Assembly (NCBI GenBank): GCA_035403625.1
Contig: DAONFN010000001.1
Span: 1 to 50,833, forward strand
Direction: 5' to 3'
DNA: 50,833 nucleotides
Source: Bacteroidales bacterium
GTDB taxonomy: Bacteria > Bacteroidota > Bacteroidia > Bacteroidales > FEN-979
Shown: positions 1 to 50,833 of the stretch, in pieces
How the letters are laid out: each line of letters starts with the position of its first letter
How positions within the stretch are numbered: position 1 is the stretch's first letter
Made by a program: the position numbers and the translations under genes
Notes under the pieces: generated by a model
Told to the model about the DNA's origin: nothing
Database searches by the model: none
What the model saw: only the letters and a program-made list of their open reading frames with translations

Positions 1-24
1 ACAGCGGGAAGGTGGTATTTAAGA

Positions 25-58
25 AGTGACGGGAGTGACGGAGGTGACCAGGTGACGG
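25..58. repeat. Tandem tract of 4 units (A/G)GTGAC(G/C)G, period 8-9 nt
   Basis: Read directly: agtgacgg gagtgacgg aggtgacc aggtgacgg. The 15-nt string AGTGACGGAGGTGAC (34-48) recurs identically at 14000-14014. Confidence 0.9.
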
Positions 59-62
59 TTCA

Positions 63-146
63 ATTAAAAATGAAAAATTAAAAATTACGAACTACTGCCG
101 ACTGCGGACTGCTGACTGCCGACCGGAGACTGAGTACTGGCAACTG
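63..146. repeat. 12 phase-locked heptamers (ATTAAAA-type x3, then ACTG-ending units, consensus CCGACTG)
   Basis: Read directly: attaaaa atgaaaa attaaaa attacga actactg ccgactg cggactg ctgactg ccgaccg gagactg agtactg gcaactg. This is exactly 84 nt with an unbroken 7-nt register. Confidence 0.9.
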
Positions 147-257
147 AGGCGGGGGGTACCCCGTCGGTGTGGGGTGTTAACGAGAAAAACCACGGGAACA
201 CCGAAAATCTTACGATGGCATATGAATCTTGTGTATTATTGCCGAAAAATCAACCCT

Positions 258-2171
258 ATGAGAGCAAAATCCCTTTTATTTCTCCTCCTCGGGGGAGTGA
301 TCCTCTTTTCCCTCCCGCTGGGGGGATGTAAACCCAAAAAACCCATGCAGGCACGACAGATACCCCTCGAGGATTTCTTCAAAAATCCCGACAAAGCACG
401 CTACCAGATCTCGCCCGACGGCAAATACTTCTCCTTCATGGCCCCGTATGAAAAACGGATGAACATCTTTGTGCAGGAGATCGGTTCGGAAAAAGCCACT
501 CAGCTCACCTTCGAAAAGGACCGCGACATCTCCGGCTATTTCTGGAAAAACCCCACCCGCATCGTCTTCCTGAAGGATACCGGCGGCGATGAGAACTTCC
601 GGCTGTACGGCGTGAATGTGGACGGCAGCGACCTGAAGTGCTTCACCGACTTCCCCAAGGTACGCACTGAGATCTTCGACGACCTCTACGACCTCCCCGA
701 CGAGATGATCATCGGGATGAACAAGCGCAACCCCGAAGTGTTCGATCCTTACCGCCTCAACATCGTCACGGGCGAGATGACCATGCTGGCCGAAAACCCC
801 GGCAACATTCAGGGGTGGATCCTCGACCACGCCGGCAAACTGCGCGCCGCCACCGCCATCGTCGACGGGGTGAACGCCCAGATCCTCTATCGCGAAAAGG
901 AAACCGATCCCTTCAAGCCGGTCCTCACCACCAGCTTCAAGGAAACCTGCTCGCCGCTGTTCTTCACCTTCGACAACAAGAATATCTACGCTTCGTCGAA
1001 CCTCGGCCGCGACAAAAGCGCCATCGTCGAGTTCGACATCGCCAACGGCAAGGAGGTCAAGGTACTTTACGAGAACAAGGATTTCGATGTGAACGACGTG
1101 AGCTGGTCGCATGCGAAAAAGAACCTCACCTGCGCCAACTACGAATCGGCCAAACAGGAACGCTATTTCTTCGACCAGGATGCAAAGCAGATCTACGACA
1201 AGATCCAGCAGAAACTTGGCAACTACACCTTCAACATCACCTCCATGACCCGGGCGGAGGACAAATACATGATCCGCGCCTACAGCGACCGGTCGCTGGG
1301 CAGCTATTACGTGTACGACGTGACGAAAGACGACCTGAAGAAGGTGGTCGATATCGCCCCCTGGCTGAAGGAGGAAGAGCTGTCGGAGATGCTGCCCATC
1401 GAGTACACCGCGCGCGACGGGATGAAGATCCAGGGATACCTCACCCTGCCCAACGGTTACACGATGGAGACGGCCAAAGACTTGCCGGTGGTAGTCAACC
1501 CGCACGGCGGCCCCTGGGCGCGCGACAGCTGGTACTTCAACCCCGAGATCCAGTTCCTGGCCAACCGAGGCTACGCCGTGCTGCAGATGAACTTCCGCGG
1601 ATCGACCGGTTACGGCCGCGTTTTCTGGGAAAAGTCGTTCAAGCAGTGGGGACAGACCATGCAGGATGACGTCACCGACGGCACGAAATGGCTCATCGAA
1701 AAGGGCATTGCCGATGCGAAGAAGATCGCCATTTACGGCGGAAGCTACGGCGGATACGCCACACTGCAGGGATTGGTGCGCGAGCCCGACCTCTATGCAG
1801 CCGGTGTCGATTACGTGGGCGTATCGAACCTCTTCACCTTTATGAAGACCATCCCGCCCTACTGGAAACCGATGCTCGACATGATGTACGAGATGGTGGG
1901 CAACCCGAGGGCCGACAGCGTCCAGTTCACCGCCACCTCGCCTGCACTCAACGCCGGCAAGATCAAGACCCCGTTGTTCGTGGCACAGGGCAAGAACGAC
2001 CCGCGCGTGAACATCGACGAGTCGAACCAGATCGTCGACGCCCTGAAAAAGCGGAACATCACGGTCGAATATATGGTGAAAGACAACGAAGGACACGGCT
2101 TCCACAACGAGGAGAACCGCTTCGACTTTTACCGGGCGATGGAGAAGTTCTTAGGGGAGCATCTGAAATAG
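258..2171 (+). CDS. S9-family serine peptidase (prolyl oligopeptidase / dipeptidyl aminopeptidase type), probable lipoprotein
   Basis: Nucleophile elbow GGSYGGY, downstream GKNDPRV (Asp) and EGHGFH (His), and an N-terminal beta-propeller-length region. Start moved from 174 to the ATG at 258, which gives the signal peptide MRAKSLLFLLLGGVILFSLPLGGC with a lipobox Cys. Confidence 0.88.
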   Translation: MRAKSLLFLLLGGVILFSLPLGGCKPKKPMQARQIPLEDFFKNPDKARYQISPDGKYFSFMAPYEKRMNIFVQEIGSEKATQLTFEKDRDISGYFWKNPTRIVFLKDTGGDENFRLYGVNVDGSDLKCFTDFPKVRTEIFDDLYDLPDEMIIGMNKRNPEVFDPYRLNIVTGEMTMLAENPGNIQGWILDHAGKLRAATAIVDGVNAQILYREKETDPFKPVLTTSFKETCSPLFFTFDNKNIYASSNLGRDKSAIVEFDIANGKEVKVLYENKDFDVNDVSWSHAKKNLTCANYESAKQERYFFDQDAKQIYDKIQQKLGNYTFNITSMTRAEDKYMIRAYSDRSLGSYYVYDVTKDDLKKVVDIAPWLKEEELSEMLPIEYTARDGMKIQGYLTLPNGYTMETAKDLPVVVNPHGGPWARDSWYFNPEIQFLANRGYAVLQMNFRGSTGYGRVFWEKSFKQWGQTMQDDVTDGTKWLIEKGIADAKKIAIYGGSYGGYATLQGLVREPDLYAAGVDYVGVSNLFTFMKTIPPYWKPMLDMMYEMVGNPRADSVQFTATSPALNAGKIKTPLFVAQGKNDPRVNIDESNQIVDALKKRNITVEYMVKDNEGHGFHNEENRFDFYRAMEKFLGEHLK

Positions 2172-2210
2172 TGCCCCTGGTTCCTCCAAATGGGAGAGGA
2201 GAATCGAGAA

Positions 2211-2250
2211 AAAGACCTTCCAGGTTTCCAAAATCGGGAAGGTCTTTTTT
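2211..2250. terminator. Bidirectional rho-independent terminator between convergent genes
   Basis: 11-bp perfect stem AAAGACCTTCC (2211-2221) / GGAAGGTCTTT (2237-2247), with an A-run on the 5' side and TTTTTT on the 3' side. It lies between the peptidase (+) and guanylyltransferase (-) stops. Confidence 0.8.
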
Positions 2251-2333
2251 ATTGGCTCACAATCATCAAAAATACGGCTCAAATCTCACGATGAATGAGC
2301 TTTATTTTTTTAGCGATGAGCCACAACGGAAAA

Positions 2334-3437
2334 CTACACGTATTTCTCCCCCTTTTCGAGCATCACGTCGTTGACAAACTGGCGGATCTGCTGCTCATCG
2401 GACTTGCGGCACACCAGCAGCACGTTGTCGGCTTCCACCACGATATAGTCCTCCAGCCCCTGTAACACCACCACTTTGTCTTTCGGCATGTTGACGATGC
2501 AGTTCTTTGCGTCGTACATCATCACGTTTTTACCGACTACCGCGTTGCCGTTGTCGTCGTGCGGGCGGTTTTCGTACAGCGACCCCCAGGTGCCGAGGTC
2601 AGACCAGCCGAAATCGGCTGCCAGCACGTACACGTTATCGGCGTTCTCCATTACCCCGTAGTCGATCGAGATGCTCGTGCACACGGTGTAGGTTTCGCCG
2701 ATGAAGGCTTTCTCGTCGCGCGTACCGTACTTTCCCTCACCCTGCCGGAAGAGTTTCTCGACGTCGGGCAGATGCTTTTCAAACGCCGCCAAAATGGATT
2801 TCAGCGACCAGATAAAGATCCCCGAATTCCAGAGAAAGTCGCCGCATTCGAGGAAGGTTTTGGCCAGCTCGAGGTTGGGCTTCTCGGTGAAGGTCTTCAC
2901 CTTCTTGATGTGTTCCTCTGCCGGGTACACATGCTTTTTCGAGTCGAGGTACTGGATATAGCCGTAGCCGGTGTCGGGACGGCTGGGCCGGATGCCGAGA
3001 GTGAGGAGCCAGTCGTTTTCGCCGGCGGCTTTCAGCGCCGTTTCGATGTTCTTCAGGAAAATGTCCTCCTTCAGGATGATGTGGTCGGAGGGGGCCACAA
3101 CAATACGGGCTTCGGGGTCGCGGGCAAGGATGCAGTGGTTGGCGTAAGCGATGCACGGTGCGGTGTTGCGGCGGGCCGGCTCGAGCAGGATCTGCCGGGC
3201 GGTGATTTCCGGGATCTGCTTCTGGACCAGCGATTTATATAACTGGTTGGTGACGATGTAGATGTTCTCTTTCGGGCAGATCCGCCGGAAGCGTTTGTAG
3301 GTTTGCTGGATCAGCGTCTCACCGGTACCGAGGATATCGATGAACTGCTTGGGATGGGAGGTCCGGCTCATGGGCCAGAAACGTGCGCCGATGCCGCCGG
3401 CCATGATCACGCAGTAGTTGTGCTTCGACTTTACCAT
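2334..3437 (-). CDS. manC: Mannose-1-phosphate guanylyltransferase (nucleotidyltransferase domain only, no isomerase domain)
   Basis: N-terminal IMAGGIGARFWPMSR sugar-nucleotidyltransferase G-loop. The 367-aa length and overall sequence are typical of Bacteroidota ManC-like enzymes. Confidence 0.85.
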   Translation of the reverse strand: MVKSKHNYCVIMAGGIGARFWPMSRTSHPKQFIDILGTGETLIQQTYKRFRRICPKENIYIVTNQLYKSLVQKQIPEITARQILLEPARRNTAPCIAYANHCILARDPEARIVVAPSDHIILKEDIFLKNIETALKAAGENDWLLTLGIRPSRPDTGYGYIQYLDSKKHVYPAEEHIKKVKTFTEKPNLELAKTFLECGDFLWNSGIFIWSLKSILAAFEKHLPDVEKLFRQGEGKYGTRDEKAFIGETYTVCTSISIDYGVMENADNVYVLAADFGWSDLGTWGSLYENRPHDDNGNAVVGKNVMMYDAKNCIVNMPKDKVVVLQGLEDYIVVEADNVLLVCRKSDEQQIRQFVNDVMLEKGEKYV

Positions 3438-3460
3438 AGAAGAGGAGGGTTAATTTTCTA

Positions 3461-3468
3461 CAAACATA
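3461..3468 (-). promoter_or_regulatory. Bacteroidota -7 promoter box TATGTTTG (TAnnTTTG) for manC
   Basis: The plus strand reads CAAACATA. The box lies 24 bp upstream of the ATG at 3437. Confidence 0.6.
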
Positions 3469-3473
3469 AGGAA

Positions 3474-3571
3474 AAAGATCTACGATGTACGATCTACGAT
3501 CTGGGAAGGCAGTCGGCAGTCTCCAGTCGCCAGTCGGCAGTCGGCAGTCACTTTGTTACTCTGTTACTTCC
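3474..3571. repeat. 14 phase-locked heptamers: TACGATC x3, CAGTCGG-type x6, TGTTACT-type x2
   Basis: Read directly: aaagatc tacgatg tacgatc tacgatc tgggaag gcagtcg gcagtct ccagtcg ccagtcg gcagtcg gcagtca ctttgtt actctgt tacttcc. CAGTCGG is the reverse complement of the CCGACTG unit at 98-125. Confidence 0.9.
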
Positions 3572-3572
3572 T

Positions 3573-4619
3573 TCAGAAACGCTTATAGAACTTGAACACC
3601 TCCAGCGACAGTTCACTCAGAACCCCGGCCTGGCGATGGGCATCGGAGCCTCGTGTCATTATGGTCAGAATGTAGGGTCTGTGGTGGTAATAGATGATCC
3701 CCGATTCGGAAAAATCCATGGTGTTGTCCATTCCCCTCTCGCCGAATTTGTGCGCCACCGGGATGTCGGCCGGCAGTTCTTTGATCAGACCGTCACGGAA
3801 TTTGCTGTCGGTCATCAACCGGAGGGCATAGGCCGATAATTCCCTGTTTATAAAGGTTGCATTGTAGAGCAGGCGGAAGAACTTGGAATACTGCCGCGGA
3901 GAGATCGTATAACGGGTGTTCGCCGCCTCGTAAGGGGCAATGCCGAAATCGGTAAAGTATTGATTGTACCTGGCGTGGTCGAGATGCTTCGAAAGGATAT
4001 AGGTGGCGCTGTTATCCGACTCATCGATCATGTACGAGAGAAGCTCTTCGACGGTATAGGATTTCCCGGGCCGGATCGACTCTCCTTTATACTCCTGCGA
4101 CGGAAACTCGCTCTGTGGTTTCTCATACGCGAACCGGGTTTTCAGGGTCCCCGGATGCTCCTGTTCCTGCCTCAGGTAATACAACAGTACAGGAACTTTC
4201 ATCAGGCTCCCCGGCAGGAACTCCGATTCGCAATCGATGCCCATCCACCCACTGGTAGCCATATCTTTCAGATAAACGGAAGCTTCCCGGATGCTTCCTT
4301 CCGACTTTGCCTGCTGGATCTGCTGGAGCAACCGGGCTTTCAGCTGAGAGAAGAGGGTCGATTCCGAATTTATATCCACCAGCAGGAGCGGATCGACATA
4401 TCGGTCGTTTACTGACTTTTCCCGAACGATATCGAGTGAACATGGGTCCTCCAACCGTGGCTGCTCCGATGGTGCCGGGTTGGCCGAATTCTTTCGCACC
4501 AACAGAAGGATGTTGATCATGAGTAAAACAGAAACAACAGCCATCAGGATGTATCCCAATCTTCCCATCCGCCTGCGCGGGGGCGTATCGTCGGGGGGTA
4601 CCGGGTTATGCTTTTTCAT
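3573..4619 (-). CDS. Membrane-anchored class A beta-lactamase-like serine hydrolase
   Basis: SxxK (SLMK), SDN (DESDNSAT) and KxG (HKFGERG) motifs occur in the class A order. Start set at MKKHNPVPP (4619), followed by one TM helix (LGYILMAVVSVLLMINILLLV). True beta-lactamase activity is not implied. Confidence 0.7.
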   Translation of the reverse strand: MKKHNPVPPDDTPPRRRMGRLGYILMAVVSVLLMINILLLVRKNSANPAPSEQPRLEDPCSLDIVREKSVNDRYVDPLLLVDINSESTLFSQLKARLLQQIQQAKSEGSIREASVYLKDMATSGWMGIDCESEFLPGSLMKVPVLLYYLRQEQEHPGTLKTRFAYEKPQSEFPSQEYKGESIRPGKSYTVEELLSYMIDESDNSATYILSKHLDHARYNQYFTDFGIAPYEAANTRYTISPRQYSKFFRLLYNATFINRELSAYALRLMTDSKFRDGLIKELPADIPVAHKFGERGMDNTMDFSESGIIYYHHRPYILTIMTRGSDAHRQAGVLSELSLEVFKFYKRF

Positions 4620-4739
4620 TGCAATACCATTCCAATCAGGCGGTAAAATTACGAAAAAGAACCGTAGTGATCCGGCCCGGTCCGTTCCCAAGAAAAAATG
4701 GTTGCGGGATTAAGTTTTTGATAAAGCGATAATTACACT

Positions 4740-7316
4740 TTACCGCCTGATCAATACCGTTGCCGCGGAAGCGTCGCCGGCATTCAGCCTTACCAGGTAA
4801 ATTCCCGGGCGAAATCCTGTCAGCGAAAAGGTCGTCGGTCCGGTCGGCGATACCGGCTGCACCAGGATCTTTTCGCCGGTGACAGATACCAGTTCGGCCA
4901 GGAGCGTAGGGCCATCCGGCAGTCCTTCCGGCACCAGGGTGACTTTGTCCTCCGCCGGGTTGGGGAAGATCCGGAAGGTGATCGTCCTGCCGGACCCCGA
5001 TATCCTTTCCCCGGGCTGTACCGCCTTTTCCCCTTTCTCCGAAAGGGTTACGGGAGAAAGCGGAGTGTTGCACCCGATGCAGTGCGTGGTGATGTAAGCA
5101 TGCAGGTAGCCGCCCGGCTGTACCGTTGTTCCCGGCCGCAGGAGGATGGAGTCTCCTGCGATCAGCGTTGCAGCACCGCCGGACTGAACGATAAACACCG
5201 AACCCGAATCGGCGGTTTTCACGCATTTCGCCGCCTGGCAATCGCCGGAACCCATTGCCAGGGTCACGTTCTTCAGCAGGATCTGCGCGGGCAACGGCGG
5301 GTTGACCGATACAGTGTAACTGCCGGTTGCCGGGTTTCCCGAAGCGCAATAAATGCTTGATGTCACGACGCAACTCACCACATCCCCGTCGGCCGGGATA
5401 TAGGTATAGGTTGCATTGCCGGCATTGGTTGCATTGCCGTCATTGATTTTCCACTGGTAGGAGGGAGCCGTTCCTCCATTGACCGGGGTGGCCGTGAACG
5501 TAGCCGGGGTGCCCGCACAGACAGTGTCCTGCGAGGCCGATACCGTCACGCTTACCGGCATAGGGGTACACGCCGTACCGGTGATCTGGACGTCGTCGAC
5601 AGCCCAGTAATATCCGTAAGTACCCGTGTAATTCCACCGGAACAGCACCTGGCTCTGCATGGCCGCCCCGCTTACCGCAAGGGTTACCGAAGCCGGGTTG
5701 GCCGTCGTGGCGGTATAAGTAGCCAGCGTGGTCCAGGTCGAGCCGTTGTTGGTGCTGTACGATACTGTTCCCGAAGAGCCGGTGTAAGACCGGAAATAAT
5801 GATTGAACGAAAGGTTCACCATGGTGTAGCCGGTGAGGTCGAAAACCGGTAAGACCAGGTCGGCATTCTGGGTATATCCGCTGCCGTACCCGTCGCTGTT
5901 GAGGTAGGTATAGCTGCCCGTCAGGGCCGGGAGCGGACTTACACCGGTCATCGTGCCGAAGGTCCACACCTGCCCGTTTCCGGTGTGGTCGACCTGCGAC
6001 CAACAGGAAGGAAGGGTGGCGGCGGAGAAGTTTTCGGCGAAGGGAAGTCCGGTGATGCTCACACACAGGGTGGAGAAAGAAAGATCGTTTCCGTAGAACG
6101 TGCCGTTGGCATTGGTGGCGTAAGCCCGGATATGGTAAGTCGTTCCGGCCGCAAGTCCTGTGATCGTACTGACGAAGGTACCGGTTCCGGAACCGTTGGT
6201 GGAATGATTGCCCGTCACCACCGGGTTGACTGCCGTTCCCCAGCAGATTCCTCGTGCAGTAATGGCCGATCCGCCGTCGGAGGTAATGGTGCCCCCCGAC
6301 ACGGCGCCGGTGGGGGTAACCGAAGCGACAGCGGTGGTGGTCAGCACCGGCGCCGCGACGGAAGAGGTCGCCAGCCATATAGTGGCGTTCATGATCAGCC
6401 GTTCATGATTGCCGCCGGCGTCGCCTGTCCAGCCGTTGTAGAGCACATCGCCCGAATCGCCGGTGCCGTCGTCGCAGGGGGAACTGTCGCCGATGGCGGC
6501 CACCTTGCCGTTGCCGAAGGTGGCGTAGGCAAACATGACATTGGTATTGCCGAAGGAGGAACCGGTTTTATAGAGGATGCCTTTCACCGAACTGTTGGCG
6601 GTCGGCGTAAGCGTCATGGAGTTGCCGCTGCTCCACATGGCGGAGGTTACGTCGCCCATGATGCCGTGCAGGATCGGGTCGGTGGGCAGAGAGGGGATAT
6701 TGGTTGTGGTTTGCGAAAAAGAGGCGTTGTCGAAAGTGATGCCGAACGGATTTGTCTGGACTGTGTTGGAGCTCATCAGGTCGTTCCAGATCTCGGGCGA
6801 GTCGTACCCGTCGTTGTTCCGGTCGGAGCTGGCGTGGTCGGCCACCATGAAGAGCCCCCCGCCGTTCTGTACGAACAGCATGATGGCCGTTTTTTCAGCA
6901 TCCGTGTACAGGATATTGGGTTCGCAGTCGATGAACACCTTGTAATTTGACAGATCCTGCGGATTCGATGTATTCCCATAGGTGATGGCGCCGTTGTAAG
7001 GGAGCGATTCCACGATATATCCCTTCTTCACCAGATCAATTCCCCACGCCGAGATGCCGCCATACCAGTAAGTTTCGGCTGTGGAGGAGGTGATACCCGA
7101 TTGCGCGGGAGTCGGGATCTGCTGCGGGTTCGATTCGGTGCCGGTCCCGGCTACCGGAGGACCGCCCGTGTAGCCAATGTTATGCAGGTCGGCGTCGATC
7201 ACCCAATCGGCGTTACCTGCGCTCTCGGCCTTGTTGCTGTTGAACAGGATTTTGACCTGGGCCCGGAGGAGAAAAGGAAAGAGGATCAGGAAAAATACGG
7301 GAAGAAATCGCCTCAT
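4740..7316 (-). CDS. T9SS-secreted multidomain protein (unassigned N-terminal domain, Fn3-like, MAM/choice-of-anchor-J-like beta-sandwich, Ig-like module, C-terminal T9SS sorting domain)
   Basis: Signal peptide MRRFLPVFFLILFPFLLRAQ (start 7316; the ORF-track start at 7355 overlaps the promoter box). C-terminus FRIFPNPAEDKVTL...GIYLVRLNAGD...VLIRR matches the T9SS CTD pattern. An internal ~150-aa module is shared with the genes at 41372 and 47641. Confidence 0.8.
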   Translation of the reverse strand: MRRFLPVFFLILFPFLLRAQVKILFNSNKAESAGNADWVIDADLHNIGYTGGPPVAGTGTESNPQQIPTPAQSGITSSTAETYWYGGISAWGIDLVKKGYIVESLPYNGAITYGNTSNPQDLSNYKVFIDCEPNILYTDAEKTAIMLFVQNGGGLFMVADHASSDRNNDGYDSPEIWNDLMSSNTVQTNPFGITFDNASFSQTTTNIPSLPTDPILHGIMGDVTSAMWSSGNSMTLTPTANSSVKGILYKTGSSFGNTNVMFAYATFGNGKVAAIGDSSPCDDGTGDSGDVLYNGWTGDAGGNHERLIMNATIWLATSSVAAPVLTTTAVASVTPTGAVSGGTITSDGGSAITARGICWGTAVNPVVTGNHSTNGSGTGTFVSTITGLAAGTTYHIRAYATNANGTFYGNDLSFSTLCVSITGLPFAENFSAATLPSCWSQVDHTGNGQVWTFGTMTGVSPLPALTGSYTYLNSDGYGSGYTQNADLVLPVFDLTGYTMVNLSFNHYFRSYTGSSGTVSYSTNNGSTWTTLATYTATTANPASVTLAVSGAAMQSQVLFRWNYTGTYGYYWAVDDVQITGTACTPMPVSVTVSASQDTVCAGTPATFTATPVNGGTAPSYQWKINDGNATNAGNATYTYIPADGDVVSCVVTSSIYCASGNPATGSYTVSVNPPLPAQILLKNVTLAMGSGDCQAAKCVKTADSGSVFIVQSGGAATLIAGDSILLRPGTTVQPGGYLHAYITTHCIGCNTPLSPVTLSEKGEKAVQPGERISGSGRTITFRIFPNPAEDKVTLVPEGLPDGPTLLAELVSVTGEKILVQPVSPTGPTTFSLTGFRPGIYLVRLNAGDASAATVLIRR

Positions 7317-7352
7317 GGTGGAAAAAGGACTATGAAATTTCGGATGGGGCGA

Positions 7353-7360
7353 CAAAATTA
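7353..7360 (-). promoter_or_regulatory. -7 promoter box TAATTTTG for the T9SS cargo gene
   Basis: The plus strand reads CAAAATTA. The box lies 37 bp upstream of the ATG at 7316. Confidence 0.55.
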
Positions 7361-7394
7361 CATAAATAAATGGCTGATAATCCTCTATCTACCA

Positions 7395-7434
7395 CTCGTC
7401 ATTCGTCACTCGTCACTCGTCATTCGTCATTCGG
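7395..7434. repeat. 5.7 tandem heptamers (C/T)TCGTCA (minus strand TGACGA(G/A))
   Basis: Read directly: ctcgtca ttcgtca ctcgtca ctcgtca ttcgtca ttcgg. The tract overlaps the last 7 codons and the stop codon of the SprT-like gene. Confidence 0.9.
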
Positions 7435-8219
7435 ATTACCGGTGCCACGGCACTTACCAGATAGACCCGGTTTGTTTGCAGGCAGAGGCAGCGGTAGCGG
7501 CTGCGCATCTTTTCTTTTTTTCGGAAGAAGCGGCGTCCGTGGAGGGTGAAAACAGCATCGAAAGGCAGCTCCTCCAGCCGCACGGTATTATCGGGCGGAT
7601 CGTATTGCTGCAGGGCCGCGGAAAGTTTATGATCGGCGGAAGAGGAGGCGCTTGGGTTTTCGATGTGTTTGTTCAGGATGCGCAGCAGGCGGTCGGGAAA
7701 GATCTCCGGAAGCAGATGCGGTTCCAGCAGGCGGCGGAAGGTGGATTTCCAGGCTTCGCCGTGGGGTTGTGGCCGGCGTTTGCGGCGGAGGGATAATTTC
7801 TTCAGCGATGCCAGGTAGTCGAGTTCAACGCGGTGGTGCGCTATTTCATGGACGAGGGTGATGAGAAAGGCGTAAGGGTTCAGCGTGCCGTTTACCGTGA
7901 TCCGGGCGGGACGGGGGCTGCTGGCAGGCCGGAAATCACCCGCTTTCGATGTGCGGTGGGGCACCACGTGCAGGCTGACCGGGAATTCAAGAAGCTGCAG
8001 AACGACCGTATCGAGGGCAGCGCCGGGTACATGGGGCCCAAGGACGGTCCGCAGTTTTTCCTCATAAGAGGGTTTGGGAACGGTGGCGGGCTTGGGAGCG
8101 GGCTTTCCGTTTCCCGGTTTCGGACCGGCCGGGGGCTCTTTCCGGGTTTGTTTTTTCGCCGGTTTTTCCCCGAATCCGGATTTGGAGGGAAGGAAGGGGA
8201 ATAAAGAGAGTTGCATCAA
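7413..8219 (-). CDS. SprT-like zinc metalloprotease-domain protein with a Pro/Lys-rich N-terminal extension
   Basis: HExxH motif in LVHEIAHH and SprT-like length after a low-complexity N-terminus (KPAKKQTRKEPPAGPKPGNGKPAPKP). The C-terminal IRMTNDE* is encoded by the heptamer tract. Confidence 0.65.
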   Translation of the reverse strand: MMQLSLFPFLPSKSGFGEKPAKKQTRKEPPAGPKPGNGKPAPKPATVPKPSYEEKLRTVLGPHVPGAALDTVVLQLLEFPVSLHVVPHRTSKAGDFRPASSPRPARITVNGTLNPYAFLITLVHEIAHHRVELDYLASLKKLSLRRKRRPQPHGEAWKSTFRRLLEPHLLPEIFPDRLLRILNKHIENPSASSSADHKLSAALQQYDPPDNTVRLEELPFDAVFTLHGRRFFRKKEKMRSRYRCLCLQTNRVYLVSAVAPVIRMTNDE

Positions 8220-8235
8220 TAAAATCGAAACGAAT

Positions 8236-8385
8236 TTATTTGAACGTCGGGCAGTTGCATCCCCGCGGATGAATGGCGCGGCGCTGCGGGTACCGTTGCG
8301 GGCTGCATGATACAGCCAACAGGAGCACGATCAGCAGGATTGGGACGATGGCCCGCAGGAACCCAAATGATTGTCTGTTCAGCAT
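8236..8385 (-). CDS. Possible 49-aa small lipoprotein (hypothetical)
   Basis: MLNRQSFGFLRAIVPILLIVLLLAVSCSPQRYPQRRAIHPRGCNCPTFK has an n-region, an h-region and a lipobox-like LAVSC. There is no homology support. It sits in the 367-bp divergent spacer. Confidence 0.25.
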   Translation of the reverse strand: MLNRQSFGFLRAIVPILLIVLLLAVSCSPQRYPQRRAIHPRGCNCPTFK

Positions 8386-8586
8386 ATCCGCGATAAAGGT
8401 AACGAAAACATAAACACACCCATGACCGATGCCCGGCACCTCATTTGAAACGGTATTTCTACTGAATTCGTATCCGTTCAGTTTTGATTTTGGATGGTTC
8501 CACCCCAACGGGGCGGGAAATACCCAGTGATCATTCGGCGAGCTACCAGGGTTGTTTTTCCTATTTTTCGTACTTTCGCATGACGT

Positions 8587-9333
8587 ATGTTGCTCAGAGG
8601 TTTTCAGATCATCGGGAATTATGTGCTGCTGATGCAGAAGGTCTTCAGCCGGCCGCAGAAGGGGAAGATCTTCTGGAACCAGATGATGAACGAAATCCAG
8701 GGCCTCGGCCTTGAATCGCTGGGCATCGTCGCCTTCATCTCGGTTTTCATGGGGGCGGTCGTATCCATCCAGACCGCGTACAACATCACCAGCCCGCTGA
8801 TCCCCATGTCGATGGTGGGCTTCACCGTGCGCCAGAGCGTCATCCTCGAATTTTCTCCCACGGTGATCAGCCTGATCCTGGCGGGAAAGGTCGGATCCCG
8901 GATCGCCTCCGAAATCGGTACCATGCGGGTCACCGAGCAGATCGACGCACTCGAGATCATGGGGGTGAACTCGGCTAACTACCTGATCTTCCCAAAGATC
9001 GTCGCCTCCGTACTGATCAACCCGGTGCTCATCGTCTTCAGTATGTGGATGGGCATCCTCGGCGGATGGATTGCCATGGTAGCCAGCGGACTGGTTTCCA
9101 CTACCGATTTTGTCCATGGCATCCGGATCGATTTCCTGGGCTATACGATCTTCTATGCCCTCACCAAGACCATCTTTTTCGCCTTCATCATCTCGTCGGT
9201 TTCCGGTTTTTACGGCTATGTGACCCAGGGTGGCGCACTGGAAGTGGGGCAGGCCAGTACCAAAGCCGTGGTCGTCAGCAGTGTGATCATCATCCTTTTC
9301 AACCTCGTTCTGACCCAGCTCCTCCTGACATGA
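8587..9333 (+). CDS. mlaE: MlaE-family ABC transporter permease
   Basis: 248 aa, multi-TM, with the typical MlaE/Ttg2B sequence (…TEQIDALEIMGVNSANYLIFPKI…). The stop overlaps the next start (ATGA). Confidence 0.8.
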   Translation: MLLRGFQIIGNYVLLMQKVFSRPQKGKIFWNQMMNEIQGLGLESLGIVAFISVFMGAVVSIQTAYNITSPLIPMSMVGFTVRQSVILEFSPTVISLILAGKVGSRIASEIGTMRVTEQIDALEIMGVNSANYLIFPKIVASVLINPVLIVFSMWMGILGGWIAMVASGLVSTTDFVHGIRIDFLGYTIFYALTKTIFFAFIISSVSGFYGYVTQGGALEVGQASTKAVVVSSVIIILFNLVLTQLLLT

Positions 9334-10076
9334 TCGAAGCGCGAAACATCAACAAGGCTTTTACCGGGCATACCGTGCTCCGCGACGTGACGTGCAGTTT
9401 CGGGAAAGGGAAGACCAACCTCATTATCGGACAGAGCGGATCGGGGAAAACGGTGCTGATGAAGTGTCTGGTCGGGCTTTTCGAAGTTGATAGCGGCCAG
9501 GTCTTTTACGACGACCGCAATTTCACGGGGATGAATTTTGACGAGCGGAAAAACCTGCGGCAGGAGATCGGCATGCTCTTCCAGGGCGGGGCGCTGTTCG
9601 ATTCGATGAATGTAGAAGAAAACGTTATGTTCCCGCTCAACATGTTCACCAGCCAGACGCGGAAGGAGAAGCTCGACCGGGTCAACTTCGTGCTGAACCG
9701 GGTGAACCTCGACAATGTAAACCGTCTGATGCCTTCGGAGCTCAGCGGGGGGATGCGGAAACGAGTGGCCATCGCCCGTGCCATTGCCATGAACCCGAAA
9801 TACCTTTTCTGCGACGAGCCCAATTCGGGCCTCGACCCCCACACCTCGGGGGTCATCGACCACCTGATCCAGGAGATCACTGCCGAATACGACATCACCA
9901 CCATCGTCAACACCCACGACATGAACTCAGTGCTCAGCATCGGCGACAGCGTGGCCTTCATCTACCAGGGCCAGCTTTGGTGGAAAGGCGATAAAGAGAC
10001 CATCCTGCATACTTCGAACCCCGAACTCAACGATTTCGTGTTCGGAACTGAACTCACCTCCCGGTTAAAACGCTGA
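9330..10076 (+). CDS. mlaF: MlaF-like ABC transporter ATP-binding protein
   Basis: Walker A GQSGSGKT, signature LSGGMRKR and Walker B LFCDEP. Start set at MIEARNINKAF (9330), a 4-nt overlap with the mlaE stop. Confidence 0.85.
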   Translation: MIEARNINKAFTGHTVLRDVTCSFGKGKTNLIIGQSGSGKTVLMKCLVGLFEVDSGQVFYDDRNFTGMNFDERKNLRQEIGMLFQGGALFDSMNVEENVMFPLNMFTSQTRKEKLDRVNFVLNRVNLDNVNRLMPSELSGGMRKRVAIARAIAMNPKYLFCDEPNSGLDPHTSGVIDHLIQEITAEYDITTIVNTHDMNSVLSIGDSVAFIYQGQLWWKGDKETILHTSNPELNDFVFGTELTSRLKR

Positions 10077-10079
10077 CCC

Positions 10080-10628
10080 ATGGCGCTCAACGTGCTCGAT
10101 TACATCATGCTCGGCATCCTGGTGCTATTGATCATCCAGGGATTCATGAAAGGGTTCATCTCGTCGCTGGCCGCCATCGCCGCGCTGATCGTGGGCATCT
10201 GGGCCGCCATTCATTTTTCGAACTACATCGCCGCCCTGCTGACCGAGCATTTTCACCCGTCGCAGAAATGGCTCCCGGTGCTGGCGTATGTCATCACCTT
10301 CCTGCTGGTGGTGATCGCCCTCATGCTGCTGGCGAAACTGGCCGAAAAGCTGATCAACGCCACCGGGCTGGGCTTTCTCAACCGCCTCGGCGGAGGGCTG
10401 CTCGGCATTGTCAAAGGCGCGATCCTGGTGAGTGTTCTGATCCTCCTGCTTCAGCTCATCGATCCCCACGGGAAACTGGTCGCCGAAAAATACCGGAAAG
10501 AATCGTTCCTGTACAGCCGCATGGAACAGGTTGTGCCGAAAACGATGCGACTCCTGAAAACGGAGGTGAAACTGCCTTGGGTGAAGGAAGAAAAACAGCC
10601 GCCCGCACCCGCCAATCCTCCCGTTTGA
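10080..10628 (+). CDS. cvpA: CvpA-family membrane protein
   Basis: 182 aa with 4 predicted TM helices and an N-terminus MALNVLDYIMLGILVLLIIQGFMKGFISSL typical of colicin V production protein family members. Confidence 0.7.
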   Translation: MALNVLDYIMLGILVLLIIQGFMKGFISSLAAIAALIVGIWAAIHFSNYIAALLTEHFHPSQKWLPVLAYVITFLLVVIALMLLAKLAEKLINATGLGFLNRLGGGLLGIVKGAILVSVLILLLQLIDPHGKLVAEKYRKESFLYSRMEQVVPKTMRLLKTEVKLPWVKEEKQPPAPANPPV

Positions 10629-10650
10629 TTTTTTTCCTCAGAATTTTAAC

Positions 10651-11706
10651 ATGAGACGATGGCTGTCACGGATCCCCGCCCGATTTCAGGGGGAGAGCGT
10701 AACCCGTTGTGAACCCTGCCGCCTCTGTGGGGCTACAACCGGAATCCGGATTGGGAAGGTCGATTACTGGGATCTCCGTACCTCCGACCTGCTACAGTGT
10801 CCATCCTGTCGTCACATTCAGCTTGACCCCATGTTGAACGATGCCGAGACGGCCGCCGGCTGCCTGGCGTACTATTTCGAAGAACTTCAGCGGGTGGGGA
10901 AGAGGGAGACGGAAAAAAACGCCGAACGCAACTTCCGCCGGGGAGTGTTGTTCGGGTACAAGCTGAAACGCAAAGGGATCATTCCTGCAGAAGCGCTGGA
11001 AATGGGCCCCGGGTCGGGTTATTTCGCTGCCGGGCTGCGGTTCGTCTTTCCCGCGCTGAAGATGACGGTAATGGACGTGAACGCCGAAGTGCTGGCCCCG
11101 ATCCGCTCCACACACGGCTTCCTGACCCTGGAGGGAGTACCGGAACGGTTCGTGGAATCGTGCGAAAGCCGGTTCGACCTGGTCATCGCACGCGATTTGC
11201 TGGAACATGTTGCCGACGTGCCCGCCGCGATCCGGAACATTGTCCGCTACCTTGTTCCCGGAGGCCTCTTCCATTTCATTACCCCCAATGGACAGGAAGA
11301 TGTATGGAAACACTACCTGGCGGCGAAAATGGCCGGCCGGCCATCGGAACTGCTTATCAACCATGTCAATTACTTCGACGGGAATAGTCTGCGCAAATTG
11401 CTGGAACGCAACGGTCTGTCAGCGGTGGAGTATTACACCTACGGGATCAAGCGGACCCTGCGGGGCAACGGGTGGAAATCTTCAACTAAGCTGATGGCGG
11501 GGCTTTCGCGGGGGAAGAGAGTGGATGAACAATTGAACAGTATTCACAACGACTCCTCCGGGCCATTCCCTCTGAAAAAATGGTACATCATCCCGAAGCG
11601 ACCCCGGCTTACGTGGCTTTATTGTCTCTGGCATCACCATGAGATCTTGCGCCTGCCGCCCGAAGCCAATGTGGGTCACGAAATATGGGGAATATTCAGG
11701 AAATAG
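10651..11706 (+). CDS. Class I SAM-dependent methyltransferase with an N-terminal CxxC...CxxC zinc ribbon
   Basis: Motif I LEMGPGSGY, an acidic motif II region (MTVMDVN) and post-I DLVIARDLLEH. N-terminal CEPCRLC...CPSC. The 3' end overlaps the convergent GT9 gene by 11 bp. Confidence 0.7.
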   Translation: MRRWLSRIPARFQGESVTRCEPCRLCGATTGIRIGKVDYWDLRTSDLLQCPSCRHIQLDPMLNDAETAAGCLAYYFEELQRVGKRETEKNAERNFRRGVLFGYKLKRKGIIPAEALEMGPGSGYFAAGLRFVFPALKMTVMDVNAEVLAPIRSTHGFLTLEGVPERFVESCESRFDLVIARDLLEHVADVPAAIRNIVRYLVPGGLFHFITPNGQEDVWKHYLAAKMAGRPSELLINHVNYFDGNSLRKLLERNGLSAVEYYTYGIKRTLRGNGWKSSTKLMAGLSRGKRVDEQLNSIHNDSSGPFPLKKWYIIPKRPRLTWLYCLWHHHEILRLPPEANVGHEIWGIFRK

Positions 11707-12742
11707 CGCCGAGTTCGCTGACAACCGTTTCAGGGGTGATGCTGCGAATGCAGGTGCAATCCATGCTTTTCCGGCACTCATGACAGTTTTTTTCGATTAC
11801 CAGCGCGGTGGCGTTGCGTCCCAGGGGCGCCCAGCGGGTGGGGAAGATGGGTCGCATGGGCGCATAAAGGCCGATGGTTTTGATCCCCAGCATGGCGGCG
11901 ATGTGCAGGGGGCCGGTACTGGCCGCCACCAGCGCATCGGAAGAGGCAATCAGCGAGATCAGTTCAGTGAGGGTAAGTTTTCCGGTCAAGTCTTCGACTC
12001 TTCCCCGGTGCTTTTCCAGGAATCCGGTTATCAGCGCCCCTTCCTCTTTTGTCCCGGTGATGACGATCCGGTATCTTTCTGCCGGAAGGAGTTCAATCAG
12101 CCGCGAAAAATTACCGAGCCCCCACTCGCGGGCGCTGCCCTTCGATTTGGGGTGGAGGATGACGGTTACCTCAACCCCCGGCCCCTTCTCCTTCAGGAGA
12201 AGGGGAGGCACCCCTCTCCCAGGGGAGAGGGGTTGGGGGTGAGGCATAAGCCCCACGACCTCATCCAGCGTATATTTCCGCCGGATCCCCAGCCCTTTCA
12301 GCAGTTCCAGGTTGAGTTGAGCCTCGTGCAGATTCGAATTCTTCCGCGGGATGTGCAGCAGGCGGTTGCAGGTCAGCCAGGTGAAAAAGCGCCCGGCGGT
12401 GGCGATGCGCAGCGGGATTTTCGCCCTCATCGCCGTCCGGCAGACCGCTCTGTCGGGGAAGACATGGACGATGGTGTCGGCACGGAGCTTTTGCAGGAAC
12501 AATACTCTCTGCGTCTCTGCGTCTCTGCGATCATTTGAAATCAGCGGATCACCCAATGAGGTGCGGGGTTCCCAGCAAACGATCTCATCCACCCCGGGGC
12601 ACAATTCCACTACCGGGCGGGTGTATTCGCGGCAAAGAAAAATAACGGTACAGCCGGGAATTGCCTGTTTCAGCACGGCAACCATCGGCAGCGTCAGAAC
12701 GACGTCACCGATACTGTCGGTCCGGCTGAGGATGATGCGCAT
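11696..12742 (-). CDS. Glycosyltransferase family 9 (heptosyltransferase-like, LPS core type)
   Basis: N-terminus [20 protein letters not shown] and C-terminal domain ...HPKSKGSAREW...GPLHIAAMLG... are typical of GT9. The gene contains two in-frame repeat elements (listed as separate features). Confidence 0.8.
   Translation of the reverse strand: MRIILSRTDSIGDVVLTLPMVAVLKQAIPGCTVIFLCREYTRPVVELCPGVDEIVCWEPRTSLGDPLISNDRRDAETQRVLFLQKLRADTIVHVFPDRAVCRTAMRAKIPLRIATAGRFFTWLTCNRLLHIPRKNSNLHEAQLNLELLKGLGIRRKYTLDEVVGLMPHPQPLSPGRGVPPLLLKEKGPGVEVTVILHPKSKGSAREWGLGNFSRLIELLPAERYRIVITGTKEEGALITGFLEKHRGRVEDLTGKLTLTELISLIASSDALVAASTGPLHIAAMLGIKTIGLYAPMRPIFPTRWAPLGRNATALVIEKNCHECRKSMDCTCIRSITPETVVSELGAIS
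12182..12232. repeat. Two adjacent perfect 10-bp palindromes inside the GT9 CDS
   Basis: CCCCTTCTCC-ttca-GGAGAAGGGG (12182-12205) and CCCCTCTCCC-ag-GGGAGAGGGG (12211-12232). Together they encode the interdomain linker ...PQPLSPGRGVPPLLLKEKGP... Confidence 0.9.
12506..12529. repeat. 3 perfect tandem octamers TCTCTGCG inside the GT9 CDS
   Basis: Read directly: tctctgcg x3 (24 nt, in frame). They encode RRDAETQR on the minus strand. Confidence 0.95.
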
Positions 12743-13932
12743 TATCCCAGGATGGCCTGGATGCCGGGAAGCTGCTTGCCTTCGATATATTCGAGCATGG
12801 CGCCGCCGCCGGTCGAGACGTAGCCGACCTTGTCGGCCAGCCCGTACTTGTTGACGGCTGCCACCGAATCACCGCCGCCCACCAGGGTGAAAATGCCATT
12901 GGCCGTGGCTTTCGCCAGCGCTTCGGCAATGAACTTGGTGCCGGCTTCGTAGTTGTTCATCTCGAACACGCCCATCGGGCCGTTCCAGAGGATGGTGCCC
13001 GACTGCTCGATGACGTGTGCGAACTTGGCGCAGGCCGACGGACCGATATCGAGGCCCATCCAGGGAACCTGGATCTCGTAGGCGCTGCTGGTCCTTTTGT
13101 TGGCGTCGTTGGAGAAGGCGTCGGCCAGTACCGCGTCGGCGGGGATGTAAAGGTTGATGCCCTTTTCCTTTGCCCGTTCGAGGATGTTCTTCGCCATTTC
13201 GACAAAATCCTCTTCGACCATCGAAGCGCCGGTTTCGCCGCCCTGGGCCTTGATGAAGGTGAACATCATCCCGCCGCCGATGATCAGGTTGTCGACCTTA
13301 TCCATCAGGTGGTTGATGATCTCGATCTTGGTCGATACCTTGGCGCCGCCGAGGATGGCGGTGATCGGGTGCCTGCCGTCCTTCAGGCATTTGTCGATGT
13401 TGATGATCTCGTTGGCCATCACATAGCCGAACATCTTGTTTTGCGGGAAGAATTCCGCGATGATGGCGGTGGAGGCGTGGGCGCGGTGGGCTGTGCCGAA
13501 AGCGTCGTTTACGTACAGGTCGCCCAGCACGGAAAGCTTGCGTGCAAATTCGCGGTCACCCTTCTCCTCTTCCTTGTAGAATCGGAGGTTTTCAAGTAAT
13601 AGGACTTCGCCCGGCTGCAGCGAGGCGGCGAGATCGGTGGCGCTTTGCCCGATGCAATCGTCGGCGAACTTCACCGGACGGCCCAGCCGTTGCGAAAGCA
13701 CCGGGATGACGTGTTTCAGCGAATATTTTTCTTCGGGGCCGCCCTTGGGCCGGCCTAGATGCGACATCAGGATCACCGACCCGCCGCCGTTCAGGATATG
13801 GTTGATCGTAGGAATGGTGGCGTCGATGCGTGTGGAATCCGTCACATGGAATTCGCTGTCGAGTGGTACGTTGAAATCAACCCGGATCAGCGCTTTTTTT
13901 CCGTTAAACGAGAAATTATCAATGGTTTGCAT
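12742..13932 (-). CDS. pgk: Phosphoglycerate kinase
   Basis: [29 protein letters not shown] and the overall sequence are unmistakably Pgk. Start set at MQTIDNF (13932). The stop shares one nucleotide with the GT9 start (TAATG). Confidence 0.95.
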
Positions 13933-13956
13933 GTGTGAATGATTTGAATGCAGGAG

Positions 13957-13964
13957 CAAAAGTA
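13957..13964 (-). promoter_or_regulatory. -7 promoter box TACTTTTG for pgk
   Basis: The plus strand reads CAAAAGTA, 25 bp upstream of the ATG at 13932. It is part of a 31-nt module repeated in inverted orientation at 15584-15614. Confidence 0.65.
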
Positions 13965-13972
13965 CGGTTTTT

Positions 13973-14033
13973 TGGTGACGAGGTGACGAAGGTGATGGAA
14001 GTGACGGAGGTGACAGGGTAACAAAGCAACAGG
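13973..14033. repeat. Tandem GTGACG-type units (period 8-10) followed by GTAACA/GCAACA units
   Basis: Read directly: tggtgacg aggtgacga aggtgatgga agtgacgg aggtgacagg gtaacaaa gcaacagg. It shares 15 identical nt with the tract at 25-58. Confidence 0.85.
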
Positions 14034-14199
14034 AGAAGCGGGGAGGCGTTGCCTGATGGTATCGGGATTGCGGGTAATTTTCGGAAGGGGACTGTCACGA
14101 AAGGCATCAACATAGATCCTATCCCTTGGCAGCTTCACTGAAAACAGAAAAACCGATCTCTGAATAAAACTAAAAAATAAAAGATTGAATTTGAAATAT

Positions 14200-14207
14200 T
14201 AGTTTTG
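14200..14207 (+). promoter_or_regulatory. -7 promoter box TAGTTTTG for the AAA ATPase gene
   Basis: Full TAnnTTTG match 18 bp upstream of the ATG at 14225. This placement favours 14225 over the ORF-track start at 14210. Confidence 0.5.
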
Positions 14208-14224
14208 AGATGTATCTTTGCAGC

Positions 14225-15379
14225 ATGATCCATCGCCTTGCAGAACATACGGTCAGGGACCTGCTCGGGGGCTTTCCCTGTGTTGCCCTCATCGGACCCC
14301 GTCAGGTAGGGAAAACTACGCTGGCCAAAAAGATCAGGGAGTTTTACCCCCAGAGTATTTATCTCGATCTTGAGATGAGAAGTGATTTTATTCGGTTGGA
14401 GGATCCCGAAACATATCTTGGCCAATTTATTGACCGGTTGATCATCATTGACGAAGTACAGCGAAAAAGAGAACTGTTTCCTGTGTTACGGGCAATGATT
14501 GACAGGCACCGGGTGCCGGGCAGGTTTCTGTTGCTGGGATCGGCGGCCCCCGAACTACTACGAAACAGTTCCGAGACCCTGGCCGGCAGGATCGCCTATT
14601 GTCCGCTGACTCCGTTGCAGATCAAGGAAGTCGTACCACGTTACCCGGTTACGGACTTATGGTTCTACGGAGGATTTCCGGATCCCTTCCTGAACCGGAA
14701 ATACTGGTTACCCTGGATGAATAATTTCATCAGAACCTATGTGGAAAGGGACCTTCCCAACCTGGGATTCCCGGCCGACCGGCGAACCGGCGAGAGGATC
14801 TGGATGATGCTGGCCCATTACCACGGCGGAATAGTTAATTATGCCGAAATCGGTAAAAGCCTCGATCTGAGCCAGCCGACCGTGAAAAAGTACATTGGAT
14901 TCCTGGAAAGCACCTTCCTGGTCCGGCTTATCAAACCTTTTCATTCCAATGCCGGAAAAAGACTGGTAAAATCGCCTAAGGTCTATCTGACCGATTCCGG
15001 GATATTCCACTTTTTCCTTGGAATCGAGACCCTTGACCAACTGTATGGTCATCCTAAAATCGGGGTCTCCTGGGAGGGGTTTGCCATCGAGCAGATCATT
15101 TCAGCCTTACCGGTCAACTGCCGGTATTACTTTTACCGAACACACGATGGGGCGGAACTCGATCTGGTGATCACCCGGGGTGACAAACCGGTGGCCGGCA
15201 TTGAGATCAAATTCGGGTCGGATTTCCGCGTCTCGCGGGGGAACACCGAAGCGGTACGAACGCTGGCTGTCACAAACAAATTCATCGTTATCAGGGATGA
15301 TGAGGACTACCTGTTATCCGATGGGTTCAGGGTTATCGGCCTTGCCGGATTTATTTCGAAGCACCTTCCAACAATTTGA
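14225..15379 (+). CDS. AAA-family ATPase with a DUF4143-like C-terminal region
   Basis: Walker A GPRQVGKTT and Walker B-like LIIIDEVQ. The length and the C-terminal ...KVYLTDSG... pattern are typical of the widespread ATP-binding (AAA plus DUF4143) family. Confidence 0.75.
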   Translation: MIHRLAEHTVRDLLGGFPCVALIGPRQVGKTTLAKKIREFYPQSIYLDLEMRSDFIRLEDPETYLGQFIDRLIIIDEVQRKRELFPVLRAMIDRHRVPGRFLLLGSAAPELLRNSSETLAGRIAYCPLTPLQIKEVVPRYPVTDLWFYGGFPDPFLNRKYWLPWMNNFIRTYVERDLPNLGFPADRRTGERIWMMLAHYHGGIVNYAEIGKSLDLSQPTVKKYIGFLESTFLVRLIKPFHSNAGKRLVKSPKVYLTDSGIFHFFLGIETLDQLYGHPKIGVSWEGFAIEQIISALPVNCRYYFYRTHDGAELDLVITRGDKPVAGIEIKFGSDFRVSRGNTEAVRTLAVTNKFIVIRDDEDYLLSDGFRVIGLAGFISKHLPTI

Positions 15380-15401
15380 TATTCAACAAACAGGGCTTAG
15401 A

Positions 15402-15600
15402 GGTGGTGGTGGAATAGTCGCAAGTCGCAAGTCACAAGTCGCAAGTTTCCGCCTGCGGCGGGCATTTGTATAATGATCTGCAAGAAGGATTATTAAAACC
15501 ATAAACCATATTCCCGAAGGGAAAACTTAAAACTTGAGACTTGAGACTTAAAACTGTCCGTTACTGGTTGAGACCCTGACCCTGTCACCTCTTCACCAAA
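15402..15600. repeat. Composite spacer made almost entirely of short tandem-repeat blocks
   Basis: GGT x3.7 (15402-15412); AGTCGCA x4 (15416-15443); AAACCAT x2 (15496-15509); hairpin TTCCC-gaa-GGGAA (15511-15523); (A/G)ACTT(A/G)A x4 (15524-15551); then a 7-nt register continuing through ACCCTGA CCCTGTC ACCTCTT to 15600. Confidence 0.85.
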
Positions 15601-15606
15601 AAATCG

Positions 15607-15614
15607 TACTTTTA
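15607..15614 (+). promoter_or_regulatory. Near-consensus -7 box TACTTTTA for the nitrilase-family gene
   Basis: One mismatch to TAnnTTTG, 25 bp upstream of the ATG at 15639. It is embedded in the 31-nt module shared (28/31) with the pgk promoter. Confidence 0.45.
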
Positions 15615-15638
15615 CCCGGGAAAAACCAACCCGATGTC

Positions 15639-16442
15639 ATGGAAGATCTGCGCGTAACGCTGGTTCAGTCGGATATTTGCTGGGAGAACGCACCGGAAAA
15701 CCTGGCCCGGTTCGGCCGGCTGCTGGAGCGCATTCCGGCGGGAAGCACCGATCTCATCCTCCTCCCCGAGATGTTCAACACCGGCTTTTCCATCAACCCA
15801 GCCCTGTGCGCCGAAACGATGGACGGCCCCTCCGTGACCTTCCTCCGCGAAACCGCCCGGAAACACCAGGCTGCCGTGATGGCTACCCTGTTGATCCGCG
15901 AAGGAAAGGTGTGCGTTAACCGGTTGATCTGCGCCCACCCCGGCGGCCGGCTCGAACACGGCGACAAACGCCACCTTTTCCGCCTAAGCGAAGAGTTTAA
16001 GATCATCAAAGCCGGGTCGGAAAAGCTGACCGTAGAGATCAACGGCTGGAAGATCCGCCCGCTGGTGTGCTACGACCTGAGGTTCCCGGTATGGGCCAAA
16101 AACACCTGGAAAGAAGGCGTTTATGAGTACGACCTGCTGGTTTACCTCGCCAACTGGCCCGCCAGCCGCATGTTCGTATGGGATACCCTGCTGACCGCCC
16201 GGGCCATCGAAAACCAGGCTTGCCTGGCCGCCGCCAACCGCATCGGTATCGACGGCTTCGGAACCGGCCACACCGGCGGTTCGGTGGCCCTCGACGCCAA
16301 AGGACAACCCCTCTTCCGGGCTCCGGAAAACACCGAGTCGGTCCAAACGGTCACATTCTCGGCCCCCTCACTCCGCCTATTTCGCGATTCATTCACGGTA
16401 GGCATGGACTGGGACTCCTTCACCCTTCAGCTAAAAAAATAA
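15639..16442 (+). CDS. Carbon-nitrogen hydrolase (nitrilase superfamily) amidohydrolase, omega-amidase/YafV-like
   Basis: Glu-Lys-Cys triad contexts LLPEMF, GDKRHLF and LVCYDLRFP; 267 aa. Confidence 0.85.
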   Translation: MEDLRVTLVQSDICWENAPENLARFGRLLERIPAGSTDLILLPEMFNTGFSINPALCAETMDGPSVTFLRETARKHQAAVMATLLIREGKVCVNRLICAHPGGRLEHGDKRHLFRLSEEFKIIKAGSEKLTVEINGWKIRPLVCYDLRFPVWAKNTWKEGVYEYDLLVYLANWPASRMFVWDTLLTARAIENQACLAAANRIGIDGFGTGHTGGSVALDAKGQPLFRAPENTESVQTVTFSAPSLRLFRDSFTVGMDWDSFTLQLKK

Positions 16443-16445
16443 TCC

Positions 16446-17204
16446 ATGACCGGTCCGTCGGTTGTCATCATCACGCACAACGAGGAGCAGAACATCCTTC
16501 GCACCCTCGGATCCGTGAAATCCTTCGCCGGCGAGATCGTGGTGGTCGACTCCCATTCCACCGACCGTACTGCCGAGATCTGCCGCGAATCCGGGTGCCG
16601 CGTATTCCTCCGCGAATTCAGCGGCTACGGCCCGCAGAAGCAATATGCTGCCGAACAGGCAGCGAGCGACTGGATCTTCTGGATCGATGCCGATGAGGTG
16701 GCCACCCCAGAACTGCAAAAGGAGATCACCGCTCTTTTCGCCGGCCCCGCCAGCCCCGGCGCCGAAGCCTTCCGCATCCCCCGCTCGCTCAGCTACATGG
16801 GACGGATCATGCGCCACAGCGGGGCCGGAAAGGAGTACCTGGTGCGGCTTTTCGACCGCCGGCACGGTCAATTCAACAGCGCAGCTGTCCATGAAAGTGT
16901 AGAGGTTCGGGGAACCACCGGTACGCTCAACGGCGAACTCCTGCATTATTCCTACCGCAGCCTGAGCCATCATCTCGAAAAGATCAACCACTACACCACG
17001 CTGGCAGCCGAAGACCAGGTGCGTAAAGGCAAACGGTATCCCCGCGCATGGGTGGCGCTGAAATTTCCCGTCAGTTTCTTCACTTTCTATGTTCTCAAAG
17101 GCGGGATCCTCGACGGTTATCCCGGCCTGGTATGGTCGTTCCTGGCCGCCTTCTATGGCGCGATGAAGATCGCAAAGACGATCGAAAAAACCGGCCGGAC
17201 ATGA
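16446..17204 (+). CDS. Glycosyltransferase family 2 (LPS-core type)
   Basis: N-terminus SVVIITHNEEQNILRTLGSV...VVVDSHSTDRT and DxD-like WIDADE; 252 aa. The stop overlaps the next start (ATGA). Confidence 0.85.
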   Translation: MTGPSVVIITHNEEQNILRTLGSVKSFAGEIVVVDSHSTDRTAEICRESGCRVFLREFSGYGPQKQYAAEQAASDWIFWIDADEVATPELQKEITALFAGPASPGAEAFRIPRSLSYMGRIMRHSGAGKEYLVRLFDRRHGQFNSAAVHESVEVRGTTGTLNGELLHYSYRSLSHHLEKINHYTTLAAEDQVRKGKRYPRAWVALKFPVSFFTFYVLKGGILDGYPGLVWSFLAAFYGAMKIAKTIEKTGRT

Positions 17205-18928
17205 ACGCTTCCCTCTCCCTGCGGCCCTTTCCATTCACATGGAAACAGTTCGAGCGATATTGGTACATCTTCTCGCTTTGCATCATTATCATTGCGTTGC
17301 CCTATTCGAAAGTCGGACTGAGCATCGGGCAGATGATGATGGCCGGCGGATGGATCGTCGAACGGTTTGATTATAAACGATGGGTGGAAAAGATGCGGGG
17401 ATGGACCATCCCGCAGCGGATGCTGCAACTTTTCCCGTTGTCCTTCGGATTGCTCTTCCGCGGCATTTTCGGGGGCTTCCGGGAATTCGGCCGGCGCAGG
17501 GCAGCCATCCTTTTCAGTTCGATCCTGCTGATGCACGTGCTGGGACTTATCTTCACCACCGATTTCGGCTACGCCTTCAAGGACCTGCGTACCAAACTTC
17601 CGCTCTTCCTGCTGCCTTTGTTCCTCTCCACCTCCAAGGCCTTCGACCGGACCGCCTTTTATCGTTTCCTCGCGCTCTTCGTGCTGGCTGTCACCGTACG
17701 CTCGGTTTTCAATGCCTGGATGATCGCTACCCATACCTACCCCGACATCCGCGAGGTATCGCATAATATTTCCCACATCATCTTCAGCCTGCAACTCAGC
17801 ATCAGCCTCTATATCCTGCTTTTCTTCCTGTTGAAACGGGGGATCCTGGCCCTGTGGCAGCGTATCGCCCTGTTGCCGGTGTTGCTCTGGCTGGTGGCGT
17901 ACATCCTGCTGTCGCATTCGTTCACCGGGCTGGCCATCAGCGTGCTCACCCTGTTGATCCTGGTGCCGATCCTGATCTTCCGCACTCGGAAACACTGGCT
18001 GAAGGTTGCATTATCTGCGATGATCCTGATCATCGGAAGCTGGGTCTTTTTCACCATCCGAAGTGTCGTAAAGGAGTATTATCATGTGAACCCGGTCGAC
18101 TTAAGCCATCTTGAAAAATTCACCTCCCGCGGAAATCCTTACATACACAATCCCTATTCAAACCAGACCGAAAACGGGAATTACGTTTGGATCTATGTCA
18201 ACTGGGACGAGATGCGCGCGGCATGGAATGCGCGGAGCCGGATGCCTTTCGACAGCGTGGGGAAGAAAAAGGAGACGGTTGCATTTACGGTGGTGCGCTA
18301 CCTCTCATCGAAAGGCTGGCGGAAGGATGCCGACGCGGTGGAACGACTGAGCCCGAAGGAGGTGACTGCCATCGAAAACGGGGTGGCAAACTGCATCTTC
18401 CTTGAAAAATTCAGCATTCGCGGAAGGCTGTATGAGTTTATCTGGGGATTTGATCAGTACCGGAAAACCGGCGACCCGACGGGTTCGACTACCATGCAGC
18501 GCGTGGAGTTCTGGAAAGCCTCGCTCGGGATCATCCGCGATTATTGGCTCACGGGAGTGGGAACCGGCGACATGAACCTGGCTTTTGCGGCACAATATGA
18601 AAAGATGCACACGCAACTGCCGCCGGAACAACGCTGGCGATCGCACAACCAGTTCCTCTCCATCCTGGTCGGGTTCGGGGTACTCGGATTTGCCTGGTTC
18701 CTGCTGGCCTTCTTCTATCCCCCGGCGATACTGGGCCGTTACGACGACTGGTTCTTTCTGGTCTTCATGATCATCAGCGTGCTTTCGATGCTGACCGGCG
18801 ACACCATCGAGTCGCAGACAGGAGTGTCGTTCGTCGCCTTTTTCTATTCCCTGTTGCTTTTTGCGCGCAGGGAGAAAGACCCGCTGAATATTGTCTCACC
18901 GATATCCCTGCCGGATGGAAACCGATAG
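17201..18928 (+). CDS. O-antigen ligase / Wzy_C-family polytopic membrane protein
   Basis: About 10 TM segments plus a large loop, and a C-terminal RWRSHNQFLSILVGFGVLG motif typical of the O-antigen ligase family. Start set at MNASLSL (17201), a 4-nt overlap with the GT2 stop. Confidence 0.7.
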   Translation: MNASLSLRPFPFTWKQFERYWYIFSLCIIIIALPYSKVGLSIGQMMMAGGWIVERFDYKRWVEKMRGWTIPQRMLQLFPLSFGLLFRGIFGGFREFGRRRAAILFSSILLMHVLGLIFTTDFGYAFKDLRTKLPLFLLPLFLSTSKAFDRTAFYRFLALFVLAVTVRSVFNAWMIATHTYPDIREVSHNISHIIFSLQLSISLYILLFFLLKRGILALWQRIALLPVLLWLVAYILLSHSFTGLAISVLTLLILVPILIFRTRKHWLKVALSAMILIIGSWVFFTIRSVVKEYYHVNPVDLSHLEKFTSRGNPYIHNPYSNQTENGNYVWIYVNWDEMRAAWNARSRMPFDSVGKKKETVAFTVVRYLSSKGWRKDADAVERLSPKEVTAIENGVANCIFLEKFSIRGRLYEFIWGFDQYRKTGDPTGSTTMQRVEFWKASLGIIRDYWLTGVGTGDMNLAFAAQYEKMHTQLPPEQRWRSHNQFLSILVGFGVLGFAWFLLAFFYPPAILGRYDDWFFLVFMIISVLSMLTGDTIESQTGVSFVAFFYSLLLFARREKDPLNIVSPISLPDGNR

Positions 18929-19847
18929 CCGCTGGATGATGATCGTCAACCCCAACGCCGGGGTTAAGAAGGGAACCCGCGACTGGCCGGAGATCCTGAG
19001 CCTGCTGGAGGAAGAGGGTGTCGAATTTGAGTTCCGGCTGACGGCGGCGCGGGGCGATGCGATCCGGATCGCCGCCGAAGCCATCGCTACCGGGTATCGT
19101 AACCTTTGCGTGGTCGGCGGCGACGGCACACTCAACGAGGTTCTAAACGGGATTATAGCCTCCGAAGGAGCCGCTGCCGAGGTAGTGCTGGGAATGATCC
19201 CAGTGGGGACGGGCAATGACTGGTGCCGCATGTTTGACATCCCGTTCGGCTACCGCGAGGCGATCCGGCTGTTGAAGAAACGGAAACTTTTCCTGCAGGA
19301 TGTAGGGATGGTGACCTATTACCATCATGAAAAGACGGAACAGCGGTATTTCATGAATGTGGCAGGGATGGGGTATGATGCGCTGGTGGCCAAGAAGACC
19401 AACCTCTTGAAAGAGAAGGGGATGGGAGGCCCGCTTACCTACCTGTGGTTCGTCTTTACCGGTCTGTTCCAGTTCAACTTCATGGAGGCGGTGATCGAAG
19501 TGGACGGGAAGCCGGAATTCAGGGGAGAGATCTTTTCGATGAATGTCGGAATTTGCAAATACAGCGGGGGAGGGATGATGCAGGTGCCTTTTGCGGTTCC
19601 CGATGACGGGTTGCTCGACGTGACGATCATCAAAAAGACCTCGAAATGGTACGTGGTACGGTACACGAAAAAACTCTACGACGGCACGCTGGCCGGACTG
19701 CCTTTTATCTCCACGTTTCGTGGCCGGAGTGTAAGGATCCGTTCCACCGGCCGCATCTATCTCGAAGCCGATGGTGAGTCGCTGGGGCACACGCCGTTTA
19801 CTTTTGAGGTGTTGCCGAAGTGTTTGACTGTGGTGGTAGGACCCTGA
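18915..19847 (+). CDS. Diacylglycerol/lipid kinase family protein (YegS-like)
   Basis: MMIVNPNAGVKKG, VVGGDGTLNEV and IPVGTGNDW motifs of the DAGK catalytic domain. Start set at METDSRW (18915), a 14-nt overlap with the upstream gene. Confidence 0.85.
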   Translation: METDSRWMMIVNPNAGVKKGTRDWPEILSLLEEEGVEFEFRLTAARGDAIRIAAEAIATGYRNLCVVGGDGTLNEVLNGIIASEGAAAEVVLGMIPVGTGNDWCRMFDIPFGYREAIRLLKKRKLFLQDVGMVTYYHHEKTEQRYFMNVAGMGYDALVAKKTNLLKEKGMGGPLTYLWFVFTGLFQFNFMEAVIEVDGKPEFRGEIFSMNVGICKYSGGGMMQVPFAVPDDGLLDVTIIKKTSKWYVVRYTKKLYDGTLAGLPFISTFRGRSVRIRSTGRIYLEADGESLGHTPFTFEVLPKCLTVVVGP

Positions 19848-19912
19848 CGGGGTGGCAGGATTGTAGCCCGGGGAGGCGGTCAGAAGATGGAACCCCGTCT
19901 GGGTGGCAGGAC

Positions 19913-21082
19913 CTAAGGCTCCACCCAGTCGCCCGATTCCTTGATCAGGGCGATCAGTTCTTCGACGGCCTGCGACTCGTCGATGTTCTTTTTCACCAGC
20001 TTCTGCGCCTGGTAAAGATGGATCTTGCCGCTGCCGGCACCCACAAACCCGTAATGGGCATCGGCCATCTCGCCCGGCCCGTTCACCACGCAACCCATCA
20101 CGGCGATCTTCAACCCTTTCAGGTGCGAGGTGCTCTCACGGATTTTATGCAACGCCTCCTGGATGTTATACTGAGTGCGGCCGCAGGAAGGACACGACAC
20201 GTATTCGGTGCGGGTGATGCGCACCCCGGCCGACTGAAGGATACTATACGCGGCAGGGACTTCGTTTTCAGGATCTTCGGTGAGTGAAACCCGAATGGTG
20301 TCGCCAATGCCGTCGGCCAAAAGACTGCCGATGCCGATAGCCGACTTGATCCGTCCGTCCTCGCCGTCGCCCGCTTCGGTCACCCCCAGGTGAAGCGGAA
20401 AATCCATTCCGGACTGCCTCATCCGTTCCACAAACAACCGGTTGGCCTCGATCATCAAACGGATATTACTGGCTTTCAATGAGAATACAAGATTCTTAAA
20501 GGAATGGCTTTCACAGATCCGGGCAAACTCCAGCGCCGACTCAACCATGCCCGCCGGCGTATCACCATACTGTTTCATGATCCGTTCCGACAGGGAGCCA
20601 TGGTTGACCCCGATCCGGATGGCGGTGCCATTTTCCTTACAGATCTTCAGCAACGGGCTCAGACGGTCGGAAATGGCTTCGAGGACGAGATCCTTTTCGT
20701 GGTCGTGCGAAGCGTGACGCGTGACGCGCAACGGGAGGTAATTGCCCGGGTTGATGCGAACTTTCTCCGCAATGGTTGCCGCCACCTCGGCGATCTTGGC
20801 ATTGAAATGGACGTCGGCGATCAGCGGTGTAGTATAACCCTGTTTCCGTAGTTCTTTTTTGATTTCGCGGAGGTTTTCCGCCTCTTTCATGTATGGCACG
20901 GCGATGCGCACATACTCGCTGCCCGCCCCGATCAGCCGGATGGCCTGCTGAACCGTGGCCTTCGTGTCGAGGGTGTCGGTGTTGGTCATCGACTGTACCC
21001 GTACCGGGTAATTCCCGCCCAGGGGAACCTCGCCGATATTCACCACACGGGTCGGAAATCGGTATACTTTATCAGGAGTCAT
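19913..21082 (-). CDS. ispG: 4-hydroxy-3-methylbut-2-enyl diphosphate synthase, short two-domain form
   Basis: VRVQSMTNTDT, RINPGN, RIGVNHGSL, and C-terminal CPSCGRT...GCVVNGPGE cluster ligands. Start set at the ATG at 21082, because the ORF-track TTG at 21100 overlaps the -7 box. Confidence 0.9.
   Translation of the reverse strand: MTPDKVYRFPTRVVNIGEVPLGGNYPVRVQSMTNTDTLDTKATVQQAIRLIGAGSEYVRIAVPYMKEAENLREIKKELRKQGYTTPLIADVHFNAKIAEVAATIAEKVRINPGNYLPLRVTRHASHDHEKDLVLEAISDRLSPLLKICKENGTAIRIGVNHGSLSERIMKQYGDTPAGMVESALEFARICESHSFKNLVFSLKASNIRLMIEANRLFVERMRQSGMDFPLHLGVTEAGDGEDGRIKSAIGIGSLLADGIGDTIRVSLTEDPENEVPAAYSILQSAGVRITRTEYVSCPSCGRTQYNIQEALHKIRESTSHLKGLKIAVMGCVVNGPGEMADAHYGFVGAGSGKIHLYQAQKLVKKNIDESQAVEELIALIKESGDWVEP
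20712..20728. repeat. 2.4 tandem heptamers GCGTGAC inside the ispG CDS
   Basis: Read directly: gcgtgac gcgtgac gcg. They encode RVTRHA in the segment after the NPGN motif. Confidence 0.85.
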
Positions 21083-21097
21083 GAGAATTTCAAAAGA

Positions 21098-21105
21098 CAA
21101 AAGTA
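21098..21105 (-). promoter_or_regulatory. -7 promoter box TACTTTTG for ispG
   Basis: The plus strand reads CAAAAGTA, 16 bp upstream of the ATG at 21082. On the coding strand it is preceded by AATCG, as at the nitrilase-family promoter. Confidence 0.6.
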
Positions 21106-21193
21106 CGATTCTCGGGTGAAACTGACCCGGATTCCTGATGCGGACGATTACCGCTAACCGGATGGAACTCCTTCAGGTCATAAAAGAAAATGC

Positions 21194-21201
21194 TAATTTT
21201 G
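21194..21201 (+). promoter_or_regulatory. -7 promoter box TAATTTTG for regulator 1
   Basis: Full TAnnTTTG match 44 bp upstream of the ATG at 21245. Confidence 0.5.
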
Positions 21202-21244
21202 TATAAACCGAGGGGATTTTACGTTGCCTGGCAAAACCTTGTTT

Positions 21245-22918
21245 ATGAATAGGTTACAAGCTGTTATATGGGTTTTCCTTGTCGTGCTGAGTTCTGCCGC
21301 ACTCCATCCTTCTCCGGTTTTCGGGTCTATTGATTCCATCGTGGTTCACAATTATCTGAAAGCAGCGGGAAAACTCGAACGTACCAACCCGGATTCTGCC
21401 TTAAAACTCGCTGATAAAGCCTATCAGAAGGCCCTCAAATCGACGGAACCCGGTCTCCTGGCCGATGCCTACGGCAAATTTGCCAGCATTTATTACTATT
21501 CAGGGAACCTGCAACTGGCCATCGATTACAATTATAAGGCATTGAGTCAGCTCGAAGAAACAACAGGCGACAAGGAATCGCCTCGATACCTGGTATCCAC
21601 TGCCAAGACTTACTGCAACATCGGAAATTGTTATTTCGATCTGAAAATGATCGATATGGCCCTTACTCAGTATGAAAAATCACTTTCCATCATCGACGAG
21701 ACGAATAAAAAAAGGCCCGGCATTTTCACTCCGATGAACCGGATGCTGCTGCTGCATAACACCGGCAATATCCTTGCGGAAAGGAAAGACTTCGAAAAGG
21801 CCAAACAATATTACCGCATGGCTGAAAAGATCAACCAATCGGTGGGGGACATGCAGGTGAAAGCCGGACTGCTCGAAAGCATGGGGGTGATCCTGATGAA
21901 GGAATCTCATCCCGATGAGGCCTACCGCTATTTCACCGAGGCCATGGAAGTCAGGGAACAGCAGAAGGATATGCGTGGGATCGTGGGAACCTATATTTTC
22001 CTGGGCGATTATTTCAGCAACCGGAAACAGGTAACCGAAGCGGAGCAATGGTACCGGAAGGCCATCCACCTGGGAAAACAGACGGCCCGCTGGACACTTG
22101 TGCAGATTGCCGCCGACAGTCTGACCCATATCTACCTGGCTGCCTCGGATTACAAGAATGCGTTTGCTATGAATTTGTTCAGCAATCAGCTGAACGACAG
22201 TGTCTTTAACAACCGAAGCGAGGCCAATCTTACCCGGACGGCCCTCCAGTTTGAATTCGACCGGCAGATTAAAAATCAGGAACTGAAACAACAAAAGGAG
22301 ATTAACAGCCAGAAGAACCGGGTCACCTTTTTTATTTTCCTTTCGACGGTTTTTCTTCTCTCAAGCATTCTCGTGGTATTGCTATTCCTCAACCAGCGCA
22401 AGAAACTGGCCAATGCCAAGCTCCGGCAGAAGCACCTTGACCTGGAGAGCACCAATATCCGCCTGGAGCGGGAAAAGCTTGAATCGGAACTGGTCCAGAA
22501 GAACAAGGAACTCACCACCAACGTGATGTACCTGGTTCAGAAGAATGAGTTCATTACGGATATTGCCCAGCGGACCAAGGAACTCATCTCCCGGCCGCCC
22601 GACCAGGCGAAAGAGGCGTTCAACGCCCTGCTGGCGGATCTGCAGCGGAACACCGACGACAAGGTATGGAAGGAGTTCGAGGTTCGCTTCCAGGACGTAC
22701 ACCAGGATTTTTACCGGCGCCTGAACGAACGCTTTCCCGACCTCACCCCCAACGAGAAAAAACTGGCCGCATTCCTCCGGTTGAATATGTCGACCAAGGA
22801 TATTTCCGCCATCACCTTCCAATCGCCCGACAGTATCCGCATCGCCCGGTCACGGCTCCGAAAAAAACTGGAGCTTCCTTCCGACGATAACCTGATCGGA
22901 TTTCTTGAATCAATATAG
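21245..22918 (+). CDS. Transmembrane one-component regulator: signal peptide, TPR sensor region, single TM, coiled coil, C-terminal LuxR/GerE-type HTH
   Basis: N-terminus MNRLQAVIWVFLVVLSSAAL; TPR-like repeats (…AYGKFASIYYYSGNLQLAIDYNYKAL…); TM VTFFIFLSTVFLLSSILVVLLFL; C-terminus LTPNEKKLAAFLRLNMSTKDISAITFQSPDSIRIARSRLRKKL. It is a paralogue of the gene at 39344. Confidence 0.8.
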   Translation: MNRLQAVIWVFLVVLSSAALHPSPVFGSIDSIVVHNYLKAAGKLERTNPDSALKLADKAYQKALKSTEPGLLADAYGKFASIYYYSGNLQLAIDYNYKALSQLEETTGDKESPRYLVSTAKTYCNIGNCYFDLKMIDMALTQYEKSLSIIDETNKKRPGIFTPMNRMLLLHNTGNILAERKDFEKAKQYYRMAEKINQSVGDMQVKAGLLESMGVILMKESHPDEAYRYFTEAMEVREQQKDMRGIVGTYIFLGDYFSNRKQVTEAEQWYRKAIHLGKQTARWTLVQIAADSLTHIYLAASDYKNAFAMNLFSNQLNDSVFNNRSEANLTRTALQFEFDRQIKNQELKQQKEINSQKNRVTFFIFLSTVFLLSSILVVLLFLNQRKKLANAKLRQKHLDLESTNIRLEREKLESELVQKNKELTTNVMYLVQKNEFITDIAQRTKELISRPPDQAKEAFNALLADLQRNTDDKVWKEFEVRFQDVHQDFYRRLNERFPDLTPNEKKLAAFLRLNMSTKDISAITFQSPDSIRIARSRLRKKLELPSDDNLIGFLESI

Positions 22919-22954
22919 ATGTAAATCAGCAAATTAAGATTTGCTTGTTTACAT
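22919..22954. promoter_or_regulatory. AT-rich 16-4-16 imperfect palindrome immediately after the regulator 1 stop
   Basis: ATGTAAATCAGCAAAT-taag-ATTTGCTTGTTTACAT, with 14 of 16 arm positions complementary and no T-run after it. It could be an operator or a weak terminator. Confidence 0.4.
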
Positions 22955-23094
22955 AATGTCACGCGGATTTCTTTCCCGGTCCTTCCTTTCTTGTTTCCGC
23001 TGAAATAAATTTTCGGGTTGTTGCTTTTTTGTAACACCCTGTTTCTTTGAACGGGCCCCGGGTGACTCTAAATTTACCGAAATTCTTGACCGGC

Positions 23095-23304
23095 ATGAGC
23101 TCTGAGGAAATCGTCTTTGATGAAGAAGGCACTGAAAACAGGACCGAACTGGAAAAACTTCTGCTGCAAAAACAGCAGGAAACGGAAGCCCTGAAACGGC
23201 TCATCGACATCCTCGGGAAACCCGACCGGCCGGAGAGTGAACCTCCCCGGAAGACGGAACAAAATAAAAATCAACTATCTACAGACAATCAAACCAGTAT
23301 CTAA
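23095..23304 (+). CDS. Possible 69-aa coiled-coil small protein (hypothetical)
   Basis: MSSEEIVFDEEGTENRTELEKLLLQKQQETEALKRLIDILGKPDRPESEPP... lies on the same strand between regulator 1 and its cargo gene. There is no homology support. Confidence 0.3.
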   Translation: MSSEEIVFDEEGTENRTELEKLLLQKQQETEALKRLIDILGKPDRPESEPPRKTEQNKNQLSTDNQTSI

Positions 23305-23320
23305 CCAAAAACATGCGAGT

Positions 23321-26300
23321 ATGAAAAAGTGGGTACTATTTTTATTTTTCGGATTGTTCCTCGCCGGGCAAAGCCATGCCCAGCTGACCGGGACAAAGAG
23401 TATTCCGGGTGACTATGCGACCCTGGCGGCGGCCATTACCGACCTGAATGCCAACGGTGTAGGTATCGGCGGGGTCACCTTTATCGTGGCCGACGGGTAC
23501 ACGGAAACCTTTGCAACACCCTCTGCCGGACTGATCAGCACTTCGTCGAGCAACAGTTCCCGGCCGGTTCTTTTTACCCGTTCGGGGGAAGGTACCGCCC
23601 CGGTGATCACAGCGGCCATTGGCAATGGAAGCGCCGATTATATTTTCTGCCTTTCGGGTACGAGCAGCATTACGTTCGACGGGATCGCCATCCGGGAAAA
23701 TCCTTCAAACTCCATCCCCGAACAACAGGTGGAATGGGGCTTTGCCATTCTCAAAGCATCGGCAACCCAGGGTTCACAGGATGTGGTGATTAAAAATTGC
23801 TCCATCACGCTTGACAAGACGAACCCCGGATCGACCGGGATTTACATGGACAATGTTACCATCGCGGATCCTGCCATCCAGCTGACCATCACGGATTTAT
23901 CCGGGACCAATTCCGGTAATAAGTTTTACAACAATGTTTTAGACAACGTTAACCGGGGTATTTATCTTTCCGGCTATGCCGACCCGAATGCTCCTTATTC
24001 TTATTATGATCAGAACAACGACATCGGATCGCTGGGCGGCAACCATGTTACGAACTTTGGAACCGGCAGCCAGGCCGTTTACGGGATCTATGCCGCTTAC
24101 CAGAACGGACTGACCATCGCAAATTCGACCATCAACGGGGGAGACGGGAGCACCGGGCCCGTGTATGGGATTTACGGCGGCACAGCCAATAATGCCAGCG
24201 TGAATATTTACGGCAACACCATCACTGTGACCAGTGCCGGTACCACGGCAGGTCTCTATGGCATCTACAACGCAGGCCTTGGAAACGGAGGGACCTCCAA
24301 CACCCTGAATTTCTACAGCAACTCCCTGGTTAACTGTACATATCCTACCGCGACGGCCGCCATCTTTTACGGGATCTATAACGTAGCCACAGCCGGCACG
24401 ATCAACCTGTACTCGAACACGGCCCGGTACAACACCACGGGCGGCACCACCCAGCAGTACCTGATCTACACCAATTCGACGGCCGGAAATTCGGTCAACG
24501 TCTATAATAACCAGGTCTCCGACAATCAATGCACGGGAACCGGGTCGCAAACCGACCGGAGCTATATATTCGGCATCCAGACCATCGGTTGGGGAAACAT
24601 TACCATCCACGACAACCTGATATACAATCTCACCCTGCCCGCGCAGAATAAATTCGGCGCTGGTATTTACGGGATCCATGGAGGATTTTCCGCGTCCAAC
24701 AGCGCTATTTACAATAACCTGATCCACGATCTTTCGGTTGCCGGCTCGATGACTTCAAGCACCAGCACGGTCATTTACGGGATCTATTCATCCCTTAACA
24801 GTTTTACCAACGTGGGGACGAACAGCATCCGTGGAAATACCATATATAATTTGCAAATGACGTTGTCTTCCACTTATGGCGGATATATGTATGGCATCTA
24901 TTGCCAATATTATAACAACCTCTATTCGAACAATGTCTCAAACCTTGGTTTTACCAACACCTCCAACGGTTACGGGTACGGTGCAGGCATCTACTACAGC
25001 AGCAACGGGATTGGCTATATTCACGAAAACAGCATCAACAACTGCTCGATGGGGGGAACCTCGGCCTATTTCTACGGCTTGCAGATCAATGGCGGAGATA
25101 ACGTGTATGCATACAACAACATGATCGCCGACCTCAACGCCCCCACCTCCACCGTAGCCCACGCACTCAGCGGCATCTATGTCGTGAACCCGGTACAGGC
25201 AGGCATCTACAACAACAGCATCTACCTGAATGCCACCAGCAACTCCACGGGCAATTTCGGAACGAACGGGATTTATATTACCACCTCCGCCCTGGTCGAC
25301 CTGCGGAACAACCTCATCATCAACACCTCCTCAGCCCCGTCGAGCACCACGTACAAGACCGTTGCTTACCGGCGAAGCTCGGCCACTTTCAGTACCTATG
25401 CCACCACCTCTAATTACAACGATTTTTTTGCGGGTACGCCGTCGGCTACCAACCTGATTTTTTATGACGGTACCACCGGCATCCAGACCCTGTCCGATTT
25501 CAAAGTGTTTGCGGTTCAGCGGGATGCGAATTCCATTTCGGAACTCCCACCCTTTTCGAATATCACCACCCAGCCCTGGGACCTCCACATTAAATCCTTT
25601 GTGCCCAACCAATGCGAGAGTGGCGGATCGGTCATATCGGGTATCGTGAACATTACCACCGATTTTGACGGTATGCCCCGGTATCCGAACCCCGGCTACC
25701 CGGAAAGGACCGGTTATCCGCCCACAGCGCCTGATATGGGAGCACACGAATTCGGCGGAATCCCGCTCGACCTGACGCCTCCCAGCATTCTTTTCACGCC
25801 GCTTGGAAAAACCTCTTCCACCCGGGCACGGTCGCTGAATGTTACCGTACAGGATGCCAGCGGGGTCCCCACCGGCGGGTCCGGCGTTCCCGTACTTTAC
25901 TGGAAAAGGTCAGCGGCGGGTTCATGGAATGCCGCGCCGGCCGATGCCGTTAACGGGAACATTTACACGTTTACTTTCGGCGACGGAGTCGTTCTCAATG
26001 ATACCGTTTACTATTATATTGTTGCACAGGATAACGTCACTCCGGCACCCAATGTAGGAGCAACCCCTTCAAATGTATCCGGTTATTCGGCCGATCCCCC
26101 GGCCTGCAGCGTTCCTCCGCCCGATGCTTCCTGTTATTCCTATAAAATCGTCGGGAGTTTATGCGGAACGTTTCAGGTTGGAACAGGACAAACGTACCCC
26201 ACCCTCACCTCCGCCCTGAATGCCCTGAACCAGATGGAAGTGACCTGCCCGGTGATTTTCGAGCTGACCGACGCAACGTACCCGTCGGAGACCTTCCCGC

Positions 26301-28432
26301 TGACCATTACCAATCCCACCGGAGTCAATGCCGTCAATACCGTTACGATCAGACCCGCAACCGGGATCTCGACCACTTTTTCAGGTGTCGCAACGTCCAT
26401 TCTCAAGCTGGTGCAGGCCAGTTACATCACCATCGACGGATCCAATTGCGGGGGAAGCGATCGTAGCCTGACCTTCAATAACCTCAGCACCTCAGGCACC
26501 ACCGCCACCATCTGGATATGCAGCAACGGTACGGGACAGGGCTCAACCAATGATGTGATTAAAAATTGCAACATCAACAACGGGTATGGAACCACGACTT
26601 CCTACGATATCGTCATCGGAAGCGTAACAGGAATCGGTACTGCCGGTGATGACAACGACCACATCACCCTCCTGAATAATTCCATTTTTAAAGCCTACCG
26701 CGGGATCTATGTGGCGGCTTCCGCCAACGGAGTTGACGACGACCTGAAGATTGTGAACAACACCATCGGAGCGGATATTGCGGGCAACAGCATTTCCAAT
26801 TACGGGATCTATCTTGCCGGGACCGCCTCACCTGAAGTTACGGGCAATGTGATCTACAACATGATCAACAACAATGCCGCCTTGATTTGCGGGATCGAGC
26901 TCAACAGCAATGTCAGCGATGCGATCATCCGGAACAACATGATCCACGACCTGAAGAGTTCATACGCCTATGGTCCGTCGGTTTACGGCATCAACATCGG
27001 TACCGGAAGCAATGTTAAAAATGCCACCCTGATCAACAACGTGATCTATAACCTCACAAGCACGCAGTACGCCGCGGCATCCACTCAGTACAACCCCTTC
27101 GGCGTGCGCATCGTAAGCGGAACCGGGCATAAGATGTACCACAACACCATCAACATGGCAGGCACCCAATCGGCGCCGGGAAGCTCGGCCTCCCTGTCTG
27201 CCGCACTGGTATTTCCCTATCCTATTGTTACAGGTCTTGACATCCGGGATAATATCTTTGCCAACAGTATTGTGGGTCTTGCCGGATCTTCCTCCTACTG
27301 CGTGTATGCCGTGGCCGGATCCACCTTCGGAACCCTCGACTACAACGATTACTATCCTTCCGGGACCTATGGCATACTCGGGTATTTCGGCTCCGCCCAG
27401 ACATCTCTTCCGGCATGGCAGGCTGCTACCGGGCATGAGGGACATGGCAGAAACATCGACCCGGTCTTTACCTCAGCCTCCAACCTGATACCCACCAACC
27501 CCGCGCTGGGACACCTGGGGATATGGCTCCCGGCAGTCCCTTCGGATTATGCAGGCGTGATCCGTGCCAATCCTCCCGATATCGGCGCGTATGAATTTGC
27601 GTCCAACCCGGTCGTCAACACCGACATGGCTTCGGATATTGCTGCGACGACCGCAACCCTCAACGGTTCCATCAATGCAGCGAATCACACGGTTGACAGC
27701 TATTTTGATTATGGAACGACCACCGCTTACGGCAGTACGGTTGCCGGAACCCCGGCGACCGTCACCGGAAGTTCGGCGACTCCGGTTGCGGCGGCCCTGA
27801 CCGGTCTCCAGCCCTTCACCACCTATCATTTCAGGGCAAAGGGAGTCGACGGGGCATTGACTGTATACGGTGAAGACCGGTCCTTTACGACCAGTTCCAA
27901 CATTCCCGTGACGATCGGGGCTTCAGGCACAATATCGAACGATACCTGTATCGATGCCACCCAGACCATCACAGTGGCAGGTACTCCCGATACCTTTACC
28001 GTGACTTCCAGCGGGTATGTGACCCTGATTGCCGGCCAGAATATCGTTCTTTTACCGGGAACAACGGTCGAGCCGGGGGGCTACCTGTGGGCCTACATCA
28101 CGACTACCAACGAGTATTGCGGATCGCCGGCCATCAAGAGTACGGAAGTGTCGCACGATATGCCGTTAATCATGCGTAATAATGAGCATTCACATTTCAG
28201 TCTTTACCCGAATCCGGCCGGCGGCAACATCACCCTGATGCAGGTAAGCGACCTCCTCTTTGACCATGTAAACATTGAAGTTTACACCCTGCAGGGAGAA
28301 AGGGTATTCACCGATGCCATGATCGGGGAGAAGAGGCACGACCTCAATCTTTCGGGCATGGCGAGCGGGCTCTATTTCGTCAAACTGATCGCAGACGGGA
28401 AGGTGGAGACGCTGAAACTGGTCAGATTATAG
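23321..28432 (+). CDS. Giant T9SS-secreted right-handed parallel beta-helix repeat protein (1703 aa)
   Basis: Signal peptide MKKWVLFLFFGLFLAGQSHAQ (start 23321). Two blocks of PbH1-like rungs (…NNLIHDL, GNTIYNL, NNMIADL, NNSIYLN, GNVIYNM, NNMIHDL, NNVIYNL…), an Fn3-like module, and the CTD FSLYPNPAGGNITL...GLYFVKLIADGKVETLKLVRL. Confidence 0.85.
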   Translation: MKKWVLFLFFGLFLAGQSHAQLTGTKSIPGDYATLAAAITDLNANGVGIGGVTFIVADGYTETFATPSAGLISTSSSNSSRPVLFTRSGEGTAPVITAAIGNGSADYIFCLSGTSSITFDGIAIRENPSNSIPEQQVEWGFAILKASATQGSQDVVIKNCSITLDKTNPGSTGIYMDNVTIADPAIQLTITDLSGTNSGNKFYNNVLDNVNRGIYLSGYADPNAPYSYYDQNNDIGSLGGNHVTNFGTGSQAVYGIYAAYQNGLTIANSTINGGDGSTGPVYGIYGGTANNASVNIYGNTITVTSAGTTAGLYGIYNAGLGNGGTSNTLNFYSNSLVNCTYPTATAAIFYGIYNVATAGTINLYSNTARYNTTGGTTQQYLIYTNSTAGNSVNVYNNQVSDNQCTGTGSQTDRSYIFGIQTIGWGNITIHDNLIYNLTLPAQNKFGAGIYGIHGGFSASNSAIYNNLIHDLSVAGSMTSSTSTVIYGIYSSLNSFTNVGTNSIRGNTIYNLQMTLSSTYGGYMYGIYCQYYNNLYSNNVSNLGFTNTSNGYGYGAGIYYSSNGIGYIHENSINNCSMGGTSAYFYGLQINGGDNVYAYNNMIADLNAPTSTVAHALSGIYVVNPVQAGIYNNSIYLNATSNSTGNFGTNGIYITTSALVDLRNNLIINTSSAPSSTTYKTVAYRRSSATFSTYATTSNYNDFFAGTPSATNLIFYDGTTGIQTLSDFKVFAVQRDANSISELPPFSNITTQPWDLHIKSFVPNQCESGGSVISGIVNITTDFDGMPRYPNPGYPERTGYPPTAPDMGAHEFGGIPLDLTPPSILFTPLGKTSSTRARSLNVTVQDASGVPTGGSGVPVLYWKRSAAGSWNAAPADAVNGNIYTFTFGDGVVLNDTVYYYIVAQDNVTPAPNVGATPSNVSGYSADPPACSVPPPDASCYSYKIVGSLCGTFQVGTGQTYPTLTSALNALNQMEVTCPVIFELTDATYPSETFPLTITNPTGVNAVNTVTIRPATGISTTFSGVATSILKLVQASYITIDGSNCGGSDRSLTFNNLSTSGTTATIWICSNGTGQGSTNDVIKNCNINNGYGTTTSYDIVIGSVTGIGTAGDDNDHITLLNNSIFKAYRGIYVAASANGVDDDLKIVNNTIGADIAGNSISNYGIYLAGTASPEVTGNVIYNMINNNAALICGIELNSNVSDAIIRNNMIHDLKSSYAYGPSVYGINIGTGSNVKNATLINNVIYNLTSTQYAAASTQYNPFGVRIVSGTGHKMYHNTINMAGTQSAPGSSASLSAALVFPYPIVTGLDIRDNIFANSIVGLAGSSSYCVYAVAGSTFGTLDYNDYYPSGTYGILGYFGSAQTSLPAWQAATGHEGHGRNIDPVFTSASNLIPTNPALGHLGIWLPAVPSDYAGVIRANPPDIGAYEFASNPVVNTDMASDIAATTATLNGSINAANHTVDSYFDYGTTTAYGSTVAGTPATVTGSSATPVAAALTGLQPFTTYHFRAKGVDGALTVYGEDRSFTTSSNIPVTIGASGTISNDTCIDATQTITVAGTPDTFTVTSSGYVTLIAGQNIVLLPGTTVEPGGYLWAYITTTNEYCGSPAIKSTEVSHDMPLIMRNNEHSHFSLYPNPAGGNITLMQVSDLLFDHVNIEVYTLQGERVFTDAMIGEKRHDLNLSGMASGLYFVKLIADGKVETLKLVRL

Positions 28433-28455
28433 AACCGGAATCCCTGAACAATGAC

Positions 28456-28490
28456 AGGAGGCGGCTCTCAACGGGTCGCCTCCTTTTTAT
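28456..28490. terminator. Rho-independent terminator shared by convergent genes
   Basis: 8-bp stem AGGAGGCG (28456-28463) / CGCCTCCT (28477-28484) followed by TTTTAT. It overlaps the tsaB stop codon. Confidence 0.7.
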
Positions 28491-29221
28491 CTGTCCAGGC
28501 CCTTCACCCTCGGCTTCCCTGCCACAAAATCTTTCAGGTAGAAGGGCTCGAAATAGGCCAGGTCTTCAAAAAGAGTGCCGTTGAAACGATCTTCCGCGAA
28601 ACGGCCCAGGTAACGGGCCGAGGCATGAAATCCCTCCCGGAAAACCGCGTTCGGGTGGCCGCCAAGTGTCTCGAGGCATTTGGCGGCTCCTTCGCCGGCG
28701 AAAACCACCTTGCCGGCGGCGAGGAATTCCGAAAAGGAATCCGCATCGATGATCTCGGCGCGGACTTCCCGGACCTCCTGCAGATTCGTATCATACAGGG
28801 CACAATACACCTCCATCCGGCGGGCGTCGATCATGGGACAATAGAGGGTGAATGGTGTGGGATGAGGGATGTGGGGTGAGGGATCGAATGCCGGTTTTTC
28901 TTCATCCTTCATGCCAGCCGCCATGGCCTGCAGGGTGGAGACGGCGATCAGCGGCTTTCCCAGGGCGTAGCACAGACCCTTGGCGGCAGCCACCCCGATG
29001 CGCAGACCGGTGTATGAACCGGGGCCTTTGCTGACGGCAACGGCATCGAGATGCTCAAACGGCACCCCGGCTTCCTGCATCAGTTCCTGCATGAAAACAG
29101 TTAAAAGGGAAGAATGAACATTCTTCCCTTTCGACTCCCGGAGGGCCAGCAGCGTCCCGTTGCGGAACAGGGCGGCCGAGCAGGCTTCCGTGGCGGTTTC
29201 AATACACAGGATCAGCGCCAT
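28487..29221 (-). CDS. tsaB: tRNA threonylcarbamoyladenosine (t6A) biosynthesis protein TsaB
   Basis: LCIETATEACSAAL, SKGPGSYTGLRIG and PMIDARRMEVY are typical of TsaB/YeaZ. The gene carries an in-frame heptamer tract. Confidence 0.88.
   Translation of the reverse strand: MALILCIETATEACSAALFRNGTLLALRESKGKNVHSSLLTVFMQELMQEAGVPFEHLDAVAVSKGPGSYTGLRIGVAAAKGLCYALGKPLIAVSTLQAMAAGMKDEEKPAFDPSPHIPHPTPFTLYCPMIDARRMEVYCALYDTNLQEVREVRAEIIDADSFSEFLAAGKVVFAGEGAAKCLETLGGHPNAVFREGFHASARYLGRFAEDRFNGTLFEDLAYFEPFYLKDFVAGKPRVKGLDR
28857..28884. repeat. 4 tandem heptamers G(T/A)GGG(A/G)T inside the tsaB CDS
   Basis: Read directly: gtgggat gagggat gtggggt gagggat. They encode PSPHIPHPTP in a loop just before the conserved PMIDARR motif. 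Confidence 0.85.
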
Positions 29222-29224
29222 GCA

Positions 29225-30610
29225 CTACTTTTCTTTCTCCCCGGTGAAGAGATCTTTCTTTTCGACTTTTTTCACCTTGTCGCCGTCCTTCAGCATCTTT
29301 GACACAGCGCTGTAGGGAGCTGTGATGATTTCATCGCCCTCTTTCAACCCACTCAAGATCTGGATGTTGGCGTTATCCTGGATACCGGTCTTCACATTCA
29401 CTTTTTTCGCTATACCGTCTTTCAGAATGAACACACATTCCTGGATGTTGTCGCTTTTCTTTCCGGTGCTGACGAACTCCACCTGGTCATACTGTTCTTC
29501 CTTTTTCTTGGTATTTTTCTGGTTTGCCTTTTCCAGACTGTCTTTGGTTACACGGGTTGTAACGGCCTGGATCGGAACCGTGAGCGCGTTGGGTGCGGTC
29601 TCCGTCTGGATATCGACGGTACACGACATGCCGGGGCGGAAAGGGGAATAGTCGGCCGGCTTCCCTTCCAGCAGATCTTTATAAAAGTCTTTCAGGATGT
29701 GGACTTTCACGTTGAAGTTGGTCACCTGGTCGACGCTTACCCCGGTGGTGTTGGCTGAGGTGGCGATCTCCGTTACGATGCCCTTGAACTTCCGGTTGAG
29801 ATAGGCATCCACTTCGATCAGGGCAGTGTCGCCCATGCTGACGCGGACGATATCGTTTTCATTTACCTGCACCTGGGCTTCCATCTCATTCAGATTTGCG
29901 ATCCGCATGATCTCCGTACCGCTCGAGAACTGGGAAGCTCCCGTTACCCGTTCGCCCTGGAGCACGCTGAGTTTTGACACGGTACCGTCGTTCGGGGCGA
30001 AAATGGCCGTCCGGGTCAGGTCTTCCCGGGACCGTTTCAGGGCGGCTTCCGAATTCTTGACCATGTATTCCGAGGCCCGGATGTCCTCTTCGCCGGCGGT
30101 CACCTGTGCCTGGGCCACCTGGAAAGCGGATTTGGCCTGGTCGTAATCGGCTTTCGAGATCACATTCTGCTGGAAAAGCTTTTCCTGCCGTTCGAACGAG
30201 AGCTTCGCGTTCTCGAACTGCGCCTTCACCTGGGCCAGCCTTGCCTTCGCATTGGAAAGGTTTGCTTTCTGGGTGTTCACCGAGGCTTCGCTTTGGTCGA
30301 ACTGGGAAATGTAGATCTCCGGGTCGATCTTGGCTAAAAGGTCTCCCTTTTTCACCTGGGCGCCTTCCTTCACGTACAGTTCAACCACTTCGCCCGAAAT
30401 GTAGGGGCTGATCTTGATATCTTTTTCGGGCTGGATCTTGCCGTTCGACGAAACGGATTGAATGATGGTCCTTTTCGCCGCTTTCTCGGTGGAAATCTTG
30501 ATCCCTTCGTTCCCCTTTCCCTTGATAACGGCAAGGACAATGATGACGGCCACGACGGCCACGGCGGCGATGATCCACCAGATCTTCTTTTTGGAAATCT
30601 TCCTGGTCAT
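29225..30610 (-). CDS. Efflux transporter periplasmic adaptor subunit (HlyD/MacA-like membrane fusion protein)
   Basis: N-terminal TM anchor, a lipoyl-like motif (GEVVELYVKEGAQVKKGDLLAKID) and a long coiled-coil hairpin (…ANLSNAKARLAQVKAQFENAKLSFERQEKL…); 461 aa. Confidence 0.85.
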   Translation of the reverse strand: MTRKISKKKIWWIIAAVAVVAVIIVLAVIKGKGNEGIKISTEKAAKRTIIQSVSSNGKIQPEKDIKISPYISGEVVELYVKEGAQVKKGDLLAKIDPEIYISQFDQSEASVNTQKANLSNAKARLAQVKAQFENAKLSFERQEKLFQQNVISKADYDQAKSAFQVAQAQVTAGEEDIRASEYMVKNSEAALKRSREDLTRTAIFAPNDGTVSKLSVLQGERVTGASQFSSGTEIMRIANLNEMEAQVQVNENDIVRVSMGDTALIEVDAYLNRKFKGIVTEIATSANTTGVSVDQVTNFNVKVHILKDFYKDLLEGKPADYSPFRPGMSCTVDIQTETAPNALTVPIQAVTTRVTKDSLEKANQKNTKKKEEQYDQVEFVSTGKKSDNIQECVFILKDGIAKKVNVKTGIQDNANIQILSGLKEGDEIITAPYSAVSKMLKDGDKVKKVEKKDLFTGEKEK

Positions 30611-30628
30611 GGAGACAGATATTACAGA

Positions 30629-32083
30629 TTATTCTCGGTCAATTTTTATGGGATATCCCATATAAAAATCAAGGATGGTCACCTTGAAAATGAAATCGTA
30701 TTTTGCCTGGAGCAGCTGGGATTCAGCGAGGGTCAGGTCCTTTTTGGTGTTGTTGTAATCAAAGGAGGTCATTACGCCCACATCGAATTTCTGCTGGGCA
30801 TAGTTGAAGGCTTCCTTCTGCGCCGTAACCTTGTCCTTCGAGGCGTTGTATTTCTGCAGGGCTGCCAGGGCATCGGCATAGGATTGTTCAATCGTCTTGC
30901 GGAGGTCGCGGGTCTTGCCCTCGAGATCGATTTCGGCCTGTGCCTTCTGGATCTTGGCCATGCTGATCGCGGTGCGTCCGCCCCAGCCGTTGAAGATGGG
31001 GATGTTCAGGTAAAACCCTACCGACTGGTTGCTGTTGTCTTTCATCTGGTCGGAGAAGGGCTTGATGCGGGTAGGATATTCGATGTTGGGCATCAGCACG
31101 GCTTCATGCGTGTTCTGGGTGTACCCGACGGGCACCAGGGTGGTATCGGCTTTCCCGTTGGGGTCGCGCTGAAACGAGCTGCCGGAATACCCGGTGCCCC
31201 ACGACCCGCTCACCGACAGCGTCGGTTGGATATACCCGCGGGCCACCGCCAGTTTTTTCTTCGCAATCTCTACCCGAAGTTCGGCTGCACGGATCTCGGG
31301 CCGGGCCTTGAGAGCCGTGGCAAAGATCACTTCGGCGTTGAGTTTTGCATCGGGCGGTTGCACCTCCTTAAGCTGGGGTTTCTCGATTACGAAGTCTTTC
31401 GTCACCGGGAGGTCGATCAGTTGCTGCAGGGAGATACCCGACAGGTAAAGCCGGTTTTCGGCCGTCACCACGTTGAGTTCTTCGGTGGCTTTCTGCGCCT
31501 GGATGTTCAGCAGGTCACCCCGGGCGGCACCCCCTGCCTCGACCAGCTTGTTCACCCGGTCGGCCTGAGCAGTGGTAATGGCCATCTGGTCGCGGGCCGC
31601 ATCGAGCAGCTCCAGGTTGAAGAGCATATCGAGGTAGTAGGCCGCGACCGAAAGGGAGATATTGTTTTTGAGCACATCCATATCGTACTGGCTGGCCAGG
31701 AGGTTGATCTTGTTCTCTTTCAGCGTATTGAATTTCTGCAGTCCGGAATAGAGCGTCATGTTGCTCGAGACGTAGAAGTTGTTCGAACGCACGGTGCTGT
31801 TGGCGAAGGTATTGGTGTACAGGTCGATGGTCTGCCCGAAATTCCATACGTTCGTGCCGTTGGCATTCAGATTCGGCAGCATGGCCAGCCCGCTCTGCAG
31901 GACCGTTCTCCGGTTGGCTTCGACAGCCAGCAGCTGTTTCCGGATGTCGAGGTTGTTGGCAAGGGCATAGTCGATGCAGTTTTCCAGCGTCCATATCTTC
32001 TGGGCCCGGCCGGCTCCCGCGACTGCCAGGAGGGTGATGGCTAATACAGTAAAAAGCCTGAACTTAAAACGAAAGGGCTGCAT
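30629..32083 (-). CDS. TolC-family outer membrane efflux protein
   Basis: Signal peptide, two OEP-type repeats and 484 aa. It lies directly upstream of the adaptor gene on the same strand. Confidence 0.85.
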   Translation of the reverse strand: MQPFRFKFRLFTVLAITLLAVAGAGRAQKIWTLENCIDYALANNLDIRKQLLAVEANRRTVLQSGLAMLPNLNANGTNVWNFGQTIDLYTNTFANSTVRSNNFYVSSNMTLYSGLQKFNTLKENKINLLASQYDMDVLKNNISLSVAAYYLDMLFNLELLDAARDQMAITTAQADRVNKLVEAGGAARGDLLNIQAQKATEELNVVTAENRLYLSGISLQQLIDLPVTKDFVIEKPQLKEVQPPDAKLNAEVIFATALKARPEIRAAELRVEIAKKKLAVARGYIQPTLSVSGSWGTGYSGSSFQRDPNGKADTTLVPVGYTQNTHEAVLMPNIEYPTRIKPFSDQMKDNSNQSVGFYLNIPIFNGWGGRTAISMAKIQKAQAEIDLEGKTRDLRKTIEQSYADALAALQKYNASKDKVTAQKEAFNYAQQKFDVGVMTSFDYNNTKKDLTLAESQLLQAKYDFIFKVTILDFYMGYPIKIDRE

Positions 32084-32105
32084 TTATAGGTTTTTTATGG
32101 GTGTT

Positions 32106-32113
32106 CAAAAGTA
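32106..32113 (-). promoter_or_regulatory. -7 promoter box TACTTTTG for the tolC-adaptor-tsaB operon
   Basis: The plus strand reads CAAAAGTA, 23 bp upstream of the ATG at 32083. Confidence 0.6.
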
Positions 32114-32199
32114 GTGAATTTCCTTTTACTCAAGGGCAATAAGACGAACTAAAAGAGCGCCGGTTACACCCGGGGTTTGTCCGGTATCAAGAAAATTTC

Positions 32200-32207
32200 T
32201 ACTTTTG
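32200..32207 (+). promoter_or_regulatory. -7 promoter box TACTTTTG for the atp operon
   Basis: Full match 49 bp upstream of the atpB ATG. A TTTG lies about 22 nt upstream (GGTTTGTCC), consistent with a -33 element. Confidence 0.65.
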
Positions 32208-32217
32208 CACTGATTAT

Positions 32218-32235
32218 GTGACGGGAATCCGTCAC
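32218..32235 (+). promoter_or_regulatory. 5'-leader hairpin GTGACGG-gaat-CCGTCAC
   Basis: Perfect 7-bp stem with a 4-nt loop, starting about 11 nt after the -7 box and so at or near the predicted 5' end of the atp mRNA. Its arms are the GTGACGG repeat unit and its complement. Confidence 0.5.
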
Positions 32236-32255
32236 CATACGATACCGAAGCGATT

Positions 32256-33389
32256 ATGTCATTCACTCGTTTTCTCAGGCTGGGGCTCCTTCCCGCCCTT
32301 CTCTTTTTGGGATGGGGCTCTGCCCGTGCCGAAGACCATACCCAGCTGGTGCCTGCCGACAGCGCCGCGATCACGACGGAGCATTCCGCTTCCCACGGTG
32401 AGGGAAAATTCAACGCCGGCGAAATGATCCTTGAGCACGTGGTCGATAACCACGAATGGCACATTGCGGAGATCGGCGACCATCATCTTTCCATCCCGCT
32501 GCCTGTTATCCTCTATTACGACGGCAAACTCTTCTGTTTTTCTTCCGCCCGTTTTCACAATGAAACACATTCGTGGGAAGGATTTACACTGGCTCAGGAA
32601 GGAAAAGAAAAGGGAAAGATCGTCCGGACCGGGGTCCACGGCGCCGAACGGGAGAAAGGACCTGCGGTGTATGATTTTTCGATCACCAAGACCGTACTGG
32701 CCATCTTCCTCAGCTCGGCCCTGCTGATCCTGGTGTTCGTTTCGGTGGCCCGTTCCTATACGCGTAACAGGGGCAAAGCGCCGCGGGGACTGCAATCGTT
32801 GCTCGAACCCCTCATCCTTTTTGTACGCGACGATATTGCTAAAAGCTCGATCGGGGAAAAGCGGTACGAGAAATTCATGCCCTACCTGCTGACCATCTTC
32901 TTTTTCATCTTCTTCAACAACCTGCTGGGTCTGATCCCGATCTTTCCCGGCGGAGCCAATGTTACCGGGAATATCGCCGTTACCCTGGTGATGGCCACTT
33001 TTACCTTCCTGATCACCAGCGTGAACGGGACTAAAAGTTACTGGCTTCACATCATCAACACCCCCGGGGTCCCCTGGTGGCTGAAGATCCCGCTGCCGCT
33101 GATGCCGGTGGTGGAGATCATCGGCGTGGTCACCAAGCCCTTCGTGCTGATGATCCGACTTTTCGCCAACATCACCGCCGGGCACATCATCGCCCTCGGT
33201 TTTATCAGCCTGGTGTTTATCTTCGGCGCCATCAGCGCGGCACTCGGACTGAGTGTCTCCATTGGTTCGGTGGCGTTCGTACTCTTTATGGACCTGCTCG
33301 AACTGCTGGTCGCTTTCATCCAGGCCTACGTGTTCACCCTCCTGTCAGCCCTCTACGTCGGACTCGCCATGGTAGAAGAACACCATTAG
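32256..33389 (+). CDS. atpB: F0F1 ATP synthase subunit a, with the long N-terminal extension typical of Bacteroidota
   Basis: C-terminal region …MIRLFANITAGHII… (conserved Arg helix) and 377 aa. It is followed by c, b, delta, alpha and gamma. Confidence 0.92.
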   Translation: MSFTRFLRLGLLPALLFLGWGSARAEDHTQLVPADSAAITTEHSASHGEGKFNAGEMILEHVVDNHEWHIAEIGDHHLSIPLPVILYYDGKLFCFSSARFHNETHSWEGFTLAQEGKEKGKIVRTGVHGAEREKGPAVYDFSITKTVLAIFLSSALLILVFVSVARSYTRNRGKAPRGLQSLLEPLILFVRDDIAKSSIGEKRYEKFMPYLLTIFFFIFFNNLLGLIPIFPGGANVTGNIAVTLVMATFTFLITSVNGTKSYWLHIINTPGVPWWLKIPLPLMPVVEIIGVVTKPFVLMIRLFANITAGHIIALGFISLVFIFGAISAALGLSVSIGSVAFVLFMDLLELLVAFIQAYVFTLLSALYVGLAMVEEHH

Positions 33390-33392
33390 GAA

Positions 33393-33420
33393 GTGAAGAG
33401 TGAAGGGTGAAGAGTGAAGA
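33393..33420. repeat. 4 tandem heptamers GTGAAG(A/G)
   Basis: Read directly: gtgaaga gtgaagg gtgaaga gtgaaga, starting 4 nt after the atpB stop. AGTGAAA recurs at 33435 and 33449 (14 nt apart). Confidence 0.9.
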
Positions 33421-33463
33421 GTTTTGTAATTAGTAGTGAAAAAATAAGAGTGAAAAATCAATA

Positions 33464-33487
33464 ATCAGCACATCAGCACATCAGCAC
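33464..33487. repeat. 3 perfect tandem octamers ATCAGCAC
   Basis: Read directly. This is the exact reverse complement of the 3 perfect GTGCTGAT units at 37485-37508. Confidence 0.95.
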
Positions 33488-33509
33488 ATTAATATCCGTT
33501 TCACCTTAA

Positions 33510-33782
<273 letters not shown>

Positions 33783-33796
33783 CATCGGCAGGCGGA

Positions 33797-33830
33797 CCGG
33801 GACGGGCCAACGGTTGGTTGGCCTTCCCGG
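33797..33830 (+). promoter_or_regulatory. Stem-loop after atpE (possible mRNA stabiliser or partial terminator)
   Basis: CCGGGA(33797-33802)/TCCCGG(33825-33830) plus GGCCAAC(33805-33811)/GTTGGCC(33817-33823), with a 5-nt loop and no U-tract. Confidence 0.4.
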
Positions 33831-33860
33831 GCCGATTTATCCATTGAAAAACAACGGACT

Positions 33861-34355
33861 ATGGAATTGATAACCCCGGGACTGGGACTGATCTTCTGGA
33901 TGACGCTGGCGTTCCTGCTGTTGCTGTTCATCCTGCGGAAATTTGCCTGGACCCCCATCCTCCAGATGCTGAAAGAGCGTGAAACTTCGATCCATGAAGC
34001 GCTCAATTCGGCCAACCAGGCCAGGGAGGAGATGAAAAAGCTGCAGTTCAGCAACGAACAGCTGCTGCAGGAGGCCAAGAATGAGCGCGATGCCATCCTG
34101 AACGAAGCACGGAAGATCCGCGACAAGATGATGGAAGAGGCCAGGATCAAGGCCGGCGAAGAAGCGGCACGGATCGTGGAATCGGCCCGGGCGAGCATCC
34201 ACAACGAAAAGATGGCCGCCATGACCGAGCTGAAGAACCAGATCGCCGAAAATTCACTGATGCTGGCCCGGTTCATCCTTCAGCGCGAGCTCTCCGATCC
34301 GAAAAAACAGGAAGAGTATATCCGGGAAGTGTTAAAGGAGGTTAAATTCAACTAG
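33861..34355 (+). CDS. atpF: F0F1 ATP synthase subunit b
   Basis: One N-terminal TM helix and then a long charged helix; 164 aa; position in the operon. Confidence 0.88.
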   Translation: MELITPGLGLIFWMTLAFLLLLFILRKFAWTPILQMLKERETSIHEALNSANQAREEMKKLQFSNEQLLQEAKNERDAILNEARKIRDKMMEEARIKAGEEAARIVESARASIHNEKMAAMTELKNQIAENSLMLARFILQRELSDPKKQEEYIREVLKEVKFN

Positions 34356-34359
34356 GCGG

Positions 34360-34920
34360 ATGAACGTTTCACTGCTTGCCGGCCGATATGCGAAAGCTCT
34401 CTTCGAACTGGCCCTGGAAAAAGGGGCGATGGAAGAGGTGCACCGCGACAGCCGTCTGATCGAAAAAATATGCGACGAAAGCCGGGACTTCAGGCTGATG
34501 CTGAAAAGCCCGATTCTCGATTCAGGGAAAAAGCTGGCCGTTGTGCGCAGCCTGTTTGCCGGGAAGATCCATGAGTTGACCCTCAACTACCTGCTCATCA
34601 TGATCCGCAAGAAACGCGAACCCTTCATCCCCGCTATCGCCCACCACCTGACGGAGCTCTACCAGGAGTATCATAATATTCTGACGGTCCGCTTCCTTTC
34701 ACCGGCCGAACCCGATGAAGCCACGCGCAGGCAGGTCCTGCAACTGATGGAAAATTATACACATGCCGGGATCGACCTCCGGAGCGAAATTGATGATACG
34801 CTGGTCGGAGGCTTTGTGCTGAAATGGCAGGACAAACAGTATGATGCCAGCATCCGCCGCAAGATCGAAAACATCCGGAGCAAAATCGCAAAAGTAAATT
34901 TGTACAAGAAAGGATTCTGA
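34360..34920 (+). CDS. atpH: F0F1 ATP synthase subunit delta (OSCP)
   Basis: N-terminus LAGRYAKALFELALEKG, 186 aa, and position in the operon. Confidence 0.88.
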   Translation: MNVSLLAGRYAKALFELALEKGAMEEVHRDSRLIEKICDESRDFRLMLKSPILDSGKKLAVVRSLFAGKIHELTLNYLLIMIRKKREPFIPAIAHHLTELYQEYHNILTVRFLSPAEPDEATRRQVLQLMENYTHAGIDLRSEIDDTLVGGFVLKWQDKQYDASIRRKIENIRSKIAKVNLYKKGF

Positions 34921-34956
34921 TCAATCCAATTTTATCATATTGCTATTCAGATAATT

Positions 34957-36546
<1,590 letters not shown>

Positions 36547-36555
36547 CGAACGCCC

Positions 36556-37467
36556 ATGCCCGGACTCAAGGAAGTACGCACCCGGATTGCCTCGGTTAAA
36601 TCGACCCAACAGATCACCAATGCCATGAAAATGGTGGCGGCGTCGAAACTTCGCAGGGCGCAATCGGCCATCCTGAAGCTTCGGCCGTATGCCGGCAAAC
36701 TGCGCGAAATCCTGCAGAACCTCAGCGCCAGCATCGACCAGACGGAGGGAAACATCTATTCGGCCGACCGCAAACCGGTGAAGATCCTGATGGTGGTGAT
36801 CGCCTCGAACCGCGGACTCTGCGGGGCTTTCAACTCCAACATCGTGAAAATGGCGACGGGTCGTATCGCCAACGAATATCGGGAACAGCATGCAGCCGGG
36901 AACGTCGCCCTCCTCACCATCGGCCGGAAGGCCACCGAATATTTCCGGAAAAGGAAATTCAACGTGGCGGAATCGCACGACGAACTCTTCGACCGGCTAA
37001 CCTTTGCCCATGTTTCCGAACTGGCGGAAAAGCTGATGAAAGGGTTTGCCAACCAGGAATATGACCGCATTGAGCTGATCTACAACCAGTTCAAGAATGC
37101 GGCGGTACAGCGGCTCATTGTCGAGCAGTACCTGCCGATCGCTCCGCAGGAGAACAGTCCGGAGTCGGCAGCCGGCAGTCGGCAGTCGGGTGAAATAAAA
37201 CAGGAGACGGATTATATCTTCGAGCCAGACAAGGAAACGATCGTGCGCGAACTGATCCCGAAAACCCTTCGCATCCAGCTTTTCAAGGCAGTGCTCGATT
37301 CCTTTGCCTCGGAACAGGGGGCGCGGATGACCGCCATGCAAAAAGCCACCGAAAATGCCAAGGACCTGCTGCGCGACCTGAACATTTCCTACAACAAAGC
37401 ACGCCAGAATGCCATCACCAACGCCATCCTCGAAATCGTTTCGGGGGCCGAGGCGCTGAAAGGGTGA
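36556..37467 (+). CDS. atpG: F0F1 ATP synthase subunit gamma
   Basis: N-terminus LKEVRTRIASVKSTQQITNAMKMVAASKLRRAQ and C-terminus ARQNAITNAILEIVSGAEALKG. The gene contains an in-frame CAGTCGG tract. Confidence 0.95.
   Translation: MPGLKEVRTRIASVKSTQQITNAMKMVAASKLRRAQSAILKLRPYAGKLREILQNLSASIDQTEGNIYSADRKPVKILMVVIASNRGLCGAFNSNIVKMATGRIANEYREQHAAGNVALLTIGRKATEYFRKRKFNVAESHDELFDRLTFAHVSELAEKLMKGFANQEYDRIELIYNQFKNAAVQRLIVEQYLPIAPQENSPESAAGSRQSGEIKQETDYIFEPDKETIVRELIPKTLRIQLFKAVLDSFASEQGARMTAMQKATENAKDLLRDLNISYNKARQNAITNAILEIVSGAEALKG
37155..37189. repeat. 5 tandem heptamers (C/G)AG(T/C)C(C/G)G inside the atpG CDS
   Basis: Read directly: cagtccg gagtcgg cagccgg cagtcgg cagtcgg, encoding NSPESAAGSRQSG. 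The 14-mer GGCAGTCGGCAGTC is identical to the intergenic tract at 3509-3550. Confidence 0.9.
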
Positions 37468-37476
37468 TGAGATGAT

Positions 37477-37516
37477 GTGCTAATGTGCTGATGTGCTGAT
37501 GTGCTGATGCGCTGAT
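37477..37516. repeat. 5 tandem octamers GTGCT(G/A)AT (3 perfect)
   Basis: Read directly: gtgctaat gtgctgat gtgctgat gtgctgat gcgctgat, starting 10 nt after the atpG stop. It is inverted relative to the tract at 33464-33487. Confidence 0.95.
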
Positions 37517-37563
37517 GAAATCGGGCCGGTGGATGCCTTGTTTCAATGGTGCGATTTATTGCC

Positions 37564-37571
37564 TACCTTTG
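37564..37571 (+). promoter_or_regulatory. -7 promoter box TACCTTTG for ferritin
   Basis: Full TAnnTTTG match 21 bp upstream of the ATG at 37592. This supports 37592 over the ORF-track start at 37529. Confidence 0.6.
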
Positions 37572-37591
37572 CCTTTCCAACACACACCACC

Positions 37592-38131
37592 ATGATCGCC
37601 AAGAACGTTGAAAAAGCCATCAATGAACAGATCAAACGCGAAGAGAACTCCTCTCGCATCTACCTGTCGATGGCCTCATGGGCCGAGCGGAATGGGTACC
37701 CCGGCGCGGCCAACTGGCTGTATGCGCAAACCGAAGAAGAGCGCATCCACATGCTCAAACTGGTTCATTACCTGAACGACCGCGGGGGCACCGCTGTCAT
37801 CCCGGCCCTGGAAGCTCCGGGCGGTAAGTTCAAATCGCTCTCCGATGTCTTCCAGCAGGTGCTGAAACACGAAGAATTCATCTCCGCTTCCATCAACGAT
37901 CTGTACGCTGTTTGCGTAAAGGAAAAGGATTTCACCACGGCCAATTATCTGCAGTGGTACATCACCGAGCAGATCGAGGAGGAGCGCACCGTACGGAGTA
38001 TCCTCGACCAGATCAAGCTGGCCGGCGACGACAAAGGTGGGCTGTTCATGATGGACAAGGAATTCGCTTCCCTGGCTGTCGCCAAAAGGGCCGCCCTGGC
38101 CCAAAGCGGCGGGGCTAACGCAGTAACGTAG
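37592..38131 (+). CDS. ftnA: Non-haem ferritin
   Basis: Ferroxidase-centre contexts INEQIKREENSSRIYLSMASW, EEERIHMLKL and QWYITEQIEEE; 179 aa. Confidence 0.9.
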   Translation: MIAKNVEKAINEQIKREENSSRIYLSMASWAERNGYPGAANWLYAQTEEERIHMLKLVHYLNDRGGTAVIPALEAPGGKFKSLSDVFQQVLKHEEFISASINDLYAVCVKEKDFTTANYLQWYITEQIEEERTVRSILDQIKLAGDDKGGLFMMDKEFASLAVAKRAALAQSGGANAVT

Positions 38132-38669
38132 AAAGCCGGTCGTACCAGCCTTTTCCGTATTTTCTGATCAATGCCTCTTCCAGAAACCGGTAAAGAGGCA
38201 GATTTTCATTTTTCCCCCGCACAAGGGCATCCCGGCAGATGTGCCATTCGTGGTAGTTCACCAGATCGCCGGTGCGCGTCGTCCGGATCCGGACCGGATA
38301 CAGGTGACAGGAAACAGGCTTGGGAAAGGGAATCGCCTTTTCCCGGAAAGCTTTTTCAATCGCACACCGGGTAATACCGTTTTCCAAATACACAAACACA
38401 CATTCGCCTCCTTCCACCAGCGGAGTGACGAATTTTCCCTCCGCGTCGTAATCGAACACGCCGGCTTCTTCTACCTCTTTGACCCCGGCGGGAGTCATGA
38501 AAGGTTTGATCGCTTCGATATGGTCCTCGATCAGCGCGATCTCTTCTTCTTCGAGAGGCGCGCCGGCATCCCCGTCGATGCAGCAGGCGCCTTTGCATTT
38601 TTCAAGGTCGCAGGCAAAACAGACCTCCTTCAGGTCGTCGGAGACCAGGGTGTCGAGCAGGCGGATCAT
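38115..38669 (-). CDS. DUF3109-family Cys-rich protein
   Basis: MIRLLDTLVSDDLKEVCFACDLEKCKGACCIDG... is recognised as the DUF3109 family (CxxC-x5-C-x3-CC cluster plus four further Cys). The 3' end overlaps the ferritin 3' end by 17 bp. Confidence 0.7.
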   Translation of the reverse strand: MIRLLDTLVSDDLKEVCFACDLEKCKGACCIDGDAGAPLEEEEIALIEDHIEAIKPFMTPAGVKEVEEAGVFDYDAEGKFVTPLVEGGECVFVYLENGITRCAIEKAFREKAIPFPKPVSCHLYPVRIRTTRTGDLVNYHEWHICRDALVRGKNENLPLYRFLEEALIRKYGKGWYDRLSTLLR

Positions 38670-39271
38670 TGGTATTTCCAGTTCCGAACTTTCCCTTCAG
38701 CGATCCATTCAACGGCTGTGCTGATCCGCTTTTCACGCGTAGCGTCGGTTTTCGCTTCGGTGATCCAAAGGATGTACTCTCGTTTTTTCCCGTAGGTAAA
38801 TGCGTCGAAATGCTGCCTGGCCGCCTGATTCCGGTTGAGTTCTGCGGCCAGGTCGGCAGGAATTTCCAGCGACTCTTTATCGGCTGTGGAAGGACGGGTG
38901 GTGACCCGTTTTATCCCGCGGTCATTCAATTCTTTGGCCAGTTTCAGGTATTCAAGGAGGATCTTGTCGGGGGGTAGGTCGCTCAGCGACCGGATGCGCC
39001 CGAAATTTCCCATCGCCTTTTCCTCCCGGCCGGCCAGTAAACCATGCGGATCGTCCATCTCCTTCGCTTTCCAGAAGTTGAATGCACAGTGCTCCTTGAA
39101 GGATGCCATGCTGACGTAAACTCCTTTATAGTCAAAGTGAGGAAACCCCCATTTGATCTTTTCTTCGGTGTCGGGACAAGCCCGGTGAACCAATTCGCGG
39201 AGATGGGTGAGAATCGGCCGGGCAAAGTCAGCCGACGATTCTATATAGCGATCGACTTCATTAGTTTTCAT
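38666..39271 (-). CDS. DUF1801 plus YdeI/OmpD-associated family protein
   Basis: N-terminus ...ILTHLRELVHRACPDTEEKIKWGFPHFDYKG (DUF1801-like) and C-terminus KREYILWITEAKTDATREKRISTAVEWIAEGK (YdeI-like). It has a 4-nt overlap with the downstream gene. Confidence 0.7.
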   Translation of the reverse strand: MKTNEVDRYIESSADFARPILTHLRELVHRACPDTEEKIKWGFPHFDYKGVYVSMASFKEHCAFNFWKAKEMDDPHGLLAGREEKAMGNFGRIRSLSDLPPDKILLEYLKLAKELNDRGIKRVTTRPSTADKESLEIPADLAAELNRNQAARQHFDAFTYGKKREYILWITEAKTDATREKRISTAVEWIAEGKVRNWKYQ

Positions 39272-39343
39272 GGTAAAATCATGTTTTTTCGCAAGAATAC
39301 GGATTTTTCATGAAATTTGCAGGGCCTCCCAGGGAAAAAACCC

Positions 39344-41152
39344 ATGAAGAACCTCTGTCTGATTGCCGTCACCCTGACGCTGATTTTTGCTTCCTGCACG
39401 GGAAACAGGAAAGGGGATCAGAATTATGCGGTTGGCAGTCCGGCATGGAGAGTCGATACCGCCAGGGTTAACCGGATCCTGGGGCATCTCCCCCGGTACC
39501 AGATAGCAAATCCCGACAGTGTGATGCAGGTCATCCGCAAAGCCGGTATGATAGCGAGGACTTGCGGATATAAGGAGGGAGAAGGAAATGCCGTTTTCGA
39601 GGAAGGAAACCTGCTTAACAGCCAGAACAGGTGCAAGGAAGCACTTGAAAAGTTCACCGCTGCACAAGCACTGGCGCTGCAATATCATTTTACGCTTCTG
39701 GAAGCACGTTGTCTGGAGCGGATTGCCAGCATCCGGATGAACGACGACACCGACCTGGCATTTAAAATCTATCTGAAAGCGCTTCTGTTATTTGAACGGG
39801 AGAAAGACAGTGCCGGACTTGCCAAGGTGTACAATGTGTTGGGAGTATTCCAGACCGACCGGCATCAGTTTGACAGTGCTGAACGTTTCTTTAACGCTGC
39901 CATCAGGATCAACAGGCATTCAGGGAACACTTATTACCTGATCGAGAACAAAGGCAACCTGGCCCGGATGTACCTGGAAAAAGACGACCTGGAGAAAGCC
40001 GGGAGACTGTTTCACGAACTTGTGGGTGAACTCTGCAGGGAGCACGACAGCACAGCCCTGCAAATCATCTATTATCAACTCGCCATGCTGCACCAGGAAA
40101 AAGGGAATGACGATTCGACGCTGGTTTTCCTTGACCGGGCCATGAAGATTGCCGAACCCGTTGGGGATACTGTTCTGTTGACGACGCTATGCGGGTTTAA
40201 AGGAGAGTTGCTCCTGAGGAAAGGGGTTATTGGTCCGGCGGTGGATTTATTACAGCATTCCGTAGCCCTTGCCCGGGCAATCAACGATATCGAAACCGAA
40301 GCCGAAGCATTGAAGTTTCTTGCTCAGGCAGACTCCATGTCGGGGAATTACAGGGAAGAGATCCGGAAGCGGGAAACCATTGCGATTCTCAAAGATACGA
40401 TGGTCAACAGGAGCCTCCGGAATGACATGAAACAATCGGAGTTGCAGTATGAGAATGAGAAAAAGAAATCGATCATTGAACAGCAGCAGGCACAAATCAA
40501 GGCAGCGATGCGCATTAAAAGACTGTTTATCGCGCTGTTGATCATGTCGGTATTCCTGATCGGGTTGCTGTTTACGGTTCTTTTTCTGCAGCGAAAGAAC
40601 CTCCGGAAGAGCCGGCAATTAGCCGATAATGTGCGACAGATTAAGGACCTGCAGATCGATGCAATGAAAAAAGACCAGGAAATTGACCGCCTGCGTATTG
40701 AAAAGATGGCCGAGGAACTGCAATACAAAGAACGGGAACTACTTGTGCACGTGATGAGCGTCGAACAACGGAACGAACTGCTGACCGATATCGGCAGAAG
40801 GATCCGCGATTCTTTCAGCAATCAAAACGGGGAAGATCATATTCAGAAGGTGAATGAAATCATCGCCAGCATTAAAATGCAACTAAACCAGAACGGGGAA
40901 TCGGTGCTCTTCAACCAGCAGTTCACCCAGGTTCATGAATCGTTCCAGGCCAACCTGGTCAAAGAGCACCCGACCCTGACCAAATCGGAACTGAAATTCT
41001 GTGCCTACCTCCGTCTTAACCTTTCCGGCTCTCAGATTGCCGGCAACCTGAATGTTACCCAGGAGGCGATCCGGAAGACCCGCTACCGGATCCGGAAAAA
41101 GATGAACCTGACCCCAGAAACCTCCCTCGAAACCTATCTGACAAACTTTTAG
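39344..41152 (+). CDS. Transmembrane one-component regulator (lipoprotein signal, TPR region, TM, coiled coil, LuxR/GerE-type HTH); paralogue of 21245..22918
   Basis: MKNLCLIAVTLTLIFASC lipobox (start 39344); TPR-like repeats; TM LFIALLIMSVFLIGLLFTVLFL; C-terminus LTKSELKFCAYLRLNLSGSQIAGNLNVTQEAIRKTRYRIRKKM. Confidence 0.8.
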   Translation: MKNLCLIAVTLTLIFASCTGNRKGDQNYAVGSPAWRVDTARVNRILGHLPRYQIANPDSVMQVIRKAGMIARTCGYKEGEGNAVFEEGNLLNSQNRCKEALEKFTAAQALALQYHFTLLEARCLERIASIRMNDDTDLAFKIYLKALLLFEREKDSAGLAKVYNVLGVFQTDRHQFDSAERFFNAAIRINRHSGNTYYLIENKGNLARMYLEKDDLEKAGRLFHELVGELCREHDSTALQIIYYQLAMLHQEKGNDDSTLVFLDRAMKIAEPVGDTVLLTTLCGFKGELLLRKGVIGPAVDLLQHSVALARAINDIETEAEALKFLAQADSMSGNYREEIRKRETIAILKDTMVNRSLRNDMKQSELQYENEKKKSIIEQQQAQIKAAMRIKRLFIALLIMSVFLIGLLFTVLFLQRKNLRKSRQLADNVRQIKDLQIDAMKKDQEIDRLRIEKMAEELQYKERELLVHVMSVEQRNELLTDIGRRIRDSFSNQNGEDHIQKVNEIIASIKMQLNQNGESVLFNQQFTQVHESFQANLVKEHPTLTKSELKFCAYLRLNLSGSQIAGNLNVTQEAIRKTRYRIRKKMNLTPETSLETYLTNF

Positions 41153-41181
41153 CCCTGACTTTGCCCTGAAAAGCAGGGGCA

Positions 41182-41200
41182 TGTCCGCATTTTGTCCGCA
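41182..41200. promoter_or_regulatory. Direct repeat TGTCCGCA-n3-TGTCCGCA (11-bp spacing)
   Basis: Read directly at 41182-41189 and 41193-41200. It lies 30 bp after the regulator 2 stop and about 33 bp upstream of the -7 box of the giant cargo gene. Confidence 0.4.
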
Positions 41201-41232
41201 ATTCGGTTAGGGAACGAAACACGGGGAGTAAA

Positions 41233-41240
41233 TAACTTTG
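41233..41240 (+). promoter_or_regulatory. -7 promoter box TAACTTTG upstream of the 2067-aa gene
   Basis: Full TAnnTTTG match. It implies a leader of about 125 nt before the ATG at 41372. Confidence 0.45.
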
Positions 41241-41371
41241 ACCAGTTGATAGAATTTATCGGGAGACCGGGATTTTAAGCCTGCCTCCGGTATCGGGTTA
41301 TCAGCAGGCAATGCCGGGTGCAGCTTCTCCGGAAACGCTTTTTCTGTTTATTAATCAACTGAAAACCAACC

Positions 41372-44300
41372 ATGAACAACCTTTATCGGAATTTCACAAA
41401 ATGCTTAATAGTTATTTTCTTTATCATTCTGGGATTTCAGGCCGCCGCGCAAAAGCCTTCGCGTGCCGGTAGTCCGGCCGGAAAACGGTCATGGTTCGAA
41501 TTGATGCAGGATCCCGATTCCCGATTCCAGGACGTGCAGAAAGCGTTCTATAAATACTGGGAAAAGCGACTGAAGATCAAAGAAAAGGAGGCAGAGGAGA
41601 CCGGGGAAACCGAAGAAGAGGGAACAGAGGAGAGCGAAGGAGAAGGATACCAGGTTTTTAAACGCTGGGAATACATCAACAAGCACCGGGTTCTGCCCGA
41701 TGGCCGGCTGCAAGCACCGGGGTACGTTAAAAGCGTATACGACAAATATATGGCTGAACTTGATGCAACCAGTTCCGCGGCCGGGAACTGGGTCAGCCTG
41801 GGGCCCACCGCTTACGTGGGAAATACCTCGGGACAGCCGACCGGCATGGGGCGGCTGAACGCGATCGCCTTTCACCCGACCGATGCAAACACGATCTACG
41901 TCGGAGCCCCTTCGGGAGGGTTTTGGAAAACCACCAGCCTCAACGGCAATTCGACGGTCTGGACAAACCTCAGCAACAATCTTCCCACCCTGGGGGTATC
42001 TTCCATCCTGGTTCACCCCAGCAACCCGAACATCATTTACCTGGGAACAGGCGACCGTGACGCGGCCAACGCCCCCGGCATCGGCGTTTACAAATCCACC
42101 GACGGGGGGGCTACCTGGTCGCAGGTATCCGCGGGGATGGGAAATGTGACGGTCGGCGCCATGGTCATGCTTCCGTCCGATCCGAATACCATCCTTGCCG
42201 CCACCAGCGCGGGGATCTATAAAACCACCAACGGAGGAACCTCCTGGAGCCAGAAGCAATCGGGCGACTTCAAGGATATCAAATTCAAGCCCGGCGACCC
42301 GACCGTAGTGTATGCGGCCCGGAGCATCACCCCGGCTGAATTCTATCGCTCAACCAACACCGGCGATGCCTGGACGAAAAACACCTCCCTTCCTTCAGGA
42401 ACCGGTTCGCGTTCGGTGATCGGCGTCTCCCCGGCTGATCCGTCGTACGTTTACCTGGTGTTGACCAAATCGGACAACACCTTTCTGAGCCTGTACCGCT
42501 CGACCGACTACGGGGTGAACTTCACGGCCATGGCCGCCAGCCCACCCAACATCCTGAGCAGCAACTGCGACGGAACGGGAACCACGACACAAGCCACTTA
42601 CGACCTTTGCATTGCCGTTGATCCGTCGAACATCAATACGGTTTATGTGGGTGGCGTTGACATCTGGAAGTCGACAGACGGCGGGGCTACCTGGGCTATC
42701 AAGGCTATCTGGGCCGGCACTTGTTCCGGAACAGCCTTTCCGGTTCACGCTGATCACCATGTGTTCGAATGGTCGCCCCTTGACGGGAGGCTCTACAACG
42801 GTAACGACGGGGGGCTTTACTATACCGCCAACGGAGGCACGACCTTCACGGAATTGACGGGAGGACTGGCCATTACCCAGGTTTACAAGTTCGGACAGGG
42901 TGTTTCCAATGTCAATTATTGCATATTCGGATGCCAGGATAACGGCTGCGGCGCAACCATGACAGGGACCTCCTTTACTACGGTCAGCGGCGGCGACGGC
43001 GGGGAATGCGAAATTGACTATGCCAACACGAATTATTGCTATGACACCTATGTGAGCGGTTCCATCCGCCGTTCGACGACAGGGCCGATGGGGTCCTATT
43101 CCCAGATCGGGGGCAACGGGGTCAACGGCATTGATGAATCGGCCGACTGGATCATGCCGTACGCCCTGCACCATACAGTCCACACCACCCTGTTTGCGGG
43201 GTATAAGAACATGTGGCGGTCGACCAATATCACCTCTTCGCCCCCCACCTGGGTAAAGATCTCCAGCGGAGAGACCGTGAATTGCGAGGTGATCGAACAA
43301 TCGCCCGTCAACCTTGACCTGCTCTATGCCGTACGGAGCGGATCCATGAAACGGACCGAAAATGCCAACGATGCCGCCGGTTCCGTGACCTGGACCTCCT
43401 GCACGCTCCCCGGTGGCGGCACCCCGACCGACCTGGTGGCCCATCCCACGGATGCCAATACGGTTTATGCCACCGTTAATTACGGTGTGTACAAGTCCAC
43501 CGATAAAGGTGCGACCTGGACGAACATCACCGGGAATCTGCCCGGCCTCTTCATCAACTGTCTGGCTTACGATAAAACAACCAATGAAGGATTGTATGTA
43601 GGCAACCAGACCGGCGTTTGGTACAAAGACGCAACCATGAGCAACTGGATGTTGTTCAGCAACGGGCTTCCGCCGGCGGATGTGCGCGAACTGGAGATCT
43701 ATTACGACGCCAACCCGTCGAACAACCGGATCAAGGCAGGGACGTTCGGACGGGGCATGTGGCAGAGCGACATGGCAGCCGTGACCGTGATCGACCCGAC
43801 CGCCTTTTCGGCTTATGCAGCCAATTCGGCACAGATCAACCTCGGATGGACCAAAAATGCAGCCAACGACAATGTGCTGATTGCTGTTTCTTCCACCGGA
43901 ACATTCGGGCAGCCCGAGGACGGCACCGCCTATTCCGCCGGAAACGCCCTGCCGGCAGGAGGGACGGTTCTCTATAACGGATCGGCTTCAGGGTATAATC
44001 ACACCGGGTTGTCTGTCAATACCAAATATTATTACAAGGCGTGGTCGGTAAACGGAAGTGCGCAGTACTCGGCCGGGCTGGCCCCGATCAGCGCCACCAC
44101 CGATTGCCAGGCCCTGAACTCTTTCCCATACATCTGCACCTTCGACAACACCGACTGCTGGCAGGTGATCGACAACACCGGCAACGGGAGCTGGCTGTTC
44201 GGAAGCACCTCCAATTCAAGCAATCCACCCACCCTCCTGACCTCCCCGTATGCCTATTTCATGAGCAGCCCGGGTTCCCCGGTGAATTACAACTCCGACC

Positions 44301-47300
44301 TGATCTCCCCGCCATTCGACTTTTCTTCCCATGGTACAGTAGTGTTGAAGTTCAATCAGCATTACGACGGTGATGCCGTTTGGAGTTCCATTGCCCGTGT
44401 ATATTACACTGCCGACAACGGATTGAACTGGAACCTGCTGGCAACCTACACGACCGACCAGAACAACATCCCGGTCGCTATATTGGTTCCCGGGGCTGCC
44501 GGACAAAGCAACGTGAAGTTCAAATGGAACTATTTTGATGATGCCACCGGCTCCTATTTTTGGGGGATTGATGATGTGCAAGTGGTGGAGTGTTCCGGTG
44601 TGTGGACCGGGAGCGTCAGCACCAACTGGCACACAGCCGGAAACTGGTGCAACAACAGTGTCCCGACCACAACCACCGATGTTTACATTCCCGCAGGCGT
44701 GACCAACTTCCCGGATATTTCCACCTCCGCAACAGCCTATTGCAGGGACATCACCATTCAATCGGGAGCTACGTTGAAAATGTCGGCAGCCAATTCGGTA
44801 TTGGAAGTCAAGGGTAACTGGACGATGCATGGCAGCTTTGATTTTACCTATTCCAGTACTTCGGCCATGGTAAAATTCAACGGGTCCTCCCCGCAATCTG
44901 TCGGCGGAAGCACATACACCAAGCTGAGAGGATTTACCATTGATAATACCTCAGGCGTCACGACCAGTATAGAACTCAGGGCTGACAACGCCATCCAGTT
45001 GATAAACGGAATTGTAACGACAACCGGCAGCGGCAAAGTTTACGATGTATATAGTGTAATTGTCAGAACCAACGGTTGGGTAAATGGCACCTTGCAGAAA
45101 TATCTTTGGACGGGGAATACTTCTGTTGAAAACAGAACTTTCCAAATCGGCGATGCAACCAGATACGCACCGGTTGCCTTGTCATTCCCGATTAGCAGCA
45201 TAACGGCTACAGGACCCATTTCCATGAAAACAACTGCCGGTGATCATACAAGCATCGGCGCCTCCACCCTGGACGGGAGCTTAAGTGTGAACCGTTACTG
45301 GTCGTTCCCTTCAACCGGCACTTTTACCTCCTGCACCGCGACCTTCAACTTTGTGAACGATGATCTGGATGCCGGAACCCTCACCGGCAACCTCAATGCC
45401 GGGATGTATAAATCGGGTTCCTGGACCTATCCGACTGTGGGTACACGCACTTCCACCTCGATCCAGATCACCGGTTTCGCCAGTACCAACCTGACGGATA
45501 TCCAGCTGGCCGAAACCGTTCCCTCCATTACCTGGGGCAACCTGCAATGGCCCGCAAACGGGAATATCGCACTGGGAGGGACATTTAACGTTTACGGCCA
45601 GGTTTACCTCGGCGGAGTCACACCCGGGGCCGGCGCAGGAGCCGGCATGCAGAGCTGGGTTGGTTACAGCACGTCGAACACCGATCCGTCCGGCTGGACC
45701 AACTGGGTGCCGGCCACCTACAACGTCGATAACGGCAATAATGATGAGTATATGGCCAACCTGGGCGCTTCCATTACCGCCCCGGGAACCTGGTACTATG
45801 CAATGCGTTACAAGCGTGGCTCTTCGTCGTATGTTTACGGGGGATACAGTGCGGGGGGCGGGGGACTCTGGGACGGGAGCACGTATGTATCGGGCGTGCT
45901 CACGGTTACGGGACCGACCTTTACAGGAACCGGCAACTGGACGGATGCCGCCCGCTGGAGCACAGGCGCCGTACCGGCTTCTACGGTTAGCACGATAATT
46001 GACGGAACCTGCACAATTTCAAGTGCCGTGACCACAGCCGACCTGACGATCAATTCCGGCAGATCGGTCATCGTGGCTTCCAACGGACAGTTCACCGTTA
46101 ACGGCTTACTCACCAACAACGCCGGAACAACCGGACTGGTGATCAAATCGGATGTGACGGGCACAGGTTCGCTGATCCATTCCACCGGAGGGGTACCCGG
46201 CACAGCAGAGCGGTATATTGCCAACGACTGGAAATGGCATTTTCTCGCCTCACCGGTATTGGCTCAGCCCGTTTGGACGGAGTTTTCACCGGCGCCGACA
46301 GGTACCCCGCTCAGTTTCGGATCTTCATCCTGGAACTGGGATTTCTATTACTGGAATCCGAATGCCGACACCTCCACAGGCCTTTACTGGGTGAACCTGC
46401 GGAAAGAGAACGGCGACTACAATGACGGGACGATCGATGAGACGGGCAATAATGCAGGATTCGGAACGTCCACCCCTCCTGTAATGACTCCCGGACGCGG
46501 TTACCTGGCGGCCTATAATACAGGCTGGACCACAGGGTCACCCGTCACCCATCAATTTTCGGGCAGTCTCAACGAAGGGAGTATCTCCTGCCCGGTGTCC
46601 ATTAATTCGAACAAATTCAACCTGGCCGGGAATCCTTACCCGTCGGCGGTTGACTGGCAGGCAACCGGCGGCTGGAGCCGGACGAACCTGGCCCTGAACG
46701 GCAGCGGGTATGATTACTGGATCTATAACGACAATGCCGGCAACTACGGCGTGTTCAACTCGTCTACCGGTTCCGGTACCAACGGCACAAGCCGGTACAT
46801 AGCCTCCGGACAGGCGTTTTTCGTGAAAGCGACCTCGGCGGGAAGTCTGGGGATGACCGATGCCGTTCGCGTACACAGCACGCAGGCCTGGCTGAAAAAT
46901 ACCGACGAAGATCCATCCGCGGTGCGGCTGCAGCTTACCTCAACCGCTAATGCTTACAGCGACGAGATGATCGTAGCTTTCAACCCGGCGTTCGTGCCGG
47001 GCGGCAGCGAAAAACTGCGCAGCTTCTATGACGAGGCCCCCGAGATCTGGTCGGTTTCCGGCAGCAGGGAATATTCGATCGTACGGTACACCCAGCCCTC
47101 AGACGAGCTCGTTGTGCCGGTAAGCATCAAAGCCGGAGTCACCGCCGGGTTCACGATCACCTCCCCGGGAGTCACCGGATTCGGGCTGAGCAGCCGGGTT
47201 TACCTGGAAGACCTGAAAACGGGGATGACCCAGGACCTGAAGAGCAATCCGGTTTATTCCTTCTCGGCATCGCCGGGGGATGTGCCGGAGCGTTTCCGTC

Positions 47301-47575
47301 TTCACTTCGGAGCGCCGTTCGGGATCGGGAATGAGGATAACCGCTCATGCTTGGCCATCTGGATCACCGGGAAGAAGATCAGGATAAAGAGCGAAAATGG
47401 CTGTATGTCAGATGGAGAATTGTCGATATTCAATATTCTGGGACAGGAGATGATCCATCAACGCCTGTCCGGCACGGAGACTACCGTCCCGATGGATGAG
47501 CGGCCGGGGTATTATATTGTTAAAGTAGTGACAGATCGGCAGACCATCGTCAGGAAAGTATTTATCCCGATGTAA
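41372..47575 (+). CDS. Giant T9SS-secreted protein (2067 aa): BNR/Asp-box beta-propeller region, Fn3-like, MAM/choice-of-anchor-J-like module, long beta-rich region, T9SS CTD
   Basis: Signal peptide. At least 7 Asp-box motifs (KSTDGGATWSQ, TTNGGTSWSQ, STNTGDAWTK, STDYGVNFT, KSTDGGATWAI, TANGGTTFTE, KSTDKGATWTN). C-terminus GELSIFNILGQEM...GYYIVKVVTDRQTIVRKVFI. Confidence 0.85.
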   Translation: MNNLYRNFTKCLIVIFFIILGFQAAAQKPSRAGSPAGKRSWFELMQDPDSRFQDVQKAFYKYWEKRLKIKEKEAEETGETEEEGTEESEGEGYQVFKRWEYINKHRVLPDGRLQAPGYVKSVYDKYMAELDATSSAAGNWVSLGPTAYVGNTSGQPTGMGRLNAIAFHPTDANTIYVGAPSGGFWKTTSLNGNSTVWTNLSNNLPTLGVSSILVHPSNPNIIYLGTGDRDAANAPGIGVYKSTDGGATWSQVSAGMGNVTVGAMVMLPSDPNTILAATSAGIYKTTNGGTSWSQKQSGDFKDIKFKPGDPTVVYAARSITPAEFYRSTNTGDAWTKNTSLPSGTGSRSVIGVSPADPSYVYLVLTKSDNTFLSLYRSTDYGVNFTAMAASPPNILSSNCDGTGTTTQATYDLCIAVDPSNINTVYVGGVDIWKSTDGGATWAIKAIWAGTCSGTAFPVHADHHVFEWSPLDGRLYNGNDGGLYYTANGGTTFTELTGGLAITQVYKFGQGVSNVNYCIFGCQDNGCGATMTGTSFTTVSGGDGGECEIDYANTNYCYDTYVSGSIRRSTTGPMGSYSQIGGNGVNGIDESADWIMPYALHHTVHTTLFAGYKNMWRSTNITSSPPTWVKISSGETVNCEVIEQSPVNLDLLYAVRSGSMKRTENANDAAGSVTWTSCTLPGGGTPTDLVAHPTDANTVYATVNYGVYKSTDKGATWTNITGNLPGLFINCLAYDKTTNEGLYVGNQTGVWYKDATMSNWMLFSNGLPPADVRELEIYYDANPSNNRIKAGTFGRGMWQSDMAAVTVIDPTAFSAYAANSAQINLGWTKNAANDNVLIAVSSTGTFGQPEDGTAYSAGNALPAGGTVLYNGSASGYNHTGLSVNTKYYYKAWSVNGSAQYSAGLAPISATTDCQALNSFPYICTFDNTDCWQVIDNTGNGSWLFGSTSNSSNPPTLLTSPYAYFMSSPGSPVNYNSDLISPPFDFSSHGTVVLKFNQHYDGDAVWSSIARVYYTADNGLNWNLLATYTTDQNNIPVAILVPGAAGQSNVKFKWNYFDDATGSYFWGIDDVQVVECSGVWTGSVSTNWHTAGNWCNNSVPTTTTDVYIPAGVTNFPDISTSATAYCRDITIQSGATLKMSAANSVLEVKGNWTMHGSFDFTYSSTSAMVKFNGSSPQSVGGSTYTKLRGFTIDNTSGVTTSIELRADNAIQLINGIVTTTGSGKVYDVYSVIVRTNGWVNGTLQKYLWTGNTSVENRTFQIGDATRYAPVALSFPISSITATGPISMKTTAGDHTSIGASTLDGSLSVNRYWSFPSTGTFTSCTATFNFVNDDLDAGTLTGNLNAGMYKSGSWTYPTVGTRTSTSIQITGFASTNLTDIQLAETVPSITWGNLQWPANGNIALGGTFNVYGQVYLGGVTPGAGAGAGMQSWVGYSTSNTDPSGWTNWVPATYNVDNGNNDEYMANLGASITAPGTWYYAMRYKRGSSSYVYGGYSAGGGGLWDGSTYVSGVLTVTGPTFTGTGNWTDAARWSTGAVPASTVSTIIDGTCTISSAVTTADLTINSGRSVIVASNGQFTVNGLLTNNAGTTGLVIKSDVTGTGSLIHSTGGVPGTAERYIANDWKWHFLASPVLAQPVWTEFSPAPTGTPLSFGSSSWNWDFYYWNPNADTSTGLYWVNLRKENGDYNDGTIDETGNNAGFGTSTPPVMTPGRGYLAAYNTGWTTGSPVTHQFSGSLNEGSISCPVSINSNKFNLAGNPYPSAVDWQATGGWSRTNLALNGSGYDYWIYNDNAGNYGVFNSSTGSGTNGTSRYIASGQAFFVKATSAGSLGMTDAVRVHSTQAWLKNTDEDPSAVRLQLTSTANAYSDEMIVAFNPAFVPGGSEKLRSFYDEAPEIWSVSGSREYSIVRYTQPSDELVVPVSIKAGVTAGFTITSPGVTGFGLSSRVYLEDLKTGMTQDLKSNPVYSFSASPGDVPERFRLHFGAPFGIGNEDNRSCLAIWITGKKIRIKSENGCMSDGELSIFNILGQEMIHQRLSGTETTVPMDERPGYYIVKVVTDRQTIVRKVFIPM

Positions 47576-47604
47576 AAGAAATGAATACCGTTTGAATTAC
47601 TGTT

Positions 47605-47612
47605 TACCTTTG
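47605..47612 (+). promoter_or_regulatory. -7 promoter box TACCTTTG for the M6 protease gene
   Basis: Full match 29 bp upstream of the ATG at 47641. It sits inside a 7-bp inverted repeat, TGAATAC (47582-47588) / GTATTCA (47612-47618). Confidence 0.55.
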
Positions 47613-47640
47613 TATTCATACAACCAACCATTCTTCTTTT

Positions 47641-50334
47641 ATGAAAGCGTCTCGTTTCCAACTCCTTTGGATTGTTTTTCCTGTGATGTTGACAATGGGT
47701 TTCCGCATCGCCGCCTTTGCCGTGACAGCATCACCCTACCCGTTCGATTTCAGGCAGAAGGATGGAACCACCCTGACTTTGCGGATGATGGGGGATGAGT
47801 ACGTGAGATGGGCTGAAACCCCGGATCATTATTCCCTTTTACGGAACGCGACCGGCGGCTGGGAATATGCAGTACAGGGAAGGAACGGCGACATGGTGCC
47901 ATCCGGGCTGCTGGCGCATAACAACGACGCAAGAGGGCTGCAGGAGATTTCGCTGTTGTCGCGTACCGGGAAGAACCTTCGCTACAGCCGGCAGCAGACA
48001 GGGTACCTGAAATCGCTGGGAAAACAGCGGCAGCCCGGGGCAGCAACGGGATTCAACCACACCGGTGTGAACAAGATGCTGGTCATCCTCATCGGGTACA
48101 CCGATCTTTCATTTACCAAGACCCAGACTGATTTCGACAACCTGATGAACCAGGTGGGATATAATTCCACCGGAAGTGTCCGCGATCTTTACCTGGAAAA
48201 TTCATATGGTCAGTTTACCCTGAATACCACCGTCGTCGGTCCTTACACAGCGGCCCACAATATGGCCTATTACGGAACCAACACCCCCTGGGATGATTAC
48301 CGGGCCGGAGAACTGATCACCGAAGCGGTTAACCTGGCCGATCCTGCGGTGAACTATGCCGATTTTGACAATGACAACGACGGATCTGTGGATGGTATCT
48401 ATGTGATTTACGCGGGGTACGGAGAAGAAGCCGGTGGAGGGGCCGATGCGATCTGGGCACATGCAGGATATATAACACCCGTAACGCTCGATGGCAAAAC
48501 GGTGGCACGCTATGCCTGTTCGTGCGAATTGCGCGGGGGAAGCGGGACCACCATCTCTGCCATCGGCGTGGTCTGCCACGAATTCGGGCATTCGCTGGGG
48601 GCGCCGGACTATTATGACACCGATTACGAAACCAACGGCCAGTACGACGGCACCGGATCGTGGGACCTGATGGCCGGAGGATCGTGGAACAACAGCGGGG
48701 ATACACCCGCCCAGCACAATGCCTACACCAAGTCGAAGGTTTACAACTGGATCACGGCTACGACGGTGAGTTCGAATGCGGATATCACCCTGCGCGACAT
48801 TGTTTATTACCCCGATGTGATCCAGGTCAACACCACCACGCCCAACGAGTATTACCTGTGTGAGAATAAGCAGCTTACCGGATTCAATGCCTATTGTCCG
48901 GGGCATGGCATGCTGATCTACCACGTGGATGGCAATTACATTGCATCGAACACTTATACTATCAATGCGGGGTCCCACCAGGGGATGTACCCGATGTCGG
49001 CCATGTCATCGACCGCGAGTGGGATCATGCTGAGTTCCGGATCGAATATCAATACTAATGCCTGTCCCTGGCCGGGATCAGGGAACGCGACCACCTTCAG
49101 TGATGCAACCGTTCCGAGCCAGAAATCGTGGGCCGGCAATAACACAGGCAAAGCCTTCGTCAACATTGAAGAAAACGGTGGAAACATCGTGTTCTGCGTG
49201 ATCGGTTGCGATCCGAACCGTCCGGGAAGTCTGACCGTTACGCCGGCAAGTTCCACGCAGTTAACCCTCACCTGGACAAAAAACCCCTCCGGGAGTCCGG
49301 TCATCATCGCGGTAAATTCGGTCAACTCATTTGGCACACCCGTAACCGGGACCGTCTATTCGCCTGGGAATACCCTGCCCGGAGGAGGAACGGTGATCTA
49401 CAATGGAGCCGGACTTAATTTCAGCCACGCCGGCCTTTCTCCGCAAACAACCTATTACTACAAAGCCTGGTCGGTGTTGACGGGATATGTTTATTCCGCC
49501 GGCATCATCAATCACGGCACTACCCTTTGCGGGGCCCATTACCCGCCCTATACCGAGGAATTTTACCAGGCAGAGATCCCCATTTGCTGGTCCCAGGTGG
49601 ATTATGCCGGATCCGGGAACACCTGGCAATTCGGTTCCGTTGACCCGGCCTATGGCAGCTGGGCTCCGGCGCTGACCGGCAATTATGCCTATATCAACAG
49701 CGACGCTTACGGGGCATCCGGAGTCCAGGATGCCGACCTGATCTCCCCGGTTTTCGATTTTACCGACTACACCTCGGTAGCCCTGCAGTTCGACCATTAC
49801 TTCAGGCAGTTCAGTTCGTCGGTTGGCTCGGTGGCTTACAGCATCGACAACGGAGCGACCTGGACTACTCTTTATCAATGGACCTCAACCTCGGCAACCA
49901 ACCCGGAGCATTTCGCCATGGTGATCCCGGAGGTGGCGGGTCACTCCCAGGTATTGTTCAAATGGAATTACACGGGTGCCTATGACTACTACTGGGGATT
50001 TGATGATGTGTCGGTTACCGCGACCTACGGCCCTATGTGGACCGGAGCGGTCAGTTCCGACTGGAACAACCCGGGGAACTGGGCGGGAGGTTCGGTTCCT
50101 ACGGCCATCCAGAATGTGGTTATTCCAGACGTTGCCAACGACCCGGTGGTGAACCAGCCTGCGGGGAGCCCGGCGGTATGTAACGACCTCGACATTCATC
50201 CGGGGGCCATTCTCACCGTTGCCGCTAATAAAGTGCTGGTGGTCAATGGGAATTTGACCCTTACGAAGAGCATCCTTGCGCTGCAGGTCAGCCCTGGCGG
50301 CCATGTGATCCGGCCGGGGAAGGAGAAGGAGTAG
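47641..50334 (+). CDS. M6-family (immune inhibitor A-like) zinc metalloprotease with Fn3-like and MAM/choice-of-anchor-J-like modules; no recognisable T9SS CTD
   Basis: Signal peptide and VVCHEFGHSLGAPDYYD (HExxH). The C-terminal modules are paralogous to the two other cargo proteins. The ORF ends abruptly inside a repeat that continues for about 930 aa in the upstream paralogue. Confidence 0.8.
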   Translation: MKASRFQLLWIVFPVMLTMGFRIAAFAVTASPYPFDFRQKDGTTLTLRMMGDEYVRWAETPDHYSLLRNATGGWEYAVQGRNGDMVPSGLLAHNNDARGLQEISLLSRTGKNLRYSRQQTGYLKSLGKQRQPGAATGFNHTGVNKMLVILIGYTDLSFTKTQTDFDNLMNQVGYNSTGSVRDLYLENSYGQFTLNTTVVGPYTAAHNMAYYGTNTPWDDYRAGELITEAVNLADPAVNYADFDNDNDGSVDGIYVIYAGYGEEAGGGADAIWAHAGYITPVTLDGKTVARYACSCELRGGSGTTISAIGVVCHEFGHSLGAPDYYDTDYETNGQYDGTGSWDLMAGGSWNNSGDTPAQHNAYTKSKVYNWITATTVSSNADITLRDIVYYPDVIQVNTTTPNEYYLCENKQLTGFNAYCPGHGMLIYHVDGNYIASNTYTINAGSHQGMYPMSAMSSTASGIMLSSGSNINTNACPWPGSGNATTFSDATVPSQKSWAGNNTGKAFVNIEENGGNIVFCVIGCDPNRPGSLTVTPASSTQLTLTWTKNPSGSPVIIAVNSVNSFGTPVTGTVYSPGNTLPGGGTVIYNGAGLNFSHAGLSPQTTYYYKAWSVLTGYVYSAGIINHGTTLCGAHYPPYTEEFYQAEIPICWSQVDYAGSGNTWQFGSVDPAYGSWAPALTGNYAYINSDAYGASGVQDADLISPVFDFTDYTSVALQFDHYFRQFSSSVGSVAYSIDNGATWTTLYQWTSTSATNPEHFAMVIPEVAGHSQVLFKWNYTGAYDYYWGFDDVSVTATYGPMWTGAVSSDWNNPGNWAGGSVPTAIQNVVIPDVANDPVVNQPAGSPAVCNDLDIHPGAILTVAANKVLVVNGNLTLTKSILALQVSPGGHVIRPGKEKE

Positions 50335-50833
50335 CCCGGTAACGTCGCCAGAAGGCCAGCCGGGTGGCGGAGGTATAGTAGAAGAGTTCCCGGATCCCGG
50401 GAACCCGCAGCAGGTAATGGAAAATGCGGTAAGAGATGACCATTACCAGGAAGGTAAGGACCCAGCCCGTGAGGGTGACAGCCGCCTGTGCCCATCCATT
50501 ATCCGCAGGGATTGTGATAAACCGGCCGACACCCTGCCAGAACCAAACCATGATTCCCATGTTGAGCAGGCACATGATGCCGATGATGTAGCCGTGGGCC
50601 GTTTCAATCGCGCGCTTCGGACAGGTGTTCATACACCGCATGCAGCTTTCACAGCGGTACGACCAGAACGGGCGTCCGTCGACCGTCAGGATTGCCTTGA
50701 CGGGGCACCCGGCGATACAGGCTCCGCAGTTGTCGCATTTTTCGGAGGCATAGAGGGATTTGGCCAGGATAAACCGGCCGACGAAGAAATAGCCGACCGC
50801 AATGGGTGAGATCAGCAAATCCTGAACGATGTC
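50288..50833 (-). CDS. Partial (5'-truncated by the window edge) 2x[4Fe-4S] ferredoxin-domain membrane protein, EFR1-like
   Basis: CDNCGACIAGCP and CESCMRCMNTCP cluster motifs followed by TM helices. The reading frame stays open to the window end, and the ORF-track M at 50818 is a TTG codon. Confidence 0.7.
   Translation of the reverse strand, partial: DIVQDLLISPIAVGYFFVGRFILAKSLYASEKCDNCGACIAGCPVKAILTVDGRPFWSYRCESCMRCMNTCPKRAIETAHGYIIGIMCLLNMGIMVWFWQGVGRFITIPADNGWAQAAVTLTGWVLTFLVMVISYRIFHYLLRVPGIRELFYYTSATRLAFWRRYRATPSPSPAGSHGRQG

Follow-up and report, generated by a model that had tools for sequence, protein, structure and literature searches.

Tandem arrays of 7–8-nucleotide units in the intergenic spacers of a Prolixibacteraceae-like Bacteroidales genome

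Introduction

The STRR sequences of the cyanobacteria Calothrix, Nostoc and Anabaena are intergenic tandem 7-bp units that fall into several families per genome; some of them fold into hairpins in the spacers within an operon (PMC2670836, PMC4692102). A broader class, the long SSRs (LSSR) of Mrazek (2007), is summarised in PMC4679880 and PMC4692102 as a sporadic, lineage-specific excess of tandem 5–11-nt units in many phyla, heptamers being the commonest, with units that are not multiples of three excluded from coding DNA and polymerase slippage as the proposed origin. The GGGAATC repeats of Xanthomonas and the GGGGAYT repeats of Nostoc (Rehm et al. 2015, PMC4692102) are about 90% intergenic, lie nearer to the end of the upstream ORF and mostly between co-directional genes, occur also as inverted pairs, and keep their location between close species while their length and sequence vary. 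The TAACTGA direct repeats (MacGregor 2015, PMC4679880) form intergenic heptamer arrays in Beggiatoaceae, cyanobacteria and five Bacteroidetes, with a single favoured unit that usually sits immediately before a start codon and always points the same way; spacers of Gramella, Aequorivita and Elizabethkingia are assemblages of several heptamer repeats, and contigs often end in repeats (PMC4679880).

The tracts described here were found in a window of 50,833 nt, the whole stretch of DNA analysed, from a Prolixibacteraceae-like Bacteroidales MAG whose AtpG shares 81% identity with the AtpG of an uncultured Prolixibacteraceae MAG. They share with STRR the presence of tandem heptanucleotides in spacers, period 7 being the commonest and period 8 close behind, and differ from it in phylum and units, in 8- and some 9-nt periods nearly as common as 7, and in a unit vocabulary that changes between related genomes. 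The canonical STRR units are CCCCAGT, TTGGTCA and CAACAGT; these are absent among the units found and the host belongs to Bacteroidales, so that membership in the STRR family is rejected and the tracts are STRR-like only. From the LSSR, as these are summarised, they show no difference in kind, the present lineage lying outside that survey. With the GGGAATC and GGGGAYT repeats they share positional habits, namely intergenic location, proximity to the upstream ORF end, a place mostly between co-directional genes, variation between species at a location that is kept, and inverted pairs; there, however, one G-rich, quadruplex-prone unit dominates, whereas here many units are found, with a mean tract G+C of 37% and no G-run motif seen. 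Unlike the TAACTGA repeats, the tracts abut stop codons without orientation preference, and TAACTGA is not among the tandem units recovered. A preliminary description made from the sequence alone had named the STRR heptamers as the closest analogue, which is apt (PMC2670836), although the class is broader and already catalogued as long SSRs. It had also given no equivalent in Bacteroidota: the searchable literature yielded no description of such tracts for this lineage, but the heptamer assemblages of five Bacteroidetes are on record (PMC4679880). The tracts thus represent a kind of bacterial microsatellite already known from cyanobacteria and Xanthomonas.

Results and Discussion

Tandem tracts in the window

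The window, which is all that was seen of this genome (~50 kb), was analysed with TRF and with a lag-k identity scan. TRF reveals tandem tracts in seven spacers, with periods of 7 and 8 and one tract of 8–9, and detects the coding tract O as well; all tracts of Table 1 are among its arrays. The scan yields strong segments at lag 7 (n = 6), lag 8 (n = 3) and lag 14 (n = 3), and none at lags 4–6, 9–13 and 15; identity over whole spacers is 0.45–0.89 at lag 7 or 8, as compared with ~0.2–0.35 at other lags. Head-to-tail units in the 5–11-nt range of LSSR extend beyond chance length, since 30 dinucleotide shuffles contain no strong segment against nine at lags 7 and 8 in the window. Spacers made largely of 7-nt tandem units with some of 8–9 nt, as first described, are therefore confirmed, and the comparison with shuffled sequence proposed at that time gives enrichment of periods 7 and 8 in the window and none in the shuffles.

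Table 1. Tandem tracts of the window, with their units and surroundings.
Feature	Position	Strand	Units	Surroundings	Method
Tract A	26–58	.	GTGAC-core, 8–9 nt (GTGACGG / AGGTGACC)		TRF
Tracts B + C	62–146 (TRF 62–87, 94–123)	.	12 units in one unbroken 7-nt register	upstream of S9 peptidase gene (+)	TRF
Tracts D, E, F	3477–3568 (TRF 3477–3502, 3508–3549, 3550–3568)	.	(GATCTAC)4, (CAGTCGG-type)6, (TYTGTTAC)2	fill the spacer from the stop of a beta-lactamase-family gene (3573, minus) to the NTP-transferase TATGTTTG box (3461–3468)	TRF
Tract G	7396–7433	.	(TCGTCAY)5	overlaps final codons and stop of hypothetical gene 7413–8216 (−); 36 nt from TAATTTTG box (7353–7360) of the gene for an 858-aa T9SS-tailed protein	TRF, lag identity
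Tract H	13974–14033 (TRF 13974–14014, period 8–9)	.	GGTGACGA-type, 8–9 nt	10 nt upstream (minus-strand sense) of pgk TACTTTTG box	TRF
Composite spacer	15402–15600	.	GGT run; (AGTCGCA)4 at 15416–15446; (AAACCAT)2 at 15496–15510; (AAAACTT/GAGACTT)5 at 15522–15555; GTCACCTCTTCACC promoter-module copy at 15579–15600	between DUF4143 ATPase and CN-hydrolase genes	TRF, lag identity
Tract M	33392–33422	.	(AGTGAAG)4	starts 2 nt past atpB stop	
Tract N	33464–33491 (TRF to 33489)	.	(ATCAGCAC)3.3	upstream of atpE	TRF
Tract O	37155–37189	+	CAGTCGG-type heptamers	inside atpG; coding	
Tract P	37465–37517	.	(TGATGTGC)6.6	begins on atpG stop codon; 47 nt from its end to ferritin gene TACCTTTG box (37564–37571)	

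Within a tract the 7-nt register is kept while the unit changes by block, a claim that holds over all 12 units of tracts B and C: these morph from AATTAAA through AATTACG and AACTACT to GCCGACT-type units, each keeping 4–6 of the 7 bases of the preceding one. At 3477–3553 the register is kept across one weak junction. Comparison of the two spacers suggests that tract H arose by expansion of a GTCACCTC seed, which has stayed unexpanded at 15579–15600, upstream of the CN-hydrolase gene.

Seven independent assemblies of the same population (L081–L087, from ENA, NCBI and JGI and from different samples), which are 99.8–99.98% identical when the divergent end of L081 is left aside, contain every tract that they cover; there are 0 indels in any tract, these being consensus assemblies in which minority length variants could be hidden. 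The notion that the tracts are assembly or sequencing artefacts draws on the capacity of short repeats to break or confuse short-read assemblies, of which a run of N within a heptamer tract of L044 is an example. It is contradicted by the identity of the tracts in seven assemblies obtained from different samples with different assemblers, and by the same phenomenon in dozens of unrelated MAGs. This reading, which the preliminary description had itself raised against its proposal, is effectively refuted, and the tracts are confirmed as a genuine family of 7–8-nt tandem arrays in Bacteroidota spacers.

Position of the tracts

Intergenic DNA, as delimited by predicted gene calls, amounts to ~3.2 kb or 6.4% of the window, of which ~0.5 kb is covered by tracts according to our own count. 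Against this scale, 120 of the 148 tracts (~81%) in the survey that includes relatives fall in non-coding DNA. Coding tracts have a relatively larger share of periods 6 and 9, and units that are not multiples of three are depleted in coding DNA, as they are for LSSR. In 68 spacers the median gap is 4.5 nt between stop codon and tract and 37 nt between tract and next start codon. Spacers with a tract have a median length of 108 nt, those without one 77 nt; a tract that came as additional DNA would account for this difference of ~30 nt. With respect to transcription, the tracts have no strand bias (G/C skew 39 vs. 35, A/T skew 48 vs. 34).

Correctly oriented TAnnTTTG boxes (3461, 7353, 13957 and 37564) are located 9–47 nt past the ends of several tracts, and the tracts at the NTP-transferase gene and at pgk sit where the −33 element would be. 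The proximity of tracts to such boxes, already pointed out in the preliminary description, is thus real, but anchoring at the stop codon of the preceding gene describes their position better (4.5 vs. 37 nt). Together with the copy-number differences between species, these placements are consistent with the tracts being cis-regulatory, phase-variable elements, in which, as in contingency loci, a change in the number of units beside the core promoter, at the −33 region or shortly before it, would tune or switch the downstream gene. The phase-variation SSRs of host-adapted pathogens have mostly 1–5-nt units, occur at genes with surface or virulence functions, and are variable within as well as among strains. 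The present tracts resemble them as short tandem units near promoters or in genes, with a copy number that slippage would change, and differ from them in units of 7–9 nt, in flanking genes that are housekeeping ones (atp operon, pgk, ferritin) and not genes of surface variation, and in a copy number that is constant among the consensus assemblies of close strains L081–L087. Moreover, the anchoring is to the stop codon and not to the promoter, convergent spacers have tracts at a similar rate (4/19 vs. 72/273), and one tract is even found in a protein linker. Neither strand skew nor RNA structure gives a sign of a regulatory or strand-specific role, and we regard this reading as very unlikely.

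The linker in question is that of atpG, where protein and DNA alignments identify tract O as an in-frame insertion in a hypervariable, length-variable segment (…NSPESAAGSRQSG…); most homologues are without the ~7–8 residues at this site, and the same spot is occupied by CAGTCGC/CAGTCAA heptamers in L001 and by CCGGACAA octamers in L057. Of the four conserved genes proposed to contain related units in frame, atpG is substantiated; other short period-7/8 runs in coding DNA (12506–12529, 20712–20728 and 28859–28884) were seen by TRF only.

The spacers of the regions 21–28 kb and 39–50 kb had been said to lack tracts, and indeed TRF finds none there: 0 of 6 spacers bear a tract, whereas 7 of the 14 in the rest of the window do (hypergeometric P ~0.04, the count being post hoc). 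The different age or origin suggested for these modules fares less well, as a recent arrival of the 39–50 kb module is unsupported; its TPR and giant genes are syntenic in L001, with 70% and 53% amino-acid identity, respectively.

Unit recurrence and inverted pairs

That units recur between distant tracts in either orientation is corroborated by several matches. The 15-mer AGTGACGGAGGTGAC occurs exactly at 34 and at 14000, and tract A repeats a stretch of tract H in direct orientation (26–56 vs. 13992–14022, 84%, family D18). CCGACTG/CAGTCGG sites are present at 98, 3510, 3531, 3538, 37176 and 37183, and three tracts of the window are of CAGTCGG type. Inverted matches link 81–146 to 3510–3554 (pairs I4, I5 and I8), 13958–13987 to 15584–15613 on either side of the DUF4143 gene (pair I6, 30 nt, 93%), and, at a distance of 4 kb, (ATCAGCAC)3 of tract N at 33464–33491 to 37481–37508 of tract P, which are complementary at 28/28 positions (pair I7). 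The AAGTCGC array of the composite spacer is matched imperfectly, in inverted orientation, by its GAGACTT array. Between tracts within loci, 5 shared 7-mers are observed vs. 0.29 expected, and 6 shared 8-mers vs. 0.06 expected. Unit sharing and inverted pairs are thus real, and neither the sharing beyond composition nor the 28/28 pair is predicted by independent slippage.

The inverted same-unit pairs might be functional, either through RNA pairing (stems around cistrons that are processed by RNase III or confer stability, as at 23S IVS elements) or as substrates for DNA inversion or recombination, unpaired tracts having decayed partners. Besides the three pairs of the window, such a role is in line with the long hairpin fold of the spacer 15380–15638 (−75.6 kcal/mol, z = −3.3, 0/200 shuffles as good) and with the excess of inverted over direct 11-mer partners (48 vs. 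26 tracts), many of the inverted pairs belonging to one orthologous cassette. In relatives, arrays flanking S23p genes stay complementary though their period shifts between 8 and 9 nt and the ORF orientation flips from genome to genome. Parallels exist in the inverted heptamer pairs of Xanthomonas (PMC4692102), the STRR hairpins of cyanobacteria (PMC2670836) and the 28-bp RNase III stem of the Coxiella IVS (PMC4990558). However, 100 of 148 tracts have no partner, tract spacers are no more structured than tract-free ones (fold z-scores, Mann-Whitney P = 0.14), and long-range complementarity inside the atp operon is found in only 3 of ~55 genomes. The match 81–146/3510–3554 involves two convergent transcription units, which precludes pairing inside a single transcript. 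For the cassette arms, comparison of duplex energies between sense and antisense (4 vs. 6) shows no consistent preference, and nothing therefore favours RNA over DNA. A function of the pairs is, in our judgement, unlikely. Structured or known non-coding RNA was rejected as an identity for the tracts, given the lack of structure excess and of any Rfam match at gathering thresholds; the window contains no tRNA or tmRNA.

S23p cassettes in relatives

Bacteroidales relatives and at least one Chloroflexota MAG contain S23p four-helix-bundle genes bounded by inverted tandem arrays, both arms of which change unit and period in concert while the enclosed gene flips orientation. ORFs of this kind (PF05635 / TIGR02436) between inverted repeats are found in relatives and are absent from the window. 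The 23S rRNA IVS of Leptospira and Coxiella likewise has a four-helix-bundle ORF bracketed by inverted repeats, with variable heptamer repeats in the Coxiella IVS (PMC4990558); the cassettes of relatives differ in being outside rRNA and in having arms that are themselves tandem arrays.

One may ask if the tracts represent the ends, or the footprints, of small mobile cassettes, such as those of S23p, with tandem arrays as terminal inverted repeats that spread a limited unit vocabulary within and between genomes. S23p genes within inverted tandem arrays indeed occupy several independent sites, including the one in the Chloroflexota MAG, an AATGCAG-type unit is present at different sites in different genomes, arms remain after decay of the S23p ORF (L001, L056), and the DUF4143 gene of the window is flanked by the 30-nt inverted repeat. 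Yet the window has no detectable S23p gene, relic or cassette leader, its units are unlike those of the cassettes, tracts mostly stand alone, some seeds can be shown to be of local origin, and no transposase or target-site duplication was seen; we consider a mobile origin quite unlikely. It is just as doubtful that the arrays, far from being plain slippage debris, come from an active process that copies arrays and is linked to small S23p/Avd-like cassettes. Were such elements, or an enzyme that acts with them, to seed and homogenise arrays, both the unit vocabularies specific to each genome and the inverted pairs of the window would be accounted for, and one mechanism could link heptamer-rich lineages that also carry S23p. 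Cyanobacteria are such a lineage. Xanthomonas and the Coxiella IVS are further cases (PMC4990558, PMC4692102). The more original lead may lie in the S23p genes that are enclosed by inverted arrays evolving together.

Turnover among relatives

A search of related genomes, as had been advised, finds tracts with these 7/8(/9)-nt periods at each of two independent loci, atpG and pgk. In the atpG neighbourhood, non-coding tracts have period 7 in 60 cases, period 8 in 37 and period 9 in 17; in the pgk neighbourhood (237 kb), the scan gives 15 lag-7 and 7 lag-8 segments, all other lags being empty. Period-7/8 tracts are ~5–7 times rarer in distant Bacteroidota. The excess is seen in the 50 kb analysed here and, for the relatives, in ~0.9 Mb from the two loci.

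Copy number, constant in the assemblies L081–L087, is variable between species: species pairs at 87–94% nucleotide identity diverge in the number of copies (7 vs. 17 units), the unit or the presence of a tract, and orthologous spacers contain unrelated units with periods of 7–10 nt. A lost tract is often replaced at the same place by one of a different unit, which could reflect selection for some tract there. The unit GAGGGTAA of L032 is a copy of aagggtaa, with which the gene ends; this, with the expansion of GTCACCTC at pgk, indicates that seeds are local.

Origin of the tracts

The most probable explanation (probability about 0.6) is that the tracts are long-unit SSRs (7–9 nt) of the STRR/LSSR kind, made in place by slippage or tandem duplication in unconstrained DNA. 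A local 7–9-nt seed would be extended on site by replication slippage or tandem duplication, and would grow by repeated cycles of point mutation and re-amplification, which would account for the block-wise change of unit with the register kept. In E. coli, MutS-type mismatch repair handles well loops of ~4 nt or less. Loops of 7–9 nt would exceed the well-repaired size, so that slips could persist. Accumulation would be restricted to places where added DNA is tolerated, that is the junction between stop codon and core promoter or, if the net insertion is in frame, a disordered protein linker; tracts are stable among co-occurring strains and turn over between species. Sharing of units in either orientation may come from copying of spacer modules and from ectopic conversion or template switching between arrays, the conversion step being assumed. 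The data show the existence of the tracts, their period specificity, lineage distribution, position, lack of strand bias and turnover. The slippage mechanism, the escape from repair and neutrality are what we infer from these patterns, and the tracts look like a fast-evolving by-product of copying slips and not a regulatory code.

With these data, a Bacteroidales lineage (Prolixibacteraceae-like, known mostly from MAGs) probably joins the short list of bacteria whose spacers consist largely of 7–9-nt repeats. Such tracts break short-read assemblies, as in L044, and inflate spacer length; they can add residues to proteins, as in the AtpG linker, and could act as species- or strain-level markers. 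Since many related genomes show the steps of tract evolution directly (local seeding, in-register growth, copy-number drift and replacement), the lineage is a good natural system for a question dating from 2007, that of the dominance of heptamers in long bacterial SSRs and of their neutrality.

Tandem tracts of the window

The preliminary description had claimed tandem tracts of 7-8-nt units in spacers of the window, and Tandem Repeats Finder returned a period-7 or -8 array at every position that it gave; two tracts (26-58 and 13974-14014) have a period of 8-9, and there is one coding array (37155-37189). Intergenic DNA amounts to about 3.2 kb (6.4% of the window), of which tracts occupy about 0.5 kb by our own count. 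A lag-k self-match scan detected strong segments at lag 7 (six), lag 8 (three) and lag 14 (three) and none at lags 4-6, 9-13 and 15, and 30 dinucleotide-preserving shuffles of the window gave no strong segment, so that the periodicity (nine lag-7/8 segments against zero) lies beyond the shuffled control. The register is indeed kept while the unit changes block by block, as had been proposed: the region 62-146 can be written out as 12 heptads in succession (AATTAAA, AATTACG, AACTACT, GCCGACT and so on), neighbours agreeing at 4-6 of 7 bases, and the quoted recurrences of AGTGACGGAGGTGAC, of CCGACTG/CAGTCGG and of the ATCAGCAC arrays are exact. Seven contigs of the same population from other samples and assemblers (L081-L087), 99.8-99.98% identical to the window except for a divergent end of L081, contain every tract that they cover, and none of these tracts has an indel relative to the window. 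The tracts are therefore not assembly artefacts, nor are they due to chance.

Features of the window and of related loci (L numbers, loci of other genomes; plain positions refer to the window)
Feature	Position or locus	Remarks
Inverted pair	81-146 / 3510-3554	Members face two convergent genes; equal polarity relative to own gene
Inverted pair	13958-13987 / 15584-15613	Two promoter-module copies around DUF4143 gene
Inverted pair	33464-33491 / 37481-37508	Around atpE-atpG
AGTGACGGAGGTGAC recurrence	34 and 14000	Exact
CCGACTG/CAGTCGG recurrence	98, 3510-3538, 37176-37183	Exact
(ATCAGCAC)3	33464-33491	28/28 complementary to 37481-37508
Array right after atpG stop	window	TGATGTGC
Array right after atpG stop	L001	GGTAGCGA
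Array right after atpG stop	L010	GGTAAAAC, plus inverted copy downstream
Array right after atpG stop	L032	GAGGGTAA, copy of the gene's own final bases aagggtaa
Array right after atpG stop	L037	TGGCGAA
Array right after atpG stop	L052	TTGCCATTTA, 5 copies
Array right after atpG stop	L057	CATCATTGCA, 6 copies
S23p gene in inverted 8- or 9-nt-unit arrays	L055:8080-8690	
S23p gene in inverted 8- or 9-nt-unit arrays	L005:7567-8187	
S23p gene in inverted 8- or 9-nt-unit arrays	L004:11069-11771	
S23p gene in inverted 8- or 9-nt-unit arrays	L013:8214-8907	
S23p gene in inverted 8- or 9-nt-unit arrays	L020:8543-9064	
S23p gene in inverted 8- or 9-nt-unit arrays	L176:1890-2520	
S23p gene in inverted 8- or 9-nt-unit arrays	L178:1880-2400	
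S23p gene in inverted 8- or 9-nt-unit arrays	L181:1930-2410	
Gene order 1		S9 peptidase (+), NTP-transferase (-), beta-lactamase-family protein (-), 858-aa T9SS-tailed protein (-), hypothetical protein (-)
Gene order 2		mlaE, its ABC ATPase, cvpA, methyltransferase (+)
Gene order 3		GT9, pgk (-)
Gene order 4		DUF4143 ATPase, CN-hydrolase, GT2, Wzy, DAGK (+)
Gene order 5		ispG (-)
Gene order 6		TPR protein and 1703-aa T9SS protein (+)
Gene order 7		tsaB-like gene, RND adaptor, OEP (-)
Gene order 8		atpBEFHAG, ferritin (+)
Gene order 9		Two small genes (-)
Gene order 10		TPR protein, 2067-aa and 897-aa proteins (+)

Occurrence in related genomes

The best match of the window's AtpG is that of an uncultured Prolixibacteraceae MAG (81% identical), and the next 50-odd matches come from Bacteroidales, Draconibacterium or Prolixibacteraceae MAGs. 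Searching related genomes, as had been suggested, shows that 7/8-nt tracts recur at the atpG and pgk loci of closer relatives; the phenomenon is lineage-wide. We took 80 atpG-centred loci from species-representative genomes, 57 of them closer (AtpG at least 63% identical) and 23 distant (other Bacteroidales and Albibacterium). Strong segments in the closer loci number 35 for lag 7 and 22 each for lags 8 and 9, other lags giving almost nothing, and the distant loci contain almost none. Using Tandem Repeats Finder with a simple gene caller, 120 of the 148 tracts of the closer group are non-coding, with periods of 7 (60 tracts), 8 (37) and 9 (17); the period spectrum of the coding tracts is flatter and includes periods 6 and 9. 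In an independent set of pgk loci from metagenomes, the closer relatives (237 kb) yielded 15 lag-7 and seven lag-8 segments and none at other lags, a density of 0.09 per kb; the distant loci (463 kb) reach 0.02 per kb. Two of the loci, L026 (SACF01000001.1) and L037 (JBLNAN010000121.1), are labelled 'Alphaproteobacteria bacterium' and 'Syntrophothermus sp.', respectively; their atp operons are Prolixibacteraceae-like, with AtpG 73% and 69% identical to that of the window, and these MAG contigs have probably been mislabelled or assigned to the wrong bin.

Gene calls and Pfam labels were taken from public contigs and from our own scans. The window contains two modules (21224-28432 and 39344-50334), in each of which giant secreted proteins follow a TPR protein; one module has a Por_Secre_tail (T9SS) protein and the other Sortilin/VPS10-type repeats, within which a 42-nt repeat family is found (42077-43519). 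The spacers of both are free of tracts, and among the 80 relatives synteny of the second module is seen only in L001.

Turnover between species

Directly 3' of the atpG stop codon some relatives have no array, and those listed in the table carry arrays of various units. Orthologous tracts of species pairs with 87-94% nucleotide identity diverge in copy number (one arm counts 17 units in L004 and 7 in L005), in unit (L044 vs. L046; L040 vs. L048) and in presence. Length polymorphism between strains was also considered, and L081-L087 show none; the window tracts thus fail the strain-variability test for contingency loci. In L044 a run of N, marking an assembly gap (12637-12746), lies inside a (TAAATCG)n tract that is intact in the L046 orthologue; tracts of this kind break or gap short-read assemblies. 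The CAGTCGG run within atpG of the window is part of a linker that varies in length and sequence among all homologues, and in which L001 carries CAGTCGC/CAGTCAA heptamers and L057 CCGGACAA octamers. Evidently a single process is at work wherever added sequence is tolerated.

Position and structure of the tracts

Tracts are present in 26% of co-directional, 21% of convergent and 13% of divergent spacers. Within 68 co-directional spacers the median distance from the upstream stop codon to the first tract is 4.5 nt (15 nt or less in 69%), and that from the last tract to the next start codon is 37 nt, an underestimate because the gene caller picks the longest ORF. The median spacer length is 108 nt with a tract versus 77 nt without, a difference of about 30 nt. 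TAnnTTTG boxes in the correct orientation lie 9-47 nt past the tract ends in the window, and the picture is that of tracts each filling exactly the gap from the stop codon to the next core promoter; the link to promoters drawn in the preliminary description went too far.

A strand-specific role at the RNA level, for example a rut-like one, was rejected, nothing pointing to it: with the tracts read on the transcribed strand, G/C skew is absent (39 vs. 35), as is any significant A/T skew (48 vs. 34). That tract spacers generally form local RNA structure was likewise rejected, since fold z-scores do not differ between 60 tract-bearing and 189 tract-free ones. The one clearly structured tract spacer is 15380-15638 (z = -3.3), where the (AAGTCGC)n and (GAGACTT)n arrays pair into a long, imperfect hairpin; no clear fold was found in the spacers 33390-33521, 3438-3572 and 1-257, and Rfam and tRNA scans found nothing. 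Strong folds occur in two tract-free spacers. The one that separates the convergent S9 peptidase and NTP-transferase genes (2172-2333; z = -5.0 vs. shuffles) is probably a bidirectional terminator. The atpE-atpF spacer (33783-33860; z = -4.8), strongly structured and free of tandem tracts in L004-L055 as well (z = -6 to -9.7), looks like a conserved hairpin 3' of the c-subunit gene, which might stabilise the mRNA or act as an attenuator and in this way set subunit stoichiometry.

Sharing of units and inverted pairs

Units common to tracts of one locus are far more numerous than expected of composition-matched random units (5 vs. 0.29 for 7-mers, 6 vs. 0.06 for 8-mers), and 11-mer partners are inverted for 48 tracts and direct for 26; three inverted pairs are present in the window. 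Simple slippage accounts neither for this sharing nor for the excess of inverted partners; the sharing would stem from copying of spacer modules and from arrays converting one another or serving as alternative templates. Long-range pairing as a conserved trait of the atp operon was rejected: the complementarity of the atpE-atpG pair has a counterpart only in L057 and, weakly, in L030. Across genomes, too, shared units outnumber the expectation under a composition-matched null, with 33 pairs for 7-mers (null 8.9) and 21 for 8-mers (null 0.5), yet most of them come from a few units (AAATCGT/AATTACG, AATGCAG) and from orthologues, differing in offset, of the cassettes described below, and a cross-genome lexicon of units is thus only weakly suggested.

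At the pgk/DUF4143 junction the tract next to pgk appears to have grown from a GTCACCTC seed, which stands unexpanded in a homologous promoter module, inverted and 93% identical over 30 nt, that precedes the CN-hydrolase gene. The pgk-upstream spacer of relatives has another, conserved promoter, another upstream neighbour and no tract; the lineage of the window has therefore undergone a rearrangement at this junction, and the window arrangement is the derived one. The 30-nt, 93% identical inverted repeat flanking the DUF4143/AAA_14 gene (14210-15379) contains a module resembling a -7 box (CCAAAAAAnCGTACTTTT). A perfect TATCTTTG box (14213-14220, within 14200-14228) overlaps the called start of this gene (ATG 14210); translation may in fact begin at the ATG around 14225, with a very short leader.

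Relation to known repeats

According to the accounts in PMC4679880 and PMC4692102, Mrazek et al. (2007) described sporadic lineages rich in 5-11-nt SSRs, heptamers being the commonest, and suggested as the cause that the polymerase slips over a 7-nt contact. Rehm et al. (PMC4692102) found the GGGAATC heptamers of Xanthomonas and the GGGGAYT heptamers of Nostoc to be about 90% intergenic, mostly between co-directional genes, nearer to the upstream ORF end (28 nt vs. 160 nt) and often in inverted pairs, with length and sequence differing in close species while locations are kept; each of these habits has its match in the present tracts. The STRR heptamers of cyanobacteria, of unknown function, are able to form hairpins between operon genes (PMC2670836). 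Since both host and units differ, the window tracts are STRR-like but do not belong to the STRR family proper. MacGregor (PMC4679880) reported groups of heptamer repeats in intergenic DNA of Gramella, Aequorivita and Elizabethkingia; besides this paper, our full-text literature search found none on heptamer repeats in Bacteroidetes, and nothing on repeats in Prolixibacteraceae. The window tracts fit the known class of long-unit SSRs, and the preliminary interpretation was largely right, although it overstated novelty as well as the link to promoters. As the likeliest mechanism, to which we give a probability of roughly 60%, the tracts would arise in situ in unconstrained DNA, by slippage or tandem duplication, and arrays would occasionally be copied into one another.

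S23p cassettes

In 13 atpG loci a gene for a four-helix-bundle protein of about 117 aa (TIGR02436/PF05635; S23p, the family encoded in 23S-rRNA intervening sequences) adjoins an Rv0495c-like gene and sits between inverted arrays of one unit, AATGCAGG/CCTGCATT or AATGCAAAC/GTTTGCATT depending on the genome. The paired arms carry one unit per genome, differing between genomes, and therefore both arms shift period together. The ORF lies on either strand according to the genome, and the arms are retained where it is truncated or decayed. The S23p genes fetched from other sites (the interval from Fe-ADH to MFS genes, next to nuoA, a Chloroflexota MAG) are likewise all flanked by inverted tandem arrays, of lineage-specific units; many homologues come from contigs of less than 2 kb. 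That the arms pair in an RNA-specific (G-U) manner was rejected, since sense and antisense duplexes are equally stable and their energies favour neither consistently. A similar arrangement is known from the Coxiella IVS, in which an S23p ORF lies inside a 28-bp RNase III stem, together with variable heptamer repeats (PMC4990558). The cassettes may represent an independent and more original lead, which does not change our reading of the window. The window spacers gave only chance-level matches to an S23p gene or relic, and the pgk loci, sought as an independent sample, contain no S23p gene. Active, cassette-linked copying of arrays could also be proposed as the source of the tracts. We regard this origin as improbable; if it were true, the tracts would be of greater interest.
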